Positions 1 through 64,000 of a stretch of 64,000 nucleotides of DNA are shown piece by piece. Positions within the stretch are counted from its first letter, which is position 1, and the number at the start of each line of letters is the position of its first letter. Source of the DNA: Candidatus Latescibacterota bacterium (GTDB taxonomy: Bacteria > Latescibacterota > UBA2968 > UBA8231); the NCBI GenBank assembly GCA_965204725.1, contig OZ242005.1:1312001-1376000 (forward strand), given 5' to 3'. The position numbers and the translations under genes are program-made. The notes under the pieces were generated by a model. The model saw only the letters and a program-made list of their open reading frames with translations, ran no database searches and had not been told where the DNA came from.

Positions 1-2
1 CG

Positions 3-746
3 CTGGGCGTGGAGCGCTCCTTTTCTCTGTACGTGCGGCCGCAATTCAACCGCCGCGACCCGGGCTTCGATCAGTTGCTGCTGGTCGCGCCGGCCGATAT
101 GACGCTCAGGTTTGCCGGGCTGTATGCGGGCCGAGTTGGGGCCGAGCGAGAAGTGGAGGGCGTTGAGGTCGTGCCTACGGGCGCGGACAGCTTGCGCCTC
201 TCTTTTGCCGCGATTCGGCCCAATGCGGGCATTGAGGTCGTGCGCCTCGACTTTCGCACCGCGCTCTTTGGCATCGGCGCGGTGCTGCGTGCCTCATTGC
301 AGCACAGTGCTGGGGGCGAGGGCACTTGGCAGCGGGTGGATCCGGGCAACGCGCTCGACGCGGTGGCGGGTAATACGACGACGCTGGTGGGCGATCCCAC
401 ACGCGGGGACCTGCTGCTCGACGTGGAGGTGCGCCCGCCGGCCTTTACGCCCAATGGCGATGGGGTCAACGACCGTGCGGTTTTCGCCTTGAAGGTCGTG
501 CGTCTCGACGACGATGGCCCGCTACAAGTCGCCATCTACGATCTGAGCGGTCGGCTGATGCGCCAACTTTCCGAGCAGCGAGCGACGACTACTGGGCAGT
601 ACGAGATTGCTTGGGATGGCACGGACGAGCGGGGGGGGCGCGTCCCGCCGGGCGTGTATTGTGCGTTGCTCAGGGTGGCGGTGGACAGCGGGGGATTGAG
701 CGCGGCGCGGACTGAGGTGTTGCGCACGGTGACGGTGGCCTATTGA
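3..746 (+). CDS. C-terminal part of a secreted protein with FlgD Ig-like / TPNGD (T9SS type-B CTD-like) C-terminal domain; 5' end outside window
   Basis: Frame open from the window edge; motifs FTPNGDGVND, IYDLSGRL, WDGTDERGGRVPPGVY; ends VTVAY like the paralogs at 25010-31323. Confidence 0.8.
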   Translation: MGVERSFSLYVRPQFNRRDPGFDQLLLVAPADMTLRFAGLYAGRVGAEREVEGVEVVPTGADSLRLSFAAIRPNAGIEVVRLDFRTALFGIGAVLRASLQHSAGGEGTWQRVDPGNALDAVAGNTTTLVGDPTRGDLLLDVEVRPPAFTPNGDGVNDRAVFALKVVRLDDDGPLQVAIYDLSGRLMRQLSEQRATTTGQYEIAWDGTDERGGRVPPGVYCALLRVAVDSGGLSAARTEVLRTVTVAY

Positions 747-756
747 AGGCGGCGAT

Positions 757-798
757 CATGCAGAGTACGATAACATACCCGATGCGAGAAAGGCGTGA
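757..798 (+). pseudogene. higB: 3' remnant of a HigB-family toxin gene
   Basis: Translates HAEYDNIPDARKA*, matching the HigB C-terminal THAEYD motif; ends 3 nt before the higA ATG; no room for the rest of the gene. Confidence 0.65.
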
Positions 799-801
799 AT
801 C

Positions 802-1233
802 ATGCACCGCTTAGATCCTATTCGCACTGAAGCTGATCACGAACGGGCTATGGGCCGTATTGATGAGCTGTGGGGATCGCCTATAGGCACTCCGCAGGGG
901 GAAGAATTAAAAGCCTTATTCCTGTTGGTAGAAGCCTATGAGCGTGAGTGCTATCCGGTGCCTGATGTAGATCCGCTCGTCGCCATTGAGTTCGCTATGG
1001 ACCAAGCAGGGCTGACCGCAAAGGATGTGGAATCGTTACTGGCCCAGAACGGTGTAGTGGATGCCCGTATCGACGACATTCTATCAGGCAAGCACCCACT
1101 GAGGTTAGATGTAGCCAAAGCTCTTCATCGACACTTGAACATATCGCTGGAGGATCTCATTAAAAGAGGTGGAGCGAAAAAGAGAACAGAACAGACTAGG
1201 AAGATCGCCAAGCCCTCGACCGCGCCGTCTTGA
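802..1233 (+). CDS. higA: HigA-family antitoxin / XRE HTH regulator
   Basis: PIRTEADHERAMGRIDELW...LVEAYE...DPLVAIEFAMDQAGLTAKD...ILSGKHPL...LHRHLNIS. Confidence 0.85.
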   Translation: MHRLDPIRTEADHERAMGRIDELWGSPIGTPQGEELKALFLLVEAYERECYPVPDVDPLVAIEFAMDQAGLTAKDVESLLAQNGVVDARIDDILSGKHPLRLDVAKALHRHLNISLEDLIKRGGAKKRTEQTRKIAKPSTAPS

Positions 1234-1354
1234 TCGACCTATTGCACCTGCCCGAAGCGGCCCTCGAACCGCTCGCCATTTTGCGCGACCAATGGTGCGC
1301 CGAACCAAGTGTCCACGGGGGCAAAAAGACGCGGATTGACGCTAAGAAACGCTT

Positions 1355-2809
1355 ATGAGCCATAGACCCAACATTCTTTTTTTAATGGCCGACCAGATGC
1401 AGGCCCGCGTGCTCGCGCCCGATCACGTTTGTCAAACGCCGCACTTGGACCGGCTGGCCGGGGAAGGGGTGCGTTTTACGTGCGCCTATACGCCCAACAA
1501 CATTTGCTCGCCGACTCGGGCGAGCCTGATGACCGGGCTGATGCCGCACAACCACGGGGTGCTGGAGGTGCTCTATCCCAAGGTGCCGGATCTGCACGCG
1601 TTGCGCTCCGATAAGGCGCATTGGGCCGAGCGGTTGGTAGAAGCGGGCTATCGCACCGGGTATTTCGGCAAGTGGCACATTGAGCGCGACAATGCGCTGG
1701 GCCGTTTCGGCTGGCAGGTCAACGGGGCCGTTGGCAGTGCGCTCTACAATGAATTGGTCGCCGAGGTCTTGGGCGATACGCCGCGACGACCGGAGTGCGA
1801 TCCAGCGCATTACCTCGACCGGCCGCACGGCTATGGCCCCCATCTATTCTACGGGGTGACCGACCGGCCCGCCGAAGAGCGCGGCATGGGGCTGACGACG
1901 ACGCTGGCACTGCGCTATCTGGAGGAAGCGGTACAAGGCCGCGATCCGTGGTGTGCTTTTGTCAGCCTTGAGGAGCCGCACGATCCCTTTATCGCCGGCC
2001 GCGCATGGTACGACCACTATGCCGCTCAAGCACTGCCGCCGCCGCCCAACGCCGATGACGATCTGGCGGATCGGCCGGGGCTTTACCGCCGGGCGCAGGG
2101 CATTTGGCGTCAGCTCAACGAGGAGCAAAAGCGCGAGGCGCGGGCGTGTTACTTCGCATCAATTAGCGAAATAGATGCCCAATTCGGGCGGCTGCTCAAC
2201 TTTCTCAAAGACACGGGCAACCTCGACGACGCGGTCGTGGTCCTGTGCGCCGACCACGGGGATTTGTTGGGAGCGCACGGCCTGTTTTTCAAGGACATTT
2301 CCGCTTTTGAAGAAGTGTATCAAGTGCCGCTTATTGTGCGTGGACCTACGATTGCGAGGAATGCTGTTTGCGAGGGCCGAGTCGGCTTGCACGACCTGTG
2401 CCCGACGCTGTTGGAGCTGGCCGACTGCGAGCCTATTGCGGGGGCCGACTCCCGCTCGTTTGTCGGGCTGTTGCGCGAACCGGCAACTGTCGCCGCCGAA
2501 TGGACCCGAGGGTATGCCGAATACTTTGGCAACCGCCACCGGCTAACGCAACGGGTGGTGTGGGATGGGCCGTGGAAGTTCGTGTTTAACGGCTTTGATT
2601 TCGACGAGCTATACCAGCTCGACGACGACCCTTATGAAATGAAGAATCTGGCGCAGGAGCCTGCTTATGCCGAGCAGGTCGAGAAAATGACGCGGCTGTA
2701 TTGGCGTTATGCCCGCGACACAGGCGACACGCCCCTTGTTGAAACGCTCTATCCCGCGCTGCGTTTGGGTGCCGTGGGGCCGCTGGCGGCGGATGAAAAC
2801 CCTGCGTAG
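1355..2809 (+). CDS. Sulfatase (formylglycine-dependent, Cys-type)
   Basis: PNILFLMADQ, CSPTRASLMTG, GYFGKWH, ADHGD, ELYQLDDDPYEMKNLA. Confidence 0.93.
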   Translation: MSHRPNILFLMADQMQARVLAPDHVCQTPHLDRLAGEGVRFTCAYTPNNICSPTRASLMTGLMPHNHGVLEVLYPKVPDLHALRSDKAHWAERLVEAGYRTGYFGKWHIERDNALGRFGWQVNGAVGSALYNELVAEVLGDTPRRPECDPAHYLDRPHGYGPHLFYGVTDRPAEERGMGLTTTLALRYLEEAVQGRDPWCAFVSLEEPHDPFIAGRAWYDHYAAQALPPPPNADDDLADRPGLYRRAQGIWRQLNEEQKREARACYFASISEIDAQFGRLLNFLKDTGNLDDAVVVLCADHGDLLGAHGLFFKDISAFEEVYQVPLIVRGPTIARNAVCEGRVGLHDLCPTLLELADCEPIAGADSRSFVGLLREPATVAAEWTRGYAEYFGNRHRLTQRVVWDGPWKFVFNGFDFDELYQLDDDPYEMKNLAQEPAYAEQVEKMTRLYWRYARDTGDTPLVETLYPALRLGAVGPLAADENPA

Positions 2810-2818
2810 ATGCAGGTA

Positions 2819-3670
2819 TTATTCCGCTTCCAAGATCTCTGGGTCGAGTTGATACCAGAATACCTCGCCGGATTCGATGAGGTCCTGTACTCGGCGATCT
2901 CGGCGCAGGCCCGCGACCGCCGCATAGGTGCGCTTGCCGATGAGTTGGGCTAGGAACGCGGCGTTGCGCTGGGCGCGGGTCGTGTCGCGCCCGTTGACCG
3001 TGAAGGAGATTTCCACGGCGACGTAGCAGGGCTCGCCGTTGTCTGGATCGGTGGCCTCCATAATCAAGTCGGCTCGGCGGAAGCTCTGCAACTCGTTGGG
3101 AGGAATATCTGCTGGGACGTGCTCGGTCAGTGCCCAGAGGTCGGCCGGGGTGAGATCCTTAATCCACCGAAGGCCCATGCTACCGGCGATGAAGGGGGCC
3201 TCTCTGAGAGCGGCGTTCCGGGCGTGGGCCCCTTTGAGTATGCCTACATCGTCTTGGACGGACTGCACTCTCGTTTTGAGTATGCCTACATCGTCTTGGA
3301 CGGACTGCACTCTCGTTTCGAGGGCCTCAAAGCGCTTGTCCGTAGCCGCGGCAAAGCTGTTCATCTCGGCGACGAAGCTGTTCATCTTGACGATGAATTT
3401 GTTGGTTTCAGCAATGAATTTGCTGGTTTCGGCGATGAATTTGTTGGTCTCGGCAATGAATTTGCTGGTTTCAGCAATGAATTTGTTGGTTTCGGCGGCA
3501 AAGCTATTCATCTCGGCGACAAAGCTGTTCATCTCTGCGGCGAACTGGGCAAATTTTTCGGGCAGGTTGAGTAGGTCGGGCGTCAGCAGCCGAGTACGCA
3601 GGGCTTCAACCCATTCGGGGTTTTCGTCCAGTGCGTGCAATAGGTCTTCTACGGTGTGAATGATGGTCAT
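2819..3670 (-). CDS. Coiled-coil heptad-repeat protein with putative C-terminal PD-(D/E)XK-like domain
   Basis: About 10 heptads F(A/V/I)AE(M/T)(N/S)(S/K); C-terminal ADLIMEA...YVAVEISFT. Confidence 0.7.
   Translation of the reverse strand: MTIIHTVEDLLHALDENPEWVEALRTRLLTPDLLNLPEKFAQFAAEMNSFVAEMNSFAAETNKFIAETSKFIAETNKFIAETSKFIAETNKFIVKMNSFVAEMNSFAAATDKRFEALETRVQSVQDDVGILKTRVQSVQDDVGILKGAHARNAALREAPFIAGSMGLRWIKDLTPADLWALTEHVPADIPPNELQSFRRADLIMEATDPDNGEPCYVAVEISFTVNGRDTTRAQRNAAFLAQLIGKRTYAAVAGLRRDRRVQDLIESGEVFWYQLDPEILEAE
3233..3316. repeat. Perfect 42-bp tandem duplication inside the CDS
   Basis: tttgagtatgcctacatcgtcttggacggactgcactctcgt at 3233 and 3275 (TRVQSVQDDVGILK x2). Confidence 0.95.
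3345..3546. repeat. Degenerate 21-bp tandem repeat encoding heptads
   Basis: Repeated atgaattt(g/t)(t/c)tggt(t/c)tc(a/g)gc and aagct(g/a)ttcatct units with 21-bp period. Confidence 0.9.
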
Positions 3671-3718
3671 AGCTTTCCTGCGCGGGCCGTTTTAGCTCGC
3701 GTCCGATTGGCCAGAGAG

Positions 3719-3747
3719 AATGTACGCTAACGGGAAGGAATTTTCAA
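3719..3747 (-). promoter_or_regulatory. Putative sigma70 promoter for 2819-3670
   Basis: Minus strand TTGAAA-17 nt-TACATT. Confidence 0.55.
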
Positions 3748-3793
3748 TTCGTTGGGAACGCACTTGCTACGCGACACCAGCGGCCCGCTTGCC

Positions 3794-3858
3794 AAGGATC
3801 GAGGGCATCTTGCCCTCGTCGAGGGCGGGACGCCCTCGATCCTGGACGCAGCGGCAAC
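3794..3858. repeat. REP-like palindromic element, copy 1
   Basis: aaggatcgagggcatcttgccctcgtcgagggcgggacgccctcgatcctgga; related copy at 6868-6912. Confidence 0.8.
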
Positions 3859-3924
3859 CAACATCGGCCACATCTACTTTGAGCAAGGCCGCTTGGACGA
3901 GGCGATCTGAGCCATTGAGGAGCA

Positions 3925-3953
3925 TTGACAACACAAGAGCCGTTTGTTATGAC
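3925..3953 (+). promoter_or_regulatory. Putative sigma70 promoter for 4049-4993
   Basis: TTGACA-17 nt-TATGAC with TGn extension. Confidence 0.5.
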
Positions 3954-4048
3954 TAACAACTCAATGCCGCTGCAAAGTGCGCTCCGAGTTCATCGGCGCG
4001 AGAATTTTGCGGCAACCCCCATTTTAGGATAGGAGAGGGAGACAAGCC

Positions 4049-4993
4049 ATGAGGAAACTATTAACGCTGAGTGTGGCCGTATCGCTTTTGGGGCTCGGCT
4101 CGCCTTCTTTGGCACATGTGCCCGAGGGGCTAATTCTGGGCGTCTGGCAGTGGCCCACGTCGCATCTGCCGGTGATGGACGGCGATATTTCCGAGTGGGA
4201 CGTAGTGCCCGACAATTTGTGGCTCACGCCGTTCAGCGAGTTCAACGGCGAGCTCCTGCACGTGGTAGTAGCCGGCGAGGTTGGAGCCGAGGTCAATACC
4301 GCCGATCTGAACTTCCGCTGGACCGCAGGCTGGAACGACGAGCTGGACCGCCTCTACTTCGTCTATGACCGCTTCGACGATCTATGGGATCGCGATGCCG
4401 GCGGCGTGGGCGGGGCGGGCGGAGACGACAGCTTTGAGATCAACCTCGACGCCAACCACGGCGGCGATGTCTCGTGGTTTGGCGCCGACGATTTCGACAC
4501 CGAAGAGGAAGTGCTGCGCAACCGGGGCCGCCTCAACCAGATGAGCCACTACCGCTGGCCGCCGATGGAGCCGATTGGCTGGAACTGGCTTTGGGCCTCA
4601 AGCGCCACTTGGCACGACGTCGAGCCTTATTCCTGCTGCGGCGATTCCTTCAACCTCAACGGCGCACACGCCACCGAGGCGACCTTCCAAGCGGAGTGGT
4701 GGACCGTGGGCTGGGACGATTTCGACCATGCGTCGCCTGAAAACAGCGTCCAGCACGCCTTCAGCGAAAACGATATTATCGGCTTGGGGATCTCGATCAT
4801 CGACAACGACGTGGGCACGGACAACGAGACCGACCGCCGCTTCGCCGCTTGGCGCATGGGCGGTCAGCGCTGCGGCAACGGCGACGGCAAGTGCATCACC
4901 GACTTCATCTTGCTGCCAGCGCAGCCGGATCTGTTGCCAACCTCCGTTGAAAACGATAGCTGGGGTCACATCAAGGCTTCGTACATGCAGTAG
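4049..4993 (+). CDS. Secreted CBM9/DOMON-like protein with C-terminal TSVENDSWGHIK tail
   Basis: Signal peptide; MDGDISEW, GWNDELDRLYF, DDSFEINLDANH, IIGLGISIIDND; homolog at 23288. Confidence 0.7.
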   Translation: MRKLLTLSVAVSLLGLGSPSLAHVPEGLILGVWQWPTSHLPVMDGDISEWDVVPDNLWLTPFSEFNGELLHVVVAGEVGAEVNTADLNFRWTAGWNDELDRLYFVYDRFDDLWDRDAGGVGGAGGDDSFEINLDANHGGDVSWFGADDFDTEEEVLRNRGRLNQMSHYRWPPMEPIGWNWLWASSATWHDVEPYSCCGDSFNLNGAHATEATFQAEWWTVGWDDFDHASPENSVQHAFSENDIIGLGISIIDNDVGTDNETDRRFAAWRMGGQRCGNGDGKCITDFILLPAQPDLLPTSVENDSWGHIKASYMQ

Positions 4994-5020
4994 TTGGCCC
5001 GGTGGTTTTCGGGTTGGACT

Positions 5021-5061
5021 AGGGGAGGCAGATCAACGGCGATCTGCCTCCCTTGTTTTTT
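5021..5061 (+). terminator. Rho-independent terminator
   Basis: gggaggcagatc-aacggc-gatctgcctccc followed by ttgtttttt. Confidence 0.85.
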
Positions 5062-5076
5062 AGTGCCTAGGATACC

Positions 5077-6729
5077 ATGACGCGGAAGAAAATTCTCGTC
5101 CTGCTGGCGTTTTTCGCCTGTGTTAGTGTTGTGTATGCCTTTGCCGAGCGGCAGGCGCGGACGAGGCAGGCGACGCAGACCGAGCGGCGTATCGACTGGG
5201 ATGCGGTGGTTGACGACCCAGCCGAGCGGCTCGAAATCTCTTGGATGAGCATCCCGCGCTTTCCCACCGCGCGCGAGGGCACCTATAGCGAAAAGCGGCT
5301 CGAAGCGCGGTTCAACGTTGAACTCAAGCCGCTGTTTATCAGTCATTTTGCCTATATGCGGCGTCGGCCGCTGGTTTTTGCCGGCGGCAATGTGCCCGAT
5401 TTGTTCTACGCTGGCGATCCGGTCGTGGTGCAAAAGGACGCCCACCACGGCTATGCGCTGCCCATTCCCTACGAGGTCATCCAAAAACACGCGCCCAACT
5501 ACGTGCGCTATCTCAACCAATACGCGCCTTGGGCTTGGCTCTACGCCTACTGGAAGGGGGCCAACTACGGCATCCCCACGTGGGGCAGTAGTCTCGGTTA
5601 TCCCGTGCCGGGGATCTGGCGGATGGACTGGCTCCGCAACGTCGGCATCGACGAGGTGCCGGAGACCCTCGACGAGATGTACGCGGCGCTGTGGAAGTTT
5701 CGCCATGAAGACCCGGATGGCAATGGCATACAGGACACCTACGGCATGTGCCCCAACGCGCAGGCTTGGTTCAACGTCTTTGGCGAGGTCTTCGGGGCCT
5801 ACGGGATCGTGCCGCACGGCTGGATGCTACGCGACGGCGAGGTGGTGTGGGGCGGGACTCGCCCCGAGGTCAAAGAAATCCTACGCCTTTTGCGCCGGTG
5901 GTACGCCGACGGGCTGATTGACCCCGACTTTGCGATCGGCCAAATCAAGAGCAGCCCGATACCCTATCAGAAATTCGTCAGCGGCAAGACGGGTTATCTG
6001 TTCGGCCAAGGCAGCTATAACAGCTTTGACCAGTACAATAAGGCGTCGTTGGTATCGGTCATTGCCGAGTTGCAGCCGGGGGCCGAGGTGGTGGCTGGGC
6101 CGTTCCCGGCCGGTCCGCAAGGCATCCGCGGGGGGCGGGTGTGGAGCGCGGCCGCCCACGTTTTCGTCTTTGGCAAGCAGGTGGCGGCCGCGCCTGAGAA
6201 GGTCGTGCGGATGCTCAAAATTTTCGAGGCACTCGCTGTTGAGGAGAAGCTCTTTGTGGAGGTGCGGATGGGCCAGCGGGGCGTGCATTGGGAGTTCGAT
6301 GCCGAGCGCGGCCTGTACCATCTGCCGCCCTACGACGACCGCAACGTCGCCAACAAGCATCTGACCGTGTTGAACGTCGATGGTCCGGGCGGCTTTTTCG
6401 CGCCCTGCGGGGTCCGGCCCGCCATTGCCGATAAGTACCTGCCGACAGCCATGCTGCAACACCGCGACCGCTATCAGCGCACGGAGTGGGCGCAAGCCGG
6501 CCTGTTCGGCAAGCCGGACGTGGTGCCTTCGTCGATCAAGCACTTGCGCGATCTACGCAATTTGCAGATGACCGCGTACGCCGAGATCGTGCGCGGCGAG
6601 CGCCCCCTCGACTATTTCGACGATTTTGTGGCCGAATGGATGGAACGGGGTGGGGCGGAGATGACCCGAGAGGCGCGGGAAATCTACGAGGTGCGGGCGG
6701 AGATTTACAAAAGGGTCGGGGTTGAGTAG
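5077..6729 (+). CDS. Carbohydrate ABC transporter substrate-binding protein (LplA-like)
   Basis: N-terminal hydrophobic segment; RMDWLRNVGIDEVPETLDEMY...DPDGNGIQDTYG, WYADGLIDPDF, FDDFVAEWMERGG. Confidence 0.85.
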   Translation: MTRKKILVLLAFFACVSVVYAFAERQARTRQATQTERRIDWDAVVDDPAERLEISWMSIPRFPTAREGTYSEKRLEARFNVELKPLFISHFAYMRRRPLVFAGGNVPDLFYAGDPVVVQKDAHHGYALPIPYEVIQKHAPNYVRYLNQYAPWAWLYAYWKGANYGIPTWGSSLGYPVPGIWRMDWLRNVGIDEVPETLDEMYAALWKFRHEDPDGNGIQDTYGMCPNAQAWFNVFGEVFGAYGIVPHGWMLRDGEVVWGGTRPEVKEILRLLRRWYADGLIDPDFAIGQIKSSPIPYQKFVSGKTGYLFGQGSYNSFDQYNKASLVSVIAELQPGAEVVAGPFPAGPQGIRGGRVWSAAAHVFVFGKQVAAAPEKVVRMLKIFEALAVEEKLFVEVRMGQRGVHWEFDAERGLYHLPPYDDRNVANKHLTVLNVDGPGGFFAPCGVRPAIADKYLPTAMLQHRDRYQRTEWAQAGLFGKPDVVPSSIKHLRDLRNLQMTAYAEIVRGERPLDYFDDFVAEWMERGGAEMTREAREIYEVRAEIYKRVGVE

Positions 6730-6736
6730 GGACGCC

Positions 6737-6810
6737 CCTTTAAGTTCTTCGAGGACTGATATGCAGTCCTACATCCTTCAAGACTGGATTCCCGCTTTCG
6801 CGGGAATGAC
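6737..6810. mobile_element. Truncated MITE ends joined back-to-back plus a gtcattcccgcgaaagcgggaatccag palindrome
   Basis: Both halves resemble the two termini of the 8836-8971 element; junction palindrome aggactg-atatg-cagtcct at 6752-6770. Confidence 0.6.
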
Positions 6811-6867
6811 CCCTAGCGTCGTCAGGCAAGACGAGCCAAAAGCAACATGAGTTTTAAGAATGCTTCT

Positions 6868-6912
6868 AAGGATCGAGGGCGGGACGCCCTCGATCCTGGA
6901 TTCAGCCGCAAC
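6868..6912. repeat. REP-like palindromic element, copy 2
   Basis: aaggatcgagggcgggacgccctcgatcctggattcagccgcaac. Confidence 0.8.
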
Positions 6913-6941
6913 GCCAGAAAATGCGTACTGAGGAGACCGAT

Positions 6942-8381
6942 ATGAATGTACTACACATCCTCTCCGATCAGCACCAAGCGGCCTGCATGGGCTGCGAAGG
7001 CCACGTGCAGGCGCAGACGCCCAACTTGGATCGGCTGGCCAGCGAGGGGACGCGCTTTGCGGTTGCGTACACCCAGAACCCAATTTGTACGCCCAGCCGC
7101 ATGAGCATCTATACCGGGCAGTACTGCCACAATCACGGTTTCTTCGGTTTGGGCGGGCCGTGCCCGGAGGGGATGCAGAGTTTTCTCGGCCATTTTAGGC
7201 GGCACGGGTACAAGACAGCGGTAATCGGCAAGACCCACGTGCCCAACCAGCCGCGCGATTGGCTGTTGGACCACGTTGACTGCTGGATGTCTGCCACCTC
7301 GACGCCAGTGCCGGCCGCAGGCGGTCTGTCGCCGTATCAAACGTTTCTGGCCGGTGCCGGTCTGTTGGAGCAAAACGACAACTTCCGCATCACCGGCTAC
7401 CCCGCCCTCCATCCCGTTGGTCTGCCTCAGAACCAGTTCCGCGCCCGGCCGTCGGACCTGCCGCTGGAGTTCAATGTCGAGAGTTGGTGCGTGGACCGGG
7501 CGCTTGAATTTATGGAGGGGTGCGCGGGCGACCCCTTCTGTATGCAGGTCTCGTTGCCGCGCCCACACGCGCCCTATACGCCGGATCAGAAGTTCTGGGA
7601 TATGTATGCGGCCGACCTCGCGTTGCCGGAGACCTATTACCAAGATCCATCGGGACGCCCGCCGCATTTCCGCGACATGCATGCGCGGTTTCAGCGGGCT
7701 TGGGCGGAGGAGGCGTGGTCGCCGGAGGAAGGGGCGCGCAATATATGGCGCGGCTATCTGGGCTGCGTGACGCAGGTTGACTACTGCATTGGCCGCCTGT
7801 TGGACTATCTCGACGAGCGCGGCTTGGCCGAAGATACGATAGTCGTCTATAACTCCGACCACGGCGCGTACAGCACGGCTTTTGGCATTCAGGAAAAGGC
7901 TCCCGGGATATGCTCGGAGGCCGTGTGTCGGGTGCCGATGCTCTGGCGGGTGCCGGGCGTTGCGGCTGGGGGTCGGGTTTGCGACGCGCTGGTGGAAAAC
8001 GTCGATTTGGCCCCGACGTTTATGAACCTCTGCGGGTTGCCGGCCATGGCGGGCATGGACGGGGCGGATATTAGCGAGTTGTTGCGGGGCGGAACCGATC
8101 CCGTACATGAGGTGGCCGTAACCGAGCATCGGCACAGCAAGGCGTTGCGCTGGGGGACGTGGCGTTACGTGCATTATCAACCGGAGGATTTCGGGGCCGA
8201 TTGCGGCGAGCTCTACGACTTGGAGGCCGATCCGCACGAGGCCCGCAATTTGTACGGCGAGCAGGCGTACCAAGCGGTCGTCGAGCAGTGCGAAAAACTC
8301 CTGTGCCACTGGCTGATTTCGACGCGGCAGCATCGCACGGCGTTTTTGGTGGGGGCGTGGAATGAGACGAATTACGCCTGA
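6942..8381 (+). CDS. Sulfatase (Cys-type)
   Basis: RBS gaggag before ATG 6942; NVLHILSDQH, CTPSRMS, IGKTH, SDHG, ELYDLEADPHE. Confidence 0.92.
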   Translation: MNVLHILSDQHQAACMGCEGHVQAQTPNLDRLASEGTRFAVAYTQNPICTPSRMSIYTGQYCHNHGFFGLGGPCPEGMQSFLGHFRRHGYKTAVIGKTHVPNQPRDWLLDHVDCWMSATSTPVPAAGGLSPYQTFLAGAGLLEQNDNFRITGYPALHPVGLPQNQFRARPSDLPLEFNVESWCVDRALEFMEGCAGDPFCMQVSLPRPHAPYTPDQKFWDMYAADLALPETYYQDPSGRPPHFRDMHARFQRAWAEEAWSPEEGARNIWRGYLGCVTQVDYCIGRLLDYLDERGLAEDTIVVYNSDHGAYSTAFGIQEKAPGICSEAVCRVPMLWRVPGVAAGGRVCDALVENVDLAPTFMNLCGLPAMAGMDGADISELLRGGTDPVHEVAVTEHRHSKALRWGTWRYVHYQPEDFGADCGELYDLEADPHEARNLYGEQAYQAVVEQCEKLLCHWLISTRQHRTAFLVGAWNETNYA

Positions 8382-8390
8382 GAGGGTCTC

Positions 8391-8840
8391 GTGAACTCGA
8401 ACCCGCCAAAACACATCGTCGCGGCTGGAATGCTCGTGGAACGGGGAGCCGAGGTGCTGCTAGTTAGGACAGAACGGCGGGGATGGGAGTTTCCGGGCGG
8501 CCAAATCGAAGAAGGGGAGTCCGTCCTCGATGGGGTCATCCGCGAAGTCAGAGAAGAGGCCAACGTCGTGGCTTCGGTTGATCAACTAGTCGGCGTGTAC
8601 AGCAATCTCAGCAATCACCGAGTGATATTCGATTTCCTTGGTTCTTGGCTGTCTGGGGACGCTCGGATAGGAGCAGAGACGTGCGATGTGGCATGGGTTC
8701 AAAAGGCAGAGGCCGGTAAGATGATAGTGCATCCTATTTACAGCCAGAGACTGAAGCAACTTTTGTCTTATGATGGACGAGTTTTGTTTCAGTCGTACGC
8801 GACATCCCCCTTCGCGATACGTGCTCAGAAGTTTGTATAG
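8391..8840 (+). CDS. NUDIX hydrolase
   Basis: Nudix box GGQIEEGESVLDGVIREVREE. Confidence 0.92.
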   Translation: MNSNPPKHIVAAGMLVERGAEVLLVRTERRGWEFPGGQIEEGESVLDGVIREVREEANVVASVDQLVGVYSNLSNHRVIFDFLGSWLSGDARIGAETCDVAWVQKAEAGKMIVHPIYSQRLKQLLSYDGRVLFQSYATSPFAIRAQKFV

Positions 8841-8971
8841 CCGTCCTAAAGAACTTGAAGGCATGAAATGTTGATCGGCACACCTCTGAGGCGTCATTCC
8901 CGCGCAAGAACGTCACCCCGTGCCCCGACACGGGGCGAGAATCCAGTCTTGAATGATATGGGATTGCTATA
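8836..8971. mobile_element. 136-bp MITE-like element with imperfect TIRs and TA ends, containing nested palindromes
   Basis: Left tatagccgtcctaaagaacttgaag; right end reverse-complement tatagcaatcccatatcattcaag; internal gtcattcccgcg...gaatccag interrupted by ccccgtgccccgacacgggg. Confidence 0.65.
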
Positions 8972-8983
8972 ACAGGCTCTACT

Positions 8984-9208
8984 CTACGCTCTTTCTGCCA
9001 ATTTCTTCGGTCGGGTCTCAAACTGAAAATCCATCAAGTTGACCGGATAAGGCCGTTTAGAGAGATACAGAATTTCAATGCCGATCACCTGATCGGCAGC
9101 CCCATAGTCAAGGATGACGCCGGGAGCGACTTCCTCGGAGTCTATGGTCGGTCCATCGCTCAGGCGTAGGTGCAGCGCATCGGCCTCTTCGTCGATCTTT
9201 AATTTCAT
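8984..9208 (-). CDS. DUF2283 family putative antitoxin
   Basis: MKLKIDEEADALHLRL...SEEVAPGVILDY...VIGIEIL. Confidence 0.88.
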   Translation of the reverse strand: MKLKIDEEADALHLRLSDGPTIDSEEVAPGVILDYGAADQVIGIEILYLSKRPYPVNLMDFQFETRPKKLAERA

Positions 9209-9234
9209 AATCGGCTCCTCATTGCGCGATCAAA
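9205..9234 (-). pseudogene. 3' remnant of a DUF4258-type toxin gene
   Basis: FDRAMRSRL* with ATGA overlap onto the DUF2283 start; in-frame stop shortly upstream. Confidence 0.55.
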
Positions 9235-9353
9235 AACCTCCTCTGGCCCTCGGCATGTTCAGGGTGCTTCTTAAATAGGAGATGGTTCGCTTGCGCTCCA
9301 CAGGACAAGGTAAATGCTAATCGCGGAAAAAGACAATAGCTGAGGAGGACACT

Positions 9354-11171
9354 ATGTACGAGCAATTAGTGGTACACTACGAAGGGCAGACGGAATTCGT
9401 CGCCACGGACCAGCAGCGCACACCCTTGCGGCTGTTCGTCACTTGTCCGGCGGGCTTGGAAGCAGGTGCCGATGTGCGCGTTTCGATCAGCACGTTTCAT
9501 TCTTATTCCCGCAAGTGGACGCTTGCCGATCCTTTTGTCGAGGTCGGCGAGGGCGTGGTGGTGATTGGGCACGGGCTGCCCCGCGACTGGACCGATATGA
9601 CGCGAGGCGGCGATGGCCCGGCCGGCGGCGGGTTGGTGGGAAGGCCGATCAACGAGCTCTACTTGTGTACCATCCAAGTCACTAAGTCGCTGAGCGCGGG
9701 GGCGCGGCTGGTCTTTCCCTTCGGCGTAGTGCCGTCGCCACACGCGGATATAAGCGGCGTCCTGCAAGTGCGGGTGCGGCGGCCCGAGGCTGAGGTTTTC
9801 GACAGGGTGGGCGATCCCATTCCGCTAAGTAATGCCCCCGGCCTGCTGACGCGGCTCGAAGGAAGGATTTCCGCTACGGCGGATGCGGAGGGAAAGCACC
9901 GGGTCGTAGTTTTCGCGACGGATGATCATCTCAATCCAATACCCTCCTACCGAGGGACGGTGGCGGTACAGGCCGACGGTGCGGTCGCCGGGCTGCCCGA
10001 TGAGGTGGCAATCGGTGCCGACGGGCGCGGCGTGGTCGAAGGCGTTGCCGTGCAGAGCGACGGTCCGGTCCGCATCACTGTGCGCGATGTAGCGTGTGGT
10101 TTAGCCGCTCAGAGCGGCCCGACGCAAGCGGTCGGCGAGCGCGGCCACTACTTCGGCGGCATCCATTTCCACACGCGGCTTTCGGTAGATGGCGACCGGG
10201 AGCCGTGCGCCGCTTATGCCTATGCCCGCGATGTGCTCAACCTCGACGTGGTCGCGATGACAGACCACGCGCCGATTGGCCCCGGATGGACCGAATGCTT
10301 GGCGGTCAACGAGGAATTTTACGAGCCGGGCCGCTTTGTGACGATCCCCGCGTGGGAAAGCTCCAATGCCTACGGGCACGCCAACCTCTATCTGCGCACG
10401 CCGGAAGTTGATGGCGGCACTTGGCACTGGAAGCCTGAGCGTTGTCCCTCGGAAGTGGTTTGGGCCGAGGACGTGGTCATGGTGCCGCACCATCCCAACT
10501 GCGGCCAGCCCATCGAATACGGCCAGCACCGCGCGGTCATGGGCAAGACGTTTTACTGGTCGCAATACCACTGGGAGTTTCCCAACAAGCGCGCTCGGTT
10601 GGTGGAAATCGTCCAAGGGCGGGGCAATTTTGAAGCCGACGCGCTTGACGAGTACTGGGGCATTCGCATGGGCGGGTTGGGTGCTGCGGTGCAGGATGCC
10701 TTCGCCCGCGGCTGGCGCTTGGGTTTTGTCGCCGGGACCGACAACCACCAAGGGCACCCAACGCAAAATTCGAGCGGCTACGTGGGGATGACCTGTTTCC
10801 GGGCGACGGAATTGACCCGCGAGGCCGTGTGGCAGGCGATGGACGAGCGTCGGACCTACGCGACTTCGGGCGTACCCATCGTCTGCGACTACGCGGTCAA
10901 CGGCCTGCGCTCGGGCGCGGAGGGCGCGTGGGCCGAGGGCGAGCGCGTGCATTTCTCGGCCAGCCTGCACGGCACCGCGCCGATTGAGCGGGTGGAGATC
11001 ATAGCAAACGGGCAGTGCGTCTGGCAGGACGCGCCCAACGCTTGGGACGTGGAAATCGACGGAGCCGAGTTGCCCGCGCCGACCAGCGAATGGGCCTATT
11101 ACTACCTGCGGCTGCGGCAACAGGATGGGCACCGAGCGTGGTTGAGTCCGGTGTGGTTGGAGAGGGCATGA
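9354..11171 (+). CDS. PHP-fold metallohydrolase (DUF3604 / CehA-McbA-like)
   Basis: GGIHFHTRLSVDG, AMTDH, VPHH, GFVAGTDNH, RRTYATSG, YYYLRLRQQDGHRAWLSPVW. Confidence 0.8.
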   Translation: MYEQLVVHYEGQTEFVATDQQRTPLRLFVTCPAGLEAGADVRVSISTFHSYSRKWTLADPFVEVGEGVVVIGHGLPRDWTDMTRGGDGPAGGGLVGRPINELYLCTIQVTKSLSAGARLVFPFGVVPSPHADISGVLQVRVRRPEAEVFDRVGDPIPLSNAPGLLTRLEGRISATADAEGKHRVVVFATDDHLNPIPSYRGTVAVQADGAVAGLPDEVAIGADGRGVVEGVAVQSDGPVRITVRDVACGLAAQSGPTQAVGERGHYFGGIHFHTRLSVDGDREPCAAYAYARDVLNLDVVAMTDHAPIGPGWTECLAVNEEFYEPGRFVTIPAWESSNAYGHANLYLRTPEVDGGTWHWKPERCPSEVVWAEDVVMVPHHPNCGQPIEYGQHRAVMGKTFYWSQYHWEFPNKRARLVEIVQGRGNFEADALDEYWGIRMGGLGAAVQDAFARGWRLGFVAGTDNHQGHPTQNSSGYVGMTCFRATELTREAVWQAMDERRTYATSGVPIVCDYAVNGLRSGAEGAWAEGERVHFSASLHGTAPIERVEIIANGQCVWQDAPNAWDVEIDGAELPAPTSEWAYYYLRLRQQDGHRAWLSPVWLERA

Positions 11172-11362
11172 ACGGAACGAGACGGGCCGATATAGCGCGC
11201 GGGAGCCGCGTTGCCATCGTGCAGAAGCAAGACCAGCGCACCGGGCGGCTGACCGAGGGCGTCGTGCAGGCCATCCTGACCCGGTCGGCCACGCATCCGC
11301 ACGGGATTAAGGTGCGCTTGGCGACCGGCGAAGTGGGCCGGGTCAAGCGGGTGGGCGGCTAG
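11168..11362 (+). CDS. ywbE: YwbE family (DUF2196) protein
   Basis: MNGTRRADI...KQDQRTGRLTEGVV..ILT.SATHPHGIKVRL..GEVGRV; ATGA overlap with upstream gene. Confidence 0.9.
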   Translation: MNGTRRADIARGSRVAIVQKQDQRTGRLTEGVVQAILTRSATHPHGIKVRLATGEVGRVKRVGG

Positions 11363-13254
11363 AAGTAGTAGAAAGAGTAAACCAACGACGACCCGCCCAC
11401 GCCGACGCAGGCCCCGACGATAAACCCCAAAAAGAGCGGCCGCACTTTCCGATAGAGAATGACCCCGCCGTAGCTAATCAGAACCGACTTGACGAGCCAA
11501 GCGAGGAACATTCCAAACCAGTCGCCGCGCACGGTATTGGTCAGGGCCACGGCCAGCCCCACCGGGTGCAGGGGCCAGCCGGCTAGGCGATGCTGGGCAA
11601 AGGAAAGCAGCCCGGCGAGGCCCGCGCCGATGCCGGTGAACAGGGTGGTCAGGTGTTGGGGCGGGTGCGGGTTGTTGACCGTTTTGGCGACCCAGCCCCA
11701 CTTGCTCAGGGGCGAGGCAATGTAGTACCAGCGGAAGCCGTGCATCATGCCGTGCTGATAGCCCAGCCATATATAGACCGCAACCGTGGTGACCGCGCTG
11801 ACGACGAGGGCCGAGGCGAGGAAAAACAGCAGCTTGCGGGCGCTGATCTTTTCCTTGACCTCCTCGCAGACCTTAAAGGCATGGGCCATCGTGCCCATGA
11901 AGAACAGTTGCACGTCGGCGGCCCACACCATGTTGAGCCCCATCGCCGTAAGCCCCTTCGCGCCGAAATAGGCCGTGCCGAACACATTGGTAAAAAGCGG
12001 CGGGATCGAATGCGGGGCGCGCAGCCGCCCCAAGCCGGTTTGCACCAGCAAGCGCGCCGTGCCCAAAAAGACCAACAGCGCGACCAGCAAAAAGGCCAAG
12101 CTCCAGCCGAGGGCGAGGCCGGTGGCGTGGAGGAAATACGCCATATAGCCCAAGCCGACGACGCCCAGCAGGGCCGAGGTGCGCGGCGAGGGCAGGTGTG
12201 AGTCCAAGCCTTTTGCACCGCGGGCGATGGCGCGCCACTGGTCTTTGAGGAAATCGCGCGACACCCACAGCGACGAGACGATCAGGAAGAGGAGCGCCCC
12301 CATTTGCTGGTGCGACATCAGCACTGAGACCTGCTGGTGCGGCTGGGCCGGGAGGTTGACGGCCACGCCGAAAAAGCCCAACAGGCCGTGTTCGAGATAG
12401 ACGAGCAGGTGAAAGAGCCAGACGCTCAAGAGCACGTGCAGGTTGAGCAGATAGCCGAGGCCGACGACGAGGAAGTTGACGTTGAGCGAGTACGAAATGC
12501 CGAGGCGACGCCAAAAGATGCGCGTGGAGGGGATGCCGAAGTTGTGAATGGCCTCAAAGTCGAACACTTGGTCGAGCATGTTGACGGTTGGGATGAGCGC
12601 GGCGATGAAAAACCCGGCCCAGAACAGGGGATTCTTAAAGAGGCTTTGGCTTGGGTTTGCCACGCTTTCGACCAGTGCGGTCGGCACGACGGCCAAGGGA
12701 TAGACCAAACGCTCGCCGTGCGCCCACTGGTGGTGCAGCAGGGCGACGAGCGAGAAGCTGACCAAGAAGAAGGCGACCATGAAGAGGCCCCAGAACACAC
12801 AAGGGCCGAGCCAAGCCTCCCACGGCAGCGACGCCCCGGCTGGAGCACCCTCGAACAGGTTGCGAATCATCGTCAGGTCGCGTGGGGCGGCCCAGTCGGG
12901 GATGTGGTCCCAGAGCAGTTCGCGCCAGTTGTTTTCCGGGGTGGCGTAGTAGAACACGCCGGCGAGCAGGGGGATAAAATAGCCGCCAAACCCCATGGTC
13001 GGCAGGACGGTGGCGACCATCAGCGCGGCGTAGATGAGGGCAAAGGTCGAAGTCGGCAGCCGCAGGAAGGGGCGTATCAGCGCGAGCAGCAAGGCGGTCA
13101 GCGCGACCCAGAACAGGGCGAAGAGGACGCCGACCGTGTTGAAGTGGTCGGCGTAGCCCGAGTAGTGGTCGAGCAATAGATAGCTGCGGACCCCAATGAA
13201 GTTGTGGCCGACGCACAGCGCCATGGCCAGCGTCCATTCGATGGCCGAGCGCAT
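11359..13254 (-). CDS. Polytopic membrane protein, DUF6785/DUF6784-like putative transporter
   Basis: Many TM segments; YYATPENNW, QWAHGERLVYPL, GWPLHPVG; start placed after ggagg. Confidence 0.75.
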   Translation of the reverse strand: MRSAIEWTLAMALCVGHNFIGVRSYLLLDHYSGYADHFNTVGVLFALFWVALTALLLALIRPFLRLPTSTFALIYAALMVATVLPTMGFGGYFIPLLAGVFYYATPENNWRELLWDHIPDWAAPRDLTMIRNLFEGAPAGASLPWEAWLGPCVFWGLFMVAFFLVSFSLVALLHHQWAHGERLVYPLAVVPTALVESVANPSQSLFKNPLFWAGFFIAALIPTVNMLDQVFDFEAIHNFGIPSTRIFWRRLGISYSLNVNFLVVGLGYLLNLHVLLSVWLFHLLVYLEHGLLGFFGVAVNLPAQPHQQVSVLMSHQQMGALLFLIVSSLWVSRDFLKDQWRAIARGAKGLDSHLPSPRTSALLGVVGLGYMAYFLHATGLALGWSLAFLLVALLVFLGTARLLVQTGLGRLRAPHSIPPLFTNVFGTAYFGAKGLTAMGLNMVWAADVQLFFMGTMAHAFKVCEEVKEKISARKLLFFLASALVVSAVTTVAVYIWLGYQHGMMHGFRWYYIASPLSKWGWVAKTVNNPHPPQHLTTLFTGIGAGLAGLLSFAQHRLAGWPLHPVGLAVALTNTVRGDWFGMFLAWLVKSVLISYGGVILYRKVRPLFLGFIVGACVGVGGSSLVYSFYYF

Positions 13255-13440
13255 CACTTTTTGAGCCGCGCCTCCATGGCGAGGAGCACGGCGAAGGAGG
13301 TAGCAAGGAGCATGGATTGGAGTCCTCAAGCGGTCCGGCCCTTGACGAAGCGGCGCGGCATGGCAAGATAGAGTACCGCGCTGGGCCGCGACAAGACCGC
13401 GATCGCGGCATGATGGTAGTAAACGATCAATGAGGATCCC

Positions 13441-14346
13441 ATGAGCGAAGTACTGACCCAGTACCGCCGGCACAAAGGGCTGTTGCTGCTAGTGACGCCG
13501 GGGCTGGCCTTTTTCCTCGTCTTTCACTACCTGCCCATGTTCGGGCTGGTGCTCGCCTTTAAGGAGTTTCGCCTGAGCGCGGGCATCTTGGGCAGCGAGT
13601 GGAGCGGGTTGGAGAATTTTTCTCGTCTCTTCGGCGGGGCGGACTTTCCCAATGCCCTGCGCAACACGGTCGTCATCAGTTTCCTGCGCTTGCTCTTTGG
13701 CTTTTTCGCGCCGATCGCGCTGGCGCTGATGCTCAACGAAATCCGCGTCTCTTGGTACAAGCGCACCGTGCAAACGGTGACCTACATCCCCTACTTCCTC
13801 TCGTGGGTCATCTTGGGCGGCATCTTCCTGATGATTTTCTCGCAGAGTGGGCCGGTCAACCAGATCGCCCAACTCTTCGGGGTCTCGGCCATTGAGTTCC
13901 TCACCGACGACTTTTGGTTTATCACAGTGGTCATCGCCACGGGGATATGGCAGGCGGCCGGGTACGGGGCGGTGATTTACTTGGCCGCGCTGGCCGGGAT
14001 TTCGCCCGACCTGTACGAGGCGGCCGTCGTCGATGGGGCCGGGCGCTGGAAGCAGACGATGCACATCACCATTCCGGGGCTGGTGCCGACGATTATCACG
14101 CTTTTTATCCTCAATCTCGGCCACGTGCTCAACGCGGGCTTCGACCAGATCTACAATATGTACAATCCCATGGTGTACGACGCGGCCGACATTATCGACA
14201 CGTACGTCCTGCGGCGGATCGTGCTCATGGACTTCGGGCTGGCCACCGGGGCCGGGCTTTTCAAGTCCGTAGTCGGCTTGTTGATGGTGGTGCTGGCCAA
14301 CTCACTGGCCCGCCGGCTCAGCCGAGGGGAGCAGGGAATATGGTAA
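13441..14346 (+). CDS. Carbohydrate ABC permease (LplB-like)
   Basis: YLPMFGLVLAFK, PYFLSWV, EAA motif LYEAAVVDGAGRWKQ. Confidence 0.92.
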   Translation: MSEVLTQYRRHKGLLLLVTPGLAFFLVFHYLPMFGLVLAFKEFRLSAGILGSEWSGLENFSRLFGGADFPNALRNTVVISFLRLLFGFFAPIALALMLNEIRVSWYKRTVQTVTYIPYFLSWVILGGIFLMIFSQSGPVNQIAQLFGVSAIEFLTDDFWFITVVIATGIWQAAGYGAVIYLAALAGISPDLYEAAVVDGAGRWKQTMHITIPGLVPTIITLFILNLGHVLNAGFDQIYNMYNPMVYDAADIIDTYVLRRIVLMDFGLATGAGLFKSVVGLLMVVLANSLARRLSRGEQGIW

Positions 14347-15218
14347 GCCGCACGCGAGGCGAGAAGGTGTTCAACGTCTTTAACCTGACGCTGTTGGGCT
14401 TGGTCGGGCTGATGGCACTCTATCCTTTTGTGTACACGATCTCCATGTCGTTGAGCAGCGCGGCCGAGGCCATGCGCGCCAGCCTGCACCTGTACCCGCG
14501 GGAGATTTCCCTGACCTCGTACCGCATGGTGCTGTCCAACCCCGAGATCGTCACCGGGTTCACCAATTCCGTCCTACGCACGGTCTTGGGCACGGCACTG
14601 ACCCTCTTTTTTACGTGCCTGACGGCCTACCCGCTGGCGCGGTGCGAAATGCCCCACCGCAGTGCGCTGCTGTTCTTGGTGCTCTTCACCATGCTCTTCA
14701 GCGGCGGCATCGTACCCAACTACTTGCTGGTTAAGAACCTCGGGCTGATCGACTCAATATGGGCACTGGTGCTGCCGCAGATGCTGACGGCCTTCAACAT
14801 CATCGTGGTCAAAAACTTCTTTCAAGCCATCCCCGAAAGCCTCGCCGAGTCCGCCAAGATCGACGGGGCCAGCGAGTTTAACATCCTCTTTCGGATTTAC
14901 GTGCCCCTGTCCAAGCCGGTGCTGGCGACGATTGGGCTGTGGACGGCGGTGGCGCACTGGAACCACTGGTTCGACGCCATGCTCTACATCGCGTCGGACG
15001 AGAATCAGGTCTTGCAGACCTTTTTACAGCGGATCGTCATTGAAAACAGCATCGAGCTGATTGAGCAGGGGCTGGTTGACCCGAACATCACCGAGTTCAC
15101 GCCCGAGACGATTAAGGCCGCGACCGTGGTCGTCACCATCCTGCCGATGCTCGTGGTCTATCCGTTTGTGCAGAAGTACTTCGTGCGCGGGATCATGCTG
15201 GGGAGCGTCAAGGAGTAG
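14340..15218 (+). CDS. Carbohydrate ABC permease (LplC/MalG-like)
   Basis: TMLFSGGIVPNY, IPESLAESAKIDGA, YPFVQKYFVRGIMLGSVKE. Confidence 0.92.
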   Translation: MVSRTRGEKVFNVFNLTLLGLVGLMALYPFVYTISMSLSSAAEAMRASLHLYPREISLTSYRMVLSNPEIVTGFTNSVLRTVLGTALTLFFTCLTAYPLARCEMPHRSALLFLVLFTMLFSGGIVPNYLLVKNLGLIDSIWALVLPQMLTAFNIIVVKNFFQAIPESLAESAKIDGASEFNILFRIYVPLSKPVLATIGLWTAVAHWNHWFDAMLYIASDENQVLQTFLQRIVIENSIELIEQGLVDPNITEFTPETIKAATVVVTILPMLVVYPFVQKYFVRGIMLGSVKE

Positions 15219-15230
15219 ATGAGCTTGGCT

Positions 15231-16058
15231 TCACATCTGAAAGCCGCCGGCCACCACCAGCGATACGCCGGTGATGTAATCGGCTTCGTCTGAAGCGAGA
15301 AAGGCCACGGTGCGAGCCACGTCTGCGGGGGTGCCGACGCGGCCCAAAGGCGTTTGCGCCTCTAGGTCGTGGACGAGGGCGGTCGTGGCGTCGGCGTCTG
15401 GCTCGGCGCGCTCGGCGAGGCCCGCCGCAATGTAGTGGGTGCGCTCGGTGAGCGTGTTGCCCGGGCAGACGGCGTTGACGGTGATGCGGTGGGGGGCCAG
15501 CTCGCCGGCGAGGGATTGGGTAAAGCCGATGATGGCGAATTTGGACGCGCAGTACGCGGCGTAGCGCGGCAATCCTTGGCGGCCGGCCGTAGAGGACATG
15601 TTGATGATCTTGCCGCCGTCGCCGCGGTCCATCAGGTAGCGAGCTACGGCCCGCGCGCAGAGAAAGGTGCCCTTGACGTTGACGCTTTGCACTTGGTCCC
15701 AAGCCGCTTCGCTCAGATCGACGACCGGGACGCGGTCTGGCCCGGGGCGCGAGCCGGCGTTGTTGACGAGCAGGTCGATGCGGCCAAAGCGGGCGAGCGC
15801 GTCTTGGACCATGCCGTCGACTTGGGCGGCGTCCGACACGTCGGCCTCCACCGCGAGGGCCTGCCGCCCGATGGCTTCGATTTCGGCGACGAGGGCGGGC
15901 AGGCCGCCCCAACCCGACGCGCCGTAGGGCCGGGCATGTAGGTCGTTGACCACGAGGTCGCAGCCTTCGCGCGCTAGCCGCTGGCAGATAGCGCGGCCAA
16001 TGCCGTGTTCGCCGCCAGTGCCGGTGACGAGGGCGACTTTGCCGTTGAGGTTGTACAT
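15231..16058 (-). CDS. Short-chain dehydrogenase/reductase
   Basis: ALVTGTGGEHGIG, NNAG, YCASK, VNAVCPG. Confidence 0.93.
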   Translation of the reverse strand: MYNLNGKVALVTGTGGEHGIGRAICQRLAREGCDLVVNDLHARPYGASGWGGLPALVAEIEAIGRQALAVEADVSDAAQVDGMVQDALARFGRIDLLVNNAGSRPGPDRVPVVDLSEAAWDQVQSVNVKGTFLCARAVARYLMDRGDGGKIINMSSTAGRQGLPRYAAYCASKFAIIGFTQSLAGELAPHRITVNAVCPGNTLTERTHYIAAGLAERAEPDADATTALVHDLEAQTPLGRVGTPADVARTVAFLASDEADYITGVSLVVAGGFQM

Positions 16059-16082
16059 GATGCAATCCTTTCCTTATGTGAA

Positions 16083-16928
16083 CTAGCCTTTGACGCTCCC
16101 TAGCTGAATACCCGCCACGAGGTGGCGTTGCAAGACGACAAACAAGATCAGAATGGGCAGCACGGACATGGTCACAGCCGCCATGACGAGGTTGGTCTCT
16201 TGGCCGTAGCCTGAGTTGAAGTAGAGCAGGCCGATCGGCAGGGTGTAGCGATGGACGCTCTTCATCATTACTAGGGGCCAGAAGAAGCTGTGGTAATTGC
16301 CAATGAAGGTGAAGATGGTCAGGGTGATGAGGCCGGGTCGCGCCAGCGGCAGCACGATGTCCCAGAACAACTGCCAAGGGCTGGCCCCGTCGATCGCGGC
16401 TGCTTCGTCAAGCGAGGGCGGAATGGTCAGCATGAACTGGCGCAGTAGAAACGTGCCAAAGGCACTGAACGAGGCCGGGAGGACCAAGCCGGCGTAGGTA
16501 TCGACGAGATGGAGTTCGATCATGACTTGGTAGTTCGGAATCATCATGACGAGGGCCGGCAACATCATCGTCGCCAAGTAGAGCAGGAAGACGCGATCGC
16601 GCCCGGGCCAACGCAGGCGGGCGAAGCTGAACGCGGCGAGGGCGCTGGTGAAGACCTGTAGAAACGTCGCCCACGCAGCGACGAAGAGGCTGTTGCAGTA
16701 CCAGCGTGCGAATTGGATGCCCTCGGTGGTGAAGACCGTGCGGTAGTTCTCGAACATGAACTCGGCCGGAAACCACGTCTCCAGGCCGACCTCCTCGATC
16801 TTCTTGAGGCTCGTCAGCACCATCCAGACGAAGGGCATAATAAGCGACAGGCTCAAGGCCGCCAGCGCGAGGTGGGACGCACCCGTAGAGGCGACCCGGC
16901 TCCAGATAGCCCTGTCAGCCGTTCCCAT
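16083..16928 (-). CDS. Carbohydrate ABC permease (MalG-like)
   Basis: FLLRQFMLTIPPSLDEAAAIDGAS; ends GSVKG. Confidence 0.92.
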   Translation of the reverse strand: MGTADRAIWSRVASTGASHLALAALSLSLIMPFVWMVLTSLKKIEEVGLETWFPAEFMFENYRTVFTTEGIQFARWYCNSLFVAAWATFLQVFTSALAAFSFARLRWPGRDRVFLLYLATMMLPALVMMIPNYQVMIELHLVDTYAGLVLPASFSAFGTFLLRQFMLTIPPSLDEAAAIDGASPWQLFWDIVLPLARPGLITLTIFTFIGNYHSFFWPLVMMKSVHRYTLPIGLLYFNSGYGQETNLVMAAVTMSVLPILILFVVLQRHLVAGIQLGSVKG

Positions 16929-16932
16929 GGCG

Positions 16933-18411
16933 TCAGTACTCGACTCGGCGGCTGCCAAAGCGCCAGTTGAGCAGCGTAACCGCAAACACGAGGCCGAACA
17001 ACACCCAGCTAATCGCTGCGGCGTAGCCGAGCCGCCCGGTGGTGAATCCTTCGATATACACGTAGTAGCTCAGGGTGGTCGTCGAGCCGGCCGGGCCGCC
17101 CTGCGTCATGGTCCGCGCCATCTCAAAGCCGCCCTGTAGGCCGGCAATCGTGCTCATAACGACGATGAAGAAGGTCACCGGCGCGAGCTGCGGCCAAGTG
17201 ACGTGCCAGAACCGTTGAAAGCCCGAAGCACCATCGACCTCGGCCGCTTCGTACAGCTCCAAGGGCACATTGCTCAACCCCGCCAGATAGAGCAGCATGT
17301 TGTTGGAGCCCACGGCCGCCCACAGCGCCATGATCATGAGCGCCGGCTTGGCCCACAGATAGCGTCCCAACCACTCCGGGGGCGTCAACCCGTCGGCCGC
17401 CAGTTGCGGCAACGCAAAGACCACATTCCCCAGCCCGAGCAACACGAACTGCCCCACCGCGATTGCAGCGGAAAAGGTCATCCACGTCGCGAGCGATTCA
17501 GTAGGCGAGCATGGGTAAGCACACCCTTGGCGCAGGCATTGCCCCACGCCAACGGTCAGTACAGCGACCGCAGCAGCCGCGACCACGCGAGCGGCTGGCG
17601 CGTGCGCCGACCACTGCAAGCCGAGCGCGGCTGGCAGCAGCAACACGACAATTGAGGCGACGGCGGCCCAAGAGCCGACCTCGCCGTCTTGCCAAGCGCG
17701 GGCTAGCTGCCGTGTGCCGACGAGCACCAGCCCCACCATGGCGAGCGCTCCGAACCATATTCCGCCTTGAAGCCATTCGGCCGGGATGCTGCGCACCGAG
17801 TGGCCCAAGTGATCGAGCAGCGGTCGTAGGGCCGCGTTGATCGGCCCGGTCCGCGGGTTGTAGAGCTCCTTCCACAGGATGAACGTGGCCACGCCGGCCG
17901 CGAAGTGGGGGAGGTAAAACAACGTGCGATAGACGATGGAGCCGCCCAGCGTGCCAACGAGGAGAATCCCGCCGGCCAGACCGCACAGCAGCACGGTCAT
18001 GGCCGAGGTCCCGATGCCGAGCGCGACCAGTGCGAGGCTGCTGGAAACCAGCAGCGCCAGCAGGACCAGACGCACCCAGACTTGGCGATCGTCGCGGCCT
18101 AGGTTGCGATGCAGGAGCAGGGCCGCGCCCAGACTGCCGGCGATGCCGAAGGGAATCGCCATCATCAGGAACAGCGTGTTGCCGAGGTACTGCCAGAAAT
18201 CGCGGTCCATGGCCAAGCGCAGGAAGTTTTCGCTGCCAGCAAAGCGTAGCGGCTCGTCCTTGAACATGTTGTGGAGCCGCAGGTCCCAATTGGTAAAGGC
18301 GACGACCAAGCTGAACATCAGCGGCAGCAAGGTGAAGGCTAGAAAACCGAGGATGTTGGGGGCCAGAAAGGCCAGCCCGACGGCGAGCCGCCGCCGGTCG
18401 TCGTGCGTCAT
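16933..18411 (-). CDS. Carbohydrate ABC permease (MalF-like) with extra inserted TM segments
   Basis: FLAPNILGF, YRTLFYLP, LYEAAEVDGAS; about 490 aa. Confidence 0.85.
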   Translation of the reverse strand: MTHDDRRRLAVGLAFLAPNILGFLAFTLLPLMFSLVVAFTNWDLRLHNMFKDEPLRFAGSENFLRLAMDRDFWQYLGNTLFLMMAIPFGIAGSLGAALLLHRNLGRDDRQVWVRLVLLALLVSSSLALVALGIGTSAMTVLLCGLAGGILLVGTLGGSIVYRTLFYLPHFAAGVATFILWKELYNPRTGPINAALRPLLDHLGHSVRSIPAEWLQGGIWFGALAMVGLVLVGTRQLARAWQDGEVGSWAAVASIVVLLLPAALGLQWSAHAPAARVVAAAAVAVLTVGVGQCLRQGCAYPCSPTESLATWMTFSAAIAVGQFVLLGLGNVVFALPQLAADGLTPPEWLGRYLWAKPALMIMALWAAVGSNNMLLYLAGLSNVPLELYEAAEVDGASGFQRFWHVTWPQLAPVTFFIVVMSTIAGLQGGFEMARTMTQGGPAGSTTTLSYYVYIEGFTTGRLGYAAAISWVLFGLVFAVTLLNWRFGSRRVEY

Positions 18412-19868
18412 TCGAGCCAGCCCTTGAATGCGTAGTAGTGCTCGTGGAAGGTGTTGGCGATCCACGCGCGCGGGACCGGCTGCCCCTTGCGTCGTCGCGC
18501 GTCGATCTGCTCCTGAGTACGCATCAACTCGGCGTGGCGGCGGCGCAGGGTTGGACTCTCGCGCAGGGTGCGCTCGATCTCGTCGTTGATGCGGTCTTCA
18601 GCCTCCTGCGCCGCCTCGGCGGTCGTCGCCCGATCCGACATGACCCGCTCTAACATCTGACGCTTAATTCGCACCACGGTCGCCTTGGGCACAAAGCGGC
18701 TAATGGACGGGGCGATGGCGAGGGTTTGGGCCGCCTCCACCGGGGCCTCGTGCGCCCCCCACTCGTTTTCGTGCCCCACCGGGCGTCGATAGAGTTCGGT
18801 GCGCGTATGCTCTGGCAACGGCGGCAAGGCGTCGGCGATCCGCACGATGTGTTCGTTGTACTCTTTGGCCGCCATGAAGGCGAGGAACAGGGTGGCCTCG
18901 GGCTTGTGCTTGCTGCCGGCGTACACCGCGACTACGCGCGTGTCGATGACGCAGTTGGGAAACTCCGCGTGGGGAAAGAAGCTGACGCCAACGCGGGGCG
19001 GGTCGTCGAATTGGCGCAAACGCACCAAGCACCAGCGCCCAATGGACACCATGCCAAAGGTGCCGTCGTTGAGCAGCGACATGGAGCCGCCGATGAACCC
19101 CCCAGCCGCGGCGAACGATTCCTTCTCGGCCGCGCTGGGGAACAGATGGTCCTTATAGGTCCACTTGTAGAGCAACTCTAGGGCGCGCACGAACCCCTGT
19201 TCTCCGAGCGTCGAGCGCGTCATGGTCTCGTTGAAGACCGAGGTGCCAAAGGTGCGGTGCAAGGTTCGCAGGAGGTACTCGTTTGTGAAGTCGTCGGCAA
19301 AATAGACCGCCCGGGGATTGCCTGCCTCGTTGGCGCGCTCGACAAACTCGCGGCCTATCGCCTCAAAGGTCGGTATGTCCCAGCGTCTAGGCGGTGGCGT
19401 CATGCCGAGGGCCTCAAAGGTCTCCAAGTTCACCCAAAAGCTGGTGGTGGTGACGTTGGCGGGGAAGCCGTACTGACGCCCGTCAACGGTCAGGAGCGGT
19501 TCGAGGGCTGGCCAAGTCTTGCTCACGTCAAAGCCGAGGCTGTCGGCTGCGTCGGTGACGTCCTCGATAAGGCCGAGTTGCTGGTACCAAGGGACCGTCA
19601 CCTGCAAGATGTCGGACGCGACCCCCGACACGCCTTGGATGACGCTCTTATCGCCCGACTGGGCGACATCGAGCCGCAGCTCGACCTTGGGCTTGTCGTT
19701 GTCAATGAGCCACTGGTGGAAGAGCTCCACATCCTTGATGCGAAACGGATTGGTGCCGGTGCCAAAGTAGATGATCGGGACTTCGCTCTGGGCACCGGGC
19801 TGGGTGGCGATAATGCCGGCGGAGGCGAGCACCAGCCCCACGGCGATGGTCGCAAAGAGCCAGCGCAT
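18408..19868 (-). CDS. Carbohydrate ABC substrate-binding protein
   Basis: Signal peptide; VDGRQYGFPAN, family-1 SBP character; directly upstream of two permeases. Confidence 0.82.
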   Translation of the reverse strand: MRWLFATIAVGLVLASAGIIATQPGAQSEVPIIYFGTGTNPFRIKDVELFHQWLIDNDKPKVELRLDVAQSGDKSVIQGVSGVASDILQVTVPWYQQLGLIEDVTDAADSLGFDVSKTWPALEPLLTVDGRQYGFPANVTTTSFWVNLETFEALGMTPPPRRWDIPTFEAIGREFVERANEAGNPRAVYFADDFTNEYLLRTLHRTFGTSVFNETMTRSTLGEQGFVRALELLYKWTYKDHLFPSAAEKESFAAAGGFIGGSMSLLNDGTFGMVSIGRWCLVRLRQFDDPPRVGVSFFPHAEFPNCVIDTRVVAVYAGSKHKPEATLFLAFMAAKEYNEHIVRIADALPPLPEHTRTELYRRPVGHENEWGAHEAPVEAAQTLAIAPSISRFVPKATVVRIKRQMLERVMSDRATTAEAAQEAEDRINDEIERTLRESPTLRRRHAELMRTQEQIDARRRKGQPVPRAWIANTFHEHYYAFKGWLE

Positions 19869-19877
19869 CCGCGGAGC

Positions 19878-21422
19878 CTAGGGCCTATTCATGGCCGGCG
19901 CGGCGGGTGGAGACGCCTCGGCGCGGAATGTTGCGAGGGCTTGGGCGGCCGCGGCCGAGTCGCCGGCCTGCCGGTACGCGAGGACGAGCCCCCGCTGGGC
20001 CGCTGGCAAATCGGGATCGTGGGCTAGCGCCTGCTCGTATCGCTGGGCCGCTATACGGGCATCGCCTTGTTGCAACTCGAGGTTCCCCAGGGCGATGAGG
20101 ACGTCGGCCGAATGCTCGGAAAACTTTAGAGCCTGTTCGTACGCCTCGCGGCTCAGGTCTATGTAGCCGCCGGTGGCGTAGGCCGTGCCTAAGTTGTACC
20201 ACGCCAAGCCATAGTCTGGCTTGAGGTTTAGGGCTTGGCGGTACGCGGCGATTGCCTCGCCGGAACGACCCAAGCGGATGTGGGCATTGCCGAGATTTTG
20301 CCAAGCCCGGGCGTTGTCTGGCTGGAGGGACAAGCCGTCGCGCAGGTGTCTTACGGTGCCCGCGTCGTGCCCGAGGCGGGCGTAGAGGCGAGCGAGGTCG
20401 AAGTGGGTGCTGGGATTGCGCCCCGGCTGAGCCAGTGCCCGCAGACGCTCGATCTCGGCCACGTGCGGCTCGATGCGCCGATGGGCCGCACGCTGCGCTT
20501 GGGCGTCTCGGCGGCGTCCCAGATGGCGGTACGCGGAAGCCAACTGCAACCGGATGTCGGGATGCACCGGGTCGAGCGCGAGCGCCCGCTCAAGCGCGGT
20601 GGTTGCCTCGGCGTACTGCTTGAGCTTGGACCGGGACACGCCGAGGCCGATGTGTGCCTCGACCGCAGCGGGGTCGAGTTGGACTGCGGTCGCAAACGCC
20701 TGCCGGGCTTCGCGGACCCGTCCTACTTGCAGGAGTGCGCGGCCGACCGCGACCTCGTAGCGGACGCTGTCCGGTGCCAAGGCGACAGCGCGTTGGAGGA
20801 GCGGCAACCCTTCGGCACAGCGTCCGAGCCGCTCGCACTGGAGAGCACCCAACGCGAAGGTCGCCTCGTGCGACGCGGGCGCCAATTCTACCGCCCGCTC
20901 CAGCGCAGTCTGCGCGGCCGCTACATCCCCGCGAGCTACCTGCACCGCGCCCATCAGCTTGTGCAGCGTAGGGCGGGCCGGGTCCAGCGCGCTCGCTTCG
21001 GCGAGCGCGTCTTGGGCGTTTGCGAGTTGCCCGAGCGCGAGCCACGCCACTGCTAGCCGCTCCAACGTCGTGGCATCGCGTTGCGCCGCGACGGCTCGCT
21101 GCGCTAGGGCGAGCGCGGTCTCGTGGTCGCGGATCCGGGCCAGCACCTCGCTAAGCCCCATCAGCGCCCCCACGTGCAGACTATCCGAGCGGAGAATCGC
21201 TTGGAACTGATCCATCGACCGATCGGTTTGCCCCAAGCTGAGCAACACGCGGGCCAGCGCCAGCCGAGTCTCGGTATCGGCGGGACGCTCGCGCAATCGT
21301 TTTTCATAGGTTAGCTGCAACCGCCCCAGCTCGTCGGCCGTGGGCGGGCGTTGGCTCTCGCACCCCCCGAGAGCTAGGATCAGGATGAGACCGTGCGCAG
21401 CGGCTCTCACAGGGGCGTCCAT
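19878..21422 (-). CDS. TPR-repeat lipoprotein
   Basis: Lipobox LGGC; repeated 34-aa helical units such as AWQNLGNAHIRLGRSGEAIAAYRQAL. Confidence 0.88.
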   Translation of the reverse strand: MDAPVRAAAHGLILILALGGCESQRPPTADELGRLQLTYEKRLRERPADTETRLALARVLLSLGQTDRSMDQFQAILRSDSLHVGALMGLSEVLARIRDHETALALAQRAVAAQRDATTLERLAVAWLALGQLANAQDALAEASALDPARPTLHKLMGAVQVARGDVAAAQTALERAVELAPASHEATFALGALQCERLGRCAEGLPLLQRAVALAPDSVRYEVAVGRALLQVGRVREARQAFATAVQLDPAAVEAHIGLGVSRSKLKQYAEATTALERALALDPVHPDIRLQLASAYRHLGRRRDAQAQRAAHRRIEPHVAEIERLRALAQPGRNPSTHFDLARLYARLGHDAGTVRHLRDGLSLQPDNARAWQNLGNAHIRLGRSGEAIAAYRQALNLKPDYGLAWYNLGTAYATGGYIDLSREAYEQALKFSEHSADVLIALGNLELQQGDARIAAQRYEQALAHDPDLPAAQRGLVLAYRQAGDSAAAAQALATFRAEASPPAAPAMNRP

Positions 21423-23068
21423 GGCTCGCCTTCTACGATGCGGACAAAGCGGCCGGCCGGCACGGTGCCTACGGCCTGCGATCCACCCGATGGCCAGCGA
21501 ATCAGGATGCTATCTACCGCCGTCCTGCGCCCGAGCCCGAAGTGTAGCCGCAGGTCGTTGTGGGACAGGTAGCTGCTGCCGCCCCGCACCTCGGCCATCT
21601 GCCGCAGATCGTCGGAGAAAACAGTGACCCGCGCCCCGATCCCGCTGCGATTGCTCCGCGTACCTTCGACCTCAACCGAGATCCAGTTGGCTCGGTTGCC
21701 GCCGTCGTTTCTGAGCAGGTGCGGACGTTGGTTGTTATTCGACACGAACAGATCGACGTCGCCGTCGTTGTCGTAGTCGGCCGCTGCGGAGCCTCGCCCC
21801 ACACCCGCTGAGAACGCCGTCAGACCGCTCGCGACCGTCGCATCGGTGAAGGTGCCGTCGCGATTGTTGAGGAAGAGCTGGTCGTGCTGGGCATAGCGCG
21901 GGCCGGCGCTGTCGAGAATCTCAATGTTGGGCTCGACGTGGCCGTTGGCGAGAAACAGATCGGGGTATCCGTCGTTGTCGATGTCGATAAAATCGGTCCC
22001 AAAGGTGAGGGTCTGATAGGTCGGCCCGCCCAGTCCGCTCGGCGCGGTGCGGTCTTCAAATCGGCCTCCCCCGGCATTGTGCAGCAGCCGGCAGGGCTCC
22101 CACTGAAAATTGCACACCCCGAGGTCGAGGCGGCCGTCGCGATCGTAATCGGCCCAATCGGTGCCCATTCCCGCCTCTGGGCTCCCGTCGGGGCTGGTCG
22201 CGACGCCGGCCGAGACTCCGATTTCGGCAAATCGGGAGCGGTCGTTGCGGAACAGGAAATTCGGCTCGTGGTCATTGGCGACGTAGAGATCGAAGTCGCC
22301 GTCGTCGTCGTAGTCGGCAAATCCCACGCCGAGTTGGCGGCCCTCTTCGGTCCAGAGACCCATTGAGCCGGTGATGTCCGTGAAACGGAGGTCGCCGTCG
22401 TTGCGGAACAGCGCCCCGGAATCGCCGGGATAGGCCCTAGGGCCGCAGTAAATCTGAATCGGCCCGCGACTGCATTCCGGGTGCTCGTCCCTGCCAATCC
22501 GCACGTCGTTGGCGACATACAGATCCAAATCGCTGTCGAGATCGATGTCGGCAAAGGCCGCGCTCGTCGAGACTCGTAGATCGCCGGTCCCCGACAGTTC
22601 GGTCGCGTCTGCAAAGCGGCCGTTACCCAAGTTGCGATAGAGCCGATTGGCACCCCAGTTGGTGACGTAGAGATCGGCGTGGCCATCGTTGTCGAGGTCC
22701 CCAACGCCGACCCCCATGCCAAAGCTGGTGTCGGCGACCCCTGCTTGGGCTGCTCTATCGACAAAGGTCCCGTCGGTCTGATTTATAAACAGAGCATTGG
22801 CCGGCCGATCCGCGGTGCGTGCGCCGTGGATCGGAGCGCTGTTGACGACGTAGAGATCGGGAAAGCCGTCGCCGTTGAAGTCGGCAAATGCGGCCCCCGA
22901 ACCATGGGTTTCGGGATAGTAGTACGACCCGGCCGCGCCATTGAAGTGGCGGAATTCGACCCCTGCTTGGGCTGCGACCTCGCTGAATCGAGGGAGGGGC
23001 CGCGCCGGTTCCTCATCGTCGCTGCAACCCGACAAAACGAGGGCTGCCACCCAAGCAACGCGCAGCAT
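21407..23068 (-). CDS. CRTAC1-family lipoprotein (FG-GAP/VCBS propeller + ASPIC/UnbV)
   Basis: Lipobox LSGC; repeated D(F/Y)DNDGxxDL(Y/F)V; C-terminal GGSSYLS...LHFGLG...IRWPSG; start could be 23131. Confidence 0.92.
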   Translation of the reverse strand: MLRVAWVAALVLSGCSDDEEPARPLPRFSEVAAQAGVEFRHFNGAAGSYYYPETHGSGAAFADFNGDGFPDLYVVNSAPIHGARTADRPANALFINQTDGTFVDRAAQAGVADTSFGMGVGVGDLDNDGHADLYVTNWGANRLYRNLGNGRFADATELSGTGDLRVSTSAAFADIDLDSDLDLYVANDVRIGRDEHPECSRGPIQIYCGPRAYPGDSGALFRNDGDLRFTDITGSMGLWTEEGRQLGVGFADYDDDGDFDLYVANDHEPNFLFRNDRSRFAEIGVSAGVATSPDGSPEAGMGTDWADYDRDGRLDLGVCNFQWEPCRLLHNAGGGRFEDRTAPSGLGGPTYQTLTFGTDFIDIDNDGYPDLFLANGHVEPNIEILDSAGPRYAQHDQLFLNNRDGTFTDATVASGLTAFSAGVGRGSAAADYDNDGDVDLFVSNNNQRPHLLRNDGGNRANWISVEVEGTRSNRSGIGARVTVFSDDLRQMAEVRGGSSYLSHNDLRLHFGLGRRTAVDSILIRWPSGGSQAVGTVPAGRFVRIVEGEPWTPL

Positions 23069-23186
23069 CCGACCGAGCCATGGACGATTTGGGGAGGGGC
23101 TATTGGAGGGCTGCTGTACCTTATTCATCATAATCGCGCTACAAGGTACTCACCTTGCAAAGCCCTATCAAGCGCGGGCCAAAGAC

Positions 23187-23215
23187 TTGAAATTTTTGTG
23201 CCAGCGTCCTAAATT
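23187..23215 (+). promoter_or_regulatory. Putative sigma70 promoter of the 23288-36839 operon
   Basis: TTGAAA-17 nt-TAAATT in the divergent intergenic region. Confidence 0.55.
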
Positions 23216-23287
23216 ACCGCCCTCGCTAACCCTACCGGCTCCCTTCGGCCAAGCGGCGAAGCGGAGACATGAACGAGAGGAGATCTC

Positions 23288-24190
23288 ATGCGGAAGAAAG
23301 CAATACTCAGCACCCTAGCCCTCGGCAGTGTGCTGCTGATGGGCCTTGCGGCCCCAGCCGCAGCGTACGAAAACTGCAACGGCGTTGGCTATTTTGCCCT
23401 GCAGGTGCCCAACCCAGAATCCATGAACCCCGATGGCGATGACAGCGACTGGGGTTGGTTCGACCCCGACTTCATCATCGGTCGCGACCAACTGTGCGAC
23501 GTGATCGGCGCAGGTGAGTTTCCAGCGCGCAGCGACCTCGACATCGCTCACCACGTGGGCTGGACCCCCGAGCCGGACAATCGGCTCTACGTATTTACGC
23601 GCGTCGTCGATGACACGCTCAACGCCGACGTCACCGAGCCGAACGACGGCTGGCACGACGACGACCTAGAGCTGATTCTCGATCCCGATCACGGAGTGTG
23701 GAACGAGGCACCGGACGCCCTCCGCACCGGGCACCAGCAGTGGACCTTTCACTACGCTCGCCCCGGTGGGTATCCCCTCGTATCCTTCCTGCGCTGGAAC
23801 CAGCCGACCGAGATGCAATGGGGCCCCGAGTCCGGGGCTGTTGAGGGGGCGGTCGTGGTCTCTCCAGCGGGCGCCGGGCACTTGTCCACGGACGTGACGG
23901 TGAATTACGAGGTTCGCATGGAGGCCTACGACCCGTACCAGCCAGATGGGCGCGACGCCAGCGTCCGCTGGATCTTTGAAGCAGGCCAGACGATTGGTAT
24001 GTCCCTGAGCCTCAATGAGGCGGACAGTGGCGGGCGAACCCACCAAATCACGACGCACATCCAAAACGGCGGTGCTCATAGTTCGGAATTCTCTTCCGAG
24101 TTCACCTTGCTGAGCACCGATGAGTACACTGCTACTGCTACTTCCGTCGATGGGAGTAGTTGGGGCGCAGTGAAGGCGTTGATGAGGTAA
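23288..24190 (+). CDS. Secreted CBM9/DOMON-like protein with C-terminal TSVDGSSWGAVK tail
   Basis: Signal peptide; PDGDDSDW, GW...NRLYVFTRVVDD, DDDLELILDPDH, GQTIGMSLSLNEAD; RBS gaggag. Confidence 0.7.
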   Translation: MRKKAILSTLALGSVLLMGLAAPAAAYENCNGVGYFALQVPNPESMNPDGDDSDWGWFDPDFIIGRDQLCDVIGAGEFPARSDLDIAHHVGWTPEPDNRLYVFTRVVDDTLNADVTEPNDGWHDDDLELILDPDHGVWNEAPDALRTGHQQWTFHYARPGGYPLVSFLRWNQPTEMQWGPESGAVEGAVVVSPAGAGHLSTDVTVNYEVRMEAYDPYQPDGRDASVRWIFEAGQTIGMSLSLNEADSGGRTHQITTHIQNGGAHSSEFSSEFTLLSTDEYTATATSVDGSSWGAVKALMR

Positions 24191-24217
24191 GTAAAAAGAC
24201 GCGCCTATTTGTTGCTC

Positions 24218-24251
24218 AAGGAGGGAGGGCTGTCCTCCCTCCTTAACTTTT
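24218..24251 (+). terminator. Intra-operon stem-loop / terminator
   Basis: aaggagggagg-gctgt-cctccctcctt followed by aactttt. Confidence 0.7.
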
Positions 24252-24285
24252 CTAACCCCATCCCGGACGGCGTGAAGAGGTTGTT

Positions 24286-25008
24286 TTGCGAGTGCTTTGT
24301 ACCTGCCTATTGATCTTGGTCGCGTCCGGCTGTGGGCGCTACTTCCCGGGGCCTCTCCAGCCCCGACCTCGGGCCGAGCAGGGCGAACACATGGTGGTCC
24401 ACGATGACGGATCCGTCGCCTATGTCTTTGAGCGGCTCGACATCGCACTCCGACCGATGACGGACGCGGAGCTCAACCGTAGTTTTGCCACGAAGTCGGA
24501 CGCCGGAGCGCAGTCCACCAACCCCTTCACCTTCGGTGATTGGACCCCCCCCGGAGAGTCGTTTACACCCCAGCGATTTACCGTATTCCTGCTTCGGGTT
24601 AAAAACTATGCGTATCCGAAGGTCAAGATCGATCCGGCGCGGATCGAGTTGCAATCCTCCAGTGCGCGTTTGTACAAGCCCCTGACCTTTCTCGAAATCA
24701 GCGAGTACTACCGAGCGTATGCGTTGGCTTGGGCCGGAAACTACTATGCGCGCATGCGCGAGCGCGAGGATCTGCTGCGTCTCCATCTATATGCCGACAA
24801 GATGATCTTCAGTGGCCAAGAGTACGAAGGCTTTATCGTATTTCCGCCCATGCCCCCGGACGTGACCGAGTTGTCCATTCGAGTCAGCGACGTCGCGGTT
24901 CGTTTCGACTACGCTGACGTGCCGGTGGAGACCCTCGATCTGACCTACGGATTCCAACGCGACGTCTTTAGGGGCTACCAGCCACCCGCCGCCGTTTCGG
25001 CCCGCTGA
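24286..25008 (+). CDS. Uncharacterised lipoprotein (Ig-like beta fold predicted)
   Basis: Lipobox ASGC; FTVFLLRVKNYAYPKV...GQEYEGFIVFP; TTG start. Confidence 0.75.
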   Translation: MRVLCTCLLILVASGCGRYFPGPLQPRPRAEQGEHMVVHDDGSVAYVFERLDIALRPMTDAELNRSFATKSDAGAQSTNPFTFGDWTPPGESFTPQRFTVFLLRVKNYAYPKVKIDPARIELQSSSARLYKPLTFLEISEYYRAYALAWAGNYYARMREREDLLRLHLYADKMIFSGQEYEGFIVFPPMPPDVTELSIRVSDVAVRFDYADVPVETLDLTYGFQRDVFRGYQPPAAVSAR

Positions 25009-25009
25009 C

Positions 25010-26878
25010 GTGCCCCGCACAGCCAAACGCGCACTGGTTCTGACGTTCCTCCTGAGCATTGATGCGGGCGGCCAGATCGAGACCGTGCGCATTGGGCAGG
25101 GTGGCGACCCTTGGCAGAGCATGGAGCTAGTGGCTGCGGGGGCGCAGGTCACGGCCGACTCGCTGCTACCGGCCGGCTTCACGGCCGATGAAAACATTGT
25201 TGCCGCCGTGCGCTGGACGGATGTCGGAACAGGCCCGGACGAGTTCATCCCCGAGGGCGGAGGCCGGGTGTGGGCGCGCGTTGCCGACGGTCAGCCCAAT
25301 GGCGTTCTCGTTGATGGCAATCCCAACACATCCACTGGGGAGCGATTTCAGATTCCCGGCCAGTCTCAGGACGGTCGGATCTTCGTCTTCGATTTGGGAG
25401 CCTCGTTTCCGGTCGAACGAATAGCCTTCTACCCCAACCCAGCCGATAGCACCGCCTTCCTGCGAGCCTACGAAGTTAAGGCGAGCGACGGGCGCTCTTT
25501 TGGCACGGGCGAGCGGCCGATCTACGAGACCCTAGCCCGGGTCGAGATTTCCAACAAGGTTCGGACGGAGGCCGAGTTTCCACGACAACTCGTCCGCTAT
25601 ATCCGCTTGGAAACGCTCGAACCGAATCCCTTTGACATCGCCGAGATCGAGGTGTTTGGCCGGGGGTTTGTCCCCCGTGCTCAGTACGTCTCCGACTTCA
25701 TTCGCTTCGATGGCGGCGGGCGTAACTTTGGTCGCCTGACGGTCCACGCGACCCGCGTGTCCAACGAGCCTGCCGTAGCTTCGGCCGACCCAGTGCAGGC
25801 GGTGCTCCAAGTGCGAGCGGGCAACGACACTTCGCCGGAGTCCTACTTTCAGATCGATCTCGAAACCGGCAGTGAGACCGAGATCTCGGAGGAGGCGTAC
25901 CAAAACCTCATCGACCGCGAGCGCACGGCGCGATACGATGCCGCAAACTGGAGTGCGTGGTCCAATCCGGTGGTGATCGATTCGACCGGCTCCTACGAGA
26001 TCAGTCTCGATTTTCTGCCGATGCCGCGGCCCTTCTTCCAGTTCCGATTTTTCTTTGAGGGCACTGCGACCGACGTGATTCGGATCGATGCTTTGGAGTT
26101 CACCCACTCGGCCCCCCTCGCTCAAGGGACGCGAGCCGAGGTCGCCCTCGTCGGCGATCCCTTTCCGCAGACCGGCGTGGCCACCGTCGCGACTGGGCAG
26201 CCCGCGACCTTTGAGTACGCCTTGGCGGCGGAGTTGTCGGGCGACGAGGGGTTCGATGGTTTGCGGATCGCAACGCTGGGCACGGCTCAGTTGGAGTCGG
26301 TGTCAATCGGCGACGACCGCACACAAGTGGTCGTCGATAGCGTCGCGTACGACGACCGCGGCCTGTCGTTCTTCTTCCCGAGCCGCCCAATCACGGCCGC
26401 GAGCAACGCTACGCTCTTTGTGCGGTTTACAGCAACGCCCCTGCGATACACGACCCTGTTCCAAGGTTGGCTCCTCAGTTCAGCGGGGGCGGTTCCGCAG
26501 CGGGTTGCTCCCGGCGATGCCACCAACCTGCTCAGCACGAATTCCGTCGTGGTCTTTGGTTCGCTTGGCGATCCCCTGAGCCGATTCAATCTGGGGGCTG
26601 GGGTCGTGACGCCGAATGGGGATGGCCGGAACGACGACTTGGTGCTGCAGTACGACCTCGTATTCCTCATCGAACCAGCGCGAGTGGGCATTACCGTTCA
26701 CGATCTATCGGGTCGGCTCGTTCACACCTTTCTGCAAGCGGAGCAGGCGGCCGGCAGCTACCTAGCCAGATGGAGCGAGGCCCACAAGCTGCGGCCGGGG
26801 CACTACATCGTCCGCCTGCACGTCGAAACGCAGGCCGAAGCGTTTGAACGCCTCCGACTCGTGGCGGTGTCCTACTAA
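25010..26878 (+). CDS. Secreted protein: discoidin-like domain + conserved core + FlgD-Ig/TPNGD C-terminal domain (paralog 1)
   Basis: FDLGASFPVERIAFYP, VRYIRL, AEIEVFGRG, NWSAWS, VTPNGDGRND, VHDLSGRLV, ends VAVSY. Confidence 0.8.
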   Translation: MPRTAKRALVLTFLLSIDAGGQIETVRIGQGGDPWQSMELVAAGAQVTADSLLPAGFTADENIVAAVRWTDVGTGPDEFIPEGGGRVWARVADGQPNGVLVDGNPNTSTGERFQIPGQSQDGRIFVFDLGASFPVERIAFYPNPADSTAFLRAYEVKASDGRSFGTGERPIYETLARVEISNKVRTEAEFPRQLVRYIRLETLEPNPFDIAEIEVFGRGFVPRAQYVSDFIRFDGGGRNFGRLTVHATRVSNEPAVASADPVQAVLQVRAGNDTSPESYFQIDLETGSETEISEEAYQNLIDRERTARYDAANWSAWSNPVVIDSTGSYEISLDFLPMPRPFFQFRFFFEGTATDVIRIDALEFTHSAPLAQGTRAEVALVGDPFPQTGVATVATGQPATFEYALAAELSGDEGFDGLRIATLGTAQLESVSIGDDRTQVVVDSVAYDDRGLSFFFPSRPITAASNATLFVRFTATPLRYTTLFQGWLLSSAGAVPQRVAPGDATNLLSTNSVVVFGSLGDPLSRFNLGAGVVTPNGDGRNDDLVLQYDLVFLIEPARVGITVHDLSGRLVHTFLQAEQAAGSYLARWSEAHKLRPGHYIVRLHVETQAEAFERLRLVAVSY

Positions 26879-26903
26879 GAGCAGGCAAGGGGAGGGGAAA
26901 ACT

Positions 26904-28973
26904 ATGCACACGCGCACCATGCTCACCGCAACGTTTCTGCTGGTCGCAACCGCTGTTGCGGCCTACGGTCAGCGCCGCGTCGTGCAGATCGGCGGGGCTG
27001 GGGGGGATTTCTCGTGGTCTGAGGTGCGCCAAGAGGCCGTCGCCCTCGATGACACCACCGCGCCGGGCGCGTTGCAGCCCAGAGAGCTGCGGCCGTGGGA
27101 GAACATCATGGTCGGACCCGGGCTATTCGCCAACATATTCGGCTTGTCTTGGGCAGAGGGACAGACCACTGGCCGGGCCTTTGGTTTCGCGGCCGGCGTT
27201 GACCCGCGATTTTGGCACGGTGGGTTCAGCCGCGAGGAGGCCGTGATCATCGATGGCGATCCCGAGACGGCGATCTCGTTGCGTCAGCTCATCGGCGAGG
27301 GGCCGGTGGAAGTATTCAACCAAGTTCTGCGCCTGCAGGAAGAGGTTTGGACCTTTGATTTGGTCTTGGAGACGCCGATCAACCGAATTTTGTTCTTCCC
27401 TCGGCAATCGGGGGTTGATAAGCGCGGCATCCCCAACAAGCAGGGATCGCCGCGGGCCTATCGTCTTTCAATACAGAACGAGGCCGAGGATTTTCTGCTC
27501 GAAGGCTCGGAGCCGATTCCCAAGCGGACGCTGGCCACCGTCATCGAGGAAACCAAGTCCAACACGAAAAGCCAAGTCGATGTCAGCTTTCCGGTGCAGC
27601 CGGCCCGGTTCATCCGTCTCGATCTGAGTTTGGCGGACCAGTTTTACAGCATGGCCGAGTTCCAAGTCTATGGCGAGGGTGTCCCGACGAAGGTCCGCTA
27701 CGTTTCCACCGCCATTCCACTCGGCGAGCCGGTCAACTTCGGCGAGATTACCTATTCCTTCCGCTCGCTTCGACGCGGCCGGGAAGCGGACGCGCTCATC
27801 GACGACCCCGAGGGTGCTGCCCGGCTGCTCCTCGAAGTGCGTTCCGGCACCGACGACACGTCCCTCGCTTACTACATCGTAGATGACTTCGGGCGCGACA
27901 AGGAAGTGACCCAGACGGAATGGCAGCGCGCCTCCCTGCCCCGGCGGGAGAGTCTCGCCGTCCGCTATCCCAATCAGCGCAGCGTCGTCCTCGACGACGA
28001 GACCAACTGGTCGCCGTGGTCTTCGCCCTATCGCTCATCCGGTCAGTTGAACCGAGCCCCGGATGGGCGACCGTATTTGCAGTTTCGGGCGACGTTCCTG
28101 ACCGACGATGTGCTGTCCATCGGTCGTCTCGACTCGCTCCAGTTCGAGGTCTCGCCCTTGCTCGCCGCGTCGCTTTTCGGCGAGGTCTCCCTCGCGGATG
28201 CGGCCCCGACCGCCTTGACGACCGAGGCGCAGCCGGCCGAATTCCCCATTGGAGAGCGCCGTCGGCTCCACTTCGACATTGCGGCCGACTTCGCCCGCGA
28301 TTCACAGGGGTTTGATGCGGTGCGGTTGACCGTCCCTTTTGGCACTCGCTTTGAGGGGCTGCGGATGGGCGATGCCGATCTCGTCTCGGTAGTGCCCGAC
28401 AGCGTGTGGCCCGGGGACGGAATTGCCCGCGATGGCGAGCTTTTCATCTCCTTTGCCACCAACCGGGTGTCGCCCAGCCATGATCGCCCTGTCCGCATCG
28501 ATCTCGAATCCTCCCTGTTTACCTCTTCCACGATCTTCGCCGGCGAGGTCATTGACTCGGCCAGCGACAACCTGCCCCAGTCGGTGAACGGGGGAAATGC
28601 GAGGGATGATGTCGCCACGAACAGTTTGCAGGTCTTCTCGGGCGATGCGAGGACGACTGTTCTCGATGGGGTCCGCCTCGCGCCGGCGGTTCTGACGCCG
28701 AATGGAGACCGGGTGAACGACGAAATCCGCGTTGAGTTCAGCGTCCTCTTCGTGGATGAAGCCGCGGTGACCGTGACGATCTACGATGTGGCCGGACGCT
28801 ATGTTGCGGTGCTGCCGGCTGAGAACCGGGGCCGATCGGCCCAGCAGGTAGCTTGGGACGGGCGCGACGACGACCGCAACTTGGTTCCTCCGGGCCTGTA
28901 TCTGCTGCAGATCGAAGTGGATACCCAAAGGGAGACCGCACGACGATTGCTGACAGTGCCCGTCGTCTATTAA
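26904..28973 (+). CDS. Secreted protein, same architecture (paralog 2)
   Basis: Signal peptide; INRILFFP, ARFIRL, AEFQVYGEG, NWSPWS, LTPNGDRVND, WDGRDD...VPPGLY, ends VPVVY. Confidence 0.8.
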   Translation: MHTRTMLTATFLLVATAVAAYGQRRVVQIGGAGGDFSWSEVRQEAVALDDTTAPGALQPRELRPWENIMVGPGLFANIFGLSWAEGQTTGRAFGFAAGVDPRFWHGGFSREEAVIIDGDPETAISLRQLIGEGPVEVFNQVLRLQEEVWTFDLVLETPINRILFFPRQSGVDKRGIPNKQGSPRAYRLSIQNEAEDFLLEGSEPIPKRTLATVIEETKSNTKSQVDVSFPVQPARFIRLDLSLADQFYSMAEFQVYGEGVPTKVRYVSTAIPLGEPVNFGEITYSFRSLRRGREADALIDDPEGAARLLLEVRSGTDDTSLAYYIVDDFGRDKEVTQTEWQRASLPRRESLAVRYPNQRSVVLDDETNWSPWSSPYRSSGQLNRAPDGRPYLQFRATFLTDDVLSIGRLDSLQFEVSPLLAASLFGEVSLADAAPTALTTEAQPAEFPIGERRRLHFDIAADFARDSQGFDAVRLTVPFGTRFEGLRMGDADLVSVVPDSVWPGDGIARDGELFISFATNRVSPSHDRPVRIDLESSLFTSSTIFAGEVIDSASDNLPQSVNGGNARDDVATNSLQVFSGDARTTVLDGVRLAPAVLTPNGDRVNDEIRVEFSVLFVDEAAVTVTIYDVAGRYVAVLPAENRGRSAQQVAWDGRDDDRNLVPPGLYLLQIEVDTQRETARRLLTVPVVY

Positions 28974-28977
28974 GGAA

Positions 28978-31323
28978 ATGACTATGAAAACAACAAGCCG
29001 CATCGCCTTGGCCGCGTGGCTGCTGTCTGGGTACGCGGGGGCCGATGAGTTGCGCTTTGAGCGTCTCAGCGACTGGCGGGAGTGGACGAGCCCGACGGGG
29101 GCCATTCAGTTGCGGCAAGACGGGAAAGTCGAGCTGGGGTGGTACGGAACGGACACCGACCCGATGGATGACATGACCCAGTTCTCGCACCCCACCCGAA
29201 AAAGCGGCGAAGTCTTTGGGGGTCTGACGGCCCAGTCGAACGACCGCGAGGCCCGGTTTCTCGCCGATAACGACCGCGACACGTGGTGGCAGCCCGACGC
29301 CGGGGCCGATCCCAACAATGCTTGGATACACATTGACCTAGGCCGCGTCGTCTTGCTCAAGGAGATTCGCTTGGTCTTTCCAGACACGCTCGGCCTGCGT
29401 CCCTTCCGCGATTTCTCGGTTTTTGTCAGCGAAGGTTCGACCGTGTCTTCGTCGGCCGATGTCTGGCGATTTCAGCGCGTCTTTACGACCACCGAGCCCA
29501 ACGAGTTGGGCGAGATCGTCATTCCCTTGTCGATTGAAGATTTCGGCACCATTGCGACCGGCGAGAATCTGGTCCGGGGCAAGTTGCTAGACTTCATGCC
29601 CGTCCACTACGTCCGCTTCCTGCCCCACGAGGCCGGAGAAGGCGCGGCGCTGGCCGAGATCGAGTTGACTGCGGTCGGCGATAATATCGCGTTGACGACC
29701 TTTGAACGAGGGGGGACTATTCGCTCGGGGCTGAAAAAAGTGGAAGAAATCCGCGATGGAACCGTGGACAATGCTTGGCCGGTAATTTCAAATACCCTCA
29801 ATCGCTTCTGGCAGGACGGCGGGATGTGGTTTGAGTGGGACTTGGGGGCCCTCTTCCACGTCAGCCGGATCGTGTTCTACCAGTGGCCGCCCGATCAGCT
29901 CGGGCGCACGACATTCGGAATCGGCGGAACCAACACCGGCTACAACTTGGAGATGACAGACGGGACGCCGATCGCCCGGGACGACCCATTCCGCAGCCCA
30001 TTCGACTACACGCGCGTTTCGCTGGTTGACAACAGCCGAGCACCGGGACGCTACGTCTTTGACCATCAGTTAGAGGACCGAGTCGGCCGCTATCTGTTCT
30101 GGAACCACCGGGACATCGAGGACCGAAGAGTTGGATATATCATGCTGGAGGTATTCATCTATTCGGCGGGCTACCCGGCCCAAGCGGCCTTGACCTCCGA
30201 CTTCATCGATCTCGGGGGGGCCAAGAGCATCACGGGGGTCTCGTGGGACGCCGACACCCCGCCGGGGACCCGAATCACCGTGCAGACGCGCACGGGCAAT
30301 GAACTCGACGCGGATCAGTTCTTCTTCAAGAAAAACGGAGAGCAGATCACCGAGGCGCAGTACAACAAGCTACCCAAAGTGGTCCGGGGCGAAATCGTCG
30401 AAGTGCCCAAGGAGGGGGCGGACTGGAGCGGTTGGAGTGAGCCGCACCTTGCGTCGGGCCAGCCCTTTCGGTCGCCCACCCCTAGACAACTGTTGCGAAT
30501 GCGGGTGAGTTTAGAGACCGACGATCCCAACATCACGCCGGTCCTCAACTCGGTGACGCTGCACTTTGACGAAGCCTTGGTGCAAAAAGGCGTTGAGGCC
30601 GCGATTTATCCACGGGAGGCGACCGCTGGCGAGTGGCAGGACTTTCGCTACGTGCTGCAACCGACCTTTACGGCCAGAGACCGAGGCTTCGATCGCGTGC
30701 TGCTGCCCGTGCCGGGGGCCGTGCGGAACGTGTCGTTGCGCGTCAATGGCGCGGCGGTCGAGGGCGCGGTCGAATCGACCGTAGATACGCTCGTCATCGC
30801 CATGCCCCGGCGCGTACTGCGGGACTCAGTGGAGGTAATGTTCACGGCGCGCCCCCTGAACAACCCCACTCGCTTCCTCGCCGCCGTGGCGAACTCGGCG
30901 CAACCGGATAACCTGCAAGAGGTGCGGCCGCCCGATGTCGATGACGATGGCGATGGCCAGTTCGATCGCACGGACCGGGAGGCCCTCTTCGTCTTTTTAC
31001 CCAACACAGCTACCGGCAGTACTATCCGCAACCTCGTGGTATCGAGCCGCGTCATCACGCCCAACGGCGACGCGGTCAACGACGACTTGCGCGTTACCTT
31101 CGATCTATTTCGCACCAAAGTTGCCGCTGAGCTGCGGCTCTACAACGTAGCGGGGCGTTTGCTCCGGGTCGTCTCCGGCCAAGCGGGGGAGACGCAGCAA
31201 CTCGTGTGGGATGGCATGGTCAACGATCAGCCGGCGGAACCGGGAATCTACATCTGCCGCGTAGCGGTGCCGGCCGACGCCGGGCTGGCTACCGAAGTCC
31301 TGCTGGTGAGTGTAGCCTACTAG
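28978..31323 (+). CDS. Secreted protein, same architecture with two discoidin-like domains (paralog 3)
   Basis: Signal peptide; WIHIDLGR and WFEWDLGA, DWSGWS, ITPNGDAVND, WDG...PGIY, ends VSVAY. Confidence 0.8.
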   Translation: MTMKTTSRIALAAWLLSGYAGADELRFERLSDWREWTSPTGAIQLRQDGKVELGWYGTDTDPMDDMTQFSHPTRKSGEVFGGLTAQSNDREARFLADNDRDTWWQPDAGADPNNAWIHIDLGRVVLLKEIRLVFPDTLGLRPFRDFSVFVSEGSTVSSSADVWRFQRVFTTTEPNELGEIVIPLSIEDFGTIATGENLVRGKLLDFMPVHYVRFLPHEAGEGAALAEIELTAVGDNIALTTFERGGTIRSGLKKVEEIRDGTVDNAWPVISNTLNRFWQDGGMWFEWDLGALFHVSRIVFYQWPPDQLGRTTFGIGGTNTGYNLEMTDGTPIARDDPFRSPFDYTRVSLVDNSRAPGRYVFDHQLEDRVGRYLFWNHRDIEDRRVGYIMLEVFIYSAGYPAQAALTSDFIDLGGAKSITGVSWDADTPPGTRITVQTRTGNELDADQFFFKKNGEQITEAQYNKLPKVVRGEIVEVPKEGADWSGWSEPHLASGQPFRSPTPRQLLRMRVSLETDDPNITPVLNSVTLHFDEALVQKGVEAAIYPREATAGEWQDFRYVLQPTFTARDRGFDRVLLPVPGAVRNVSLRVNGAAVEGAVESTVDTLVIAMPRRVLRDSVEVMFTARPLNNPTRFLAAVANSAQPDNLQEVRPPDVDDDGDGQFDRTDREALFVFLPNTATGSTIRNLVVSSRVITPNGDAVNDDLRVTFDLFRTKVAAELRLYNVAGRLLRVVSGQAGETQQLVWDGMVNDQPAEPGIYICRVAVPADAGLATEVLLVSVAY

Positions 31324-31377
31324 GAAGGGTGATCCAATGACGACACGTGGTGACAAACTAACGCGGGAGAGCTGGAC

Positions 31378-34017
31378 ATGAAGCGCAACCGGGTCGGCTC
31401 CATCCTAGCCGTCCTGCTCCTACAGGTGACGCCAAGCGGAGCAGTCGAAGTCGGTCTGTTCAATCCCTACATCACGGAAGGGGCCCGAATCAGCCCTGAG
31501 ACTTTGATTCCAACGTTGCGGAAGTGGTATCTGCCCCAAGCACTCTACTCACTATACGGGTGGCAGGGGAGCGCGTACACCAACTACGCGCGGGACCAGT
31601 ACCGGCGCTACGTGCGAACCGAGCTCGAAGGCGACCGCTACTACGACCTCTACGGCAATTACTTCACGAAGGGCTGGAACATCTACAACTTCACGAATGA
31701 GTACCCGCGGGATTTCGGGAGCGGAATCTGGAAAGACCCCAATTTTAGCCAGTGGTTCAATCGCCTCATCGTGGTCTCTGGGGCCAAGGGGCAGTTCCAC
31801 ACCTCCCTGACCATTGGCGAGGGCATTCGCACCACGATGACGCCGCTCACCTTTTCCAAGCCGCTTTTCGACGGTTTGCAGTGGGACTTTCAGACCGATA
31901 AGTACGGAGTAAGCGTCTTGGCGGCGCGGGCCGATTCGCCCGGGCGCGTGGCCGTTGCGGTCGATCAAGGACCGGCGCGGCAAACGACCTTCACCCAGTT
32001 GCTCGGCCTGAACGGAAGCGTGGTCGTCGGCGATTTCGCCACGCTGGGTGGACGGTATATGACGACCTTTCACCAAAACTCGGCCCTTTCCCTCGACGAA
32101 AACTCTCTGCGCGGCGTCCTCGGCGGCCGCCTGAATGCGGGAAACGTCCAGCGGCTGATCGTGCGGCTATCCGACGACTCGCCGGAGGATGGCGTGGGCG
32201 GTGCCTTGCTGCTCCGCGAGCAGATCTTCATCGACGGCGTCGAGCATCCCGAGATTGACCCGATCATCGAAGGGGGCGTCGCGCGCGAGGGCCTGCTAGA
32301 GGCCAGCGGTTCCAACACGGTCACCCTGACTTATAACATTGAGACCGATTTCCGGCCGGGTCCCGATGAGGAGATCACCGATTTCCGGGAGATCGAGCGC
32401 ATTGAGGTGGGGTTGGTCGTGGCCAACGACTACCTCGTAGAGGTCGCGTCGAACCTGCAAACCAACGCGACGCTCGAACCCGCCTTTCTGCCCGTCGCCC
32501 AAGCGCAGGGCAACGTCACCGATGCTTCCAACCAGCGCTTCATCCGCTTTCAGTACGGGATCCCTTCGAGCAACGAGCTGCGGGGGGTGAGTCTGGCGAT
32601 CAGCGATGTGGGGGGCTTCAACCTCCGCTCCGAGTACGTGAGCAATCGACGCAACCGGCGGTTCCCCAACCAGACCATCCGCAGCAATCAGGCCCTCGCG
32701 CACGACGAGTCCGAGGCGTACTACGCCACGGCGTCGCAGATCACGTACCCCTTCTTTGGGTACGGGGAAGTTTTCAGCGTCGAGCCGGGGTACTCGACGT
32801 CGATGTTCATCCCCGACTCGCAGGGCTTCGTCGATTACGAGAACGAGGAGAACTATCTCTACGAGCTCGTCGATGACAACGACGACCAAGATCGCTTCCC
32901 GGACTGGGTTCGCCGGAGCGCGAATCTGAGTGCCCTGTTTCCAAACCAGAATCAGTTCCCCGATCGGGAGGTGTTTCCAGGGCTCGACGAAAACCAAGAC
33001 TTCATCTCCGACTTCAATCAGAACCAGAATAACCAGCCCGATTACAGCGAGCCGTTCTTCCGCTACCACGTCGATCCGCCCGAATTCCTGTTTGGCACGG
33101 ACATGAACAACAATACCGTCATCGACCGGTTTGAAAACGACACGGAACCCGATTACCCGTACAAGCGGGACAGCAAGGGATACAACTTCTATGTCGGGGT
33201 CGAACTGATGCCGAACAGCCGCCTCATGGTAGGGCGCTTGCGGATGGACCAGCACTCCAGCAATCGCCGGGCGGCCTCTACTTACGGTCTGCTGACGCTG
33301 AAGAAGGAATATCCGCAACGCAGTCTGTCGATCCAGCTCATGGAGTTTGCCCGCGCCGTCCAAGACGACATCCCCGACCATCTCATCCAGTGGGAGCAGC
33401 CGCCGTTCTCCACCGGGACGCTGCGGGACTTTAGCGATCCGTTGATCGCGCAGGATACCTTCATTAACACCCTCTACCTACAGGTAGATTGGGAACCGTT
33501 CGTCACGACGCAGACCAAGCTCAAGTACGACGCGTACAATCAGCGGGGGGATGCGGCGCAGGGAACGCGGGATGAGCGGTTCTTGGGCCTAATCAACAAG
33601 GCCGATCGCCAATTTTGGGCCATGCCGACGGTGATGGTGTGGCCGCAGTGGAAGCAGCGGTTTTCTGCTCGCACGCCGACCAACCCACGCGAGCGCAGCA
33701 CGCGCGACTTGGCGGAACTGTTCTTCTTGCTCGTCAACTATCGCATCTCCCCTAGGCTAACCCTCGGTTTTGGCACCGAGTACGAGCTTTTTAATAACCT
33801 CAAGAGCCGTCCAGAGGGGGGTGCGGTTGACTACCAAGACGACTTCAGCCGCTTGACGTTGGCATCGCAGTTTTCCAATCAGGCGGCTTATCTGGGCTAC
33901 GAGCTCACCGCGAATATCGGCATCCGGTGGACTCAACGCAGCGTGCGCGACCAAGCTGCCGACACGAACACCATGATCTTCGTCGATGTGTTTGCGGGGC
34001 TGGGAACCGGCCAGTGA
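31378..34017 (+). CDS. Large exported protein, putative outer-membrane beta-barrel with Asp/Asn-rich Ca-binding loops
   Basis: Signal peptide; amphipathic aromatic-rich strands in the last ~280 aa ending IFVDVFAGL; DDNDDQD, GLDENQDFISD, DMNNNTVID. Confidence 0.6.
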   Translation: MKRNRVGSILAVLLLQVTPSGAVEVGLFNPYITEGARISPETLIPTLRKWYLPQALYSLYGWQGSAYTNYARDQYRRYVRTELEGDRYYDLYGNYFTKGWNIYNFTNEYPRDFGSGIWKDPNFSQWFNRLIVVSGAKGQFHTSLTIGEGIRTTMTPLTFSKPLFDGLQWDFQTDKYGVSVLAARADSPGRVAVAVDQGPARQTTFTQLLGLNGSVVVGDFATLGGRYMTTFHQNSALSLDENSLRGVLGGRLNAGNVQRLIVRLSDDSPEDGVGGALLLREQIFIDGVEHPEIDPIIEGGVAREGLLEASGSNTVTLTYNIETDFRPGPDEEITDFREIERIEVGLVVANDYLVEVASNLQTNATLEPAFLPVAQAQGNVTDASNQRFIRFQYGIPSSNELRGVSLAISDVGGFNLRSEYVSNRRNRRFPNQTIRSNQALAHDESEAYYATASQITYPFFGYGEVFSVEPGYSTSMFIPDSQGFVDYENEENYLYELVDDNDDQDRFPDWVRRSANLSALFPNQNQFPDREVFPGLDENQDFISDFNQNQNNQPDYSEPFFRYHVDPPEFLFGTDMNNNTVIDRFENDTEPDYPYKRDSKGYNFYVGVELMPNSRLMVGRLRMDQHSSNRRAASTYGLLTLKKEYPQRSLSIQLMEFARAVQDDIPDHLIQWEQPPFSTGTLRDFSDPLIAQDTFINTLYLQVDWEPFVTTQTKLKYDAYNQRGDAAQGTRDERFLGLINKADRQFWAMPTVMVWPQWKQRFSARTPTNPRERSTRDLAELFFLLVNYRISPRLTLGFGTEYELFNNLKSRPEGGAVDYQDDFSRLTLASQFSNQAAYLGYELTANIGIRWTQRSVRDQAADTNTMIFVDVFAGLGTGQ

Positions 34018-35612
34018 TGCGGATTTTGCCGCCGGCCGTTCTCTCGCTGACAGCGGGACTGCTGGCCTGTCAACCACCCGAACCACCCGAGCCAAAGCCC
34101 CGCGTCGTCGCCGTCGTTGACCGCGATACGATCGACGTCGAGTCCTACCGCGCGATGGCGGCCAAGCTGCTGGCTTCTTCCCATCGCGGCCAAGATCCCG
34201 CCCGCCTCGACACGAGGCGTCGGTTGCTCGATGCGATGATCGACCGACAGCTTCTGGTGATGGAGGGGCGACGCCGGAAGCTAAGCGCGTCGCCGCGAAT
34301 CGCCGCGGCCCTTGAAACGCTCCAGAACAAACTCCTCTGGCGCGCCCTGTTCAACGCGGTTGCCATTGACGCTGGGCGCGATACGACCGGCATCTATGCC
34401 TTTGCCCGCGAAAAAGGATTCACCGAAGAGGTGCTGCTCCAGCACGTGATGCTGGCCAATGAGGCCGATGCGTGGAGCGTCCTCAAAGCACTCGATGCGG
34501 GAGAGCCGCTTGATGTGCTCGCCGTCGAGCGTTCGGTCCACCACGAGACCGGGGGCTTGGGGGGCTACTTTAGCTACATGTCCGTATCCCAAGTGCTCCC
34601 TGAGGTCCGCGAGCAAATTCTGTCTCTGGAGCCGGGTCAAACCTACCCGGAACCGCTGACCTCCCGCTACGGGGTTCACGTGTTTCGCCTCGTCGATCGC
34701 CGCCCGGCCGACCTTGCGAGCCGGTGGGATGTGGTGCTCGAGGAGTTTCGCGCCCGCGAGAGAACGCGCGTCTTCGAGGCTTTTGCCGACAGCTTGGCGG
34801 ATGCGCGTGGGCTAGTCTGCGCGAGCGAGCGGCCGGCGTCGGACCCGCTTTGTACTTGGACGACCGGCCGGTTGTTGTCATCCGATGTCGATTGGGCCGC
34901 TGCCGAGGCCGATCTTCAGGGTTGGTTGCGCGTCAAGGCCCGGGATCGGCTGGTCCTTGAAGAGGCCCAGCGTCGCGGTATGGACCGTCAACCCGGAATC
35001 CGCGAGCCGATCGCGGCGCGTAGGGAAGAGATGATGATCGACAGCCTCCGTCGTCAGGTAGTCGGGCGCATTGAGGTGCCGGATGGGGAAAAGCGTTTGT
35101 ACTACGAGGAACACCCCGATCTGTATGGCCCACGTCCGACGGTTCGCGTGGATGAAGTGCTCGTTGCGGATCGTACGCTGGCGCAACGGCTCCGCGGCCA
35201 AGCAGAGGCGGGCGTACCCATCGACTCCTTGGCGCGGGCACACAGCATTCGCGAGGTGACGAAAAAGAGCGGTGGGTCGATGTGGCTCGTCACGAGGGAC
35301 AACCCGCTGTTGGGGCCTCTCGCGCCCCTCGCGCTCGACGCGGAAGTGGGGACGCTCTTAGGCCCCCTCGAAGTACCGGGCGGGTATTCGGTTCTGCGGA
35401 TCGCCGAAAAGGGTGAGACCCCGGCCCGCCCCTATGAGGCGGTGGAACGGAACATTGAAGTGATCCTCCGGCTGCGTGCCGAGCATCAGCGGATGGACTC
35501 GTTGCTCGCCCAACTCCGCGTGGACTTCGCCGCCGCGATCGCGATCCATGAAGACGCGCTGGCCTCTGTACTGGCCGATTGGGGGGATCGCACAGACGAT
35601 GCCCGGAATTGA
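34017..35612 (+). CDS. PpiC/parvulin-type peptidyl-prolyl isomerase lipoprotein (PrsA/SurA-like, two rotamase domains)
   Basis: Lipobox LLAC; LQHVMLA...LAVERS...GGLGG...PLTSRYGVHVFRL; second domain LARAHS...GPLEVPGGYSVLR; TGATG coupling. Confidence 0.82.
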   Translation: MRILPPAVLSLTAGLLACQPPEPPEPKPRVVAVVDRDTIDVESYRAMAAKLLASSHRGQDPARLDTRRRLLDAMIDRQLLVMEGRRRKLSASPRIAAALETLQNKLLWRALFNAVAIDAGRDTTGIYAFAREKGFTEEVLLQHVMLANEADAWSVLKALDAGEPLDVLAVERSVHHETGGLGGYFSYMSVSQVLPEVREQILSLEPGQTYPEPLTSRYGVHVFRLVDRRPADLASRWDVVLEEFRARERTRVFEAFADSLADARGLVCASERPASDPLCTWTTGRLLSSDVDWAAAEADLQGWLRVKARDRLVLEEAQRRGMDRQPGIREPIAARREEMMIDSLRRQVVGRIEVPDGEKRLYYEEHPDLYGPRPTVRVDEVLVADRTLAQRLRGQAEAGVPIDSLARAHSIREVTKKSGGSMWLVTRDNPLLGPLAPLALDAEVGTLLGPLEVPGGYSVLRIAEKGETPARPYEAVERNIEVILRLRAEHQRMDSLLAQLRVDFAAAIAIHEDALASVLADWGDRTDDARN

Positions 35613-35636
35613 AGAGTACTGGGAGCTGCGCGGGTC

Positions 35637-36839
35637 ATGCCGGCCGTTTTCGTCTTCTTCCTACTGAGTGCCTGCGAGGGGGCTGCGCCCGAGCAAGAAG
35701 TCGCCCGAGCCATCCTCGACAGCGCGCTAGCGCACTCGGCGCGCGGTGAATCCGTCGCCGCGATCCGGCTGCTGCGCCGGGCGGCGCAGCTCGATCCACA
35801 GGATCCGGTCATCCCCTACAATCTCGGCAACAACTTGGCGCGGCAGGGCCGTCTCGACCAAGCTGTTGCGTCGTACCAACGAGCGCTATTCCTCGAACCT
35901 AAGTACGCGGCTGCCCATTACAACCTAGCGTCCGTGCGCTCTGCGGCCGGGCGGCACGAAGAAGCGGAAGCGGGCATGGCGCGCGCGATTGAGGCCGACA
36001 GTGGCTATCAGCCCGCCCACAAGGCGTTGGCGCAGTTGCGGGAACGGCGCGGCGACTACGATGGTGCCATCGAATCGCTGGAGATTGCGGTGGGGATCCG
36101 TCCCGACGATGTGGAGGCGCGCAATCAGCTCGGCTACCTGCTGGGGAAGCAGGGACGCCCGACCGCGGCCAAAGCGGTTTTGCGGAGGACGCTGCAAATC
36201 GACTCGACCCACGCGGACACTTGGGCACACTTAGGGGCGCTCCAACTCGCCGCCAAGGACTTTGCGAGCGCTCGCCAGTACTTAGAAAGGGCCGTCCAAC
36301 TCAACGCATACCACACGAAGGCGCACTTCGACTTGGCCAACTGTCTGATGCGGCTGGGCGAGAAGCAGAGTGGACGAGAGATGCTGCGGCGGTTTGAGAT
36401 GCTGCGATCGCTGGACGAGGACATCGCCAAGTACCGAGAGGCGATCCGCCACGACCCCACCGATCCGGCCCTCTACCAAGCACTCGCTCGCCTGTATGCA
36501 AGACGGGGTGAGGCAGACAAAGCGATTCAACGCTATCGACAGGCCATCGCCCGCGATGCCGAATTGGCCGCTGCCCACAACAACTTGGGCAACCTCCTGC
36601 TGCAACAGAAGCGACCCGAAGAGGCGGCCCGGGCCTATCGAGCCGCGTTGCTCGCCGACTCCACCTACGCCCTCGCCCACAATGGAATCGGTACCGTCAG
36701 ACTCCTTGCGGGGAATAGGGTCGGGGCCATGGCGGCCTTTGCCCGCGCCGTCGAATTGGATTCCGCAAACCGCACATTCGCCGACAACCTCAGAGCTGTC
36801 CAGATGCTCCTACGACAAGAAGAGGAATCGCGTGATTGA
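35637..36839 (+). CDS. TPR-repeat lipoprotein
   Basis: Lipobox LSAC; YNLGNNLARQGRLDQAVASYQRAL and similar units. Confidence 0.88.
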   Translation: MPAVFVFFLLSACEGAAPEQEVARAILDSALAHSARGESVAAIRLLRRAAQLDPQDPVIPYNLGNNLARQGRLDQAVASYQRALFLEPKYAAAHYNLASVRSAAGRHEEAEAGMARAIEADSGYQPAHKALAQLRERRGDYDGAIESLEIAVGIRPDDVEARNQLGYLLGKQGRPTAAKAVLRRTLQIDSTHADTWAHLGALQLAAKDFASARQYLERAVQLNAYHTKAHFDLANCLMRLGEKQSGREMLRRFEMLRSLDEDIAKYREAIRHDPTDPALYQALARLYARRGEADKAIQRYRQAIARDAELAAAHNNLGNLLLQQKRPEEAARAYRAALLADSTYALAHNGIGTVRLLAGNRVGAMAAFARAVELDSANRTFADNLRAVQMLLRQEEESRD

Positions 36840-36905
36840 CCGCTTGGCGAGTTCTGAAATATATTGCGAGCCTAAGGCCGCTTCTCAGCGTTAAACCTGT
36901 ATAAT
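36836..36905 (+). promoter_or_regulatory. Putative promoter region of the 36932 operon
   Basis: TTGACC-18 nt-TATATT (36836-36865) and a TATAAT at 36900-36905. Confidence 0.4.
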
Positions 36906-36931
36906 CGCTAGACAACGACAAGGAGTGCGAT

Positions 36932-38083
36932 ATGGACAAGGTGCGAATTGGCATTATTGGCCTCGGCGGCATGGGCAGCAGCCACGCCACTTATCTTTCC
37001 CAAGGCCAAATTGTCGGTGCGGAACTCGCGGCCGTAGCCGACACCGATCCGGCCCGGTTGGCGGGCGTGCAGGACCAATACGGCGCGGGCGTACAAGCGT
37101 TTGCCGGGGCCGACGCCCTGTTTGCGGCCCAATGCGTAGATGCCGTGATCGTAGCCACCCCTCACTACTTCCACCCGCCGCTGGTAATCGCCGCGCTGGA
37201 AAACGGCCTACACGCGATGAGCGAAAAGCCGGCCGGGGTCTATACGCGCCAAGTCCGTGCGATGAACGAGGCCGCGGCCCAAAGCGACCGGGTTTTTGGC
37301 GTGATGTTCAACCAGCGGACGCGCGGCGAGCACCAAAAGCTGAAGTCGCTCGTCGAATCCGGCGAATTGGGGCCGATTCGGCGCACGATTTACATCATCA
37401 ACAACTGGTTCCGCGCCCAAAGCTACTACGATTCGGGCGGCTGGCGAGCGACTTGGGCTGGCGAGGGCGGCGGCGTGTTGGCCAACCAGTGCCCGCACAA
37501 CCTCGACCTGTGGCAGTGGATATGCGGGATGCCGCAGCGGGTGCGGGCCTTTTGTCGCTTTGGGCAATACCACGACATTGAGGTCGAAGACGACGTGACG
37601 GCTTACGTCGAGTACGAGACCGGAGCTACGGGCGTCTTTATCACTTCTACGGGCGAGGCCCCGGGGACCAATCGGCTGGAGATTTCAGCGGACCGCGGCA
37701 AGGTAGTGTTGGAAAGCGGCAAAATCACCTTTTGGCGCACGACAGAGCCGGCGAGCAAATTCCTCGCGGAGTGGCCGCATGGGTTTGGCAGTCCAGAGGT
37801 CTGGAGGTGCGAGATACCAAGCGGCGGCGGCGCAGAGCACCAAGGGATTACCCAAAACTGGGTGCAGGCCATCCGCACGGGGTCGCCGTTATTGGCCGCT
37901 GGGACCGAGGGGATCAACGGCGTGGAGCTGGCCAATGCGATGTTGCTTTCGACGTGGACGGACGATTGGGTCGCTATCCCGGTGGACGAGGATTTGTACT
38001 ACGAAGAGCTGCAAAAGCGGGTGGTTACCTCCAAGACAAAGGAGGAGAGCGGACAGGTGATGGACGTGCAGGGGACGTTTTAG
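36932..38083 (+). CDS. Gfo/Idh/MocA oxidoreductase
   Basis: IGIIGLGGMG, ATPHYFH, SEKP, GGGVLANQCPHNLD. Confidence 0.93.
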   Translation: MDKVRIGIIGLGGMGSSHATYLSQGQIVGAELAAVADTDPARLAGVQDQYGAGVQAFAGADALFAAQCVDAVIVATPHYFHPPLVIAALENGLHAMSEKPAGVYTRQVRAMNEAAAQSDRVFGVMFNQRTRGEHQKLKSLVESGELGPIRRTIYIINNWFRAQSYYDSGGWRATWAGEGGGVLANQCPHNLDLWQWICGMPQRVRAFCRFGQYHDIEVEDDVTAYVEYETGATGVFITSTGEAPGTNRLEISADRGKVVLESGKITFWRTTEPASKFLAEWPHGFGSPEVWRCEIPSGGGAEHQGITQNWVQAIRTGSPLLAAGTEGINGVELANAMLLSTWTDDWVAIPVDEDLYYEELQKRVVTSKTKEESGQVMDVQGTF

Positions 38084-38148
38084 GTAGCAGGAGGCTTACC
38101 CGTCGCTGACTCAAATTTCGGGCGGCGGCCCACGATGAGGAGCGAACC

Positions 38149-38934
38149 GTGAAACTTGCGTTGATGACCGGAGATATGCTGCCGCCGGCAGCCCTGCGCC
38201 CCGAGGGGTTTGAGGCGGTGCAGATGTTTTTCGGCTGGGGAGCGGGCGAAGATGTGCAGGATCCGTCGGCGGCCGAGGTCGATAGCGTGCTACAAGCGGC
38301 CGATGTCGCGCTGGCGGCCATGACCTTGCACGTCGATCTGGTCGGGCCTAAAGGCGCGGTCCAAGACGATGTGGCCAGGCTGGTGCGTTGCGTGGAGAAG
38401 ACCGCCGCGCTCGACGGGCGTTTCGGCGACAACGCGCGGCCGGTGCTGGTGTGGCATCCGTCGGGGTATCCGGCAGAGGGCGTGGACGATCGGGCGGTGT
38501 TTGCGGGGTTGTGCGCCGGGCTGGCGACCGCGTGCGCCGCGGCCGAGAAAGCCGGCGTTGTCATTGCGGTGGAAATGACGCGGGCGGGGAGTATCGACGG
38601 GGCAGAGCGCTTTTTGCGGGTGCAAGATCGGGTGGGGTCCGCGGCCCTCAAAGTCTGCATGGACGCGGCAAACTTCGCGCCCGACCGCACCCCGCTGGTA
38701 CGCGCCGTGCGGATGCTCGGCCCCGACATCGCAATCGCCCACGGCAAGGACGTGCGCTTTGCCGAGAATGGCGAGGTGGCCGACTACGGGCCGACCGGGT
38801 CGGGATGCTTGGACTATCCGGCCTATATCGGCGCGTTGCAGGAGTGGACGCAGGTGCCCTATTTCGTCTTGGAGTACTACAAAAATCGCGCTGACCTGCT
38901 AAAGGCCCGCGATATTGTGCGAGCTTGTTTGTAG
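38149..38934 (+). CDS. Sugar phosphate isomerase/epimerase (TIM barrel)
   Basis: VVIAVEM, VCMDAAN, AHGKD, GSGCLDY, VLEY. Confidence 0.85.
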   Translation: MKLALMTGDMLPPAALRPEGFEAVQMFFGWGAGEDVQDPSAAEVDSVLQAADVALAAMTLHVDLVGPKGAVQDDVARLVRCVEKTAALDGRFGDNARPVLVWHPSGYPAEGVDDRAVFAGLCAGLATACAAAEKAGVVIAVEMTRAGSIDGAERFLRVQDRVGSAALKVCMDAANFAPDRTPLVRAVRMLGPDIAIAHGKDVRFAENGEVADYGPTGSGCLDYPAYIGALQEWTQVPYFVLEYYKNRADLLKARDIVRACL

Positions 38935-39015
38935 ATATGCCAAGCGGAACGTCCGGCAGGAATGGTGCTCTATTTCGAGCGTTACTAATCGGGTAAAACC
39001 GGCTGAGAGGGCAAC

Positions 39016-39765
39016 ATGAACAACTTTTTGCGACTCAATTTGCGTTCCCAAAGCCTTACGCAGGACGAGGGCGGGCACGCTATCTGGCAGGTGCAAACCA
39101 GTCCCCAAGAATGGGCGGCGGACCAAACCGCGCTCTTGCTCTGCGATGTGTGGAACGGCCACTGGTGCCGCGGCGCGGTCGAGCGCCTCGATGCCATGAT
39201 CGAGCGGATGGACGCTGTGGTTAGGGCGGTGCGCGCGGCCGGCGGCCTGATCGTCCACGCGCCTTCGGATACCATGGATTTTTACGCCGATGCGCCGGCG
39301 CGTCAGCGCGTCCTTGCGGCCCCCCCCGTTGCGCCGCCGCCCGACGCTGACCGCTCGGATCCTCCCCTGCCGGTGGATGCCTCTGATCACGGAGCGGACA
39401 CGGGCGAGACCGAGACCTACAAGGCTTGGAATCGGCAGCATCCGGGGATTGAAATCGACCAAGAGCGGGATATTATTTCGGATCAGGGGGCGGAGGTGTA
39501 TAGCTACTTGCAGCACCAAGGGATCGCGCATCTGCTGATTATGGGCGTCCACACCAATATGTGCGTTTTGCACCGGACTTTTGCCATCAAGCAGATGGTG
39601 CGCTGGGGAGTGGAGGTGGTGTTGATCCGCGACTTGACCGACGCGATGTACAATCCGGCCATGCCGCCCTACGTCAGCCACGACGCGGGCACGGGCTTGG
39701 TGGTGGAGTTCATCGAAAAATTCTGGTGTCCGAGCGTGGAGAGCAAGGATGTAATCGGGGCGTAA
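39016..39765 (+). CDS. Isochorismatase-family cysteine hydrolase
   Basis: TALLLCDVWNGHWC, MGVHTNMCV, RDLTDAMYNP. Confidence 0.85.
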   Translation: MNNFLRLNLRSQSLTQDEGGHAIWQVQTSPQEWAADQTALLLCDVWNGHWCRGAVERLDAMIERMDAVVRAVRAAGGLIVHAPSDTMDFYADAPARQRVLAAPPVAPPPDADRSDPPLPVDASDHGADTGETETYKAWNRQHPGIEIDQERDIISDQGAEVYSYLQHQGIAHLLIMGVHTNMCVLHRTFAIKQMVRWGVEVVLIRDLTDAMYNPAMPPYVSHDAGTGLVVEFIEKFWCPSVESKDVIGA

Positions 39766-39774
39766 AATCGCGCC

Positions 39775-42111
39775 ATGTACAGGCGACTCGCACCTGACAG
39801 CCATTTTAGGATTCTTTTGCAAACAACACTTAATAAGGCCATCGGCTGGACGGTCGTTGGGCTGGGGCTGTTTTGCGGCTCGGCGACAGCGCAAGGGGCG
39901 GCGCGCGTTGAAGTGCCCATCTTTGAGGGCGGCGCGGGCTTGGACTTTTTCTTTTTTGCCGCCCGCGAATACGAAAAAGTCCGTCCCGAGGTGCAGGTCG
40001 ATCTCTACGGCGACCCGCGCATTGCCGACAAGGTGCGGGTGCGGATTCTCGAAGGAACCTTCCCAACAGTCAGCAACGCCGGTCTCAACTACTGGGCGCT
40101 GATCCGCAACGGCGAAATCCTGCCCCTCGACGCCTATCTGGACGGGCCGAGCTGGGACGGGGACCGGACTTGGCGCGCGTCCTTCCTGCCCGGCAGCCTC
40201 GACCGCTATGAGTACGAGGGCAAGACCTACGGCATCCCCTTGCTCTATTCGGTTTACGTCGTCTGGTACAACAAAAACATGTTTGCGGAGCACGGCTGGG
40301 CACCGCCGCGCACTTGGGACGAGTTTTTCGCCCTCTGCGAGCAAATCCGCGCCGCCGGGGTTTGGCCGCTGGCCTTTCAGGGGCGTTATCCGGGCTATAT
40401 CGGCGGCGTGACCGACAACGCGTATTATCACCTCGCGGGCCGCGCCCGGTTCTACGAGCAGAAGGAGCTGGTGCCGGGCAGTTTCGCCAACCCCGAATAC
40501 GCGACCGCGCTCAGGCTCATTCAGCGCACGGCGCAGGAGTACTTCCAGCCCGGGGCCCTCGGCATGAGCCACACCGAGGCGCAGCTCGAATTTTTCTTGG
40601 GCCACACTGCGATGGTTTTTTGCGGCTCTTGGCTCAAAAGCGAGATGATGGGCAAAATCCCCGACGGCTTCCGCTTGGGAGCGTTTAATTTGCCCGTGGC
40701 CGAGGGGGGAGCCGGCGATCCCGGGGCCATCTACACAAGTGCTGGGTATTACTTTGTCTTCAAAAACAGCGCCCACACCGAGCTGGGCGTGGACTTTTTG
40801 CGCTTTATGACCTCGCAGGAGATGGCCGGCACCTTTGCCGAGATGCGCGATGTTTTGGTGGCCATTGATGGGGCGATGGAGGGACGCACCAGCGAAGATT
40901 TGCAGGACCTGGTGAACTTGGCGCAACGAGCGACGACGACCTATGGCACGGCCCCGGGCGAAGGCTTCCCGGAGATGGACCAATTCCTCAACGATGTGCG
41001 CTTCAAGATCGTCAATGGGCAGCTAACGCCGGAGGAGGGCACCCAGCAACTGGAGGAGGCCGCCGAGGCTGTACGCAACCGCAGCGAGCGTCCCGATCAA
41101 GTTACCGCCCGCCACCTGTGGAAACCCGCGCTGCTGTTGGGGCTTTTGGTGCTGGCGATGGGCTATTGGTTATCTACGACGGCGCGGCAGTGGCGCGAAA
41201 GACGAAGCGGCCAAGCCCCCCGACCTACCAGCACCGTGCGCTTGGGTTGGGCTGGGGTGGTGGTGTTCGTCGGGCCGGCCGCGGCGTTCTACACGCTCTT
41301 TGTGGTCGTGCCCAGCATCAAGTCCTTCGTCTGGAGCGCGATGCGCTGGGACGGGTTGACGGAAATGGTTTTCGTCGGGCTGTTGCACTTCCAGCGGCTG
41401 CTCTTTGAGAGCGACGAGTTTTGGATCGCGCTGTCGAACAATCTCTTCATCATGTTTATCATCCCGCTCTGCGTGTTGCCGCTGTCGCTCTTTTTGGCGG
41501 TGTGCATCAGCCGCGAGGTCGTCGGTGCCAAGCTCTTTCGCATCGTCTTCTTCTTTCCCAACATTCTCGGCGGAGTCGCGGCGACGCTGCTGTGGATGCA
41601 CCTGTACAATCCACAGGGCGGGCCGATCAACACGGTGTTGGTGGCCTTGGGATTGGAGGGGTTTGCCGGCTTTGCTTGGCTGGCGCAGGACAACCTCTAC
41701 TGGGCGCTAATACCCATGTCGATCTGGGGCGCGGCCGGGTTCAACATGGTGCTGTTTTTGGCGGCCATGGAGAGCATCCCGCAGAGCATGTACGAGGCGG
41801 CTGACATCGACGGGGCTTCGGCTTGGCGGCAGTTTTGGTCGATTACCGTGCCGCTGATTTGGGAGGTCTTGTCGATAGCGATTGTGTTTATGATCATCGG
41901 CGGGATGAAGGCGTTTGAGGTGATTTGGCTGCTGACCAATCAGCGGCCGACGACCGACAACCACGTGATCGGTACGCGGATGGTGCAGGCCATGTTTACC
42001 GAGTTCAAGGTGGGAGAGGCCACGGCGATTGCCGTGCTGCTCTTTTTGATCGTGTTCTTTGGCACCACCGCAACCTTGCGGGCCATGAAGCGCGAAGCCG
42101 TGGAGTTTTGA
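39775..42111 (+). CDS. Fused carbohydrate ABC substrate-binding protein + MalF-like permease
   Basis: N-terminal SBP (GKTYGIP, WYNKNMF...PPRTWDEF) in frame with a permease (SMYEAADIDGAS). Confidence 0.85.
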   Translation: MYRRLAPDSHFRILLQTTLNKAIGWTVVGLGLFCGSATAQGAARVEVPIFEGGAGLDFFFFAAREYEKVRPEVQVDLYGDPRIADKVRVRILEGTFPTVSNAGLNYWALIRNGEILPLDAYLDGPSWDGDRTWRASFLPGSLDRYEYEGKTYGIPLLYSVYVVWYNKNMFAEHGWAPPRTWDEFFALCEQIRAAGVWPLAFQGRYPGYIGGVTDNAYYHLAGRARFYEQKELVPGSFANPEYATALRLIQRTAQEYFQPGALGMSHTEAQLEFFLGHTAMVFCGSWLKSEMMGKIPDGFRLGAFNLPVAEGGAGDPGAIYTSAGYYFVFKNSAHTELGVDFLRFMTSQEMAGTFAEMRDVLVAIDGAMEGRTSEDLQDLVNLAQRATTTYGTAPGEGFPEMDQFLNDVRFKIVNGQLTPEEGTQQLEEAAEAVRNRSERPDQVTARHLWKPALLLGLLVLAMGYWLSTTARQWRERRSGQAPRPTSTVRLGWAGVVVFVGPAAAFYTLFVVVPSIKSFVWSAMRWDGLTEMVFVGLLHFQRLLFESDEFWIALSNNLFIMFIIPLCVLPLSLFLAVCISREVVGAKLFRIVFFFPNILGGVAATLLWMHLYNPQGGPINTVLVALGLEGFAGFAWLAQDNLYWALIPMSIWGAAGFNMVLFLAAMESIPQSMYEAADIDGASAWRQFWSITVPLIWEVLSIAIVFMIIGGMKAFEVIWLLTNQRPTTDNHVIGTRMVQAMFTEFKVGEATAIAVLLFLIVFFGTTATLRAMKREAVEF

Positions 42112-42113
42112 AT

Positions 42114-42971
42114 ATGGCCGAGCCGGGCAAGTTTTCCGTCGTCAAACCTTTGGTCTATCTGGTGCTGTGCGGCTATCTGACGATTGTGGTCTATCCGATG
42201 CTGTGGCTTTTGTACACCTCCCTGAAGACGGACCGCGAGATTTTCCTCAACCCCTTCAGCTTGCCCGAGCTCGATGCCTTGCAGTGGATCAACTTTGCCA
42301 ACGCTTGGACTAAGGGGCACTTCGGCGACTATTTCTTCAACAGCGTCTTTCTAACAGTCGCGACCGTGGCGGTCTCCATGCTGCTGGCGGCGATGGCGGC
42401 CTACGCACTGGCGCGCTTTAGCTTCTTGGGCGTGCGGCCGATGTTTTTCTACTTCTTGGCTGGGCTGATGATCCCGTTGCAACTGTCGATTGTGCCGCTC
42501 TTTTTTCAGATGAAGGACTTTGGCTTGCTCAACTCGCGGCTGGGCATGCTGATGGTCTATGTGGCCTTTGGGATGCCGTTTGCCATCTTTATCCTCACCG
42601 GGTTTTTCAAGTCTTTGCCCGCTGGGTTGCACGAGTCGGCGCTAATAGATGGGGCCGGGGAGTTTCGGGCGTTTTGGTCGATTATGCTGCCGTTGGCGCG
42701 GCCCGGGCTTATTACGGTGGGCATCTTCGCCTTCTTGGGGACTTGGAACGAGTTTTTTATGGCCTTTATGTTCCTGTCTGGGGAGGGGTCGCAGGCGTTG
42801 CGCACCCTGCCGCTGGGATTGGCTAACATCACCATCGTCAGCCAGTATCGCAGCGATTGGGGCATGGCCTTTGCCGGATTGGTGCTGATCATGGCTCCGA
42901 CGATGCTGGTGTACGCTTTCTTGCAGCAATACCTGACGAAGGGGATTACTGTTGGGGCGCTCAAGGGGTAG
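42114..42971 (+). CDS. Carbohydrate ABC permease (MalG-like)
   Basis: FFKSLPAGLHESALIDGA, WNEF, ends GALKG. Confidence 0.92.
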   Translation: MAEPGKFSVVKPLVYLVLCGYLTIVVYPMLWLLYTSLKTDREIFLNPFSLPELDALQWINFANAWTKGHFGDYFFNSVFLTVATVAVSMLLAAMAAYALARFSFLGVRPMFFYFLAGLMIPLQLSIVPLFFQMKDFGLLNSRLGMLMVYVAFGMPFAIFILTGFFKSLPAGLHESALIDGAGEFRAFWSIMLPLARPGLITVGIFAFLGTWNEFFMAFMFLSGEGSQALRTLPLGLANITIVSQYRSDWGMAFAGLVLIMAPTMLVYAFLQQYLTKGITVGALKG

Positions 42972-43031
42972 AGAGGGGGAGGCGGTAGGTGATGACGAAA
43001 ACGACGGCGCGACTAACGACGGTAAGCCCGT

Positions 43032-45107
43032 CTAGCGGCTGTAGCGCAGGCCAAAGAAAAAGCCCGGCCACGCGAAAAGCCCATCCTTCCATTCCCTCTC
43101 GTAGCGGCTACCCGACTCGATCAGCCGGAGATGGCTATCGGTCCACAACTGGTTCAAGGAGACGCCGCCAAACAGCGACAGATGGCGGTGCAAAAAGACC
43201 CCCGTCCCGAGTTTAATTCTGGCCAGATAGTTGTCCCTGTTCAAGCGGTCCAAGCCCAAATCCACCTTGAGCGGCCAAAGGTCAACACCTGCTTTGTAAT
43301 CATCGTTGAGGTCGCGGCTGATCCGGTAGATATGGGTATCGAGGCCGAGGAAAAACCGCTGGCCGCGCTTCTGCATCCCGCCCCCCAAGCCCAACGCCCA
43401 GCGCCGCTGCCCGCCCTCGTCGGCAAAGCCCGTGGTAAAAGAGGTGTAAAACGAGCGGCCGCCCGAGGCGAGGGTGAACATGGTAAAGCCGACTTCGTCG
43501 CGCCAAGTGCTGAAGTTGAAAAGCCCGCTGCGCGAGTAGTTGAGCAGCCCGATGGGCAGGCCGCCCTCGATATGGCCAGAAAGGTTGATCACGCCCACCT
43601 GCAAGCCCTTGACCTCGCTCGCCACGTTCAATACCCCGACCTGAACGCCCTTGACCTCGCCGGCAAAATTGGTCACGGCCACTTGCAAACCGCGGATTTT
43701 GCCGGCGATGTTGAGCAACCCTACTTGTCCACCTTGTAAAGGCCCTAGCCCCCAGCCGCGCACTTGAGAGGCAATGTTGAGAAATCCTACTTGCCCACCT
43801 TGTAAAGGCCCCAGCGCCCAGTTGACGCCCGTGACGGTCGCCTGCCAGCCGTTGACCTCTTTGAGCGCCAAGTTGCCCACCCCACTCATTTGGGTGCCCG
43901 TCCGCGCCCGCGCTTGGTTGACCAGCAAGGCGAGCTGGACGCCGCGGAACGCCGCGTCTTGGGTATTGGTCAGCAGCCCCAGCGACAGCGTGTAGCGCTC
44001 GCCGGCAACCTCGATTCGGCGGCCTAAGGTGATCCGCCGCCGTGAGCCGCCCCGTAGCCTAGCGTCCTCTGGGGACAGGACGCGAAAATCGCCGCCCCGC
44101 ACCTCGGCGAACTCGTCCTTAGTCAGGTCCAACTCAGCCACTTGCCAGCCCGCATCCCACGTTTGCAAAAACAGGGTATAGGCCCCCGGCACCAATCCCA
44201 ACTCGACCGCCCGCCCCGGGGATTTGTTCAGTTCGGCGACTAGACGCCGCTGGGCATTGCGGATGGCGATCTGGCCGGCGAGGCCCTCGTCTAGCAACAG
44301 GCCCGCTGCGTTGCGGCGCACCTCGGTCATCACCACGCCGCCGGTGCCGCGCATCTGGCCCTCGTAAGCTGGATGCTGAGTGCCTCCGGCCGTGCCAATA
44401 GTCCGCGCCCGCGTCTCGTCAAAGGCGAACTGGTAGGCCTCGTGGAGGGTCACTCGGCCATCGCCGGTAACGTCGGCCGCGCCGCGCATCCCGGAAATTA
44501 GATAGTGCGTAAAAAAGGACGCTTCGATCTGGTCCGATTCCTGCGCGGCCTCGTCGGCCGAGCTCGAAGTGAGGAAGGCGTACCCCCGCATGTCAAAGGA
44601 CTCGTCAACCAAAAAGGGCGGCTGGGGCTTGCCCCCTTTGATGCGGGTTATGGAGCCGGAGTTACAGGCATCGAGGACGGCGATGCGGACGGCGGCCTCG
44701 GTCGTCTTGAGCGAGTCGAGCAACTGCTGGTAGCCGAGGTGATCGCCCGCCAAAAGCAGGCCCTCTTCGTCGGCGTGTCCCGAGTAGTAAAGCAGTACCT
44801 CTAAGCGGCCTCCCCACCGACGGGCCGCCTGCACCCGCCGGCCTAGATCGGCCAGCCCCTGCTCAAAAGCGGCCAAGTCTGGGTCGCGCAACAGCACCAC
44901 ATCGGCCGGGTCCAAGCCCCCCATCTCCTGCAAGACCTCGACGAAGTGTTCCGCGTCCGAGACCGCGTAGCGCAACAACTCGCGATCCACCCCGCCGTTG
45001 TTGGCCCCGGCCGCCAGCACCAACCGGCGCATCTCGGCGGCGGCCGGCTGCAAAGACAGGCCCGCCACAACGACGAGCGCGATTAGCACACTCAGCCGCG
45101 ATAGCAT
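43032..45107 (-). CDS. Exported caspase-family (C14) protease with LA_2272-like repeats and beta-rich C-terminus
   Basis: Signal peptide; LRYAVSDA, His motif YYSGHA, Cys motif LDACNSG, SFFTHYLISGMRGAAD; repeats xGxQ(V)G(L/V/F)xN. Confidence 0.88.
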   Translation of the reverse strand: MLSRLSVLIALVVVAGLSLQPAAAEMRRLVLAAGANNGGVDRELLRYAVSDAEHFVEVLQEMGGLDPADVVLLRDPDLAAFEQGLADLGRRVQAARRWGGRLEVLLYYSGHADEEGLLLAGDHLGYQQLLDSLKTTEAAVRIAVLDACNSGSITRIKGGKPQPPFLVDESFDMRGYAFLTSSSADEAAQESDQIEASFFTHYLISGMRGAADVTGDGRVTLHEAYQFAFDETRARTIGTAGGTQHPAYEGQMRGTGGVVMTEVRRNAAGLLLDEGLAGQIAIRNAQRRLVAELNKSPGRAVELGLVPGAYTLFLQTWDAGWQVAELDLTKDEFAEVRGGDFRVLSPEDARLRGGSRRRITLGRRIEVAGERYTLSLGLLTNTQDAAFRGVQLALLVNQARARTGTQMSGVGNLALKEVNGWQATVTGVNWALGPLQGGQVGFLNIASQVRGWGLGPLQGGQVGLLNIAGKIRGLQVAVTNFAGEVKGVQVGVLNVASEVKGLQVGVINLSGHIEGGLPIGLLNYSRSGLFNFSTWRDEVGFTMFTLASGGRSFYTSFTTGFADEGGQRRWALGLGGGMQKRGQRFFLGLDTHIYRISRDLNDDYKAGVDLWPLKVDLGLDRLNRDNYLARIKLGTGVFLHRHLSLFGGVSLNQLWTDSHLRLIESGSRYEREWKDGLFAWPGFFFGLRYSR
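43705..43821. repeat. Imperfect duplication with 66-bp period in the repeat region of the protease
   Basis: gc(g/a)atgttgag..a.cctacttg.ccaccttgtaaaggccc at 43705 and 43771 (LGPLQGGQVGxLNIA x2). Confidence 0.85.
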
Positions 45108-45118
45108 GGATTGTAACT

Positions 45119-45691
45119 CTACCAGATGTCGCTGAGATTCAGTACAAATCCCGGCAAGGTGGGATCGGCCGATAGGGCCTTGAGGTTTTTTAGCACTTCA
45201 ACCGGGAGGTGCGGGCGGTAGATCGCTACGGTTTTTTGCTCTGGGACAATGAGCCAGCCCAGTTGAGTGCCGTTTTCAATGTATGCTGCCATTTTTGCTC
45301 GCAACGATAGCAGATCATCCGAGGGCGACTTGAGTTCGATGACAAACTCTGGACAAAGCGGCAAAAAGCGGTCCTTTTGCGCCTCGGTCAGGGCATCGTA
45401 CCGCCGCCGCGCAACCCACGCGCCATCCGGCGAGCGGACAGAGCGGTCGGGTAGCACAAATCCGCTCGAGGAATCAAAGGCCACGCCGGTGCCATCTCGT
45501 TTGGCCCACAAGCCCAACTGCACGGTAATTTCTGCATTCCGGGCACCCGTTGCTCCTCCCGTTGGGGGCATAATCAGTACTTCTCCCTTTGCATTGCGCT
45601 CAATGCGCATGTCGCGATTGAGCTGACAAAAGTCAAAAAACTGCTCTTCGGTTAGATCGATAACGGGCTGAAAGTTCAGTACGGCTTCCAT
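45119..45691 (-). CDS. Uma2 family endonuclease (DUF820)
   Basis: IERNAKGEVLIMPPTG, FDSSSGF, RSPDGAW, PLCPEFVIELKSPSD, NGTQLGWLI. Confidence 0.93.
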   Translation of the reverse strand: MEAVLNFQPVIDLTEEQFFDFCQLNRDMRIERNAKGEVLIMPPTGGATGARNAEITVQLGLWAKRDGTGVAFDSSSGFVLPDRSVRSPDGAWVARRRYDALTEAQKDRFLPLCPEFVIELKSPSDDLLSLRAKMAAYIENGTQLGWLIVPEQKTVAIYRPHLPVEVLKNLKALSADPTLPGFVLNLSDIW

Positions 45692-45714
45692 AGAGATACC
45701 TCGCCGGGTGTGCG

Positions 45715-46479
45715 CTAAGGGGCCTCTGGTTTGCGTAGGGTGAAGGCAAAAAGGTGGAGGTCGTCGGCCAACGCCACCTCGCCGGCGACCAGCTTGGCTC
45801 GGATCGGGGATAGACCAAAGGGGCGGTCGGCCGCCACCAAGTAAAACCGCTCCCACAGGGGCGCGTCGTCGAGTTCATAGGCCACGTCGAGGGTATCTTG
45901 CGCGGCCAACGGCACGGCTTGGGTCCCGGCTGCCGGCAGGTGCCACGTTGCAGCACCGCGCCCGTCAACGGACAGGATCGCCCCGTACTGCAAGCCACCG
46001 GAGCGGTAAGCGAGCTGCACCCAATCCCCGCGTTGGGCCAAGGCCCCGTCCGGCAAACGCTCCGCACCGCTGGCCAGCTTGCGAAAGACCATCAAGCGCG
46101 GCGTCCGCTCACCGCCCTTAACCCGCAGTGCGGGGGCTTGCGGGGGGTCTTGGTCAAAGAGAGTGGGCACCGCCACTACCGCCAGGATCAGGGCCACGGC
46201 CGGAACGGCCCAAAGGCGATACCCACTCCACGTCCGTTGGGCGCGCCGGCCCTGCGCCCGCTTGCGTTTTAGCTCGATCTGGCCGCGCATCCATTCGGGT
46301 GGGTAGCGCCTAAGCACTTCCTCGTTGGAACGCTCTAGGGCGGCTAGACGCTCCGCGAGCGCGGGGTCGGTCGCCAACTGGCGGTCCAAAGCCGCCAACT
46401 CGGCCTCCGTGCCCTCGCGCAGCAGGTAGCGCTCTAGCTGGTAGTCGCTTATGGGGCGCTGCTCTTCTTGCTGGTTCAT
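45715..46479 (-). CDS. Membrane-spanning anti-sigma factor (ActD-like / DUF4384-like periplasmic domain)
   Basis: N-terminal ISDYQLERYLL helix bundle, one TM segment, GDWVQLAY...LSVDGRG...YELDDAP; ATGA-coupled to the sigma gene. Confidence 0.75.
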   Translation of the reverse strand: MNQQEEQRPISDYQLERYLLREGTEAELAALDRQLATDPALAERLAALERSNEEVLRRYPPEWMRGQIELKRKRAQGRRAQRTWSGYRLWAVPAVALILAVVAVPTLFDQDPPQAPALRVKGGERTPRLMVFRKLASGAERLPDGALAQRGDWVQLAYRSGGLQYGAILSVDGRGAATWHLPAAGTQAVPLAAQDTLDVAYELDDAPLWERFYLVAADRPFGLSPIRAKLVAGEVALADDLHLFAFTLRKPEAP

Positions 46480-46949
46480 GCTTGCTCCATCTCTTGCAGC
46501 GACGCTCTCAGGCCGAGCAATCGCTTGCGCACACCCGACACGGACAGCCCCACTTGCTTGGCTACCTCTTCTAAAGTCATGCCGTCCACGTAGTACAAGA
46601 CGGCCATCGTCCGCGTTGACTCGCGCTGCTGGCCAAAGAGCTTGGCGAGCACGGTGCGCGCCTCTATCCGGCCCTCGGCGTCCTCTGAGCAGGCTATCTG
46701 CTCCAGCAGCGTCGAGTCGGCCGTGGTCTTTCGCCGCTGGGTGTCGCGGATGCGATTGAGGCAGAGGTTGGTCGCTATGCGGTAGAGCAGGCTGGAGGGC
46801 GCGTCGGCCCGCAGGCGGTCGCGCCGCGTCAACAGCCGCACAAACACGTCCTGAGTGACGTCGAGTGCCTGATCTTCGTCGCGCAAAAGCTGCCGACAGC
46901 GACGCAAGACCATCGGTCCGTAGCGACGGTACAGGGTATCTACGTCCAT
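46476..46949 (-). CDS. ECF RNA polymerase sigma factor
   Basis: LYRRYGPMV, ALDVTQDVF, LYRIATNLCLN, DGMTLEEVA..VGLS..GVRKRL. Confidence 0.93.
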   Translation of the reverse strand: MDVDTLYRRYGPMVLRRCRQLLRDEDQALDVTQDVFVRLLTRRDRLRADAPSSLLYRIATNLCLNRIRDTQRRKTTADSTLLEQIACSEDAEGRIEARTVLAKLFGQQRESTRTMAVLYYVDGMTLEEVAKQVGLSVSGVRKRLLGLRASLQEMEQA

Positions 46950-46972
46950 GTATTTCCTGGCGGTGTACTACT

Positions 46973-47001
46973 TAAACACCAACGGCGGCGCAGGGTGTTA
47001 C
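46973..47001 (-). promoter_or_regulatory. Possible autoregulatory ECF promoter
   Basis: Minus strand A-tract then GTAAC-18 nt-TGTTTA just upstream of the sigma gene. Confidence 0.35.
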
Positions 47002-47061
47002 TTTTTTTGCCGGGGCGTCCGTTCTGGCGATACTGCGCATAAAAATTCCCCAAGCCGCGCC

Positions 47062-48069
47062 CTATTTTTCCTCAAGGGCGGCGAGGAGCTCGGCGGCCTG
47101 CTGGCGCTTGGCGGGATCGTCATTGCGGGCGACGATGCGCTGGAGGGCCGAGACGGCGAGCGGATCGCCTTGCTCGCCCAGCGCCAAGGCTTGGCGGTCG
47201 CGTTCCTCGTGGTAGCTATCGTCGTAGTCAACCACGTCGAGTTCGCACTGACGCCAGTAGTACTGCAAGCGGTCGTCGGGCCACTCGGCGTAGATGGCCT
47301 CCCAAGTGTTGGGCTGGCTGTGGGGCAGCAGGCTGCCCGGGGCGATGGGGTCGGCAACGCGCTGGTAGCGGGCGTCGATGGACAGGCGCAGTCGTTCCCC
47401 GGTGTTGGGGACGCCGCGATGGGGCGTCATGCTGTGGAAGAAGAGCACATCCCCTTGCGCGAAGGGGCCGCCGGTCCAAGTCCCTGCAAACGTGTCGGTA
47501 ATCGCCAAGCCTCCAGCCCCTAGGGCCGGTTGGAACTTATAAACGCCCCCGCGATGCGCCCGAGCGGCCACCTCCAACCCTCCCATAGCCGGCGGCAGGT
47601 CGTGGAGTGGGAACCAAGCGGTATAGGTTTCGGCCGTGCCCTGAATGGGAATGAAGTCTTGATGCGGCGGCGTGGTAAAGGACTCGCGCTTGGGAAAGAT
47701 GACGCGGGCGATGAGGCGCGGATGGGGCAGCACCGGGCCGTCGAGCAGTTTTTCGAGGAGGCCGACGAGCGCGGGGTGGTGCTGCAAGGCGTGGAATTGC
47801 GGCAGCGCGTACAGCCGGCGATAGACCTCCATATACTCGGGCGTCGGCTCGACGCAGAAGCCGTCTTGGTCGGCGATGGCATCCGCAAGCGGCGCGGCGG
47901 CCTCAACCCAGCCGGCCGCGTGGACAATGGCTAAAAAGCGCAGCCTGAGTGCTTCGAGTTCGTCGGCGGGCAGCAGGCTGCGGACCAAAAGATAGCCGTC
48001 GCGCTCCATGCGGGCGCGGAGCGCGGACGGGTCGTCGATGAGAGGGGTTGAGTCGAGAAAGGTCGGCAT
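47062..48069 (-). CDS. Phytanoyl-CoA dioxygenase (PhyH) family Fe(II)/2OG enzyme
   Basis: TPPHQD, TAWFPL, GDVLFFHSMTPH, RLSIDARY. Confidence 0.9.
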   Translation of the reverse strand: MPTFLDSTPLIDDPSALRARMERDGYLLVRSLLPADELEALRLRFLAIVHAAGWVEAAAPLADAIADQDGFCVEPTPEYMEVYRRLYALPQFHALQHHPALVGLLEKLLDGPVLPHPRLIARVIFPKRESFTTPPHQDFIPIQGTAETYTAWFPLHDLPPAMGGLEVAARAHRGGVYKFQPALGAGGLAITDTFAGTWTGGPFAQGDVLFFHSMTPHRGVPNTGERLRLSIDARYQRVADPIAPGSLLPHSQPNTWEAIYAEWPDDRLQYYWRQCELDVVDYDDSYHEERDRQALALGEQGDPLAVSALQRIVARNDDPAKRQQAAELLAALEEK

Positions 48070-48102
48070 AAACAGGCTCCTAAGAGAGAAAAACAGGCCA
48101 CA

Positions 48103-49833
48103 CTAGGCGGTAAAAAACGCCACGACGGTCCAGCACAAAGCCGCCAAGCCCGCCGCAATCGACGCCTGCGGGATTTGCGTCTTGACGTGGTCCATCAGGT
48201 CGCAGCCTGTACACATGGAACTAAGCACGGTGGTATCCGAAATCGGCGAGCACTGGTCGCCGTACACGCTGCCGTCCATGACCGCGGCAAAACACAGCGT
48301 CATAAAAAGCTCTGGATGCGCTAGGCCATTGGAACCGGCCACCGCCCAAGCAAGCGGCATGGCCAATGGGAACGCCACCGCATAGGTGCCCCAACTCGTG
48401 CCCGTAGAAAAGGCGATGACCATGGTGAGAAGCTGAAGCAAGACCGGCAGGAGGAAATACGGAATGGCCTCGCCGAGCTGTTCGACTAAAAAGATGCTGC
48501 CGCCCGCCTCCTTGCTGATGCCGCCGATGGTGATGGCCAGCAGCAAAATAACCGAGCCGAGCACCACCCCCTTAATGCCGTCGTGAAAGCCGGCGATGAG
48601 GTCTTTCAGGGCCATGCCCTTGCCCAAGGCCATGCCCGCGGCCAACAAAAGCGCGATGCCAAAGGCCCACTGCACATTGGGCGATCCGCTCGTGATAAAG
48701 GTGCCGACCGCAATGGCGATGAGCGTCCCGAGCGGCAAGAAAAACTCGAGGACGTGCGGGGTGTAGCCTTCGGGCACGTTGCTCCCTTGCAGCTCCTTGG
48801 CGCTGAGGGGGTCGGCGTTGGGCGAGTCGAGCTGGCCGGTCGTGCGGGCGCGCTGAATCGCCGCCTTGAGTTGCGAACCCAAAAAGAGCGGTCTTTCAAT
48901 GCTGAGGAGGAACGTGCCCAAGACCGCAAAAATGGCGTAAAAACAAAAGGGCACGCTTTGAAAAAAGAAGGCAATGCGATCCGCTTCCGTGGCCAAGAAG
49001 CCGACGCCGGAGACGAAGATAAACGCCTGCACGTAGCCGGGCCAAGCGTTGAACGCGAGCTGAGAGGCAATCGGCGAGGCGGTCGAATCGACGACGTAGG
49101 CCAGCTCCTCGTGGCTGATTCTCTCGTTGTCGGCAATGGGTTTGACCGTGGTGCCGACCAGCACCGTGCTGACCGTCCCGCCCTGAAAGAAGACGACCCC
49201 GAGCATCCACGCGACCAACTTGGCGCTTCTGGGGCCGCGCACAAAGCGCTCGGTCATAAACTCGGCAAAGGCTTGGGCCGCGCCCGTGCGCGACCATATC
49301 CCCATCAGCCCGCCCAACAGCCACAAGTAGAGCAGCAGCACTCCGGCCGCGTTTTTAGTCGCCAAGGAGGGAATGAGCACCTCGCCGGTGAAGTCGTAGC
49401 GGGCCAAAAGGAGCGCACCGGAGATGATGCCGCCCAACAGGGAGGTGACCGGTTCTTTGGTCAGCCAACACAGCATCACGGCCACCACGGCCGGCAGCAG
49501 CGACCAATAGCTCCAGTGGTGCTTGGCCATCAGTTTGTAGTAGCGGTCCGTCATCGCCTGAGTGTCAAACTGTTTGACAAACTCTTCGCGGACCGACGGC
49601 TCAGTACTCGACCCGTGTATTTTGGCCGGGTTGAGCTCGGCTTGCTCTATGGGGACGGCCTCGAAATAGACGGGTTTTTCGCGGTAGATGTAGTACAGCT
49701 TGCCGTCGCTGTCCGCTTTCACGTCTAACTCGGCCTTCTCGACCGTCCAAGTGGGTGCCACGTTGGCCCCGACGATCCAAGACACGAGCATGGCGACGAC
49801 AAAAATGGCGAAGTTGCGAATGCCTTTGGGCAT
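48103..49833 (-). CDS. NhaC-family Na+/H+ antiporter / ion-coupled transporter
   Basis: SHEELAYVVDSTASP, FSTGTSWGT, GDQCSPISDTTVLSS...HVKTQ. Confidence 0.9.
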   Translation of the reverse strand: MPKGIRNFAIFVVAMLVSWIVGANVAPTWTVEKAELDVKADSDGKLYYIYREKPVYFEAVPIEQAELNPAKIHGSSTEPSVREEFVKQFDTQAMTDRYYKLMAKHHWSYWSLLPAVVAVMLCWLTKEPVTSLLGGIISGALLLARYDFTGEVLIPSLATKNAAGVLLLYLWLLGGLMGIWSRTGAAQAFAEFMTERFVRGPRSAKLVAWMLGVVFFQGGTVSTVLVGTTVKPIADNERISHEELAYVVDSTASPIASQLAFNAWPGYVQAFIFVSGVGFLATEADRIAFFFQSVPFCFYAIFAVLGTFLLSIERPLFLGSQLKAAIQRARTTGQLDSPNADPLSAKELQGSNVPEGYTPHVLEFFLPLGTLIAIAVGTFITSGSPNVQWAFGIALLLAAGMALGKGMALKDLIAGFHDGIKGVVLGSVILLLAITIGGISKEAGGSIFLVEQLGEAIPYFLLPVLLQLLTMVIAFSTGTSWGTYAVAFPLAMPLAWAVAGSNGLAHPELFMTLCFAAVMDGSVYGDQCSPISDTTVLSSMCTGCDLMDHVKTQIPQASIAAGLAALCWTVVAFFTA

Positions 49834-49873
49834 GAGAGTCCTTTCGATTGGATGGAGTGAGGGGGTTATCGGC

Positions 49874-51457
49874 TCATAGTCCCGACGGTTCGCTCGGCCC
49901 TAGATCGGCGTCTTGGCCGCGGTGGAAATTGCGCCCCATCAGGTATTTTACATCCAGTTCCACGTCGCGCACAAAAATCTCCGGCAGCGCTTGGGCGTCT
50001 CGCCGCACCAGTTCGACTGCGAGCGCGTTGTTGCCCTTTTTCGGCCAGTGTTTGGCGTCCAGCCTAAACGCGTACCAATACCCCGATCCCGTGCGATAGC
50101 GCGGTGCCGACATGCGGTACAATTCGTTGATCTTGCGCAACAGGTGGGCGGGCAATTCCCGGCCGTTGAGATAGAATTTTAGCCGGTCGCGCTCGGTGTG
50201 GCCCATCACCCGCACCCGCAGCAACACTTCGTGGACTCGGCCAACCTTTGCCCAACGCCGCAAATCGTCGCTGACCGACAAGGTGACGGAAGCCGGGCGG
50301 CCCTTTTGCAAATAGGCCGGTAGCTGCATAGTCGTCCCCGGCTCGGTGGTGGGATTGGGGAAGCGGCCGGTTGTGGTCGGTACGTAGTAAATTTTGTCGC
50401 GGGCGGCCATGACCTCGGGATAGGGCAATTCCCGCAGCTTCTCGTAGAAGGAGGCTTGGTACGGCCAATTCCCGAACCAGTGCGCCAAGTATAGGCCATC
50501 GACGCCTTGCGCCCAAAAGTTGCAGGCGGCCCCGCGCACCATCTCAATGGTCGCCTCCCCCAAGCGATCGGAATCTACGTGACTTTGCAAGGCCGCCAAC
50601 ACCCGGCAGCCCGTGCCTTCGGCCGCCGCAACCAAGGGCCGGAAATCAATGGTCGAATCGAGCAGTTCGGGGCCGGAAAACGCCTGGCCGATTAGCACCT
50701 CGACCAGCCCTTGGCGCAACCACGCGGCGACATCCATGCCGACCGCATAGCACCCCTCCATGCTGTGGGGAATGCGGATGGCCAGTTCGCGTTGCTTCCC
50801 GCTCCGCTTGACAGCGCGATGCACCTCGGCCACCCACTCGGTCATGATCTCGCGGCCCGCGGCGACTTCGTCTGGGTGGAAGTAGTAGGGCTGGTAGTTC
50901 ATCTGGAGCTCAAAGCCATCGACCGGATACTTTTCTAGGGTCTCGGCAATCAGGGCCAAGCGCTCGTCGCGGACTGCTCGGTGCTTGAAGTCGAGACAAG
51001 TGCGGCCGGGAAAGTTGTCGGGCACGCCGTCTTGCGCGCCGATTTCGAGCTGGGCGTTGTCAAAGCGGAAGTCCGAGCAGCGCACGTCCTCTTCCCGCGG
51101 CCCCCGGCCCTGCTGCACCAACAGCGTCGGATAGACCTGCTTGCCGTACTGGTGGGCGCGATCGCAAATCAGGCGCAGGGGATCGTGCCCCTTGCGGATT
51201 AGGTCGCGGGCGTTTTGGTGGGCGCGGCGAAAAATCAAATGGGGCCACCGCTTCACATTGTGGCCCCACAACTCCCCGACCTCGCTGTCGTGCAGCACGG
51301 TGCGACCGTCGCCGAGGCAAAACATGATGGCCTCGACCGGCGTACCCAACAGCTCATCGACTCCCTGCTCGTATTCTTCTTTTTGCATCGGCGGCTCGTA
51401 CATGTAAATCAGCGGGTGCCGGCCGTCGTGGTAAAACATGATTTTGGGCTTGGGCAT
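49874..51457 (-). CDS. GHL10/DUF187-like TIM-barrel protein, no signal peptide
   Basis: GHDPLRLICDRAH, CLDFKHRAVRD, YPVDGFELQM, GMDVAAWLRQGLV, GVDGLYL; paralog at 54710. Confidence 0.6.
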   Translation of the reverse strand: MPKPKIMFYHDGRHPLIYMYEPPMQKEEYEQGVDELLGTPVEAIMFCLGDGRTVLHDSEVGELWGHNVKRWPHLIFRRAHQNARDLIRKGHDPLRLICDRAHQYGKQVYPTLLVQQGRGPREEDVRCSDFRFDNAQLEIGAQDGVPDNFPGRTCLDFKHRAVRDERLALIAETLEKYPVDGFELQMNYQPYYFHPDEVAAGREIMTEWVAEVHRAVKRSGKQRELAIRIPHSMEGCYAVGMDVAAWLRQGLVEVLIGQAFSGPELLDSTIDFRPLVAAAEGTGCRVLAALQSHVDSDRLGEATIEMVRGAACNFWAQGVDGLYLAHWFGNWPYQASFYEKLRELPYPEVMAARDKIYYVPTTTGRFPNPTTEPGTTMQLPAYLQKGRPASVTLSVSDDLRRWAKVGRVHEVLLRVRVMGHTERDRLKFYLNGRELPAHLLRKINELYRMSAPRYRTGSGYWYAFRLDAKHWPKKGNNALAVELVRRDAQALPEIFVRDVELDVKYLMGRNFHRGQDADLGPSEPSGL

Positions 51458-51469
51458 GGTCTGGCTCCT

Positions 51470-52573
51470 TTAGGTCCAGTGGCGCGAATTGGGCACGACC
51501 ACCCAGGCCGATCCTTGGGTGATCGACTGTTGGCTGACGAGGCCGGGCAAGGTCATGTCCATCGCCAAGTCGATGTCAATGGCCGGTGCCTTTTCTCCGC
51601 GGATGGCCGCGACAAAGTCCTGTACCTCCCAATAGTCGCCGCCGCCGTGCCCGGCGGCGAGGGCTTCTGCCGGCGGATGCTGCCAGTGATCCGGCAAAAA
51701 TTCCGCCAAGGCTTCCAAAGGCTCCCAGCGCGGCTGGGCGCTGCGGCTACGCAGCCAGATTTTGGCCGCGGCCGCAAAGCCGTCGCCCGACTCGTACGCG
51801 CCATCCGTCCCCTGCAACGCATAATGCGTCATCTGGTGCGGCCGGTCCGAGAGCATATCGACCCGGATGTGCGCCAGCCCGCCGCCCGAGAGCCGGCATA
51901 TCATGGTCACCGAATCCTCCATTTCGTATAAAGCACCGCGCGGGTCGCGGTAGTGGTGCCCGGTGCCCATGGCGCAGACCGCGACCACCCGCTGCCCGGC
52001 AAACCACGTCAGCACCGGCCCTAAGCTGTGCGTGGCATAGGTGCAGCCATTGACGCCCGTCTGCCAGCGCCGCCGCCAAGGCGTGGTCTCGTTGAGTTGT
52101 TTCAGTTCATGGATATAGGCTCCTTCGGCGTAGTACAGGTCGCCGAAAAAGCCGCGCTCGACCAGCGCACTTATTAGCGCGTTGGACTGGGTGTACACGT
52201 AGTTCTCGGCCATCATATAGACGGCTCGGCTGCGCCGCGCGGTGCGCGTCAAATCGCGGCACTCCGCCACCGACACCCCGGCCGTCACCTCGCTGAGCAC
52301 GTGGATGTCGCGCTCTAAGGCCGCGATGGCCTGAGGCGTGTGCCACGGCATGGGCGTACCCACGACAACCGCATCTACCCCCCCGGCGTCCAGCATTTCG
52401 TCGGCATCCGTGAAAATTTGTTCGACGCCCAACTCGGCCGCGTGGCGCTCAACCGCTTCCGCACGGATGTCGCACAGCGCGGTGATCTCTGTGGCTGGAT
52501 GGGCCAGCAGGGTGGGGATAAAACCGCTGCCGCGGCCGGCGGCCCCTACGATGCCAAAGCGTATTTTGTCCAT
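51470..52573 (-). CDS. Gfo/Idh/MocA oxidoreductase
   Basis: FGIVGAAGRG, GTPMPWH, VLSEV, YMMAEN, YATHSLGP, GHGGGD. Confidence 0.92.
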   Translation of the reverse strand: MDKIRFGIVGAAGRGSGFIPTLLAHPATEITALCDIRAEAVERHAAELGVEQIFTDADEMLDAGGVDAVVVGTPMPWHTPQAIAALERDIHVLSEVTAGVSVAECRDLTRTARRSRAVYMMAENYVYTQSNALISALVERGFFGDLYYAEGAYIHELKQLNETTPWRRRWQTGVNGCTYATHSLGPVLTWFAGQRVVAVCAMGTGHHYRDPRGALYEMEDSVTMICRLSGGGLAHIRVDMLSDRPHQMTHYALQGTDGAYESGDGFAAAAKIWLRSRSAQPRWEPLEALAEFLPDHWQHPPAEALAAGHGGGDYWEVQDFVAAIRGEKAPAIDIDLAMDMTLPGLVSQQSITQGSAWVVVPNSRHWT

Positions 52574-52656
52574 TGCCTCAATCGTTTGACAACCGGCCTG
52601 AGCGGCCGTACTGTTGTAAGCCCTTTATCCAACCCATTCCCCACAGGAGGAACATC

Positions 52657-53091
52657 ATGGCCATCATACCTAACATTAGTTCGGACGTCGCCGGGCCGCT
52701 CGGTGCAATTCACCTGCCTCGCCTGTGGTCCAAGCTGCGCCTGAGCGCGGCCGGCGAACTGCCGGCCGACTACCCGGAATGCGGCGCGGGCTTCGACCAG
52801 ATGGTTCTCGACGGTCTCGGCATCGACCGCGACGCGGCCGTGCGCTATGTCAAGGACAACAAGGCCAGCTACACCGAATTTGAAAACTGGGTCAAGGCCC
52901 AGCGCGGCGGCTCCGTTCCCCAGAGCGAAATCGACGCTTCCAACGCCGCCATCCGCGGCTACAACCACGACGACGAGACCCGCGGCAGCATCCTCAACGC
53001 CGCTGGCCTCAGCGACGACGGCAGCATCCTCGACGCCGTCAACCTCAACAACCTCGACGACTGGACTGAACTGCACAACGCCCTGAGCTAA
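52657..53091 (+). CDS. DUF5069-like protein
   Basis: RBS aggagg; GPLGAIHLPRLWSKLRL..AGELPADY...GFDQMVLDGLGID. Confidence 0.75.
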   Translation: MAIIPNISSDVAGPLGAIHLPRLWSKLRLSAAGELPADYPECGAGFDQMVLDGLGIDRDAAVRYVKDNKASYTEFENWVKAQRGGSVPQSEIDASNAAIRGYNHDDETRGSILNAAGLSDDGSILDAVNLNNLDDWTELHNALS

Positions 53092-53116
53092 CAGGACGGG
53101 TCCCACTCGCCTGCCG

Positions 53117-53150
53117 GCCCGCTTCCTCTCTTTGGAGGCGGGCTGTCTTG
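53117..53150 (+). terminator. Probable terminator hairpin
   Basis: gcccgcttcc...ggaggcgggc then tgtctt. Confidence 0.5.
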
Positions 53151-53273
53151 TCTCTTCTCGCTCGCCTATTCATATCGCCTTTTGGCCGGGCTGTCAACGC
53201 CCTTGATAGCCCTCTACTAAATTTGTACCTTGTGCCACCCACTCCTCGGCCCCTCGGTGAAAGCGAGTCTGAG

Positions 53274-54404
53274 ATGAAATTCGACGTCGTCGCACTGACC
53301 AAGGCAATAGTCGCCTATCCCTCGGAAAGCCAAACCAGCAACGTCGAAGTCACCCAGCACATCGCCGGGGTCTTAAGCCAGCTTGGGTTCCAGCTAGAAG
53401 AGGTGCCCTACACGGATGCGGCGGGCGTGGCCAAGCTCTCCATCGTCGGCAAGCTGGGCACTGGCGAGGGGGGGCTGGCCCTGATGAGCCACGACGACGT
53501 CGTCCCTGCTAATCCCGCCGATGGCTGGCACCGCGATCCCTACGATTCCTACGAGGCCAACGGCAGGCTCTACGGCCGCGGTGCCTGCGACATGAAAGGC
53601 CCCTTGGCCGCTTCGATTTGCGCGGCCGCCCGCTTCAAGGCCGCCGATCTCACCGCCCCGCTCTACATCGTCGTCACGGCGGACGAGGAAGTCCACGCTG
53701 TCGGCGCCCAAAAAGTCACGGCTCACTCCAAGCTCTTTGCCGAGGCCAGCCTCGGCTGCGGCATTATCTGCGAGCCGACCAGCCTCCGCGTCGTTCACGC
53801 CCACAAAGGCTCGCTCGCCATCCAAGTCACCGCCAAAGGACGCCCCGCGCACACCAGCACCTTGAAGGGCATCAACGCCAACCTCAAAATGATTCCCTTT
53901 CTCGCGGAGATGAAGCAATTCAACGAGGAGGTGCTCAGCGCACACCGCTACCGCAACGAGGAGTTCGCGCCGCCGCATTCCGAGTGGTGCATCGGCATCA
54001 ACGACCACAACCGCGCCACCAACATCTCCCCCGCCCAGAGCATCTGCACCCTCAACTACCGCCCCATGCCCGGCATCGACGTCGAGGATTTGATCGACAA
54101 AACCCGCAAAAGCGCACAAAAGCACGGCCTCGACTTCGAGCTCAAGCACCGCGGCGAGCCGCTCTATACTGCGGTGGACGCCCCGCTGGTCCGCACGGCG
54201 CTAGAGCTAACGGGCCACCCCGAACCCACCACGGTAGCCTATGGCACCGACGGCATGGCTTTTGTCGAGAAGATGAAACAAATGATCGTCCTCGGCCCGG
54301 GCGACATTGCCCAAGCCCACACCGCCAACGAATGGATCTCTCTCGACCAACTACACGCCAGCGTTGATCTCTACGCCCGCTTCATCGAGCATATATGCGC
54401 TTAG
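53274..54404 (+). CDS. M20 family metallo-hydrolase (ArgE-like deacylase)
   Basis: SHDDVVP, GRGACDMKG, ADEE, ICEPT, GTDG, AHTANE; upstream TTGATA-17 nt-TACCTT. Confidence 0.88.
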   Translation: MKFDVVALTKAIVAYPSESQTSNVEVTQHIAGVLSQLGFQLEEVPYTDAAGVAKLSIVGKLGTGEGGLALMSHDDVVPANPADGWHRDPYDSYEANGRLYGRGACDMKGPLAASICAAARFKAADLTAPLYIVVTADEEVHAVGAQKVTAHSKLFAEASLGCGIICEPTSLRVVHAHKGSLAIQVTAKGRPAHTSTLKGINANLKMIPFLAEMKQFNEEVLSAHRYRNEEFAPPHSEWCIGINDHNRATNISPAQSICTLNYRPMPGIDVEDLIDKTRKSAQKHGLDFELKHRGEPLYTAVDAPLVRTALELTGHPEPTTVAYGTDGMAFVEKMKQMIVLGPGDIAQAHTANEWISLDQLHASVDLYARFIEHICA

Positions 54405-54555
54405 GGGATGGAGATTCGCAAAACCGCGGCCCCCACGTGCAAGCCGGCAAAGAGCGTCAGCGGGCCGGTGCAGTCCTGCATACTGACCGGGACGTACTGG
54501 ATGGCCGCTTGATCAAAGGGCCAGACCTTTAACCCGCTATAGCTCAGCGCGACCA

Positions 54556-54680
54556 ACTGTCGCTGGGGGGCGCGAGATGACGCTAGACCACCTTGAAAAC
54601 AAAATCATCCGCCCGACCTACCAAGAGCCGCGCATTCACTTTGCGGTCAACTGCGCGGCCCTTAGCTGCCCACAACTCCG
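54556..54680 (+). pseudogene. Internal fragment of a DUF547 family gene
   Basis: [42 protein letters not shown] in an otherwise intergenic gap. Confidence 0.75.
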
Positions 54681-54709
54681 CAAGGCTCGAAGGCGTGTAC
54701 GATCACCTG

Positions 54710-56260
54710 TCAAGCCTCATAGCGGATGACCAACTCGATGTCGGTCAGTAGCAAGTCGCAGGCAAGTTGGGGGTGGCGTTGCAAGAGGACGACATCTAAG
54801 CGATGGAGGCCGCGGGCGGCTTGGTCGGCCGTGAGTGCAAAGCAGTGCCAAGCGGCGGCGCTGACATCGGCGATGGGTTGAGGATTGCCGTCGTGGCAAT
54901 AGCTGATATCCGGGTCGGCCAATACCGCGCCGTCCCAGCAGCAGCGAAGCTGGTCGCCGACAACCCAATCCTGTAGCCGCAGACGTAGCGTAAGGGTCGT
55001 CGGCGGGTCTGTGCTCAGGTCGTCGGCGAGGTCGAAGTCGAAGTGGGGGCCGGTCTCGTGCAAAGTCGGGTAGAGAGGAACGGGTAGGGTGCCGCGCAGG
55101 CGGTCGTGCTGGTACGCGCCGCGCCAAGGGCCGGTCTTTTGCCGGAAGCGGTGAGTCGCGCTATAGAGCTTGCTCTGGCGGCGCAGGGTCTGAACCGCGC
55201 CCACTTGGGTTAGCAACTCGCGCTTTGAGTCGCGGTCGGCGTGCCAGTTGAAGGCGTATATACCGGTCGCACCTTGGCGGTGATACTGCATGGCCGTGGC
55301 TTTGGTGCGCATGGGGTGGCGGCGCGATTCGCCTTCGGGACCGGCCGCCGGGCCGGGGACGCCGCTGTCAAAACCCGGATAGACCGCGATGTCCCCGTCG
55401 GCGCAGAGCGCGCGAAAGGCACGGACCTCAATGGCCGGATCAGTGCCGGCCGCACCGGCCGGGATCAGAATATCGACGAGATTTTCCTTGGCCCAAGTCT
55501 CCACGTCGTAGCCAATGCGGTGACAGCCCTCAATGGAGCCGGCGACGCGGGCCGCTAGGTAGAAGGGACGGCCGCGCTGTTGGGCTAGTTCGGTGGTTAG
55601 TTGCCGCGCCGCCCGCATGAAGTCGGTGAGGACGTAGCGCAGGCGATAGCCATGGTCGGCGGGGAAGTGGAAGGGGTGGCGTTGCCAGTCGAGTTCGACG
55701 CCGTCCCAAGGGTAGTTTTGGCAGACTTCGCGCAAGTGCTGGAAGCGATTTTCGCGCACTTGGGGGATGGCCATATTCCACGACAGGGCAAACCACTCCT
55801 CGGTATCCTCGCCGAGGAGCCATTCGGGGTGGTCTTGGCGCAGTTGGGTCAGTTCGGTGTGGTGCAGGGTCTGAAGGTCGCTTAGCTGCGCGCCGTTGAA
55901 GTGATTGTCGTTCATGCGCAGCGAGGCATACACGTGCAGGCCGAGTTGGTGGCCGCGGTCAATGAGTGCCTCGTGGGGATCTTCGCCGCGCTCCAACATG
56001 CGGCGAATGTTTTCGGTGTGCGTGTACGTGGCGGCGTTCTCATAGCGGCGCTGGTGCATGTCGCCGAGCAGTTCGAGCGCGTCGCTTGGCCAGCGGGTGG
56101 CGTGTTCGCCCACGCACCAAAACAAGGCGCCGACTTGGGTATCTTCGAGGGGGGCGTACACCTTGTCGAGAAAGGCGTCCATGGACTGGGGAACGGGCGA
56201 GTACCCGTGCGGTGCGCTGTCCCAGTTGTAGATGATGCCGTAGTCTGCGGGGTCGGCCAT
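54710..56260 (-). CDS. GHL10/DUF187-like TIM-barrel protein, no signal peptide
   Basis: [58 protein letters not shown]. Confidence 0.62.
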
Positions 56261-56330
56261 GTCTGCTCTGCTCCTTTGCGGGTTTGGCCCAAAGTACGGA
56301 GATTGTCAGGGGCGAGCAATGGAGGCTATT

Positions 56331-56546
56331 ATGGCGACAAAGTGGGTGCTCTGCATGGCGTTGGTCGGTTGCGGCGTGAGCGATCCCCAAGGGCCGACCG
56401 ATCTGCCCAAGGATCCATGGAAGCGCACCGAGCAACAGCGGCTGGAAGCGATTGAGGAACAATGCAGCGGCCCGCTTTGGGAGCGCGGGCTGCTTTGTCC
56501 GCGTGGCGTGGCCGATGCCGATACGACGAAGACGCAAGGTGGGTAA
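56331..56546 (+). CDS. Small hypothetical lipoprotein
   Basis: RBS ggagg; MATKWVLCMALVGC lipobox; 71 aa; ends 13 nt before the next gene. Confidence 0.55.
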   Translation: MATKWVLCMALVGCGVSDPQGPTDLPKDPWKRTEQQRLEAIEEQCSGPLWERGLLCPRGVADADTTKTQGG

Positions 56547-56559
56547 AGGAGTGTTCGGC

Positions 56560-57714
56560 ATGCAAGACAACGTACTACAGTTCGTTGATGAGCAGCGCCT
56601 GATTGATACGGCCCAAGCGCTGATTGCAGTGCCCAGCCCGACGCTGGACGCCGGCGTAGCGGCGGATGCGTTGGCGTCCATACTGGCGGTTGAGGGGTTT
56701 GCCGTAGAGCGGCCCCCAGCCGATTGGCCGCAAGCACCGGCCGTGGTCGCTCGCCTCGACAGCGGGCACCCCGGGCGGGTATTGCAGTTCGACGGGCACT
56801 TGGACACGGTGCATCTGCCTTTTGTGCCGCCCAAAGTGGAGGATGGCCAGCTCTATGGGTCGGGGGCGTCCGATATGAAGGGAGGAATCGCCGCCTTCGT
56901 CGAGGCACTGCGGGCACTGCGGGATGCGGGCGGACCGACTAAGGGGGCGATCTTGATTACGGCCCATGACCACCACGAAGCGCCTTGGGGCGACCGCCGC
57001 CAGCTTTTGGCCTTGATTCGTGCCGGCTGGGTCGGCGACGGGGTCCTACTGCCGGAGTACTTGGGCGATACCTTGCCGGTCGCCGGGCGCGGCTTGGCCG
57101 TGTTTAGCGTGGCGATCGAGCGCGACGGCTCGCCCGTCCACGAGGTGCTACGGCCCGCCGGGCTGCCGGACGTAGTAGCGGCCGGCGCGGAGGTCGTTTT
57201 GCGGCTGAATGCGCTGAACGAGCCGCTGCGCGAGCAAACCGCGCCCTATGTTGGCAGCGACACGCTGTTTATCGGCCGGATCGAAGGCGGCCAGCTCTAC
57301 AATCAGGTGCCGGTCCAATGCCGCGTCGAAGGGACTCGCCGCTGGGTGACGGCTGGAGCGGCCCCGACCGCACGCCGTGCGATCGAAGCCCTGCTCGCCG
57401 ACATAGCCGCGGCCAGCGGCACTCGCATCCGGCTCGCCGACTGGAACGTGCCCGGCGACGCCTTTGCGCTCGCTCCGAACAGCCCGTTGGTGAGCGCGTT
57501 CCAATCCGCGCACGAGCAGGTGACGGGAAAGCCGCTGCCCTTGGGCGGCAAGCCCTTTATCGACGACGGCAATGTCTTTATGGCGGCCGGGATTGAGGCC
57601 CTAACTCATGGCCCTTGCGCCGTGGGGGCGCACACGACCGACGAGCAGGTGGCGGTGGCCGAATTGGTGCGGGTGGCCAAGGTGTATGCGCTGACGGCGC
57701 AGGCGTTTTGCTAA
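56560..57714 (+). CDS. M20/M25/M40 family metallo-hydrolase
   Basis: DGHLDTV, GSGASDMKGG, HDHHE, AHTTDE. Confidence 0.85.
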   Translation: MQDNVLQFVDEQRLIDTAQALIAVPSPTLDAGVAADALASILAVEGFAVERPPADWPQAPAVVARLDSGHPGRVLQFDGHLDTVHLPFVPPKVEDGQLYGSGASDMKGGIAAFVEALRALRDAGGPTKGAILITAHDHHEAPWGDRRQLLALIRAGWVGDGVLLPEYLGDTLPVAGRGLAVFSVAIERDGSPVHEVLRPAGLPDVVAAGAEVVLRLNALNEPLREQTAPYVGSDTLFIGRIEGGQLYNQVPVQCRVEGTRRWVTAGAAPTARRAIEALLADIAAASGTRIRLADWNVPGDAFALAPNSPLVSAFQSAHEQVTGKPLPLGGKPFIDDGNVFMAAGIEALTHGPCAVGAHTTDEQVAVAELVRVAKVYALTAQAFC

Positions 57715-58991
57715 GGGGCTTCAAGGGCGCGCGCCGCGGCCGTGCCTCGCTCCTCATCGACGAATAAGAGGCAGGCCCCGCCGGCGACGAAGAGGACGAC
57801 GATCGACAAAATGCCCACCCGCGGGCTGCCGGTCAGCACCCCAATCCAGCCTATGAGCACTGGGCCGATGACGGCGGCGAACTTGCCCAACATGTTGTAA
57901 AAGCCGAAAAACTCGGCCGCTCGGTCGCGGGGAATGAGCCTTGAATAGAGCGAGCGGCTCAGGGCTTGGACCCCGCCTTGGACGAGGCCGATGGCAATGG
58001 CCAAGGCGTAAAATTCCCACACCGCATCTAAAAAGTAGCCCCACACCGTCGCGGCGATATAGACGGCTAGGCCGATGAAAATCCCCTTGCGAGTGCCCAC
58101 TCGCCCGCCGAGCCAGCCAAAGGCAATGGCCGCGGGGAAGCCCACGAACTGGGTAATGCCCAAGGCGAGGAGCAAGTCGTCGGTGGCCAGGCCCAGCGAC
58201 AGGCCGTAGTCGATGGCCATGCGGATGATGGTATCGACGCCGTCGATGTACAGCCAATAGCCGATGAGAAAGATAAAGGTCGTGCGTAGCTGCCGAATGT
58301 CGCGGCCGGTCGAGATGAGCTGCCGGTAGCCCGCCAAGACCGCGCTCCAGCCGCGGCGACCGCGCTTGGGCGGGGATTCCTCGACCCACAAAAAGAGCGG
58401 CAGCGAAAAGCCAGCCCACCAGACGGCGACCAGCAAAAAGCTCACGCGCACGGCCGCGCTGGCATCGGCCAACCCAAAGGTCGTGGGGTGGAGGACCATC
58501 ACTACGTTGACCGCAAACAGCAAGCCGCCGCCCAGATAGCCGAGGCTGTATCCGAGCGCCGAGACCGAGTCCGATTTGTCGCGGCCGGCCACCTCCACGA
58601 GGAGCGCGTCGTAAAAGGTGTTGCCGCCGGAGAAGCCGATGGCGGCCAAGACATAGACCACCACCGCCAATTCCCACGCGCCTTCGGCGACCCAGTAGAG
58701 GCACCCCGTGGCGAGGACGCCCAAGAAGGCAAAGGCAAAGAGGAACTTGCGCCGGGTGCCGCCTTGGTCGGCAATAGCCCCCAAGAGGGGCGCCAGCAGC
58801 ACGACGATCAGACTGCTGAGCGAGTTGGCCAGCCCCAGTTGGAAGGTGCTCTCGGTGACGTCGCGGCCGGCGCTCCAGTAGGACTTAAAAAACACCGGGA
58901 AGAAGGCGGCTAGGACCGTGGTGGCAAAGGCCGAATTGGCCCAGTCGTACAAGGCCCAAGCGAGGATTGGTTTTTTGGCGTGGGTAGGCAT
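57711..58991 (-). CDS. MFS transporter (UMF1/ATG22-like)
   Basis: AWALYDWANSAF, GYSLGYLGG, GGVQALSRS, EFFGFYN. Confidence 0.9.
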   Translation of the reverse strand: MPTHAKKPILAWALYDWANSAFATTVLAAFFPVFFKSYWSAGRDVTESTFQLGLANSLSSLIVVLLAPLLGAIADQGGTRRKFLFAFAFLGVLATGCLYWVAEGAWELAVVVYVLAAIGFSGGNTFYDALLVEVAGRDKSDSVSALGYSLGYLGGGLLFAVNVVMVLHPTTFGLADASAAVRVSFLLVAVWWAGFSLPLFLWVEESPPKRGRRGWSAVLAGYRQLISTGRDIRQLRTTFIFLIGYWLYIDGVDTIIRMAIDYGLSLGLATDDLLLALGITQFVGFPAAIAFGWLGGRVGTRKGIFIGLAVYIAATVWGYFLDAVWEFYALAIAIGLVQGGVQALSRSLYSRLIPRDRAAEFFGFYNMLGKFAAVIGPVLIGWIGVLTGSPRVGILSIVVLFVAGGACLLFVDEERGTAAARALEAP

Positions 58992-59118
58992 GGAGTGTTC
59001 GGGGTAAGGGATGATATTAAGATAGTATAAGGCAAAAGGGAGCGGGTTGCCGCTGGGGTGCGCTTGCGATAGTCTCTGACCTGTTCGGCGACCCAATACA
59101 ACAAAGGACGATTTAGCT

Positions 59119-60138
59119 ATGAACGACAAATGGCTGCGTTTTGACGCGGCGACCAACCCTTATGGGCCGTCGCCCAAGGTCCGGGAGGCGCTGGCGGCCT
59201 TTGCTCGCACCGGCGACTTTAGCCGCTACGACGACGAAGAGCGCGCCGAGTCCTTGCGCCGGGATTTGGCCGCGCATTGGGGGCTGTCGCCCGACCATTT
59301 CATAGTGTACAACGGCTCTGGGGAGGCCGTAGTCTGGCTTTTTTTGGCGCGGTTGCTGCTCGAGCAGCAGCGTCTGCTCGTCCCGGCCCCGTCGTACGAG
59401 CGCTTTGTGGCGTTGGGGCAGCGGTGCGCGACCGAAGTGATCCCGGTGCCGCTGGACGAGGCGGACTTTGCGTTGGTCCCCGAGCGCGTTATCGAGGCGG
59501 GTCGGCGGTCGGGTGCGCGGGTGTTGCTGTTGAGCAGCCCCAACAACCCCACGGGCAACCTCCTGTGCGGCAACCGAGAGATGGCGCAGTTGCTCGCGGC
59601 GTTGCCCGACTGTCTGTGCATCGTCGATGAAGCCTATGCAGACTATGCCGGGCACAGCTATGTGCCCTGGGTGCGCGAGCGCGCAAACTTGGTGGTGCTG
59701 CGGACCTTTTCCAAAGCATACGGCTTGGCCGGTTTGCGTATTGGCTATGCCATTGGGCCTAAGCCCGTTATCGCCGCCTTGGGTCAGATGCAGGTTCCTT
59801 GGGCCGTCAATGCGCTGTCGCTGGCTGCGGCGCGGGCCGCGCTGGCCGACCAGTGCTATTTGCATGAGGTCGTCGCCCAGATCCGCCGCGATGGTCAGGT
59901 GTTCTACGAGGGGCTGAACGAGCGGCCGTGGTTGCGAGCCTATCCGAGCGCGGCGAACTTCTTTTGGGTGCGCTGCGAGGGGCTTGGCCCGGCGCGGCTG
60001 CAGGCGGGTTTGGAAAAGCGGCGGATCCGCGCTCGCTGGCGTCAGGACGCGCCCGGCTTCGTGCGGCTCACGTCGCTGCGCCCCCCAGACAACGACTATT
60101 TGCTGGCCGCGCTCGACGAGATCGGGCGGGCAGACTAA
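59119..60138 (+). CDS. PLP-dependent aminotransferase, HisC/CobD-like
   Basis: NPYGPSP, PNNPTG, VDEAY, RTFSKAYGLAGLRIGY; not in a his operon. Confidence 0.85.
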   Translation: MNDKWLRFDAATNPYGPSPKVREALAAFARTGDFSRYDDEERAESLRRDLAAHWGLSPDHFIVYNGSGEAVVWLFLARLLLEQQRLLVPAPSYERFVALGQRCATEVIPVPLDEADFALVPERVIEAGRRSGARVLLLSSPNNPTGNLLCGNREMAQLLAALPDCLCIVDEAYADYAGHSYVPWVRERANLVVLRTFSKAYGLAGLRIGYAIGPKPVIAALGQMQVPWAVNALSLAAARAALADQCYLHEVVAQIRRDGQVFYEGLNERPWLRAYPSAANFFWVRCEGLGPARLQAGLEKRRIRARWRQDAPGFVRLTSLRPPDNDYLLAALDEIGRAD

Positions 60139-60153
60139 CACGAGAGGAGCGTT

Positions 60154-61134
60154 ATGGAATACCGCAATTTAGGCAAGGCTGGCGTCAAGGTGTCCAAGGT
60201 GTGCTTGGGCACGGCGTTTCGCGGCGAGGAGGACGAGGCTACCTGCATCGAGGTGGTGCAGCGGGCCTTGGACTTGGGCTGCAATTTCATCGATACGGCC
60301 CTGTATGGGGCGGGACGATCCGAAGAGGTGGTCGGCAAGGCCATCAAGGGACGGCGCGAGGAAGTGGTGCTGACGACCAAGATTTTTGGCACCTTGGGCC
60401 AAAGCCCCAATCACGTGGGGCTGTCGCGGGTCAATCTGCTGCGGGGCATTGAGGCGTCGTTGCAGCGGCTCCAGACCGATTACGTCGATCTGTACTTGCT
60501 GCACTCCTTTGATCCAGTAACGCCGCTGGAGGAGACCTTGGGTGCGCTCGACGACATTGTGCGGCAGGGCAAGGCGCGCTACGTGGGGTGTTCTAACTTC
60601 CCGCCGTGGAAGATCGTCGAGGCCCTGTGGATTTCTCAGCGCGAGCGTTTGGCCTCCTTTGCCTGCATCCAGAATCAGTACAACTTGCTCAACCGCTCGG
60701 AGATGGAGCCTGAGCTGATGCCTATCTGCCGTCAGTTCGGTTTGGGCATTATGACCTACAGCCCGCTGGCCATTGGCCTGCTGTCCGGCCGCTTCCGCCG
60801 CGGGCAAACGCCGCCGCCGGGTACGCCGTGGAGTGCGGAAAAGCTGTGCGGCCTGAGCCCGGGCAAATACAACTTTGCCGCGGCCATGACCGAGCGGGTC
60901 GATACCATCGTCCAGACGCTGATCGATATCGGGGCGCGACACGGCAAGACCCCAGCGCAGGTGGCCATTGCTTGGATTTTGGACCACGACGAGATCAGTG
61001 CGCCCATTTTGGGGGCCGACGAACCGGCGCACGTGGAGGAGGTTTTCGCGGGCTTGGACTGGTCTTTGGCGCCGGAAGAGCGGGCTTTGTTGGACGAGGT
61101 CTCAGCGGTAAAAAGCCCGCAGAAGTACGCCTGA
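60154..61134 (+). CDS. Aldo/keto reductase
   Basis: FIDTALYG, SLQRLQTDYVDLY, GKARYVGCSN, YSPLA. Confidence 0.93.
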   Translation: MEYRNLGKAGVKVSKVCLGTAFRGEEDEATCIEVVQRALDLGCNFIDTALYGAGRSEEVVGKAIKGRREEVVLTTKIFGTLGQSPNHVGLSRVNLLRGIEASLQRLQTDYVDLYLLHSFDPVTPLEETLGALDDIVRQGKARYVGCSNFPPWKIVEALWISQRERLASFACIQNQYNLLNRSEMEPELMPICRQFGLGIMTYSPLAIGLLSGRFRRGQTPPPGTPWSAEKLCGLSPGKYNFAAAMTERVDTIVQTLIDIGARHGKTPAQVAIAWILDHDEISAPILGADEPAHVEEVFAGLDWSLAPEERALLDEVSAVKSPQKYA

Positions 61135-61149
61135 CCTGAAGGAGGGGCC

Positions 61150-62697
61150 ATGCCCAAACGCAGATTGCCAATCGGCATTCAGACCTTCCGCAAAATTTGG
61201 CAAGAGAACTGCTACTACGTCGATAAGACCGCGTACATCCGGCGGCTGCTCGACGAGGGGACTCACTACTTTCTATCGCGCCCCCGCCGCTTTGGCAAGA
61301 GCCTGTTCCTCGACACGCTCAAGGAGTTGTTCGAGGGCAACGAGCCGCTGTTTGCGGGGCTGTACATCCGCGATCGCTGGGATTGGTCGGCGCGCCATCC
61401 GGTCGTGCGTCTCAGCTTTGGCAGCGGCAATTTCAAGGAGCCCGGCTACGTGGAGACGAACCTGATGGCGCAACTGGACGCGGTCGCGCGCCGGGCTGGT
61501 ATCGCGTCGGATTACGCCACCGGGCCGGAGCGATTTGCCCACCTGCTGGAGACGCTGCACACCCGAACCGGGCAGGCAGTAGTCGTGCTGATCGACGAAT
61601 ACGACAAGCCGATTTTGGACGCGCTGGAGGTGCCGGAGATAGCCCGCGCCAATCGCGACTTTCTGCGCGGCCTGTACGCGGTCATCAAGGACTGCGACGC
61701 GCACGTCCGTTTCGCGTTCATCACCGGAGTGAGCAAGTTTTCCAAGGTCAGCCTGTTTTCCGGCCTCAACAACCTCACCGACATTACCCTTGAACCCGAG
61801 TACTCGGCCCTCTGCGGCTACACCGACGCCGATCTGGACGCGGTGTTCGCACCGGAACTTCCCGGCCTAGACCGGGATCAGATCCGCGACTGGTACAACG
61901 GCTACGCTTGGCTCGGTGCCGAGCGGGTGTACAACCCCTTCGACATCCTGCTGCTCTTTCGTCGCCGCCGCTTCGACGCCTACTGGTTTGAGACCGGTAC
62001 TCCCACGTTCTTGATCGAAACGCTGTTCAAACGCCGCGTCAGTTCCCTCGCGCTGAATCGGATGGAGGGCAGCAGCGAGTTGCTATCGACTTTTGACGTG
62101 GACGACATGGCGACCGAGGCCCTGCTGTTTCAGACGGGCTACCTCACGATAACGGCCGAAGAAAACCTCGGCGGCGAGCGGCTCTACCAGTTGGGCTATC
62201 CCAACCGGGAGGTGCGCCAGAGCCTAAACCGCAGCCTGCTGCGCTACTTGGTGAAGGACCCATCGCGGCAGATGGCCAACAGCGTCCGGCTCTACCGACT
62301 GCTGGAGGCCAACGACTTCGCCGGGCTGGAGACGCTCTTCCACGCCTTCTTCGCCAGCATTCCCTACGAGTGGTATAACAACAACGACATCGCCCAGTAC
62401 GAGGGCTATTACGCCAGCGTGTTCTACTCCTATTTCGCCGGGCTGGGGCTGGACATTGCCGTGGAGGACAGCAGCAGCCATGGCCGGCTGGATATGGCGG
62501 TTTTGTTTAACGGCTGCGTCTATTTGTTCGAGTTCAAGGTCGTTGAGTTGGCGTCTGCGGGCGCGGCCATGGCGCAGTTGCAGCAGCGGCGGTACGCAGA
62601 CAAGTATCGCGCCTTGGGCCAGCCGATGTACCTGATCGCTGTCGAGTTCAGCAAGGACGCCCGCAACCTCGCGGCGTTTGACGTGGAGCGCGCCTGA
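61150..62697 (+). CDS. AAA-ATPase-like protein with C-terminal PD-(D/E)XK nuclease domain
   Basis: LPIGIQTF, YVDKT, RPRRFGKSL, LIDEYDKP, TGVSKFS, GRLDM...FEFK. Confidence 0.92.
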   Translation: MPKRRLPIGIQTFRKIWQENCYYVDKTAYIRRLLDEGTHYFLSRPRRFGKSLFLDTLKELFEGNEPLFAGLYIRDRWDWSARHPVVRLSFGSGNFKEPGYVETNLMAQLDAVARRAGIASDYATGPERFAHLLETLHTRTGQAVVVLIDEYDKPILDALEVPEIARANRDFLRGLYAVIKDCDAHVRFAFITGVSKFSKVSLFSGLNNLTDITLEPEYSALCGYTDADLDAVFAPELPGLDRDQIRDWYNGYAWLGAERVYNPFDILLLFRRRRFDAYWFETGTPTFLIETLFKRRVSSLALNRMEGSSELLSTFDVDDMATEALLFQTGYLTITAEENLGGERLYQLGYPNREVRQSLNRSLLRYLVKDPSRQMANSVRLYRLLEANDFAGLETLFHAFFASIPYEWYNNNDIAQYEGYYASVFYSYFAGLGLDIAVEDSSSHGRLDMAVLFNGCVYLFEFKVVELASAGAAMAQLQQRRYADKYRALGQPMYLIAVEFSKDARNLAAFDVERA

Positions 62698-62698
62698 T

Positions 62699-62800
62699 AT
62701 GCTGGACGAACTCCGCAAAATTCGCTATGCCCGCTTCCGCTTGGAGATGACGGCGGTTGATAGGTTGCGGTTGCCTCCCTTTAGGGCTGGGACGCTACGA
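62699..62800 (+). pseudogene. cas6: 5' stub of a Cas6 (RAMP) endoribonuclease gene
   Basis: MLDELRKIRYARFRLEMTAVDRLRLPPFRAGTLR resembles the Cas6 N-terminus (..LPxY/FxGSTLRG); similarity stops and AT content rises at ~62800. Confidence 0.6.
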
Positions 62801-63306
62801 GATTTTGCGATACAGTCCGTTAAAACTGTGTCGGCGAAATCGAAATCGTGCTCTACTCGACCGCTGTGAGACCAAACGCCAGACTCTGCTGGCTACGCTC
62901 GTCCTTTTTGAAGCAGAGTCGGTACGCAATGGGAATTTGCTCTCTGCTGTTAGAATCGGCTTCCGAAAGCTGAGCGAGCAGTTGTTGGGTTTGCCGCATT
63001 TTACTTTTGTGCCCCAAGTCTTTCTGTGTGACGCAAGGATAGCACACAAAATCGTAAAGGCGGAGTGCGATGCAATACGGGTAGAACAGTTGCAGAAGAT
63101 GCCCTTAGAGCTGGATTGCACGTTGCCGAGGCCGATGCGGCTTCCGATATTGGGGCGGCCCTAGTAGACATCGACAAAATTTCAGAATCGCCTCTACTTG
63201 AGCGAACACCCATTCTATGACCTATGGATAAATTTTGTGAACGCTGTTTGGTACGAGCCTGAAGCGGCACTGGAGCGCGGCTCATTCGTCTAGAGTGAAC
63301 GCTTTG

Positions 63307-63343
63307 ATTTGAAGTGTTGACCCGCTTTGTAGGGGACTGAAAC
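63307..63343 (+). CRISPR. Single orphan CRISPR-like direct repeat (37 bp)
   Basis: ATTTGAAGTGTTGACCCGCTTTGTAGGGGACTGAAAC: CCC/GGG stem, 3' ACTGAAAC handle, preceded by ~500 bp AT-richer leader-like DNA; no second repeat found. Confidence 0.6.
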
Positions 63344-63402
63344 CTCGGTTGTTTCCATCGGCTGATGAGAAACGCACTACTTCACAAGTAAAGGAGAATA
63401 TT

Positions 63403-63723
63403 ATGTTGATTTTGACGACGCCCTCAATTGAAGGGGCAACGATCACCGACTATCACGGCATTGTGAGTGGGGAAGCCATTTTGGGTGCCAACATCTTCAA
63501 AGATCTCTTTGCGAGTGTGCGCGACATCGTGGGGGGACGGTCGGCTGCTTATGAGGAAGAACTCCGCAAAGCCAAAGACCTCGCCATTGAAGAGATGACC
63601 ACACAGGCGCGTCACATGGGCGCAAATGCCGTCGTTGGCGTGGACCTCGACTACGAAACCATTGGCGGGGGCAATATGCTCATGGTCAGTGCCAGCGGCA
63701 CGGCTGTCACTTATGCGGCTTGA
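63403..63723 (+). CDS. ybjQ: YbjQ family (UPF0145) protein
   Basis: [16 protein letters not shown]...[10 protein letters not shown]...[13 protein letters not shown]...VSASGTAV. Confidence 0.93.
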
Positions 63724-63766
63724 GCTTTACCGGATATTCGCGTCCGGTCTGTGAAAAGGAACGCCC

Positions 63767-64000
63767 ATGCGCCTCTGCGACTTTCCAATCCTGACCTTTG
63801 ACACCTACGGAACCCTAATCGACTGGGAGACGGGTATCTGGGACGCACTGCAACCGCTCTGCGTGCGTCTGGCTGCTCCGCCGACTCGCGAGGCGGCCCT
63901 CGCCGCATTCGCCGAGGCGGAATCGGCCTGTCAAGCGGCCACCCCCGACCTGCTCTACGCCGACCTCTTGGCGGCCACCCACCACACGCTGGCCCGGAAC
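63767..64000 (+). CDS. HAD-family hydrolase (haloacid dehalogenase type II-like), truncated by window end
   Basis: MRLCDFPILTFDTYGTLIDWETGIWDAL; not in the ORF track. Confidence 0.85.
   Translation, partial: MRLCDFPILTFDTYGTLIDWETGIWDALQPLCVRLAAPPTREAALAAFAEAESACQAATPDLLYADLLAATHHTLARN

Follow-up and report, generated by a model that had tools for sequence, protein, structure and literature searches.

We wanted to establish what kind of envelope system is encoded by two divergent operons at positions 19,878 to 36,839 of the window (the whole 64,000-nucleotide stretch of Latescibacterota DNA that was analysed). An earlier note had seen here a dedicated envelope module around a large barrel. 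The role that the note proposed, glycan capture or adhesion, is a candidate function.

Organization of the region

All ten genes named in the earlier note were found, tightly packed, at the positions given in Table 1, and each of their products has a signal peptide or a lipobox. Five lipoboxes had been claimed and five lipobox-like motifs were detected (LGGC, LSGC, ASGC, LLAC and LSAC); the remaining products have ordinary signal peptides. The anatomy described earlier was therefore confirmed. The note had also recognised no SusC/SusD, TonB receptor, secretin or usher, and among the 13 proteins that we scanned against Pfam and NCBIfam there was likewise no match to these families or to Plug. 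The importer and SDR genes left of the region matched SBP_bac_1, BPD_transp_1 and adh_short. The region contains 10 hairpin sites, which is not above the number in shuffles (15.7). The one at 24218..24244 is possibly an attenuator.

Table 1. Features of the region, with positions in the window.
Feature	Positions	Strand	Remarks
ABC importer, sugar-type (solute-binding protein, two permeases), and SDR	15231..19868	-	Context; downstream of the leftward pair
TPR lipoprotein, 514 aa	19878..21422	-	Pfam TPR families; lipobox LGGC at residue 18
CRTAC1-like lipoprotein, 574 aa	21407..23131	-	FG-GAP repeats and UnbV_ASPIC; lipobox LSGC
CBM9-like secreted protein, 300 aa	23288..24190	+	Opens the rightward operon; tail ...SSWGAVKALMR
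Terminator-like hairpin	24218..24244	+	Lies between LIP and the CBM9-like gene; 12-bp stem followed by a T-rich tail
LIP, conserved lipoprotein, 240 aa	24286..25008	+	Belongs to no known family
PAR622	25010..26878	+	Discoidin-type multi-beta-sandwich with T9SS-like C-terminal domain
PAR709	26844..28973	+	Paralog; likely start is Met at 26904
PAR781	28978..31323	+	Paralog; directly upstream of BIG
BIG, 879 aa	31378..34017	+	Outer-membrane beta-barrel, undescribed family
Parvulin-type PPIase lipoprotein	33927..35612	+	Two rotamase domains; lipobox LLAC if translation starts at the likely Met (about 34017)
TPR lipoprotein, 400 aa	35637..36839	+	Closes the rightward operon; TPR families; lipobox LSAC

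The CBM9-like protein scored 25.3 bits with CBM9_1 (cut-off 23.4), and its family profile matched the xylanase CBM9 module of T. maritima (1i82, E 2e-7). The SWGxxK tail that had been noticed on it is present, and 25 of the 30 CBM-like proteins of the genome carry it; however, it is a general tag in this genome and not specific to the module. LIP gave no match in Pfam or NCBIfam and had no relative in the PDB. Its lipobox cysteine (Cys16) was invariant across 26 sequences, and hhalign (99.8%) showed homology between the protein and a DUF4159 lipoprotein of a distant operon, in the N-terminal half of the latter. The parvulin matched Rotamase_2 (62.7 bits) and Rotamase (40.7 bits), and the CRTAC1-like protein matched FG-GAP_3 (149.5 bits) and UnbV_ASPIC (77 bits).

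BIG is predicted to be a large beta-barrel

There was no Pfam or NCBIfam family match for BIG, and its named homologues are all annotated as hypothetical. The barrel suspected earlier was predicted confidently by AF2 (pLDDT 83.9, pTM 0.82), with about 24-26 long strands as counted from DSSP of the model. Two inserts were observed, a beta domain at about residues 259-375 and, at about 475-598, a stretch rich in D and N that probably binds Ca. Foldseek returned outer-membrane barrels only, of a generic kind (best E 3.3e-7; TM no higher than 0.38 among the matches listed, the two best of which had 0.22 and 0.34), as did the VIA search (Z up to 13.8); neither found a close solved relative. The N-terminal stretch is conserved: G93 and G99 do not vary, and N69, Y75 and D90 hardly do. 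In the model pLDDT was below 50 at residues 14-67 and 74-80, and 64-73 at residues 81-100.

PAR proteins and the type 9 secretion system

PAR622 and PAR709 are 29% identical over their full length, and PAR781 and PAR709 27% identical over 450 residues. PAR709 passed the cut-offs for FlgD_ig (31.5 bits) and CHU_C (28.3 bits). PAR622 scored 27.4 bits with F5_F8_type_C, just below the cut-off, and matched CHU_C and Por_Secre_tail weakly; PAR781 scored 30.2 bits with F5_F8_type_C_2 and had weak matches to CHU_C and TIGR04131. The AF2 model of PAR709 (pLDDT 91, pTM 0.85) was all-beta and multi-domain. Its Foldseek matches were to the carbohydrate-binding N-domain of galactose oxidase and to Ig-like arrays, with no enzyme fold among them.

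The C-terminal domain (CTD) of the PARs is common to 80 other, non-cassette proteins of the genome, and does not by itself explain the specificity between PAR and BIG. Its class is ambiguous, the NCBIfam type A and type B models both scoring below cut-off. The earlier note had suggested looking elsewhere for sprA, porV and gldKLMN. SprA (485 bits) and PorU (623 bits) were both found above cut-off, and a PorV-like gene below it (150 bits, cut-off 250), some 250 bases away from where PorU matched. On the other hand, GldL, GldM and GldN were not detected in the genome with models that are built around Bacteroidota and gave no signal in any control, and the GldK model gave generic FGE-like matches only. 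Since the PARs share their CTD with these 80 proteins in a genome encoding SprA and PorU, the module leans on the known T9SS.

The cassette is repeated in the genome

A search for BIG gave 42 matches, and we identified 38 BIG genes at 28 loci; gene calls came from a simple GC3-based ORF picker, so that small errors in the counts are possible. This repetition strengthened the analogy with PULs drawn earlier. Linkage was scored as a position within 12 kb of a BIG gene, where 471 of 4000 genes lie as background. Near BIG were 28/30 CBM-like, 12/13 LIP, 25/29 parvulin and 81/105 PAR-core genes, and only 6/80 of the other CTD proteins. The grouping far exceeds chance, and the proposal of a real, dedicated envelope module around a large barrel is supported. 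Its core is a CBM9-like protein, in some cases LIP, one to three PARs, BIG and the parvulin lipoprotein. Directly upstream of BIG we found a PAR in 25 of 38 cases and another BIG in 6 more.

The partners co-diversified with BIG (Mantel r = 0.67, 25 pairs for PAR; r = 0.62, 26 pairs for CBM; r = 0.57, 25 pairs for the parvulin; r = 0.94, 12 pairs for LIP), and in each test 0 of 2000 permutations reached the observed value. Cassettes are thus duplicated as whole units, but physical contact does not follow from this.

The leftward genes included in the earlier description, the ABC importer among them, are present, but they were linked only loosely to the module. Members of the CRTAC1-like family lay within 12 kb of BIG in 22 of 47 cases, and TPR-family genes in 33 of 77 against a background of 11.8%. 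The leftward TPR and CRTAC1-like genes are therefore regarded as paired accessories in loose association with the module. The 400-aa TPR gene after the PPIase also occurs in orthologous loci L011-L018 and L020. Importers were moderately enriched near BIG (DUF6785 11/32, solute-binding protein 4/8, permease 6/18), and sulfatases were not (2/30). Neither the region itself nor a set of 58 unlabelled neighbour proteins from 20 cassettes contained a recognisable glycoside hydrolase or lyase. None of the 10 PorQ-like matches of the genome, a set that omitted one weak ORF, lay near BIG, so the satellite cassettes yielded no PorV/PorQ/PorP-family gene.

Conservation and a fuller, putatively older operon

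In other genomes we found 80 BIG loci, all from Latescibacterota-type MAGs. A PAR was directly upstream of BIG in 57 of the 69 loci with room upstream, and the 58 loci with full flanks had CBM in 51, LIP in 50 and the parvulin in 44. Lack of conserved gene order had been named as grounds for giving up the proposal; the order was kept in other Latescibacterota MAGs, so this refutation fails. Across the phylum BIG was present in 107 and LIP in 105 of 168 genomes, and their family-level patterns were identical (75/75 in family f1, 0/56 in f2-f4).

More distant homologues of BIG came from MAGs named as KSB1, Zixibacteria, Marinimicrobia and Ignavibacteriales. Their operon is fuller and runs PAR-like protein, PorV/PorQ-family barrel, BIG, giant TPR protein, ExbB/ExbD and DUF4159 proteins. 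PAR-core was upstream in 24 of 25 distant loci, and in 18 of the 25 a PorV/PorQ-like gene separated it from BIG; among 31 loci we observed the giant TPR in 15, ExbB in 12, DUF4159 in 16 and the LIP domain in 16. The source genome has one locus of this type, in which BIG is accompanied by ExbB and two ExbD genes. The satellite cassettes would derive from this older operon, which is also present beyond the phylum. The earlier view that the system had not been described held in so far as we found no description of the cassette in the literature. However, since the distant relatives adjoin a PorV/PorQ-family barrel and ExbB/ExbD, part of it maps onto the described T9SS logic of a cargo with a partner barrel.

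Possible function of the cassette

We tentatively favour, at somewhat less than even chances, a reading of the region as a satellite member of a repeated Latescibacterota cassette family, in which T9SS-exported lectins with a cognate barrel would serve to capture substrates at the cell surface. Sec would carry all products over the inner membrane, as the observed signal peptides and lipoboxes suggest, and the T9SS of the genome would export the PARs over the outer membrane via the CTD, to which that domain and SprA/PorU point. The PARs would be held on or beside their cognate BIG, like type-B cargo with PorP/SprF; adjacency and co-diversification are consistent with this. Judging from fold and family, the discoidin and CBM9-like modules would bind glycan or another surface ligand. 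The parvulin lipoprotein may act as a periplasmic chaperone of the barrel or of the PARs. Once captured, substrate might conceivably pass inward through BIG or another porin and so reach ABC or DUF6785 importers encoded close by. As the cassettes examined hold no glycoside hydrolase or lyase and sulfatases are not enriched, a glycan substrate is unproven. The absence of a PorV/PorQ/PorP-family gene from the satellite cassettes, the undetected GldL, GldM and GldN, and the ambiguous class of a CTD that non-cassette proteins also carry count against the favoured reading.

The PARs could instead be variable surface adhesins or a coat, or gliding or attachment modules, held by BIG in a SprB/SprF- or SlpA-like manner and taking no part in nutrient import; the many copies would then provide surface diversity or differing attachment specificities. 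A lectin/Ig-like array with no enzyme fold and cassettes (those examined) with no CAZymes agree with this, and the PorV/PorQ-family barrel, ExbB/ExbD motor and giant TPR of the older operon recall motor-linked surface machines. The top Foldseek matches of BIG were Deinococcus SlpA entries, and SlpA_C appeared in two of five distant homologues, below its cut-off (32.7 and 23.7 bits, cut-off 35). However, the SlpA sequence in the PDB was not found by the BIG profile, TM-scores against SlpA were low, and no SLH domain was among the family matches of the region. The failure to find GldL, GldM and GldN and the enrichment of importers also speak against this reading, which we consider rather unlikely.

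We are more doubtful that BIG is an energised uptake channel, a plug-less analogue of SusC with PAR, CBM9-like protein and LIP as its surface lids or binders, in which case all 38 barrels would be powered from the single locus with ExbB/ExbD and the giant TPR. BIG genes do outnumber the 20 Plug-domain receptors of the genome, the distant operons also have ExbB/ExbD, importers are enriched nearby, and the conserved, poorly modelled N-terminal stretch could be a coupling segment. But the cassettes yielded neither a Plug or TonB-box family nor a TonB-like gene, and ExbB/ExbD may be a Tol-like system that is a neighbour by chance. It seems very improbable that the region encodes an export machine, either chaperone-usher-like, with the parvulin bringing PARs to BIG for a fibre, or one in which BIG and the TPRs export a polymer (as PgaA, BcsC or AlgE). 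The barrel is of usher size, FimD and PapC were among the Foldseek/VIA matches (E 1e-4, Z 11.2), each cassette has a periplasmic chaperone-like gene and the operon includes TPR lipoproteins. Against this, no usher or PapD-like family was matched, TM-scores with ushers were 0.17-0.26, the region has no synthase or glycosyltransferase, and the PARs, whose T9SS-type CTD points to the SprA route, are large multi-domain globular arrays unlike pilins.

Comparison with known systems

The pairing of a large barrel lacking a plug domain with a small conserved lipoprotein of shared phyletic pattern resembles LptD-LptE, a lipoprotein-plugged barrel. Unlike there, BIG had no LptD family match and Foldseek TM of 0.14-0.20, LIP had no detectable PDB relative, and there are only 13 LIP copies for 38 barrels. 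Deinococcus SlpA (7zgx, 8ae1; SlpA_C, PF21620) was what BIG matched best in Foldseek (E 3.3e-7 to 1.2e-5) and gave the weak Pfam matches, below cut-off, in its distant homologues, but TM was 0.19-0.23, and sequence-profile match and SLH domain were lacking.

The SusC/SusD PULs of Bacteroidota are many paralogous cassettes with an outer-membrane barrel and surface binding proteins or lipoproteins. The cassettes described here are likewise many per genome, are arranged around a barrel with surface binders and lipoproteins, and in some cases adjoin importers and sugar-catabolic genes. They differ in that those examined have no Plug/TonB-dependent receptor domain, SusD or CAZymes, and in that their binding proteins bear a T9SS CTD rather than being lipoproteins.

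T9SS cargo with an adjacent cognate barrel is a known precedent, and two papers (PMC9143113, PMC12618676) describe type-B CTD cargo with a PorP/SprF-like barrel for SprB-SprF of Flavobacterium johnsoniae and PG1035-PorP of Porphyromonas gingivalis. As there, the gene for an outer-membrane barrel is immediately preceded by one for a secreted protein with a T9SS-type CTD, many pairs occur per genome, and cargo and barrel co-diversify; the older operon form includes a PorV/PorQ/PorP-family barrel. However, BIG exceeds PorP/SprF in size about threefold, with no PorP_SprF, PorV or PorQ match, and since the older operon has BIG in addition to the PorV/PorQ-like barrel, it is not a simple replacement. 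The cassettes further add a CBM9-like protein, LIP and the parvulin, and their host lies outside Bacteroidota proper. In summary, the logic of the cassette is best read as both PUL-like and SprB/SprF-like, built from different parts and with an inferred function.

Gene content of the region

We mapped the open reading frames of the region 19878..36839 and scanned their products against the Pfam and NCBIfam families. All genes listed in the earlier note, which had read the region as an envelope system from the sequence, were present, and as it had said there were no matches to SusC/SusD, Plug, secretin or usher families in the region. Intergenic gaps in the rightward operon ranged from 1 to approximately 95 bases, and five lipobox-like motifs were found in the region. 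The features are listed in the table together with others noted in the window, including parts of a second cassette (1-8381).

Features of the region and of its surroundings in the window
Feature	Position	Direction	Remark
PAR-family gene	running off left end of window, to 746		second cassette
Sulfatase	1355-2809		second-cassette area
Second CBM-like gene	4049-4993		second cassette; no Pfam match, member by our own profile
SBP	5077-6729		second-cassette area
Sulfatase	6921-8381		second-cassette area
DUF6785 + DUF6784 protein	11359-13473	-	approximately 700 aa
Solute-binding protein, two ABC permeases, SDR	beyond the leftward TPR/CRTAC1-like pair	leftward	
TPR protein	19878-21422	leftward	
FG-GAP/UnbV_ASPIC (CRTAC1-like) protein	21407-23131	leftward	
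CBM9-like protein	23288-24190	rightward	C-terminus SSWGAVKALMR
Terminator-like hairpin	24218-24244	+	12-bp stem
LIP, lipoprotein	24286-25008	rightward	240 aa
PAR622, PAR709, PAR781	within 25010-31323	rightward	discoidin/CTD paralogs, 29% and 27% identity
BIG, barrel protein	31378-34017	rightward	879 aa
Double-parvulin lipoprotein	33927-35612	rightward	
TPR lipoprotein	35637-36839	rightward	
SBP_bac_1/8 + BPD_transp_1 ORF	39775-42111	+	778 aa
Caspase-domain (Peptidase_C14) protein	within 43032-46949	-	691 aa, near ECF sigma factor gene

The hairpin between the CBM9-like gene and LIP could be a way of raising the level of the first gene product; the number of terminator-like sites in the region was not higher than in shuffles. 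The 778-aa ORF is possibly an atypical fusion, unless the ORF picker joined two separate genes. The caspase-domain protein has no relation to the cassette.

BIG is a predicted outer-membrane barrel

BIG, the 879-aa protein, matched no family in Pfam or NCBIfam. Its named homologues were all annotated as 'hypothetical protein' and came from Latescibacterota MAGs, some carrying a Gemmatimonadetes label. We modelled BIG with AlphaFold2 from an alignment of 56 sequences (pLDDT 83.9, pTM 0.82). The model contained approximately 24-26 long strands, by our own count from DSSP, a beta domain inserted near residues 259-375 and a second, D/N-rich insert near residues 475-598. Most of the invariant residues lay in the second insert, which is probably calcium-binding. 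The N-terminus was modelled poorly (residues 14-67 and 74-80 below pLDDT 50); residues 69-99 include invariant and nearly invariant positions in the 56-sequence alignment.

The structural matches obtained with Foldseek and VIA were outer-membrane barrels only (SlpA, MtrB, LptD, FimD, porins, BamA/TamA). Foldseek TM values did not exceed 0.38 among the matches listed, the two best matches having 0.22 and 0.34, and the wide VIA search returned generic barrels only (Z ≤13.8, rmsd approximately 9-13 Å). The BIG profile had no match below E 0.1 among PDB sequences. Together, the model, the barrel-only matches and the lack of a PDB or family match identify BIG as a predicted large outer-membrane barrel with no close solved or curated relative.

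We also considered that BIG could be part of a split DUF5916 protein, an architecture that fuses CBM9 and a barrel. This was rejected, as hhalign gave a probability of 0.15% against a DUF5916 protein encoded in this genome. The complex prediction of BIG (110-879) with LIP (17-240) scored 0.00, which gives no verdict and speaks neither for nor against binding.

PAR, CBM9-like and LIP proteins

The model of PAR709 (pLDDT 91, pTM 0.85) was an all-beta array of several domains. In the structure search its N-terminal domain resembled the carbohydrate-binding domain of galactose oxidase and the remainder resembled Ig-like arrays; no enzyme fold was found among its structural matches. The C-terminal domain (CTD) of PAR709, of the T9SS-like kind, carried a TPNGDGxND-type motif, and both FlgD_ig and CHU_C were over cut-off. 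The CHU_C scores were 28.3 bits for PAR709, 22.3 for PAR781 and 17.0 for PAR622 (cut-off 27). The PAR CTDs reached approximately 21 bits with TIGR04131 (type-B CTD, cut-off 35) and approximately 21 bits with TIGR04183 (type-A, cut-off 23).

The window CBM9-like protein matched PF06452 partially (25.3 bits, cut-off 23.4), and the profile of its family matched the CBM9 modules 1i82 (E 2e-7) and 7nwn (E 1.4e-4) over approximately 75 residues. By sequence match, this 300-aa protein can be classed as a putative CBM9 family member. LIP has an invariant lipobox cysteine and its profile had no match below E 0.3 among PDB sequences. It is homologous to the first half of one of the DUF4159 lipoproteins in the older operon described below (hhalign 99.8%, E 1.2e-29).

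A C-terminal tag of the approximate form TSVE-xx-SWG-x-IK-xx-F, placed after a low-complexity linker, was present on 25 of the 30 CBM-like proteins of the genome that the window comes from. It also ended 19 other proteins of that genome, none of them encoded next to BIG genes. Therefore the tail was rejected as a BIG-specific tether of the CBM9-like protein. Pfam, run on 17 of the tagged non-CBM proteins, found domains in 10 (among them three Cache, two PD40, and one each of FGE-sulfatase, SBP_bac_3, LTXXQ and lamin-tail) and nothing in 7. The tail of the window protein (24150-24190) was unmatched by any NCBIfam model. The tag has the look of a signal for sorting or docking that is so far undescribed.

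Many CBM-like paralogs of this genome have a histidine directly after the predicted signal-peptide cleavage site (for example ...ANAH, ...AFAH, ...ALAH), which recalls N-terminal His metal sites. The copy in the window is without it.

The cassette is repeated in the genome

BIG had 42 matches in the 5.43-Mb genome. Genes were counted in our own ORF calls with profiles made from the window proteins, and linkage within 12 kb was set against a background of 471/4000 genes.

Gene counts in the genome and linkage to BIG
Family	Genes	Within 12 kb of BIG
BIG	38, at 28 loci	
CBM-like	30	28/30
LIP	13	12/13
Parvulin	29	25/29
PAR-core	105, 102 with CTD	81/105
CTD-only other proteins	80	6/80

The immediate upstream neighbour of BIG was a PAR gene in 25 of 38 cases and a tandem BIG gene in 6 more. 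We rejected the CTD as determinant of the BIG partner, as only 6 of the 80 other CTD proteins lie near BIG. Identities among BIG paralogs correlated with those of their neighbours (Mantel r = 0.67 for PAR, 0.62 for CBM, 0.57 for parvulin and 0.94 for LIP; 0/2000 permutations reached the observed value in each case). These correlations indicate that the cassettes duplicate and diverge as units; they are no proof of contact.

Near BIG we observed a modest enrichment of DUF6785 (11/32), SBP (4/8) and permease genes (6/18). Sulfatases were not enriched near BIG in this genome (2/30). The DUF6785/DUF6784 protein of the window is one of 32 genomic copies of its family. It could act at the inner membrane as a partner or importer; our literature search found no paper naming either domain.

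Conservation in other Latescibacterota

A scan of the genome collection gave 80 loci, all from Latescibacterota-type MAGs, and BIG was called in 79. A PAR gene lay immediately upstream of BIG in 57 of the 69 loci having upstream room. Among the 58 loci with full flanks, CBM-like genes were present in 51, LIP in 50, parvulin in 44 and CRTAC1-like genes in 28. The orthologous loci L011-L018 and L020 repeated the window gene order exactly. The earlier note had staked its reading on such conservation across other genomes, and the reading holds in this respect.

In a scan of 168 genomes of the phylum, BIG was detected in 107 genomes and LIP in 105, the pattern across families being identical; kin among these genomes are not independent. 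Candidates scored per genome were capped at 5 for BIG and at 16 for LIP, so the scan reports presence, not copy number. Within the family to which the window belongs all 75 genomes had both genes, as did almost every genome in nine other families; neither gene was found in the 56 genomes of three sister families from its class.

An older, fuller operon

More distant homologues, sharing 26-31% identity with the window BIG, carried names from KSB1, Zixibacteria, Marinimicrobia and Ignavibacteriales MAGs. When their alignment was used to scan metagenomes, 49 loci were obtained. Where at least 3 kb of upstream sequence was available (n = 25), a PAR-core gene lay upstream in 24, with a gene of approximately 300 aa in between in 18. 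Where at least 3 downstream genes were available (n = 31), we found a TPR protein of approximately 1050 aa in 15, ExbB in 12, ExbD in 11, DUF4159 in 16 and the LIP domain in 16. Curated family scans of example loci identified an F5/8C + CHU_C protein, a PorV/PorQ-family barrel (L114, NF033709 86.7 bits, cut-off 90; L118, PF11751 PorP_SprF 33.3, cut-off 22.3), BIG, a giant TPR protein with YbgF/BamD-like repeats and weak PorW/SprE likeness, MotA/ExbB and ExbD, two DUF4159 proteins and DUF5683.

The window's genome has one full locus (C1:86000-115844; L160, L091). Its order is CBM-like, BIG, LIP, a 216-aa gene, PAR and a weak PorV/PorQ-like ORF (42.8 bits), followed by BIG, a 1090-aa TPR protein, ExbB, ExbD, ExbD, LIP and parvulin. 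The two BIG genes are divergent and encode approximately 1030 aa each. Set against this full locus, the window cassette is a satellite that has neither a shuttle-like barrel nor a giant TPR protein nor a motor.

T9SS genes

The earlier note had proposed a search for sprA, porV and gldKLMN. SprA (485 bits) and PorU (623 bits) were over cut-off in the genome. A PorV-like gene approximately 250 bases from the PorU match scored 150 bits, under the cut-off of 250. The GldL, GldM and GldN models had no match in the genome and GldK gave FGE-like partial matches only; these models matched no control genome either. Possibly this phylum has a T9SS motor so divergent that Bacteroidota-based models miss it. 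Judged by the SprA, PorU and PorV-like matches, the genome is predicted to encode T9SS translocon and attachment parts. A T9SS-like CTD was found in 182 proteins, approximately 4.5% of 4000 gene calls.

Proposed role of the module

For this module we observed exported products, a barrel, lectin-like CTD proteins, T9SS translocon and sortase genes, strict linkage and co-diversification. Our leading, though tentative, proposal is that T9SS-exported PAR lectins are displayed at their cognate BIG barrel for substrate capture. The T9SS would carry the PARs out of the periplasm, and they would be retained on or beside the cognate barrel, by analogy with type-B cargo held by PorP/SprF. Ligand would be bound by the discoidin and CBM9-like modules, with the parvulin lipoprotein as a dedicated chaperone. 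Nearby importers might receive the captured material, as the modest DUF6785/SBP/permease enrichment suggests.

A purely adhesive or coat-forming module is somewhat unlikely in our estimate. The SlpA-type S-layer anchoring barrel was found by Foldseek at E 3.3e-7 but with TM 0.22; BIG had no SlpA_C or SLH match, and SlpA_C matched 2 of 5 distant BIG homologues under cut-off. We consider it unlikely, too, that BIG represents a new class of outer-membrane machine. This reading assumes an FCB-wide ancestral assembly of a T9SS-delivered lectin, a PorV/PorQ-type shuttle, BIG, a giant TPR scaffold and a TolQR/ExbBD-type motor. In Latescibacterota, the half made of lectin and barrel would have been copied dozens of times as satellite cassettes, all served by a single motor to which the conserved N-terminal stretch of BIG would link them. 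If true, PUL-like energised capture and uptake of substrate would have been invented a second time, independently and without TonB-dependent receptors.

That BIG is an energised, plug-less uptake channel, all copies having one ExbB/ExbD motor in common, seems quite improbable; the genome's full locus does contain ExbB and ExbD. Least credible is an usher-like or polymer-export machine, to which we give very little weight. The chaperone-usher pathway has an usher and a PapD-like chaperone, whereas the region had no match to either, and FimD/PapC were only generic barrel matches (TM 0.17-0.26). Unlike PgaA/BcsC/AlgK-AlgE polymer export, the region has no synthase or glycosyltransferase, and its TPR matches to PgaA and BcsC were far under cut-off.

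Latescibacterota are widespread and, to our knowledge, have no cultured representative. The 38 BIG copies outnumber the 20 Plug-domain receptors of the same 5.43-Mb genome and come with dedicated lectins, lipoproteins and chaperones, which suggests that the cell surface is organised around an unnamed module. Should substrate capture or import be its role, as we propose, the module would be the equivalent of PULs in this phylum, and in metagenomes it would mark substrate specialisation. If it anchors T9SS cargo, the repertoire of T9SS partner barrels would be widened beyond Bacteroidota and tied to an ExbB/ExbD motor. Under either reading BIG, LIP and the PAR core merit family definitions.

Comparison with known systems

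We found no earlier description of the module in titles and abstracts, with subscription journals and supplements outside the coverage. The available part of a 2015 Latescibacteria genome analysis proposes uptake via non-specific porins only (PMC4454575).

The SusC/SusD PUL is built on a SusC-type Plug + TonB_dep_Rec barrel with a SusD-like lipoprotein encoded beside it. In contrast, BIG and the 12 other region proteins had no Plug or TonB receptor match in Pfam and NCBIfam, and there was no SusD match among these 13 proteins; all Plug matches of the genome lay away from the region. PUL loci contain CAZymes, whereas none was found in the region or among 58 unlabelled proteins encoded in the neighbourhood of 20 cassettes, and the sulfatases and GH-like genes of the window lie outside the cassette. 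The lack of CAZymes in the cassettes, together with the lack of sulfatase enrichment, argues against a glycan-degrading PUL. For LptD/LptE there was no family match in Pfam or NCBIfam, and Foldseek found LptD at E approximately 1e-4 with TM 0.14-0.20.

In the T9SS type-B cargo system, cognate PorP/SprF barrels encoded beside the cargo gene hold the cargo, as described in the available sections of two papers (PMC9143113, PMC12618676). BIG had no PorP_SprF, TIGR03519, PorV or PorQ match. Two weak PorP-like matches of the genome were not in cassettes, and a PorV/PorQ/PorP-family gene was found only in the older operon, including the genome's own copy. The module therefore fails to fit either the type-B cargo/PorP-SprF system, as BIG lacks PorP/SprF, PorV and PorQ matches, or the PUL, as it lacks Plug, SusD and CAZymes. 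It resembles the PUL in its multiplicity and the T9SS in having cargo with a partner barrel.

Follow-up and report, generated by a model that had tools for sequence, protein, structure and literature searches.

Does a caspase-family protease encoded beside a sigma factor of the extracytoplasmic function (ECF) type and a membrane-bound anti-sigma cleave that anti-sigma to turn genes on? The locus that raises this question lies in a window of 64,000 nucleotides, the whole stretch of DNA analysed here, from a Candidatus Latescibacterota bacterium. An earlier note had proposed that one recognition motif, R-x-(K/R)-G-G, marks three cuts by the protease: self-activation after its catalytic cysteine, release from its anchor and site-1 cleavage of the anti-sigma. 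Translation of the minus strand confirmed the three positions, and their surroundings (the catalytic Cys, the boundary before the repeats and the linker between membrane helix and periplasmic domain) were as described according to Pfam, NCBIfam and the structural models. The interpretation as a whole is partly supported, as set out below.

A sigma factor, an anti-sigma and a secreted caspase in one operon

The operon lies on the minus strand and starts with an ECF sigma gene, followed by the gene for a single-pass "ActD-like" anti-sigma; a Uma2 gene is inserted between the latter and the gene for a secreted C14 caspase. The sigma factor (157 aa; 46476..46949) matches Pfam Sigma70_r2 (E 7e-16), Sigma70_r4_2 and Sigma70_ECF as well as NCBIfam TIGR02937 (E 5e-25), and its stop shares 4 nt with the start of the anti-sigma gene (254 aa; 45715..46479, minus strand). 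NCBI names homologs of the latter 'ActD-like protein'; a Pfam search with it returned no family, including no Pfam anti-sigma family. With 3000 representatives at E <= 1e-3 this is a large family, and 15 of 86 members weakly match DUF4384 (best E 1.8e-4). In an AF2 model (mean pLDDT 87), helices at the N terminus and a TM-like helix precede a beta-sandwich at the C terminus. The predicted TM helix, at about residues 88–108 (46156..46218), is a hydrophobic stretch, LWAVPAVALILAVVAVPTLF, that follows a K/R-rich segment and is partly helical in the model; by the positive-inside rule, the N terminus would be cytoplasmic. The predicted periplasmic part is an Ig-like beta-sandwich (residues 124–254; 45718..46110; strands 128–249, pLDDT > 90), for which Foldseek gave only generic Ig-like or RhoGDI-like matches.

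The caspase-family protein (691 aa; 43032..45107, minus strand) begins with a predicted Sec signal peptide, read from the translation, of about 24 residues (45036..45107) that ends AAA|E and has residues 2–16 helical in the model. Pfam Peptidase_C14 covers residues 34–249, and 1573 homologs were found at E <= 1e-3 among 7,999 candidates scored. The catalytic dyad lies on a segment (44664..44777) that runs from the His111 codon (44775–44777) to the Cys148 codon (44664–44666). Neither residue varies among the 51 sequences of alignment A1 or among the 80 locus and window caspases, and the acidic residues D51, D146, E186 and E190 are likewise present in all of those 80, a pattern consistent with a preference for a basic P1 residue. 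Characterized non-caspase C14 enzymes are described as all cleaving after Arg or Lys because of an acidic pocket, in a source that also calls the specificity-pocket Cys of metacaspases important (PMC5756287). By alignment, D51 is the Asp of the metacaspase N-D motif, and the pocket Cys is replaced by Ala48, which counts against the anti-sigma being cut by this enzyme.

The best solved folds for the caspase model in Foldseek were MALT1 caspase(-Ig3), metacaspases and caspase-7, and MALT1 caspase-Ig3 constructs aligned with the window protein over about 400 columns. The catalytic domain is followed by an Ig-like beta-sandwich (about residues 259–348; 44064..44333; strands 259–336, pLDDT 83–91) and by short beta repeats of the LA_2272 / VC2662 type (residues 381–531; 43515..43967), all-strand in the model and recognized by NCBIfam (LA_2272_repeat, 31.5 bits against a cutoff of 25; VC2662_fam, 36.5 bits, under its cutoff of 140). 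The C-terminal region (about residues 529–690; 43038..43523) has long antiparallel strands like those of a beta-barrel (pLDDT ~90) and matches Omp32 and a designed TM barrel in Foldseek; Pfam OMP_b-brl is found at the same end of the caspases of loci L019 and L054, with a match under the cutoff in L025. We presume that this region is an outer-membrane anchor.

Across 79 related loci from Latescibacterota, Gemmatimonadota, Acidobacteriota, Fibrobacterota, Myxococcota and Spirochaetota, sigma and anti-sigma genes lie directly upstream of the caspase gene in 68 and an anti-sigma gene in 72, and the genes downstream of the caspase vary. An ECF-type promoter, GTAACA-N16-GTGTT (46975..47001, minus strand), lies 26 nt upstream of the sigma start codon. 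It is the sole match in the window, where 0.75 chance matches are expected at <=1 mismatch, so the lone match says little by itself. In the form GTRACA-N16-GTGTT it recurs in 63 of the 79 related loci, in most cases immediately upstream of the sigma gene, and in five Fibrobacterota loci without an adjacent sigma/anti-sigma pair it lies directly ahead of the caspase gene. The same promoter precedes TonB-dependent receptor genes in L031, L040, L041, L056 and L076 and DUF3450 genes in L041, L056 and L076; a search of the window found no receptor gene carrying it. Tentatively, and at a little under even confidence, we read the locus as a three-gene cassette for envelope signalling that regulates itself, made up of an ECF sigma factor, an ActD-like anti-sigma and an outer-membrane-tethered periplasmic C14 protease of paracaspase-like type.

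Conservation of the basic-glycine motifs

The post-Cys motif, RIKGG (R155–G159; 44631..44645, minus-strand translation), starts 7 residues past Cys148 within LDACNSGSITRIKGG, and the proposed autoprocessing cut would follow K157. Of 113 homologs 112 keep R-x-K-G-G at this site, as do 77 of the 79 loci, and Thr precedes the Arg in 76 of 79 caspases. The motif sits in a linker (residues 150–179; 44571..44660) that corresponds to the L2, or intersubunit, linker of caspases. The pLDDT is below 50 throughout, which is weak evidence of true flexibility because it derives from a 51-row alignment, and the sequence is conserved all the same (SGxITRxKGG...FLxDxSxDMxGYAF). Two further conserved [KR]-G pairs occur in the caspase, R174–G175 and R208–G209, the latter within a helix, and they count against the cleavage reading. 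Autoprocessing in or after the p20 region is described for caspases and the orthocaspase MaOC1 (PMC5756287).

In the anti-sigma, RVKGG (R119–G123; 46111..46125, minus strand) lies past the hydrophobic stretch and ahead of the first periplasmic strand at residue 128, where it closes a low-pLDDT segment (107–120) of an otherwise confident model; the proposed site-1 cut would follow K121. The earlier note's reading depended on the motif being conserved in homologous anti-sigmas, and its core is: R-x-K-G was found in 109 out of 109 close homologs, in 133 of the 145 distant representatives and, among caspase-linked anti-sigmas, in 62 of 70. K-G was kept even more strictly (144 of 145 distant representatives and all 70 caspase-linked anti-sigmas having the region), and in the alignment K121 and G122 were retained in 146 and 145 of 146 sequences. 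The linker ahead of the motif varies in both length and sequence, and Thr is the commonest residue before the Arg (25 of 70 loci; 46 of 146 aligned). The fifth Gly is a local feature, kept in 12 of 145 representatives, and the full five-residue motif occurs in 7 of 70 loci.

The third site, RLRGG (R350–G354; 44046..44060, minus-strand translation), marks the anchor boundary, beyond which the caspase sequences diverge completely; residues 352–362 have pLDDT < 50. Here the conserved core is R352–G353. Of 113 homologs, 102 retain R-G and just 23 the full R-x-[KR]-G-G; among 77 loci the corresponding counts are 75 and 3, and 34 have a basic P3 residue. It is possible that a cut at R352|G353 frees the protease from its anchor; this is the weakest part of the proposal.

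The five-residue motif thus does not hold as a shared signature. The idea of one motif for three cuts is partly supported: the post-Cys and anti-sigma sites have R-x-K-G in common, and the anchor keeps just R-G. Nor do Lys and Arg interchange: P1 is Lys without exception at the first two sites and Arg without exception at the anchor, which argues against a single interchangeable motif for all three. This invariant pattern could equally reflect three residues under separate constraint or a single pocket that tolerates both K and R. No covariation was detectable in 71 caspase/anti-sigma pairs, of which 8 deviate at P3, three of them from one clade.

A candidate site-1 protease and the alternatives

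All three sites lie in or beside AlphaFold low-confidence linkers. R.KG is the sole conserved word common to the two families, and its x position is chiefly I, L or V in caspases and anti-sigmas alike. A common motif in flexible stretches of a caspase and a membrane regulator suggests that the protease cuts the regulator and so turns genes on. Beyond the observed gene order and its conservation, the conservation and placement of the motif, the intact active site and the common promoter, we infer each cleavage event from conservation and analogy. In this scheme, the protease would be produced as a zymogen. An envelope signal would yield the active protease, probably by self-processing of the linker at T-R-x-K(157)|G-G, 9 residues past the Cys. 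The active protease would next target the anti-sigma, cutting the corresponding (T)-R-x-K(121)|G within the flexible segment that joins membrane helix and Ig-like domain. An RseP-type site-2 protease would act on the short remaining stub, freeing the sigma factor, which would then transcribe its own operon from GTRACA-N16-GTGTT and, in some relatives, TonB-dependent receptor genes. We consider caspase-mediated site-1 cleavage at R-x-K↓G plausible, with a likelihood just short of even. The predicted geometry weighs against it, as K121 lies about 13 residues from the inner-membrane helix and the protease appears to be tethered to the outer membrane.

Because the caspase gene is itself behind the sigma promoter, the protease could be the output of the system and not its trigger. 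It would then be an envelope protease made once the sigma factor has been switched on otherwise, for example by a housekeeping site-1 protease or by a ligand binding the Ig-like domain, and R-x-K-G in the anti-sigma would serve another partner or structurally cap the periplasmic domain. The caspase gene is always behind a sigma-type promoter, in the operon or with its own copy (L047, L048, L053, L066 and L071), as are the other envelope genes named above, and the K-G pair lies just 6 residues ahead of the first strand of the domain, with a strict Lys, never Arg, as is typical of a structural or binding role. This explanation leaves two findings unaccounted for: the sole conserved linker motif of the anti-sigma matches that of the protease's most conserved loop, flanks included, and the protease stays with the sigma/anti-sigma pair across phyla while the downstream genes vary. 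Membership of the regulon is also compatible with being an activator; in FecIRA-type signalling, the outer-membrane transducer is itself a sigma target. We regard a purely downstream role as rather unlikely.

The anti-sigma segment might instead mimic the protease linker without being cut, as a docking or pseudo-substrate element. The anti-sigma could keep the caspase inactive, or recruit it and signal through binding and release. T-R-h-K-G common to the two segments, and a Lys and an Arg both strictly invariant as in a binding epitope, would suit such a role; so would the Citreicoccus inhibens locus (L049), where ActD-like and caspase genes without an adjacent ECF sigma gene lie within an act-like operon, so that the pair may have a function of its own. 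Even there, a sigma-type promoter precedes the ActD-like gene. Catalytic and pocket residues kept in all 80 caspases imply that proteolysis matters to the system, and the simpler reading of an exposed basic-x-Lys-Gly, in a flexible linker next to a protease directed at Arg/Lys, is that of a substrate. Mimicry without cleavage seems to us quite improbable.

Site-1 cleavage has finally to be weighed against chance. R-x-[KR]-G-G has 4 matches in the window gene set (a crude set of 49 ORFs and 19,472 aa; R 8.1%, G 8.5%), 3 of them in the caspase and anti-sigma. The fourth, RRRGG (45773–45787), was rejected as not a real protein segment: it lies in an N-terminal over-extension of the longest Uma2 ORF and overlaps the anti-sigma gene in a different frame. 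In the 945 aa of the two proteins, the 3 matches compare with 0.057 expected, and 20,000 composition-preserving shuffles gave 5 with at least 3 matches and 26 with at least one in each protein, figures that overstate significance because the motif was chosen after being seen. An hhalign comparison of the two family profiles placed its best local alignment at R.KG, without significance (probability 0.5%, E 0.11). When the conserved letters of the anti-sigma were permuted, at least one 3-of-4 word was shared with the caspase in 523 of 2000 trials; a stricter figure, 298 of 200,000, is valid only with a post hoc restriction to flexible loops. That three unrelated, separately constrained basic-Gly turns merely read alike in this lineage would accord with the insignificant permutation, the Arg/Gly-rich proteins and the lineage-specific five-residue form, but we think it quite improbable given the excess over expectation in this genome, the tight linkage of the two genes and the retention of R-x-K-G in both families across phyla, down to ~35% identity, inside variable or low-confidence linkers.

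Relation to known systems

We found no publication describing a sigma/anti-sigma/C14 caspase cassette. MALT1 is the best structural match (3v4o_A, E 1.7e-4); in both proteins an Ig-like sandwich comes after the caspase domain, and an Asp stands two residues ahead of the catalytic Cys. Among the differences, MALT1 activity is not known to depend on linker cleavage. Identity is just 10–14%, the Cys motif of the window caspase is DAC[A/N]S and not DxCR, and, unlike MALT1, the protein lacks a death domain, is predicted to be secreted and carries a beta-barrel anchor. The MALT1 cleavage consensus, given as hydrophobic-x-P/S-R|G/A (PMC6125328), resembles the proposed R-x-K|G, with Arg at P1 in place of Lys.

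Regulated intramembrane proteolysis of ECF anti-sigmas (RseA by DegS then RseP, RsiW by PrsW, and the FecR/FoxR types) likewise involves an ECF sigma co-transcribed with a single-pass anti-sigma that has a bulky periplasmic domain on a flexible juxtamembrane linker. In the general scheme as described, removal of the periplasmic domain allows a site-2 protease to act (PMC11506125). The proposed site-1 protease here is instead a dedicated cysteine protease of clan CD from the same operon, and neither a serine nor a metallo enzyme. In the DdvS/DdvA pair of Myxococcus xanthus, a fused periplasmic TPR-CHAT module has been proposed to self-cleave the anti-sigma linker as the site-1 step (PMC11506125). 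There too a periplasmic caspase-superfamily module would cut between membrane helix and periplasmic domain, and there too this is a proposal. By contrast, the DdvA protease lies within the anti-sigma and is a CHAT-family member with TPR repeats, and that system is narrowly distributed and has a CBASS/CRISPR island under its control, whereas the window encodes a separate C14 protein with its own anchor in a cassette found in many phyla.

Two reported cascades also have caspase-like proteases encoded next to a sigma factor, with the sigma or its inhibitor as their target: in Craspase, Csx29 TPR-CHAT cuts Csx30 and frees CASP-sigma, and in the SAVED-CHAT / PCaspase / PCc-sigma cascade PCaspase is in turn switched on by being cleaved (bioRxiv 10.1101/2023.06.23.546230). 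Those are cytoplasmic defence systems triggered by CRISPR or cOA, in contrast to the envelope proteins here. No cas or CBASS genes were found at this locus, where PADLOC yields just a weak generic caspase match (E 3e-4). FecI/FecR/FecA resembles the cassette in combining an ECF sigma, an anti-sigma in the inner membrane and a protein in the outer membrane into one unit, and five of the related loci have the sigma-type promoter ahead of a TonB-dependent receptor gene. The cassette differs in lacking FecR and DUF4880 domains as well as a TonB-dependent transducer, its outer-membrane component being the protease.

The name of the anti-sigma homologs points to the act operon of Myxococcus xanthus, which we take to encode ActA–E and to control the level and timing of the C-signal. 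In L049, one strand carries genes for a GGDEF protein, a sigma-54 activator response regulator and a GNAT acetyltransferase, then the ActD-like and caspase genes, an arrangement that agrees with the account of act as 'five co-transcribed genes' (PMC3824092). We infer that ActD and ActE are counterparts of this anti-sigma/caspase pair; the partner in the window is an ECF sigma factor, not a sigma-54 activator.

Gene order and promoter of the cassette

The cassette lies on the minus strand and begins with a gene for a 157-aa ECF sigma factor (46476–46949; Pfam Sigma70_r2, r4_2 and ECF), in which both Pfam and NCBIfam detect regions 2 and 4. Its stop overlaps by 4 nt the start of a gene for a 254-aa protein (45715–46479, minus) that matches no Pfam family, those for anti-sigma factors included; we regard this protein as a putative anti-sigma factor because of its gene position, its topology and a weak match to NCBIfam anti-sigmaE (E 0.051). 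The third gene encodes a 691-aa protein assigned by Pfam to Peptidase_C14 (43032–45107, minus), hereafter the caspase. A gene for a Uma2-family endonuclease (Pfam E 2e-39; longest ORF 45119–45856, minus, likely start 45691) is inserted between the anti-sigma and caspase genes at 45119–45691, with weak matches to PADLOC PDC-S03. In most related loci the anti-sigma and caspase genes abut or overlap, and in two (L010 and L011) they are separated by about 640–670 nt.

Scanning one genome per species with an alignment of the caspase matched 601 stretches, of which 437 were confirmed. The best 79 of these 437 loci, which we kept, come from Latescibacterota, Gemmatimonadota, Acidobacteriota, Fibrobacterota, Myxococcota, Spirochaetota and others. 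Neighbouring genes were counted by HMM searches of ORFs with a positional filter, and four loci in which an over-extended caspase ORF defeated the filter (L014, L021, L037 and L075) were corrected by hand. We found sigma and anti-sigma genes directly upstream of the caspase gene in 68 of the 79 loci and an anti-sigma gene upstream in 72. The seven loci without an upstream anti-sigma gene are one at a contig edge (L070), one that is a second copy in a genome also holding the full cassette (L040, with the cassette at L020) and five Fibrobacterota loci from Fibrimonadaceae or Fibrobacterales (L047, L048, L053, L066 and L071). A universal fourth gene 3′ of the caspase was considered and rejected: by Pfam, 39 of 43 downstream ORFs encode Omp85/DUF4252 proteins, small outer-membrane barrels, DUF2807 proteins or various enzymes, or are among the many without a match, and the other four are TonB-dependent-receptor genes. 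Because the genes downstream of the caspase are heterogeneous, the core consists of three genes.

Two variants of the locus were also seen. In L017, L022 and L023 (about 9520–13000), a further caspase gene, a paralog that shares the ITRLKGG loop, follows about 1.7 kb downstream, and a gene for an Omp85/DUF4252/DUF5686-like outer-membrane protein stands between the two paralogs. In L067 (174–1406) and L068 (1160–2380), a protein of 406–410 aa that matches the caspase-family HMM (E 1e-59 to 1e-61) is encoded by the first gene of the operon, with the promoter motif before it and the sigma gene after it; this protein has no D-x-C-x-S-G and no Pfam family, and probably matches only the repeat/barrel half of the caspase.

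The promoter motif GTRACA-N16-GTGTT emerged from an alignment of the sequences 5′ to the sigma genes. It occurs in 63 of the 79 loci, mostly ahead of the sigma gene. Its sole occurrence in the window is GTAACA-N16-GTGTT at 46975–47001, 26 nt before the sigma start. Allowing up to one mismatch, 0.75 occurrences per window are expected by chance, and so it is the recurrence across loci that carries weight. In the five Fibrobacterota loci where no sigma gene is adjacent, the motif immediately precedes the caspase gene, and in L049 it precedes the ActD-like gene (6955–6981). Given this placement before sigma genes or directly before the caspase, the cassette appears to be autoregulated and the caspase appears always to be a target of this type of sigma factor, with promoter activity predicted from the motif. 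We consider the cassette and its promoter solid, and GTRACA-N16-GTGTT offers an immediate handle for mapping the regulon in any genome that bears the cassette.

The same motif precedes genes for TonB-dependent receptors (Plug domain) in five loci (L031, L040, L041, L056 and L076) and DUF3450 genes in three of them (L041, L056 and L076); the positions are 11905 in L031, 3227 in L040, 10457 and 14938 in L041, 10343 and 14782 in L056, and 7200 and 11534 in L076. These placements are a hint that TonB-dependent uptake belongs to the sigma regulon. The window contains no second promoter site of the receptor type.

Fold and classification of the caspase and the anti-sigma factor

The AlphaFold2 model of the caspase (51-row alignment, mean pLDDT 78.7) runs from a signal-peptide helix through the caspase domain (Pfam PF00656, residues 34–249, 34 bits against a cutoff of 21.4), a low-confidence stretch at 150–179, a beta-sandwich at about 259–348 and another low-confidence stretch at 352–362 to an all-beta C-terminal half of high confidence. 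NCBIfam places LA_2272/VC2662-type repeats at residues 381–531, and Foldseek matches the C-terminus to a porin and a designed transmembrane barrel. This C-terminal part differs in relatives, with Pfam OMP_b-brl in two of them (L019 and L054) and below cutoff in a third (L025). In our reading, whose topology is predicted, the caspase is a protease module located in the periplasm and held at the outer membrane by its barrel.

The catalytic dyad, H111 (YYSGHA) and C148 (LDAC), is kept in 80 of 80 sequences, as are D51, D146, E186 and E190, which bear indirectly on activity and P1 specificity. In the model, Cys148 ends strand 140–148, and the conserved low-confidence linker at 150–179, which bears on possible autoprocessing, carries R-x-K-G-G. 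A third low-confidence loop, at residues 238–255 (44343–44396, minus), is likewise conserved yet unmodelled and carries the invariant residues Q244-H245-P246 and G254/T255/G256.

Foldseek assigned a probability of 1.00 to matches with MALT1, metacaspases and caspases, which places the protein in the caspase/haemoglobinase fold of C14. The MALT1 paracaspase ranked first (E 1.7e-4 for the caspase domain alone), followed by metacaspases and caspase-7. With MALT1 caspase–Ig3 constructs the alignment extended over about 400 columns, at a TM-score on the target of 0.37–0.42 and an rmsd of 13–16 Å over both domains. A PDB sequence search with the caspase profile returned one weak metacaspase match (7qp0, E 0.0047), confined to profile positions 21–112.

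Assignment to a named class depends on the surroundings of the active site. Metacaspases are described by DxCH at the catalytic Cys and a conserved Cys in the specificity pocket (PMC5756287). Here D51 lines up with the N-D motif Asp of metacaspases, the position of the pocket Cys is taken by Ala48 and the homologs have DAC[A/N]SG around the catalytic Cys, which is neither DxCH nor DxCR; we therefore rejected metacaspase identity. A paracaspase of the MALT1 type was rejected by sequence, as DxCR and a death domain are both absent and the protein starts with a signal peptide; the order of a caspase domain followed by an Ig-like sandwich (259–348 in the model) is that of a paracaspase. Orthocaspases are described as prokaryotic homologs of the p20 type that cleave after basic residues and process themselves (PMC5756287; PMC6426788). 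As a prokaryotic C14 protein with an intact dyad and extra C-terminal domains, the caspase fits this loose term, and by sequence criteria it would be neither a metacaspase nor a paracaspase.

The model of the anti-sigma factor (86-row alignment, mean pLDDT 87.3) shows a helical N-terminus of four helices, a K/R-rich stretch followed by a single TM-like hydrophobic helix at about 88–108, a low-confidence linker at 107–120 and a beta-sandwich from residue 128, with RVKGG (119–123) at the junction of linker and domain. For the periplasmic domain, Foldseek returned only generic Ig-like sandwiches, and the ESM Atlas yielded clusters without a name (0.90) along with a pointer to DUF4384 (0.77); weak matches to DUF4384 were also found in 15 of 86 family members. 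In NCBI some homologs carry the name “ActD-like protein”, and the family comprises 3000 representatives when clustered at 50% identity. Within residues 124–254 (45718–46110, minus), S170, D172, H180, D204, P207 and E210 are invariant across 86 sequences and sit in the strings SxDGRG, HLP and YELDDAP..ERF; these polar residues could form a ligand or protein binding site.

Conservation and chance of the basic-glycine motif

The earlier note had proposed that one R-x-(K/R)-G-G motif serves auto-activation of the caspase, its release from the anchor and site-1 cleavage of the anti-sigma factor. Translation bore out the three positions, giving RIKGG at caspase residues 155–159 (44631–44645), RLRGG at caspase residues 350–354 (44046–44060) and RVKGG at anti-sigma residues 119–123 (46111–46125). 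The post-Cys R-x-K-G-G is present in 112 of 113 homologs, down to 34% identity, and the exception carries a deletion; it is also present in 77 of the 79 genomic loci, the other two having K-S-G. It lies inside the conserved string SGxITRxKGG...FLxDxSxDMxGYAF.

For the anti-sigma factor, conservation stopped short of the fifth position. R-x-K-G is present in all 109 close homologs and, among representatives clustered at 50%, in 133 of 145, with K-G in 144 of 145, but the fifth Gly is kept in only 12 of 145. Similarly, all 70 caspase-linked anti-sigma factors that contain the motif region have K-G, 62 have R-x-K-G and 7 have the full five-residue motif. Leu is the commonest residue at the fifth position, and the linker ahead of the motif ranges from about 10 to about 45 residues. 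At the anchor boundary, R-G is present in 102 of 113 homologs and the full motif in 23; in the loci, R-G is found in 75 of 77, a basic P3 (the leading position) in 34 and the full motif in 3. Past this R-G, sequences and C-terminal domains diverge completely.

A single motif at three sites thus survives in part: R-x-K-G is common to the post-Cys and anti-sigma sites, whereas the anchor boundary retains only R-G, and P1, the third motif residue, is always Lys at the first two sites and always Arg at the anchor boundary, with no exchange. The residue ahead of the motif Arg is Thr in 76 of 79 caspases, and no residue is commoner than Thr at that position in the anti-sigma factors. Because the five-residue motif is kept only after the Cys and the fifth Gly is mostly absent from the anti-sigma factors, the word shared by the caspase loop and the anti-sigma factor is, as judged from these alignments, (T)-R-[ILV]-K-G; the anchor site shares a basic-Gly pair only. 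A longer similarity, RxKGGxxxPx[LF]x[VL], holds in this lineage and was dropped because most anti-sigma factors do not have the two-residue insertion it requires. The covariation expected of cognate pairs gave no usable signal, as just 8 of 71 anti-sigma factors are without the P3 Arg; the caspase columns that differ in these eight pairs are clade markers of three loci (L030, L044 and L058).

How readily such a match arises by chance depends on how it is counted. A crude set of 49 ORFs (19,472 aa) drawn from the window holds four copies of R-x-[KR]-G-G. Three of the four are in the caspase and the anti-sigma factor, for whose 945 residues the expected count is 0.057; three or more matches arose in 5 of 20,000 shuffles of the two proteins. 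Since the motif was picked after it had been seen, conservation is a better test than these figures. R.KG is the sole conserved 3-of-4 word common to the two families, and some shared word arose in 523 of 2000 permutations of the conserved letters of the anti-sigma factor, or in 298 of 200,000 when the comparison was limited, post hoc, to the low-confidence loops of the caspase. By hhalign, the best local profile–profile alignment falls exactly on the two motif segments, at a probability of 0.5% and E 0.11; it was the sole alignment, and no homology was found by this method between the Ig-like domains of the two proteins. Other conserved basic-Gly pairs in the caspase are R174-G175 (95 of 114) and R208-G209 (114 of 114), the latter within a helix. 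Taken together, the match between the caspase and the anti-sigma factor is suggestive and not statistically compelling. The sole other R-x-[KR]-G-G of the gene set is an RVRGG at residue 16 of an ORF at 13914–15218 (plus strand).

Candidate proteolytic control of the sigma factor

The best-supported reading, argued from conservation and analogy, is regulated proteolysis with a dedicated site-1 protease of the caspase family. The caspase would cleave its own linker after K157, a position 9 residues beyond the Cys, and would then cut the anti-sigma factor after K121, leaving a periplasmic stub of roughly 13 residues for a site-2 protease. In caspase-3 and caspase-7, the cut between the subunits falls about 12 residues after the Cys. 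A cut at the anchor boundary, the site with the weakest motif support, would release the protease and so solve the distance between a tether in the outer membrane and a site at the inner membrane. Precedents in the literature include a basic P1 preference of non-caspase C14 enzymes and a requirement for autoprocessing in the orthocaspase MaOC1 (PMC5756287), a MALT1 consensus ending in R|G/A (PMC6125328), and known or proposed caspase-like control of sigma factors by craspase and PCaspase (bioRxiv 10.1101/2023.06.23.546230) and DdvA (PMC11506125).

Alternatively, the caspase may be no more than an output of the sigma factor. Counting against the cleavage code are the weak statistics, the split between Lys and Arg among the sites, the missing pocket Cys and the lack of covariation, and an outer-membrane tether is geometrically difficult to reconcile with a site near the inner membrane. 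Complex prediction for caspase residues 25–350 and anti-sigma residues 105–254, supplied as alignments, scored 0.00 against a mark of 0.32 in a run with no controls, and speaks neither for nor against binding. We consider the cleavage code a good, testable hypothesis whose chances fall a little short of even. The broader proposal of a widespread trans-envelope device in at least six phyla, in which an outer-membrane-anchored, paracaspase-like protease is dedicated to site 1 of an ActD-like anti-sigma factor through a shared (T)-R-h-K|G code, with the same ActD-like/caspase pair in an act-like operon of Myxococcaceae, is more tentative and on balance doubtful. In that proposal (T)-R-h-K|G would imitate the linker through which the protease activates itself, so that one code would govern both zymogen activation and release of the sigma factor.

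Regulated proteolysis of this kind would work similarly to RseA/DegS/RseP-type signalling and to the mechanism proposed for DdvA, but the protease here is a separate, operon-encoded C14 protein. Unlike FecIRA-type signalling, there is no FecR/DUF4880 match and no receptor in the window cassette, and receptor genes stand behind the same promoter in only five related loci. Craspase and PCaspase modules are linked to cas or CBASS genes and are cytoplasmic, whereas the caspase here has a signal peptide and the anti-sigma factor a TM helix; libraries of defence systems gave nothing relevant, with just a weak generic caspase match from PADLOC. In the literature searched, which included the ECF reclassification paper, we found no separate periplasmic C14 protease paired with an ECF sigma factor and its anti-sigma factor.

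Few bacterial signalling devices are as common as ECF sigma factors; for most of their groups we know of no activating step, and for almost all bacterial C14 caspase homologs of no physiological substrate. If true, the proposed cleavage would give thousands of ActD-like anti-sigma factors one activation mechanism with a defined scissile bond, and bacterial C14 caspase homologs a natural substrate and a non-death function at the cell envelope. It would also extend caspase-like release of sigma factors from phage defence to ordinary envelope signalling, would point to a biochemical role in C-signal timing for ActD (and ActE), which have long gone unexplained, and would offer a lead on the act operon of Myxococcus.

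The Citreicoccus inhibens locus (L049, 2955–10190) contains an ActD-like gene and a caspase gene without an adjacent ECF sigma gene. The pair follows, on the same strand, genes for a GGDEF protein, a sigma-54 activator response regulator and a GNAT acetyltransferase, an arrangement that resembles the act operon of Myxococcus. In this locus the ActD-like protein retains the full architecture and carries TVRIKGA.

Follow-up and report, generated by a model that had tools for sequence, protein, structure and literature searches.

Probable relic of a defence island (type III CRISPR-Cas and restriction-modification) with a single residual repeat in a Candidatus Latescibacterota genome

In a Candidatus Latescibacterota genome, the DNA directly downstream of an AAA-ATPase/nuclease gene is, with a probability of roughly 90%, the non-functional remains of a defence island in which type III CRISPR-Cas and restriction-modification genes were combined; relatives have kept this island. 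The window analyzed is a 64,000-nucleotide stretch of this genome (G000:C1:1312001-1376000), which comprises 5.43 Mb in 2 contigs at 60% GC. The original prediction, drawn from the letters of the window, had held that a cas operon and its array were deleted here. Our comparisons confirmed this, since the locus is collinear with intact loci in two relatives, G019 and G027, and its repeat is arrayed in relatives. The features of the locus, with their strand in brackets, are as follows.

61150 to 62697 (+): intact gene of 515 aa for an AAA-ATPase_like and PDDEXK_9 protein, left flank (Pfam PF09820, 1.2e-63; PF08011, 5.8e-19)
62699 to 62779 (+): 5′ stub of cas6, codons 1 to 27 (85% identity over 34 aa)
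62780 to 62821 (+): last ~10 codons of cas6, overlapping methylase aa 22 to 35; the cas6 end lies at 62784 to 62810, in a frame different from that of the stub
62844 to 63071 (+): methylase fragment, aa 175 to 250 of the 440-aa N6/N4 DNA methylase of G027 (tblastn 87% identity, E 4e-42)
63074 to 63220 (+): C-terminal methylase fragment, aa 393 to 440 plus stop (tblastn 90% identity, E 1.4e-23; the frame ends at 63220)
63234 to 63293 (+): C-terminal restriction-enzyme fragment, aa 281 to 299 of the 299-aa Bpu10I-family protein of G027, plus stop (tblastn 89% identity)
63294 to 63306 (+): short spacer between the endonuclease gene and cas10, with the left deletion junction (G019 alignment)
63307 to 63343 (+): full-length 37-nt CRISPR repeat (34/37 identical to the 66-copy repeat of G019)
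63344 to 63375 (+): probable truncated spacer of 32 nt, covering a hairpin (the same 32 nt occur elsewhere in X1, X3 and X7 contigs)
63376 to 63766 (+): lineage-specific segment with ybjQ at 63403 to 63723 (PF01906 at 2.1e-39)
63767 to 64000 (+): conserved right-flank gene (81-91% DNA identity in 21/30 relatives)

Results

The locus shares its genomic position with type III loci of relatives

The left flank from 54709 to 62697 is syntenic with several same-genus genomes, in which the AAA-ATPase/PDDEXK_9 gene likewise stands immediately 5′ of cas6. This gene adjoins cas6 in 9 of the 11 20-kb loci of relatives that we compared; in L026 it is not beside cas6, and L027 has only a partial copy. On the right, the G019 counterpart of the gene at 63767 starts 32 nt past the last repeat, which leaves a 32-nt trailer. 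Between these flanks, G019 encodes cas6, a restriction-modification pair, cas10, csm2, csm3, csm4, csm5, and a TM1812-family protein, followed by a second type III module that consists of a 532-aa Cas10, several RAMPs, Csx10, two Csx7, and a TIGR03986-family RAMP. A Cas_APE2256 protein, cas1, cas2, the leader, 66 repeats, the 32-nt trailer, and the conserved gene complete the order. The restriction-modification pair was seen in both G027 and G019, and the part from csm5 to the array in G019 only. Relative to this arrangement, the window has a single deletion from the start codon of cas10 to the first base of the repeat, ~24.5 kb as measured in G019.

The G019 locus (G019:C1:5144000-5184999; L022/L045/L033) combines type III-A and III-D-like modules, CARF-type accessory genes, cas1-cas2, and a nested type II restriction-modification pair. 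A 283-aa ORF, accompanied by a 45-nt duplication of the end of the AAA-ATPase gene, lies between that gene and cas6.

Eleven full-length copies of the AAA-ATPase/PDDEXK_9 gene, including the one at 61150-62697, occur in the window's own genome with 71-100% amino acid identity, and some of these copies (C1, 11 loci) form tandem runs. The cas6-adjacent copy moves together with the CRISPR-Cas module (L025, L031, L032). In G001, G022, and G023, the module is at another genomic site, where only the AAA-ATPase/PDDEXK_9 gene and cas6 match the window. In the public sequencing run X1, the depth across the final ~85 nt of the AAA-ATPase gene (62611-62697) was 10-23x that of its flanks; many short contigs branch off at 62693, and the 3′ end of this gene family is highly repeated in the samples.

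An internally deleted cas6 follows the AAA-ATPase gene

As predicted, a cas6-like start lies 1 nt past the AAA-ATPase/nuclease gene, whose TGA occupies 62695-62697, with an ATG at 62699. The same 1-nt distance from stop to cas6 start is found in G027. The frame that begins at 62699 extends over 56 codons, to 62869. Neither Pfam nor NCBIfam had a match for these 56 aa or for three further frames in 62757-63285; the homology of the stub was seen only in a protein search limited to longer proteins and in the DNA of relatives. In the protein search, which covered 5.8 billion proteins, residues 1-34 were 85% identical to the N-terminus of ~310-aa proteins, with E-values down to 4.6e-9. The 64 candidates yielded 29 hits, all of which carry PF27225 and 26 of which carry PF10040 (CRISPR_Cas6). 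The proposed Cas6 similarity thus passed its check, as the stub has N-terminal homology to the PF10040 family. From our reading of the alignment, residues 1-26 are identical to those of the homologue P0002, and tblastn with full-length homologues placed residues 1-34 at 62699-62800.

While the predicted 34-codon Cas6-like N-terminus stood, its predicted end at ~62800 had to be moved. DNA alignment to the intact G019 gene puts the junction at ~62780, in codon 27, and homology to the 5′ end of cas6 in both G019 and G027 stops at 62780. Beyond this point, residues 301-309 of P0002 were found by tblastn at 62784-62810 with 100% identity and in a frame other than that of the stub, and blastn located the 3′ end of cas6 at 62780-62821 (94% to G019, 97% to G027). 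Codons 1-27 are fused out of frame to the last ~10 codons by an internal deletion of ~830 bp. With ~270 codons missing, the locus does not encode a complete Cas6 with its C-terminal Cas6 domain, and neither tblastn nor profile searches with PF10040 and PF01881 found a second cas6 copy in the genome.

Restriction-modification debris occupies the position of the supposed leader

The ~500 bp between the cas6 remnant and the repeat had been described as AT-richer DNA and read as a CRISPR leader. The base composition was as described, with 51% GC in 62813-63306 against 60% in the genome. The leader reading failed on what the DNA encodes. Upon alignment to G019 and G027, 62780-63306 resolved into collinear pieces of 89-97% identity whose counterparts are scattered across 2.2-3.9 kb of the cas6-cas10 interval. 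In G027, this interval carries the 440-aa N6/N4 DNA methylase (PF01555, 1.1e-9) and the 299-aa endonuclease (PF09549 RE_Bpu10I, 8.7e-81); in G019, the methylase is interrupted by an IS4 transposase. Of a type II restriction-modification pair, the window retains only methylase residues 22-35 (71% identity at 62780-62821), 175-250, and 393-440 and endonuclease residues 281-299. The methylase gene has suffered two deletions of ~430 bp each and the endonuclease gene an internal deletion of ~830 bp. The 260-nt leader of G019, from cas2 to the first repeat, had no match anywhere in the genome (the best was 16 nt, E 0.27), and the DNA upstream of the repeat has no homology to the leader of related arrays. 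As judged by these alignments, the AT-richer stretch is what is left of a restriction-modification pair that lay inside the CRISPR-Cas locus.

The 37-mer is a repeat of a family arrayed in relatives

The position and CRISPR identity predicted for the 37-mer were correct. It matches, at 34 of 37 positions, the repeat of the G019 array, whose 66 copies are all identical and which is also present in G027. Using a 25-nt core pattern with at most 2 mismatches, we found this repeat family arrayed in 9 of 30 same-genus genomes at 14-355 copies; the core was present at 1-2 copies in five same-genus genomes (the window's genome counted) and had no match in the other 17. The 37-mer accordingly belongs to the type III repeat family that members of the genus carry in arrays. 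Against Rfam, it gave a full-length match to CRISPR-DR10 that was below threshold (20.7 bits against a gathering score of 39, E 0.33). The CRISPR-type stem that had been predicted was not supported, as the repeat folds into a 3-bp stem at -5.0 kcal/mol with a z of 0.00, and 90 of 200 shuffled sequences fold as well or better.

Homology to G019 on the left ends at 63306, the first base of the GTG start codon of its Cas10/Csm1 gene (TIGR02578, 1.9e-168), and the repeat begins at 63307. Within the repeat, position 63337 in the 8-nt tag is C, where the arrays of relatives and the allele in run X7 have T; this lineage-specific change is as expected for drift. The search of the repeat against the rest of the genome found it to be single: the 28-nt core (63316-63343) is unique at up to 3 mismatches, so that the genome has no array of two or more such repeats with spacers. 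An array scan of the genome for at least 3 repeats returned only coding repeats of the leucine-rich-repeat, ankyrin, and similar kinds. Taken together with the match to a same-genus array, the 37-mer is a genuine repeat of the deleted CRISPR-Cas system.

Tandem coding repeats on C1 of the window's genome lie at 63961-64628, 1633869-1634268, 2291048-2291542, 2503635-2504047, and 4495605-4496025; as read from the DNA, they resemble leucine-rich-repeat and ankyrin-repeat genes.

No matches to Cas partners of the repeat were found

New spacer acquisition requires Cas1-Cas2, and repeat processing requires Cas6. In the genome, which is 94% complete, we found no match to the six Cas families searched (Cas1, Cas2, Cas10 palm2, RAMP, PF10040, and PF01881). 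Each of the models matched in 2-7 of 14 control genomes. Completeness was estimated from marker genes, and a cas gene could still lie in unassembled DNA. By these searches, the genome has neither the cas10/csm1 and csm2-5 set of type III-A, which relatives carry at the same site, nor the cas1 and cas2 adaptation module, both genes of which stand beside the leader in G019. No promoter-like site was found on the plus strand of 62600-63800.

These results bear on whether the solitary repeat has been retained for a function, either as an RNA that binds Cas proteins in trans or as a leader-repeat unit that seeds a new array, both of which had been put forward. The repeat is full length with 34 of 37 bases conserved, and solitary repeats that act as RNA anti-CRISPRs or regulators have been described in other settings (PMC10651486; 10.1101/2023.03.03.530964; PMC8616872). 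Set against this are the absence of matches to Cas1, Cas2, Cas6, Cas10, and RAMP proteins in the genome, the absence of a leader upstream, the lineage-specific change in the 8-nt tag, and the lack of a promoter-like plus-strand site in 62600-63800. The repeat is, moreover, chromosomal and flanked by conserved host genes, not by phage or plasmid DNA. We consider a retained function very unlikely. Since leader, integrase, processing enzyme, and effector are all without a match and the tag has drifted, priming of new acquisition has no support, and the proposed action in trans, to judge from the changed tag and the missing Cas6 and effector matches, would have none either. With no Cas1-Cas2, Cas6, or effector in the genome, the repeat and the piece of spacer beside it would be neither extended nor processed nor used, and would be left to drift.

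Contigs of three studies span the single repeat and preserve a less decayed allele

To check the assembly, we compared the locus with contigs from public runs of three studies. A 2679-nt contig of run X1 covers 62643-63600 with 0 differences at a depth of 139, and run X3, of a different study, has a 2726-nt contig (depth 18) with 8 differences across this span. In the third study, a 1622-nt contig of run X7 (depth 8.6) has the same cas10-to-repeat junction and continues into ybjQ. All three contradict the collapse of a full array into one repeat by the assembler, as they run from unique left-hand DNA through one repeat into ybjQ, and the X1 depth rises just from 139 to 153 in the bin that contains the repeat. 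Arrays are often collapsed in assemblies, and X3 and X7 also hold repeat-spacer-repeat contigs of this repeat family; those contigs, however, have T at 63337 and low depths (3.3 and 6.5), as expected for other strains. We therefore regard collapse as highly improbable. That the 37-mer and the stub resemble CRISPR sequences by chance in ordinary intergenic DNA has a negligible likelihood: the 56-aa frame is without a Pfam or NCBIfam match, the Rfam hit is sub-threshold and the repeat fold insignificant, but this reading is refuted by the stub homology (26 initial residues identical to P0002; E-values down to 4.6e-9), by collinearity with intact loci at the same genomic position, and by the 34/37 match to a repeat of which a same-genus array has 66 copies.

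The X7 contig represents a less decayed allele. In it, 425 letters replace 62778-62845 and 424 extra letters stand between 63071 and 63072, of which we compared lengths only. The 424 letters correspond to 424 nt at the same point in G019, and both X7 insert sites coincide with the methylase deletion points. At the endonuclease deletion point, X7 has no extra DNA.

The right edge holds a probable spacer remnant and an acquired segment

The hairpin predicted at 63351-63373 is present, though weak (z -1.30 for 63344-63402, with 19 of 200 shuffles as stable or more), and it falls inside what is probably a piece of spacer. The 32 nt of 63344-63375 recur in other contigs of runs X1, X3, and X7, that is, in three studies, with 1 difference in X1. 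This recurrence was read from Logan contigs with 30-nt flanks only. The match starts exactly at the base that follows the repeat; past 63375, the DNA of the other contigs is unrelated to the window in X1, X3, and X7, and before 63344 it is unrelated in X7. One of the X1 contigs with the 32 nt has a depth of 75, compared with 139 for the host contig. The 65 spacers of G019 measure 37-45 nt, which makes the piece in the window at least 5 nt shorter. On these grounds, 63344-63375 is probably a spacer that was cut short and whose target lies in another element of the same habitat. The 32-mer does not recur elsewhere in its own genome, and at up to 3 mismatches it is absent in full from 60 family genomes. 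A 26-nt part of it had no exact match in viral, genome, or metagenome contig collections; phage records gave no match, and the four matches in plasmid records (E 0.2-0.7) are at the level of chance.

At the DNA level, the segment that follows, 63376-63766, was without a match in 30 same-genus genomes; for its ybjQ, protein matches reached at most 32% identity and occurred in 4 of the 30. The ybjQ gene is acquired, and the segment took the place of the remaining array and of the conserved 32-nt trailer. We also considered a mobile cassette with terminal inverted repeats at 63344-63766 and rejected it, since a 10-nt palindrome within ybjQ was the only repeat, inverted or direct, that we found. 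In other degraded loci of the genus (G002, G012, G001, and G005), a different lineage-specific small gene lies 0-80 nt after the solitary repeat.

A sequence of events can be proposed from the two alleles. Since X7 shares the cas10-to-repeat deletion, has DNA at the methylase sites, and has none at the endonuclease point, the cas genes and the endonuclease would have been lost first and the orphan methylase later. The cas10-to-repeat deletion (~24.5 kb in G019) removed the cas genes. The orphaned methylase would then have decayed in the window's lineage, as would the repeat. A foreign segment with ybjQ replaced everything past 32 nt of the spacer that followed the repeat.

Several junctions in the genus fall at or next to the first base of a repeat

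We compared the junction in the window with those of other degraded loci, some at the AAA-ATPase gene of same-genus genomes without arrays and some in G027. At six independent junctions in the genus, the surviving left-hand DNA reaches the repeat within 1 nt of its first base. The last point of the surviving DNA before the repeat is given for each.

This window: start codon of cas10
G004: cas6 at ~codon 66 (full repeat, 36/37 identical to the array repeat of G026)
G012: cas6 at ~codon 17
G002: cas6 at ~codon 8-9 (1 extra nt; the second site of G005 is similar and may be the same event)
G027, first: cas6 at ~codon 51 (repeat degenerate)
G027, second: a second cas10 at ~codon 117

With random end points and a 77-nt repeat-spacer period, the chance of landing within 1 nt is ~4% per event. 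One further degraded locus of the genus does not conform: in G001, 235 nt of DNA separate the stub from the repeat. In another genus (g8), the outcome was mixed; the G046 junction, with 6 extra nt and a repeat that lacks its 3′ end, does not conform. Stretches of microhomology at the six junctions amount to 0, 2, 1, ~2-4, 0, and 0 nt, which is too short to separate end joining from other mechanisms. No spacer in the arrays of relatives matched 62812-63306; the only matches to this stretch were the cas6-cas10 regions of G019 and G027.

In genus g8, which belongs to the same class, G046 (L064, C14) has a gene of ~85 codons between two repeat copies, and in both G046 and G102 (L063, C29) the stop codon of the small gene directly abuts the first base of the repeat. 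At L029 (C13, 8147-12130) of G027, an old cas6 stub and a second cas6 copy, which is split, have four dispersed repeat copies between them. The separating segments are 409, 1409, 1182, and 481 nt long and contain ORFs without a Pfam match, along with an N-terminal piece, 119 codons long, of a divergent cas10. A duplicate of the final 65 nt of the AAA-ATPase gene precedes the second cas6.

The first base of a repeat is the point where a spacer ends and, in the first repeat of an array, the site that the Cas1-Cas2 integrase opens. We consider it possible, at somewhat less than even odds, that the system deleted itself in an event linked to spacer uptake and that the degraded locus is the resulting scar. 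By one route, the leader-repeat junction would break during integration, DNA on the side of the cas operon would be lost, and the ends would be rejoined. By another, a spacer derived from the cas operon would recombine with its source. Either route would remove, in one step, the cas operon upstream of its own leader, and the leaderless array would then collapse. DNA with a match to the 32-nt piece is still present in the samples, as would fit a leader-proximal spacer of recent acquisition. Cas-matching spacers have been recorded in orphan arrays of cas-less E. coli strains (PMC2886076; PMC8616872 section 20). A literature search, at the level of listings plus passages, returned no description of deletion scars at repeat boundaries.

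Discussion

Degraded CRISPR-Cas loci with a residual repeat are a known kind, of which this is a new instance; it is of type III and decayed together with a restriction-modification pair. The nearest comparison is with the degraded CRISPR/cas loci and orphan mini-arrays of E. coli and Salmonella (Touchon & Rocha 2010, PMC2886076), in which cas genes were likewise lost while one or a few repeats were kept at the old site. The E. coli I-F orphan arrays with anti-cas spacers serve as a further comparison (Almendros et al. 2016, as summarized in PMC8616872 section 20). These relics share with the window cas-derived sequence directly beside a remaining repeat and a loss that recurs across the lineages of a group. 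There are three differences. The enterobacterial systems are type I, whereas that of the window is type III; the cas sequence in the window is an in-place 5′ part joined to the native upstream gene, not a spacer between repeats; and decay of the cas genes in the window was accompanied by that of a nested restriction-modification pair. The window has its cas6 stub, repeat family, and genomic position in common with the type III-A (Csm) systems with Cas6 of G019 and G027, whereas none of the proteins that define these systems is left in its genome.

Solitary repeat units and RNA anti-CRISPRs of viruses (PMC10651486; PMC8616872 section 16) and repeat-like regulatory RNAs in cas loci (10.1101/2023.03.03.530964) likewise consist of a single repeat outside an array. 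Such RNAs and regulators reside in mobile elements or intact cas loci and act on Cas proteins of the same cell. The repeat in the window, in contrast, stands amid gene debris in a genome without a Cas match, at a site that is chromosomal and syntenic, and we do not class it with them.

The loss of both a type III CRISPR-Cas system and its nested restriction-modification pair sets this strain apart from close relatives in the same habitat, which retain theirs. Together with the X7 allele, the locus provides a dated series of steps in the decay of a defence island, in which the cas genes and the endonuclease would have gone before the orphan methylase. The exact repeat-boundary junctions in several species point to a specific route of CRISPR-Cas loss, a question that is usually treated only statistically. 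Bench experiments and a survey of degraded loci across databases could put such a route to the test. Several of the public runs that contain this stretch of DNA are labelled as sponge metagenomes.
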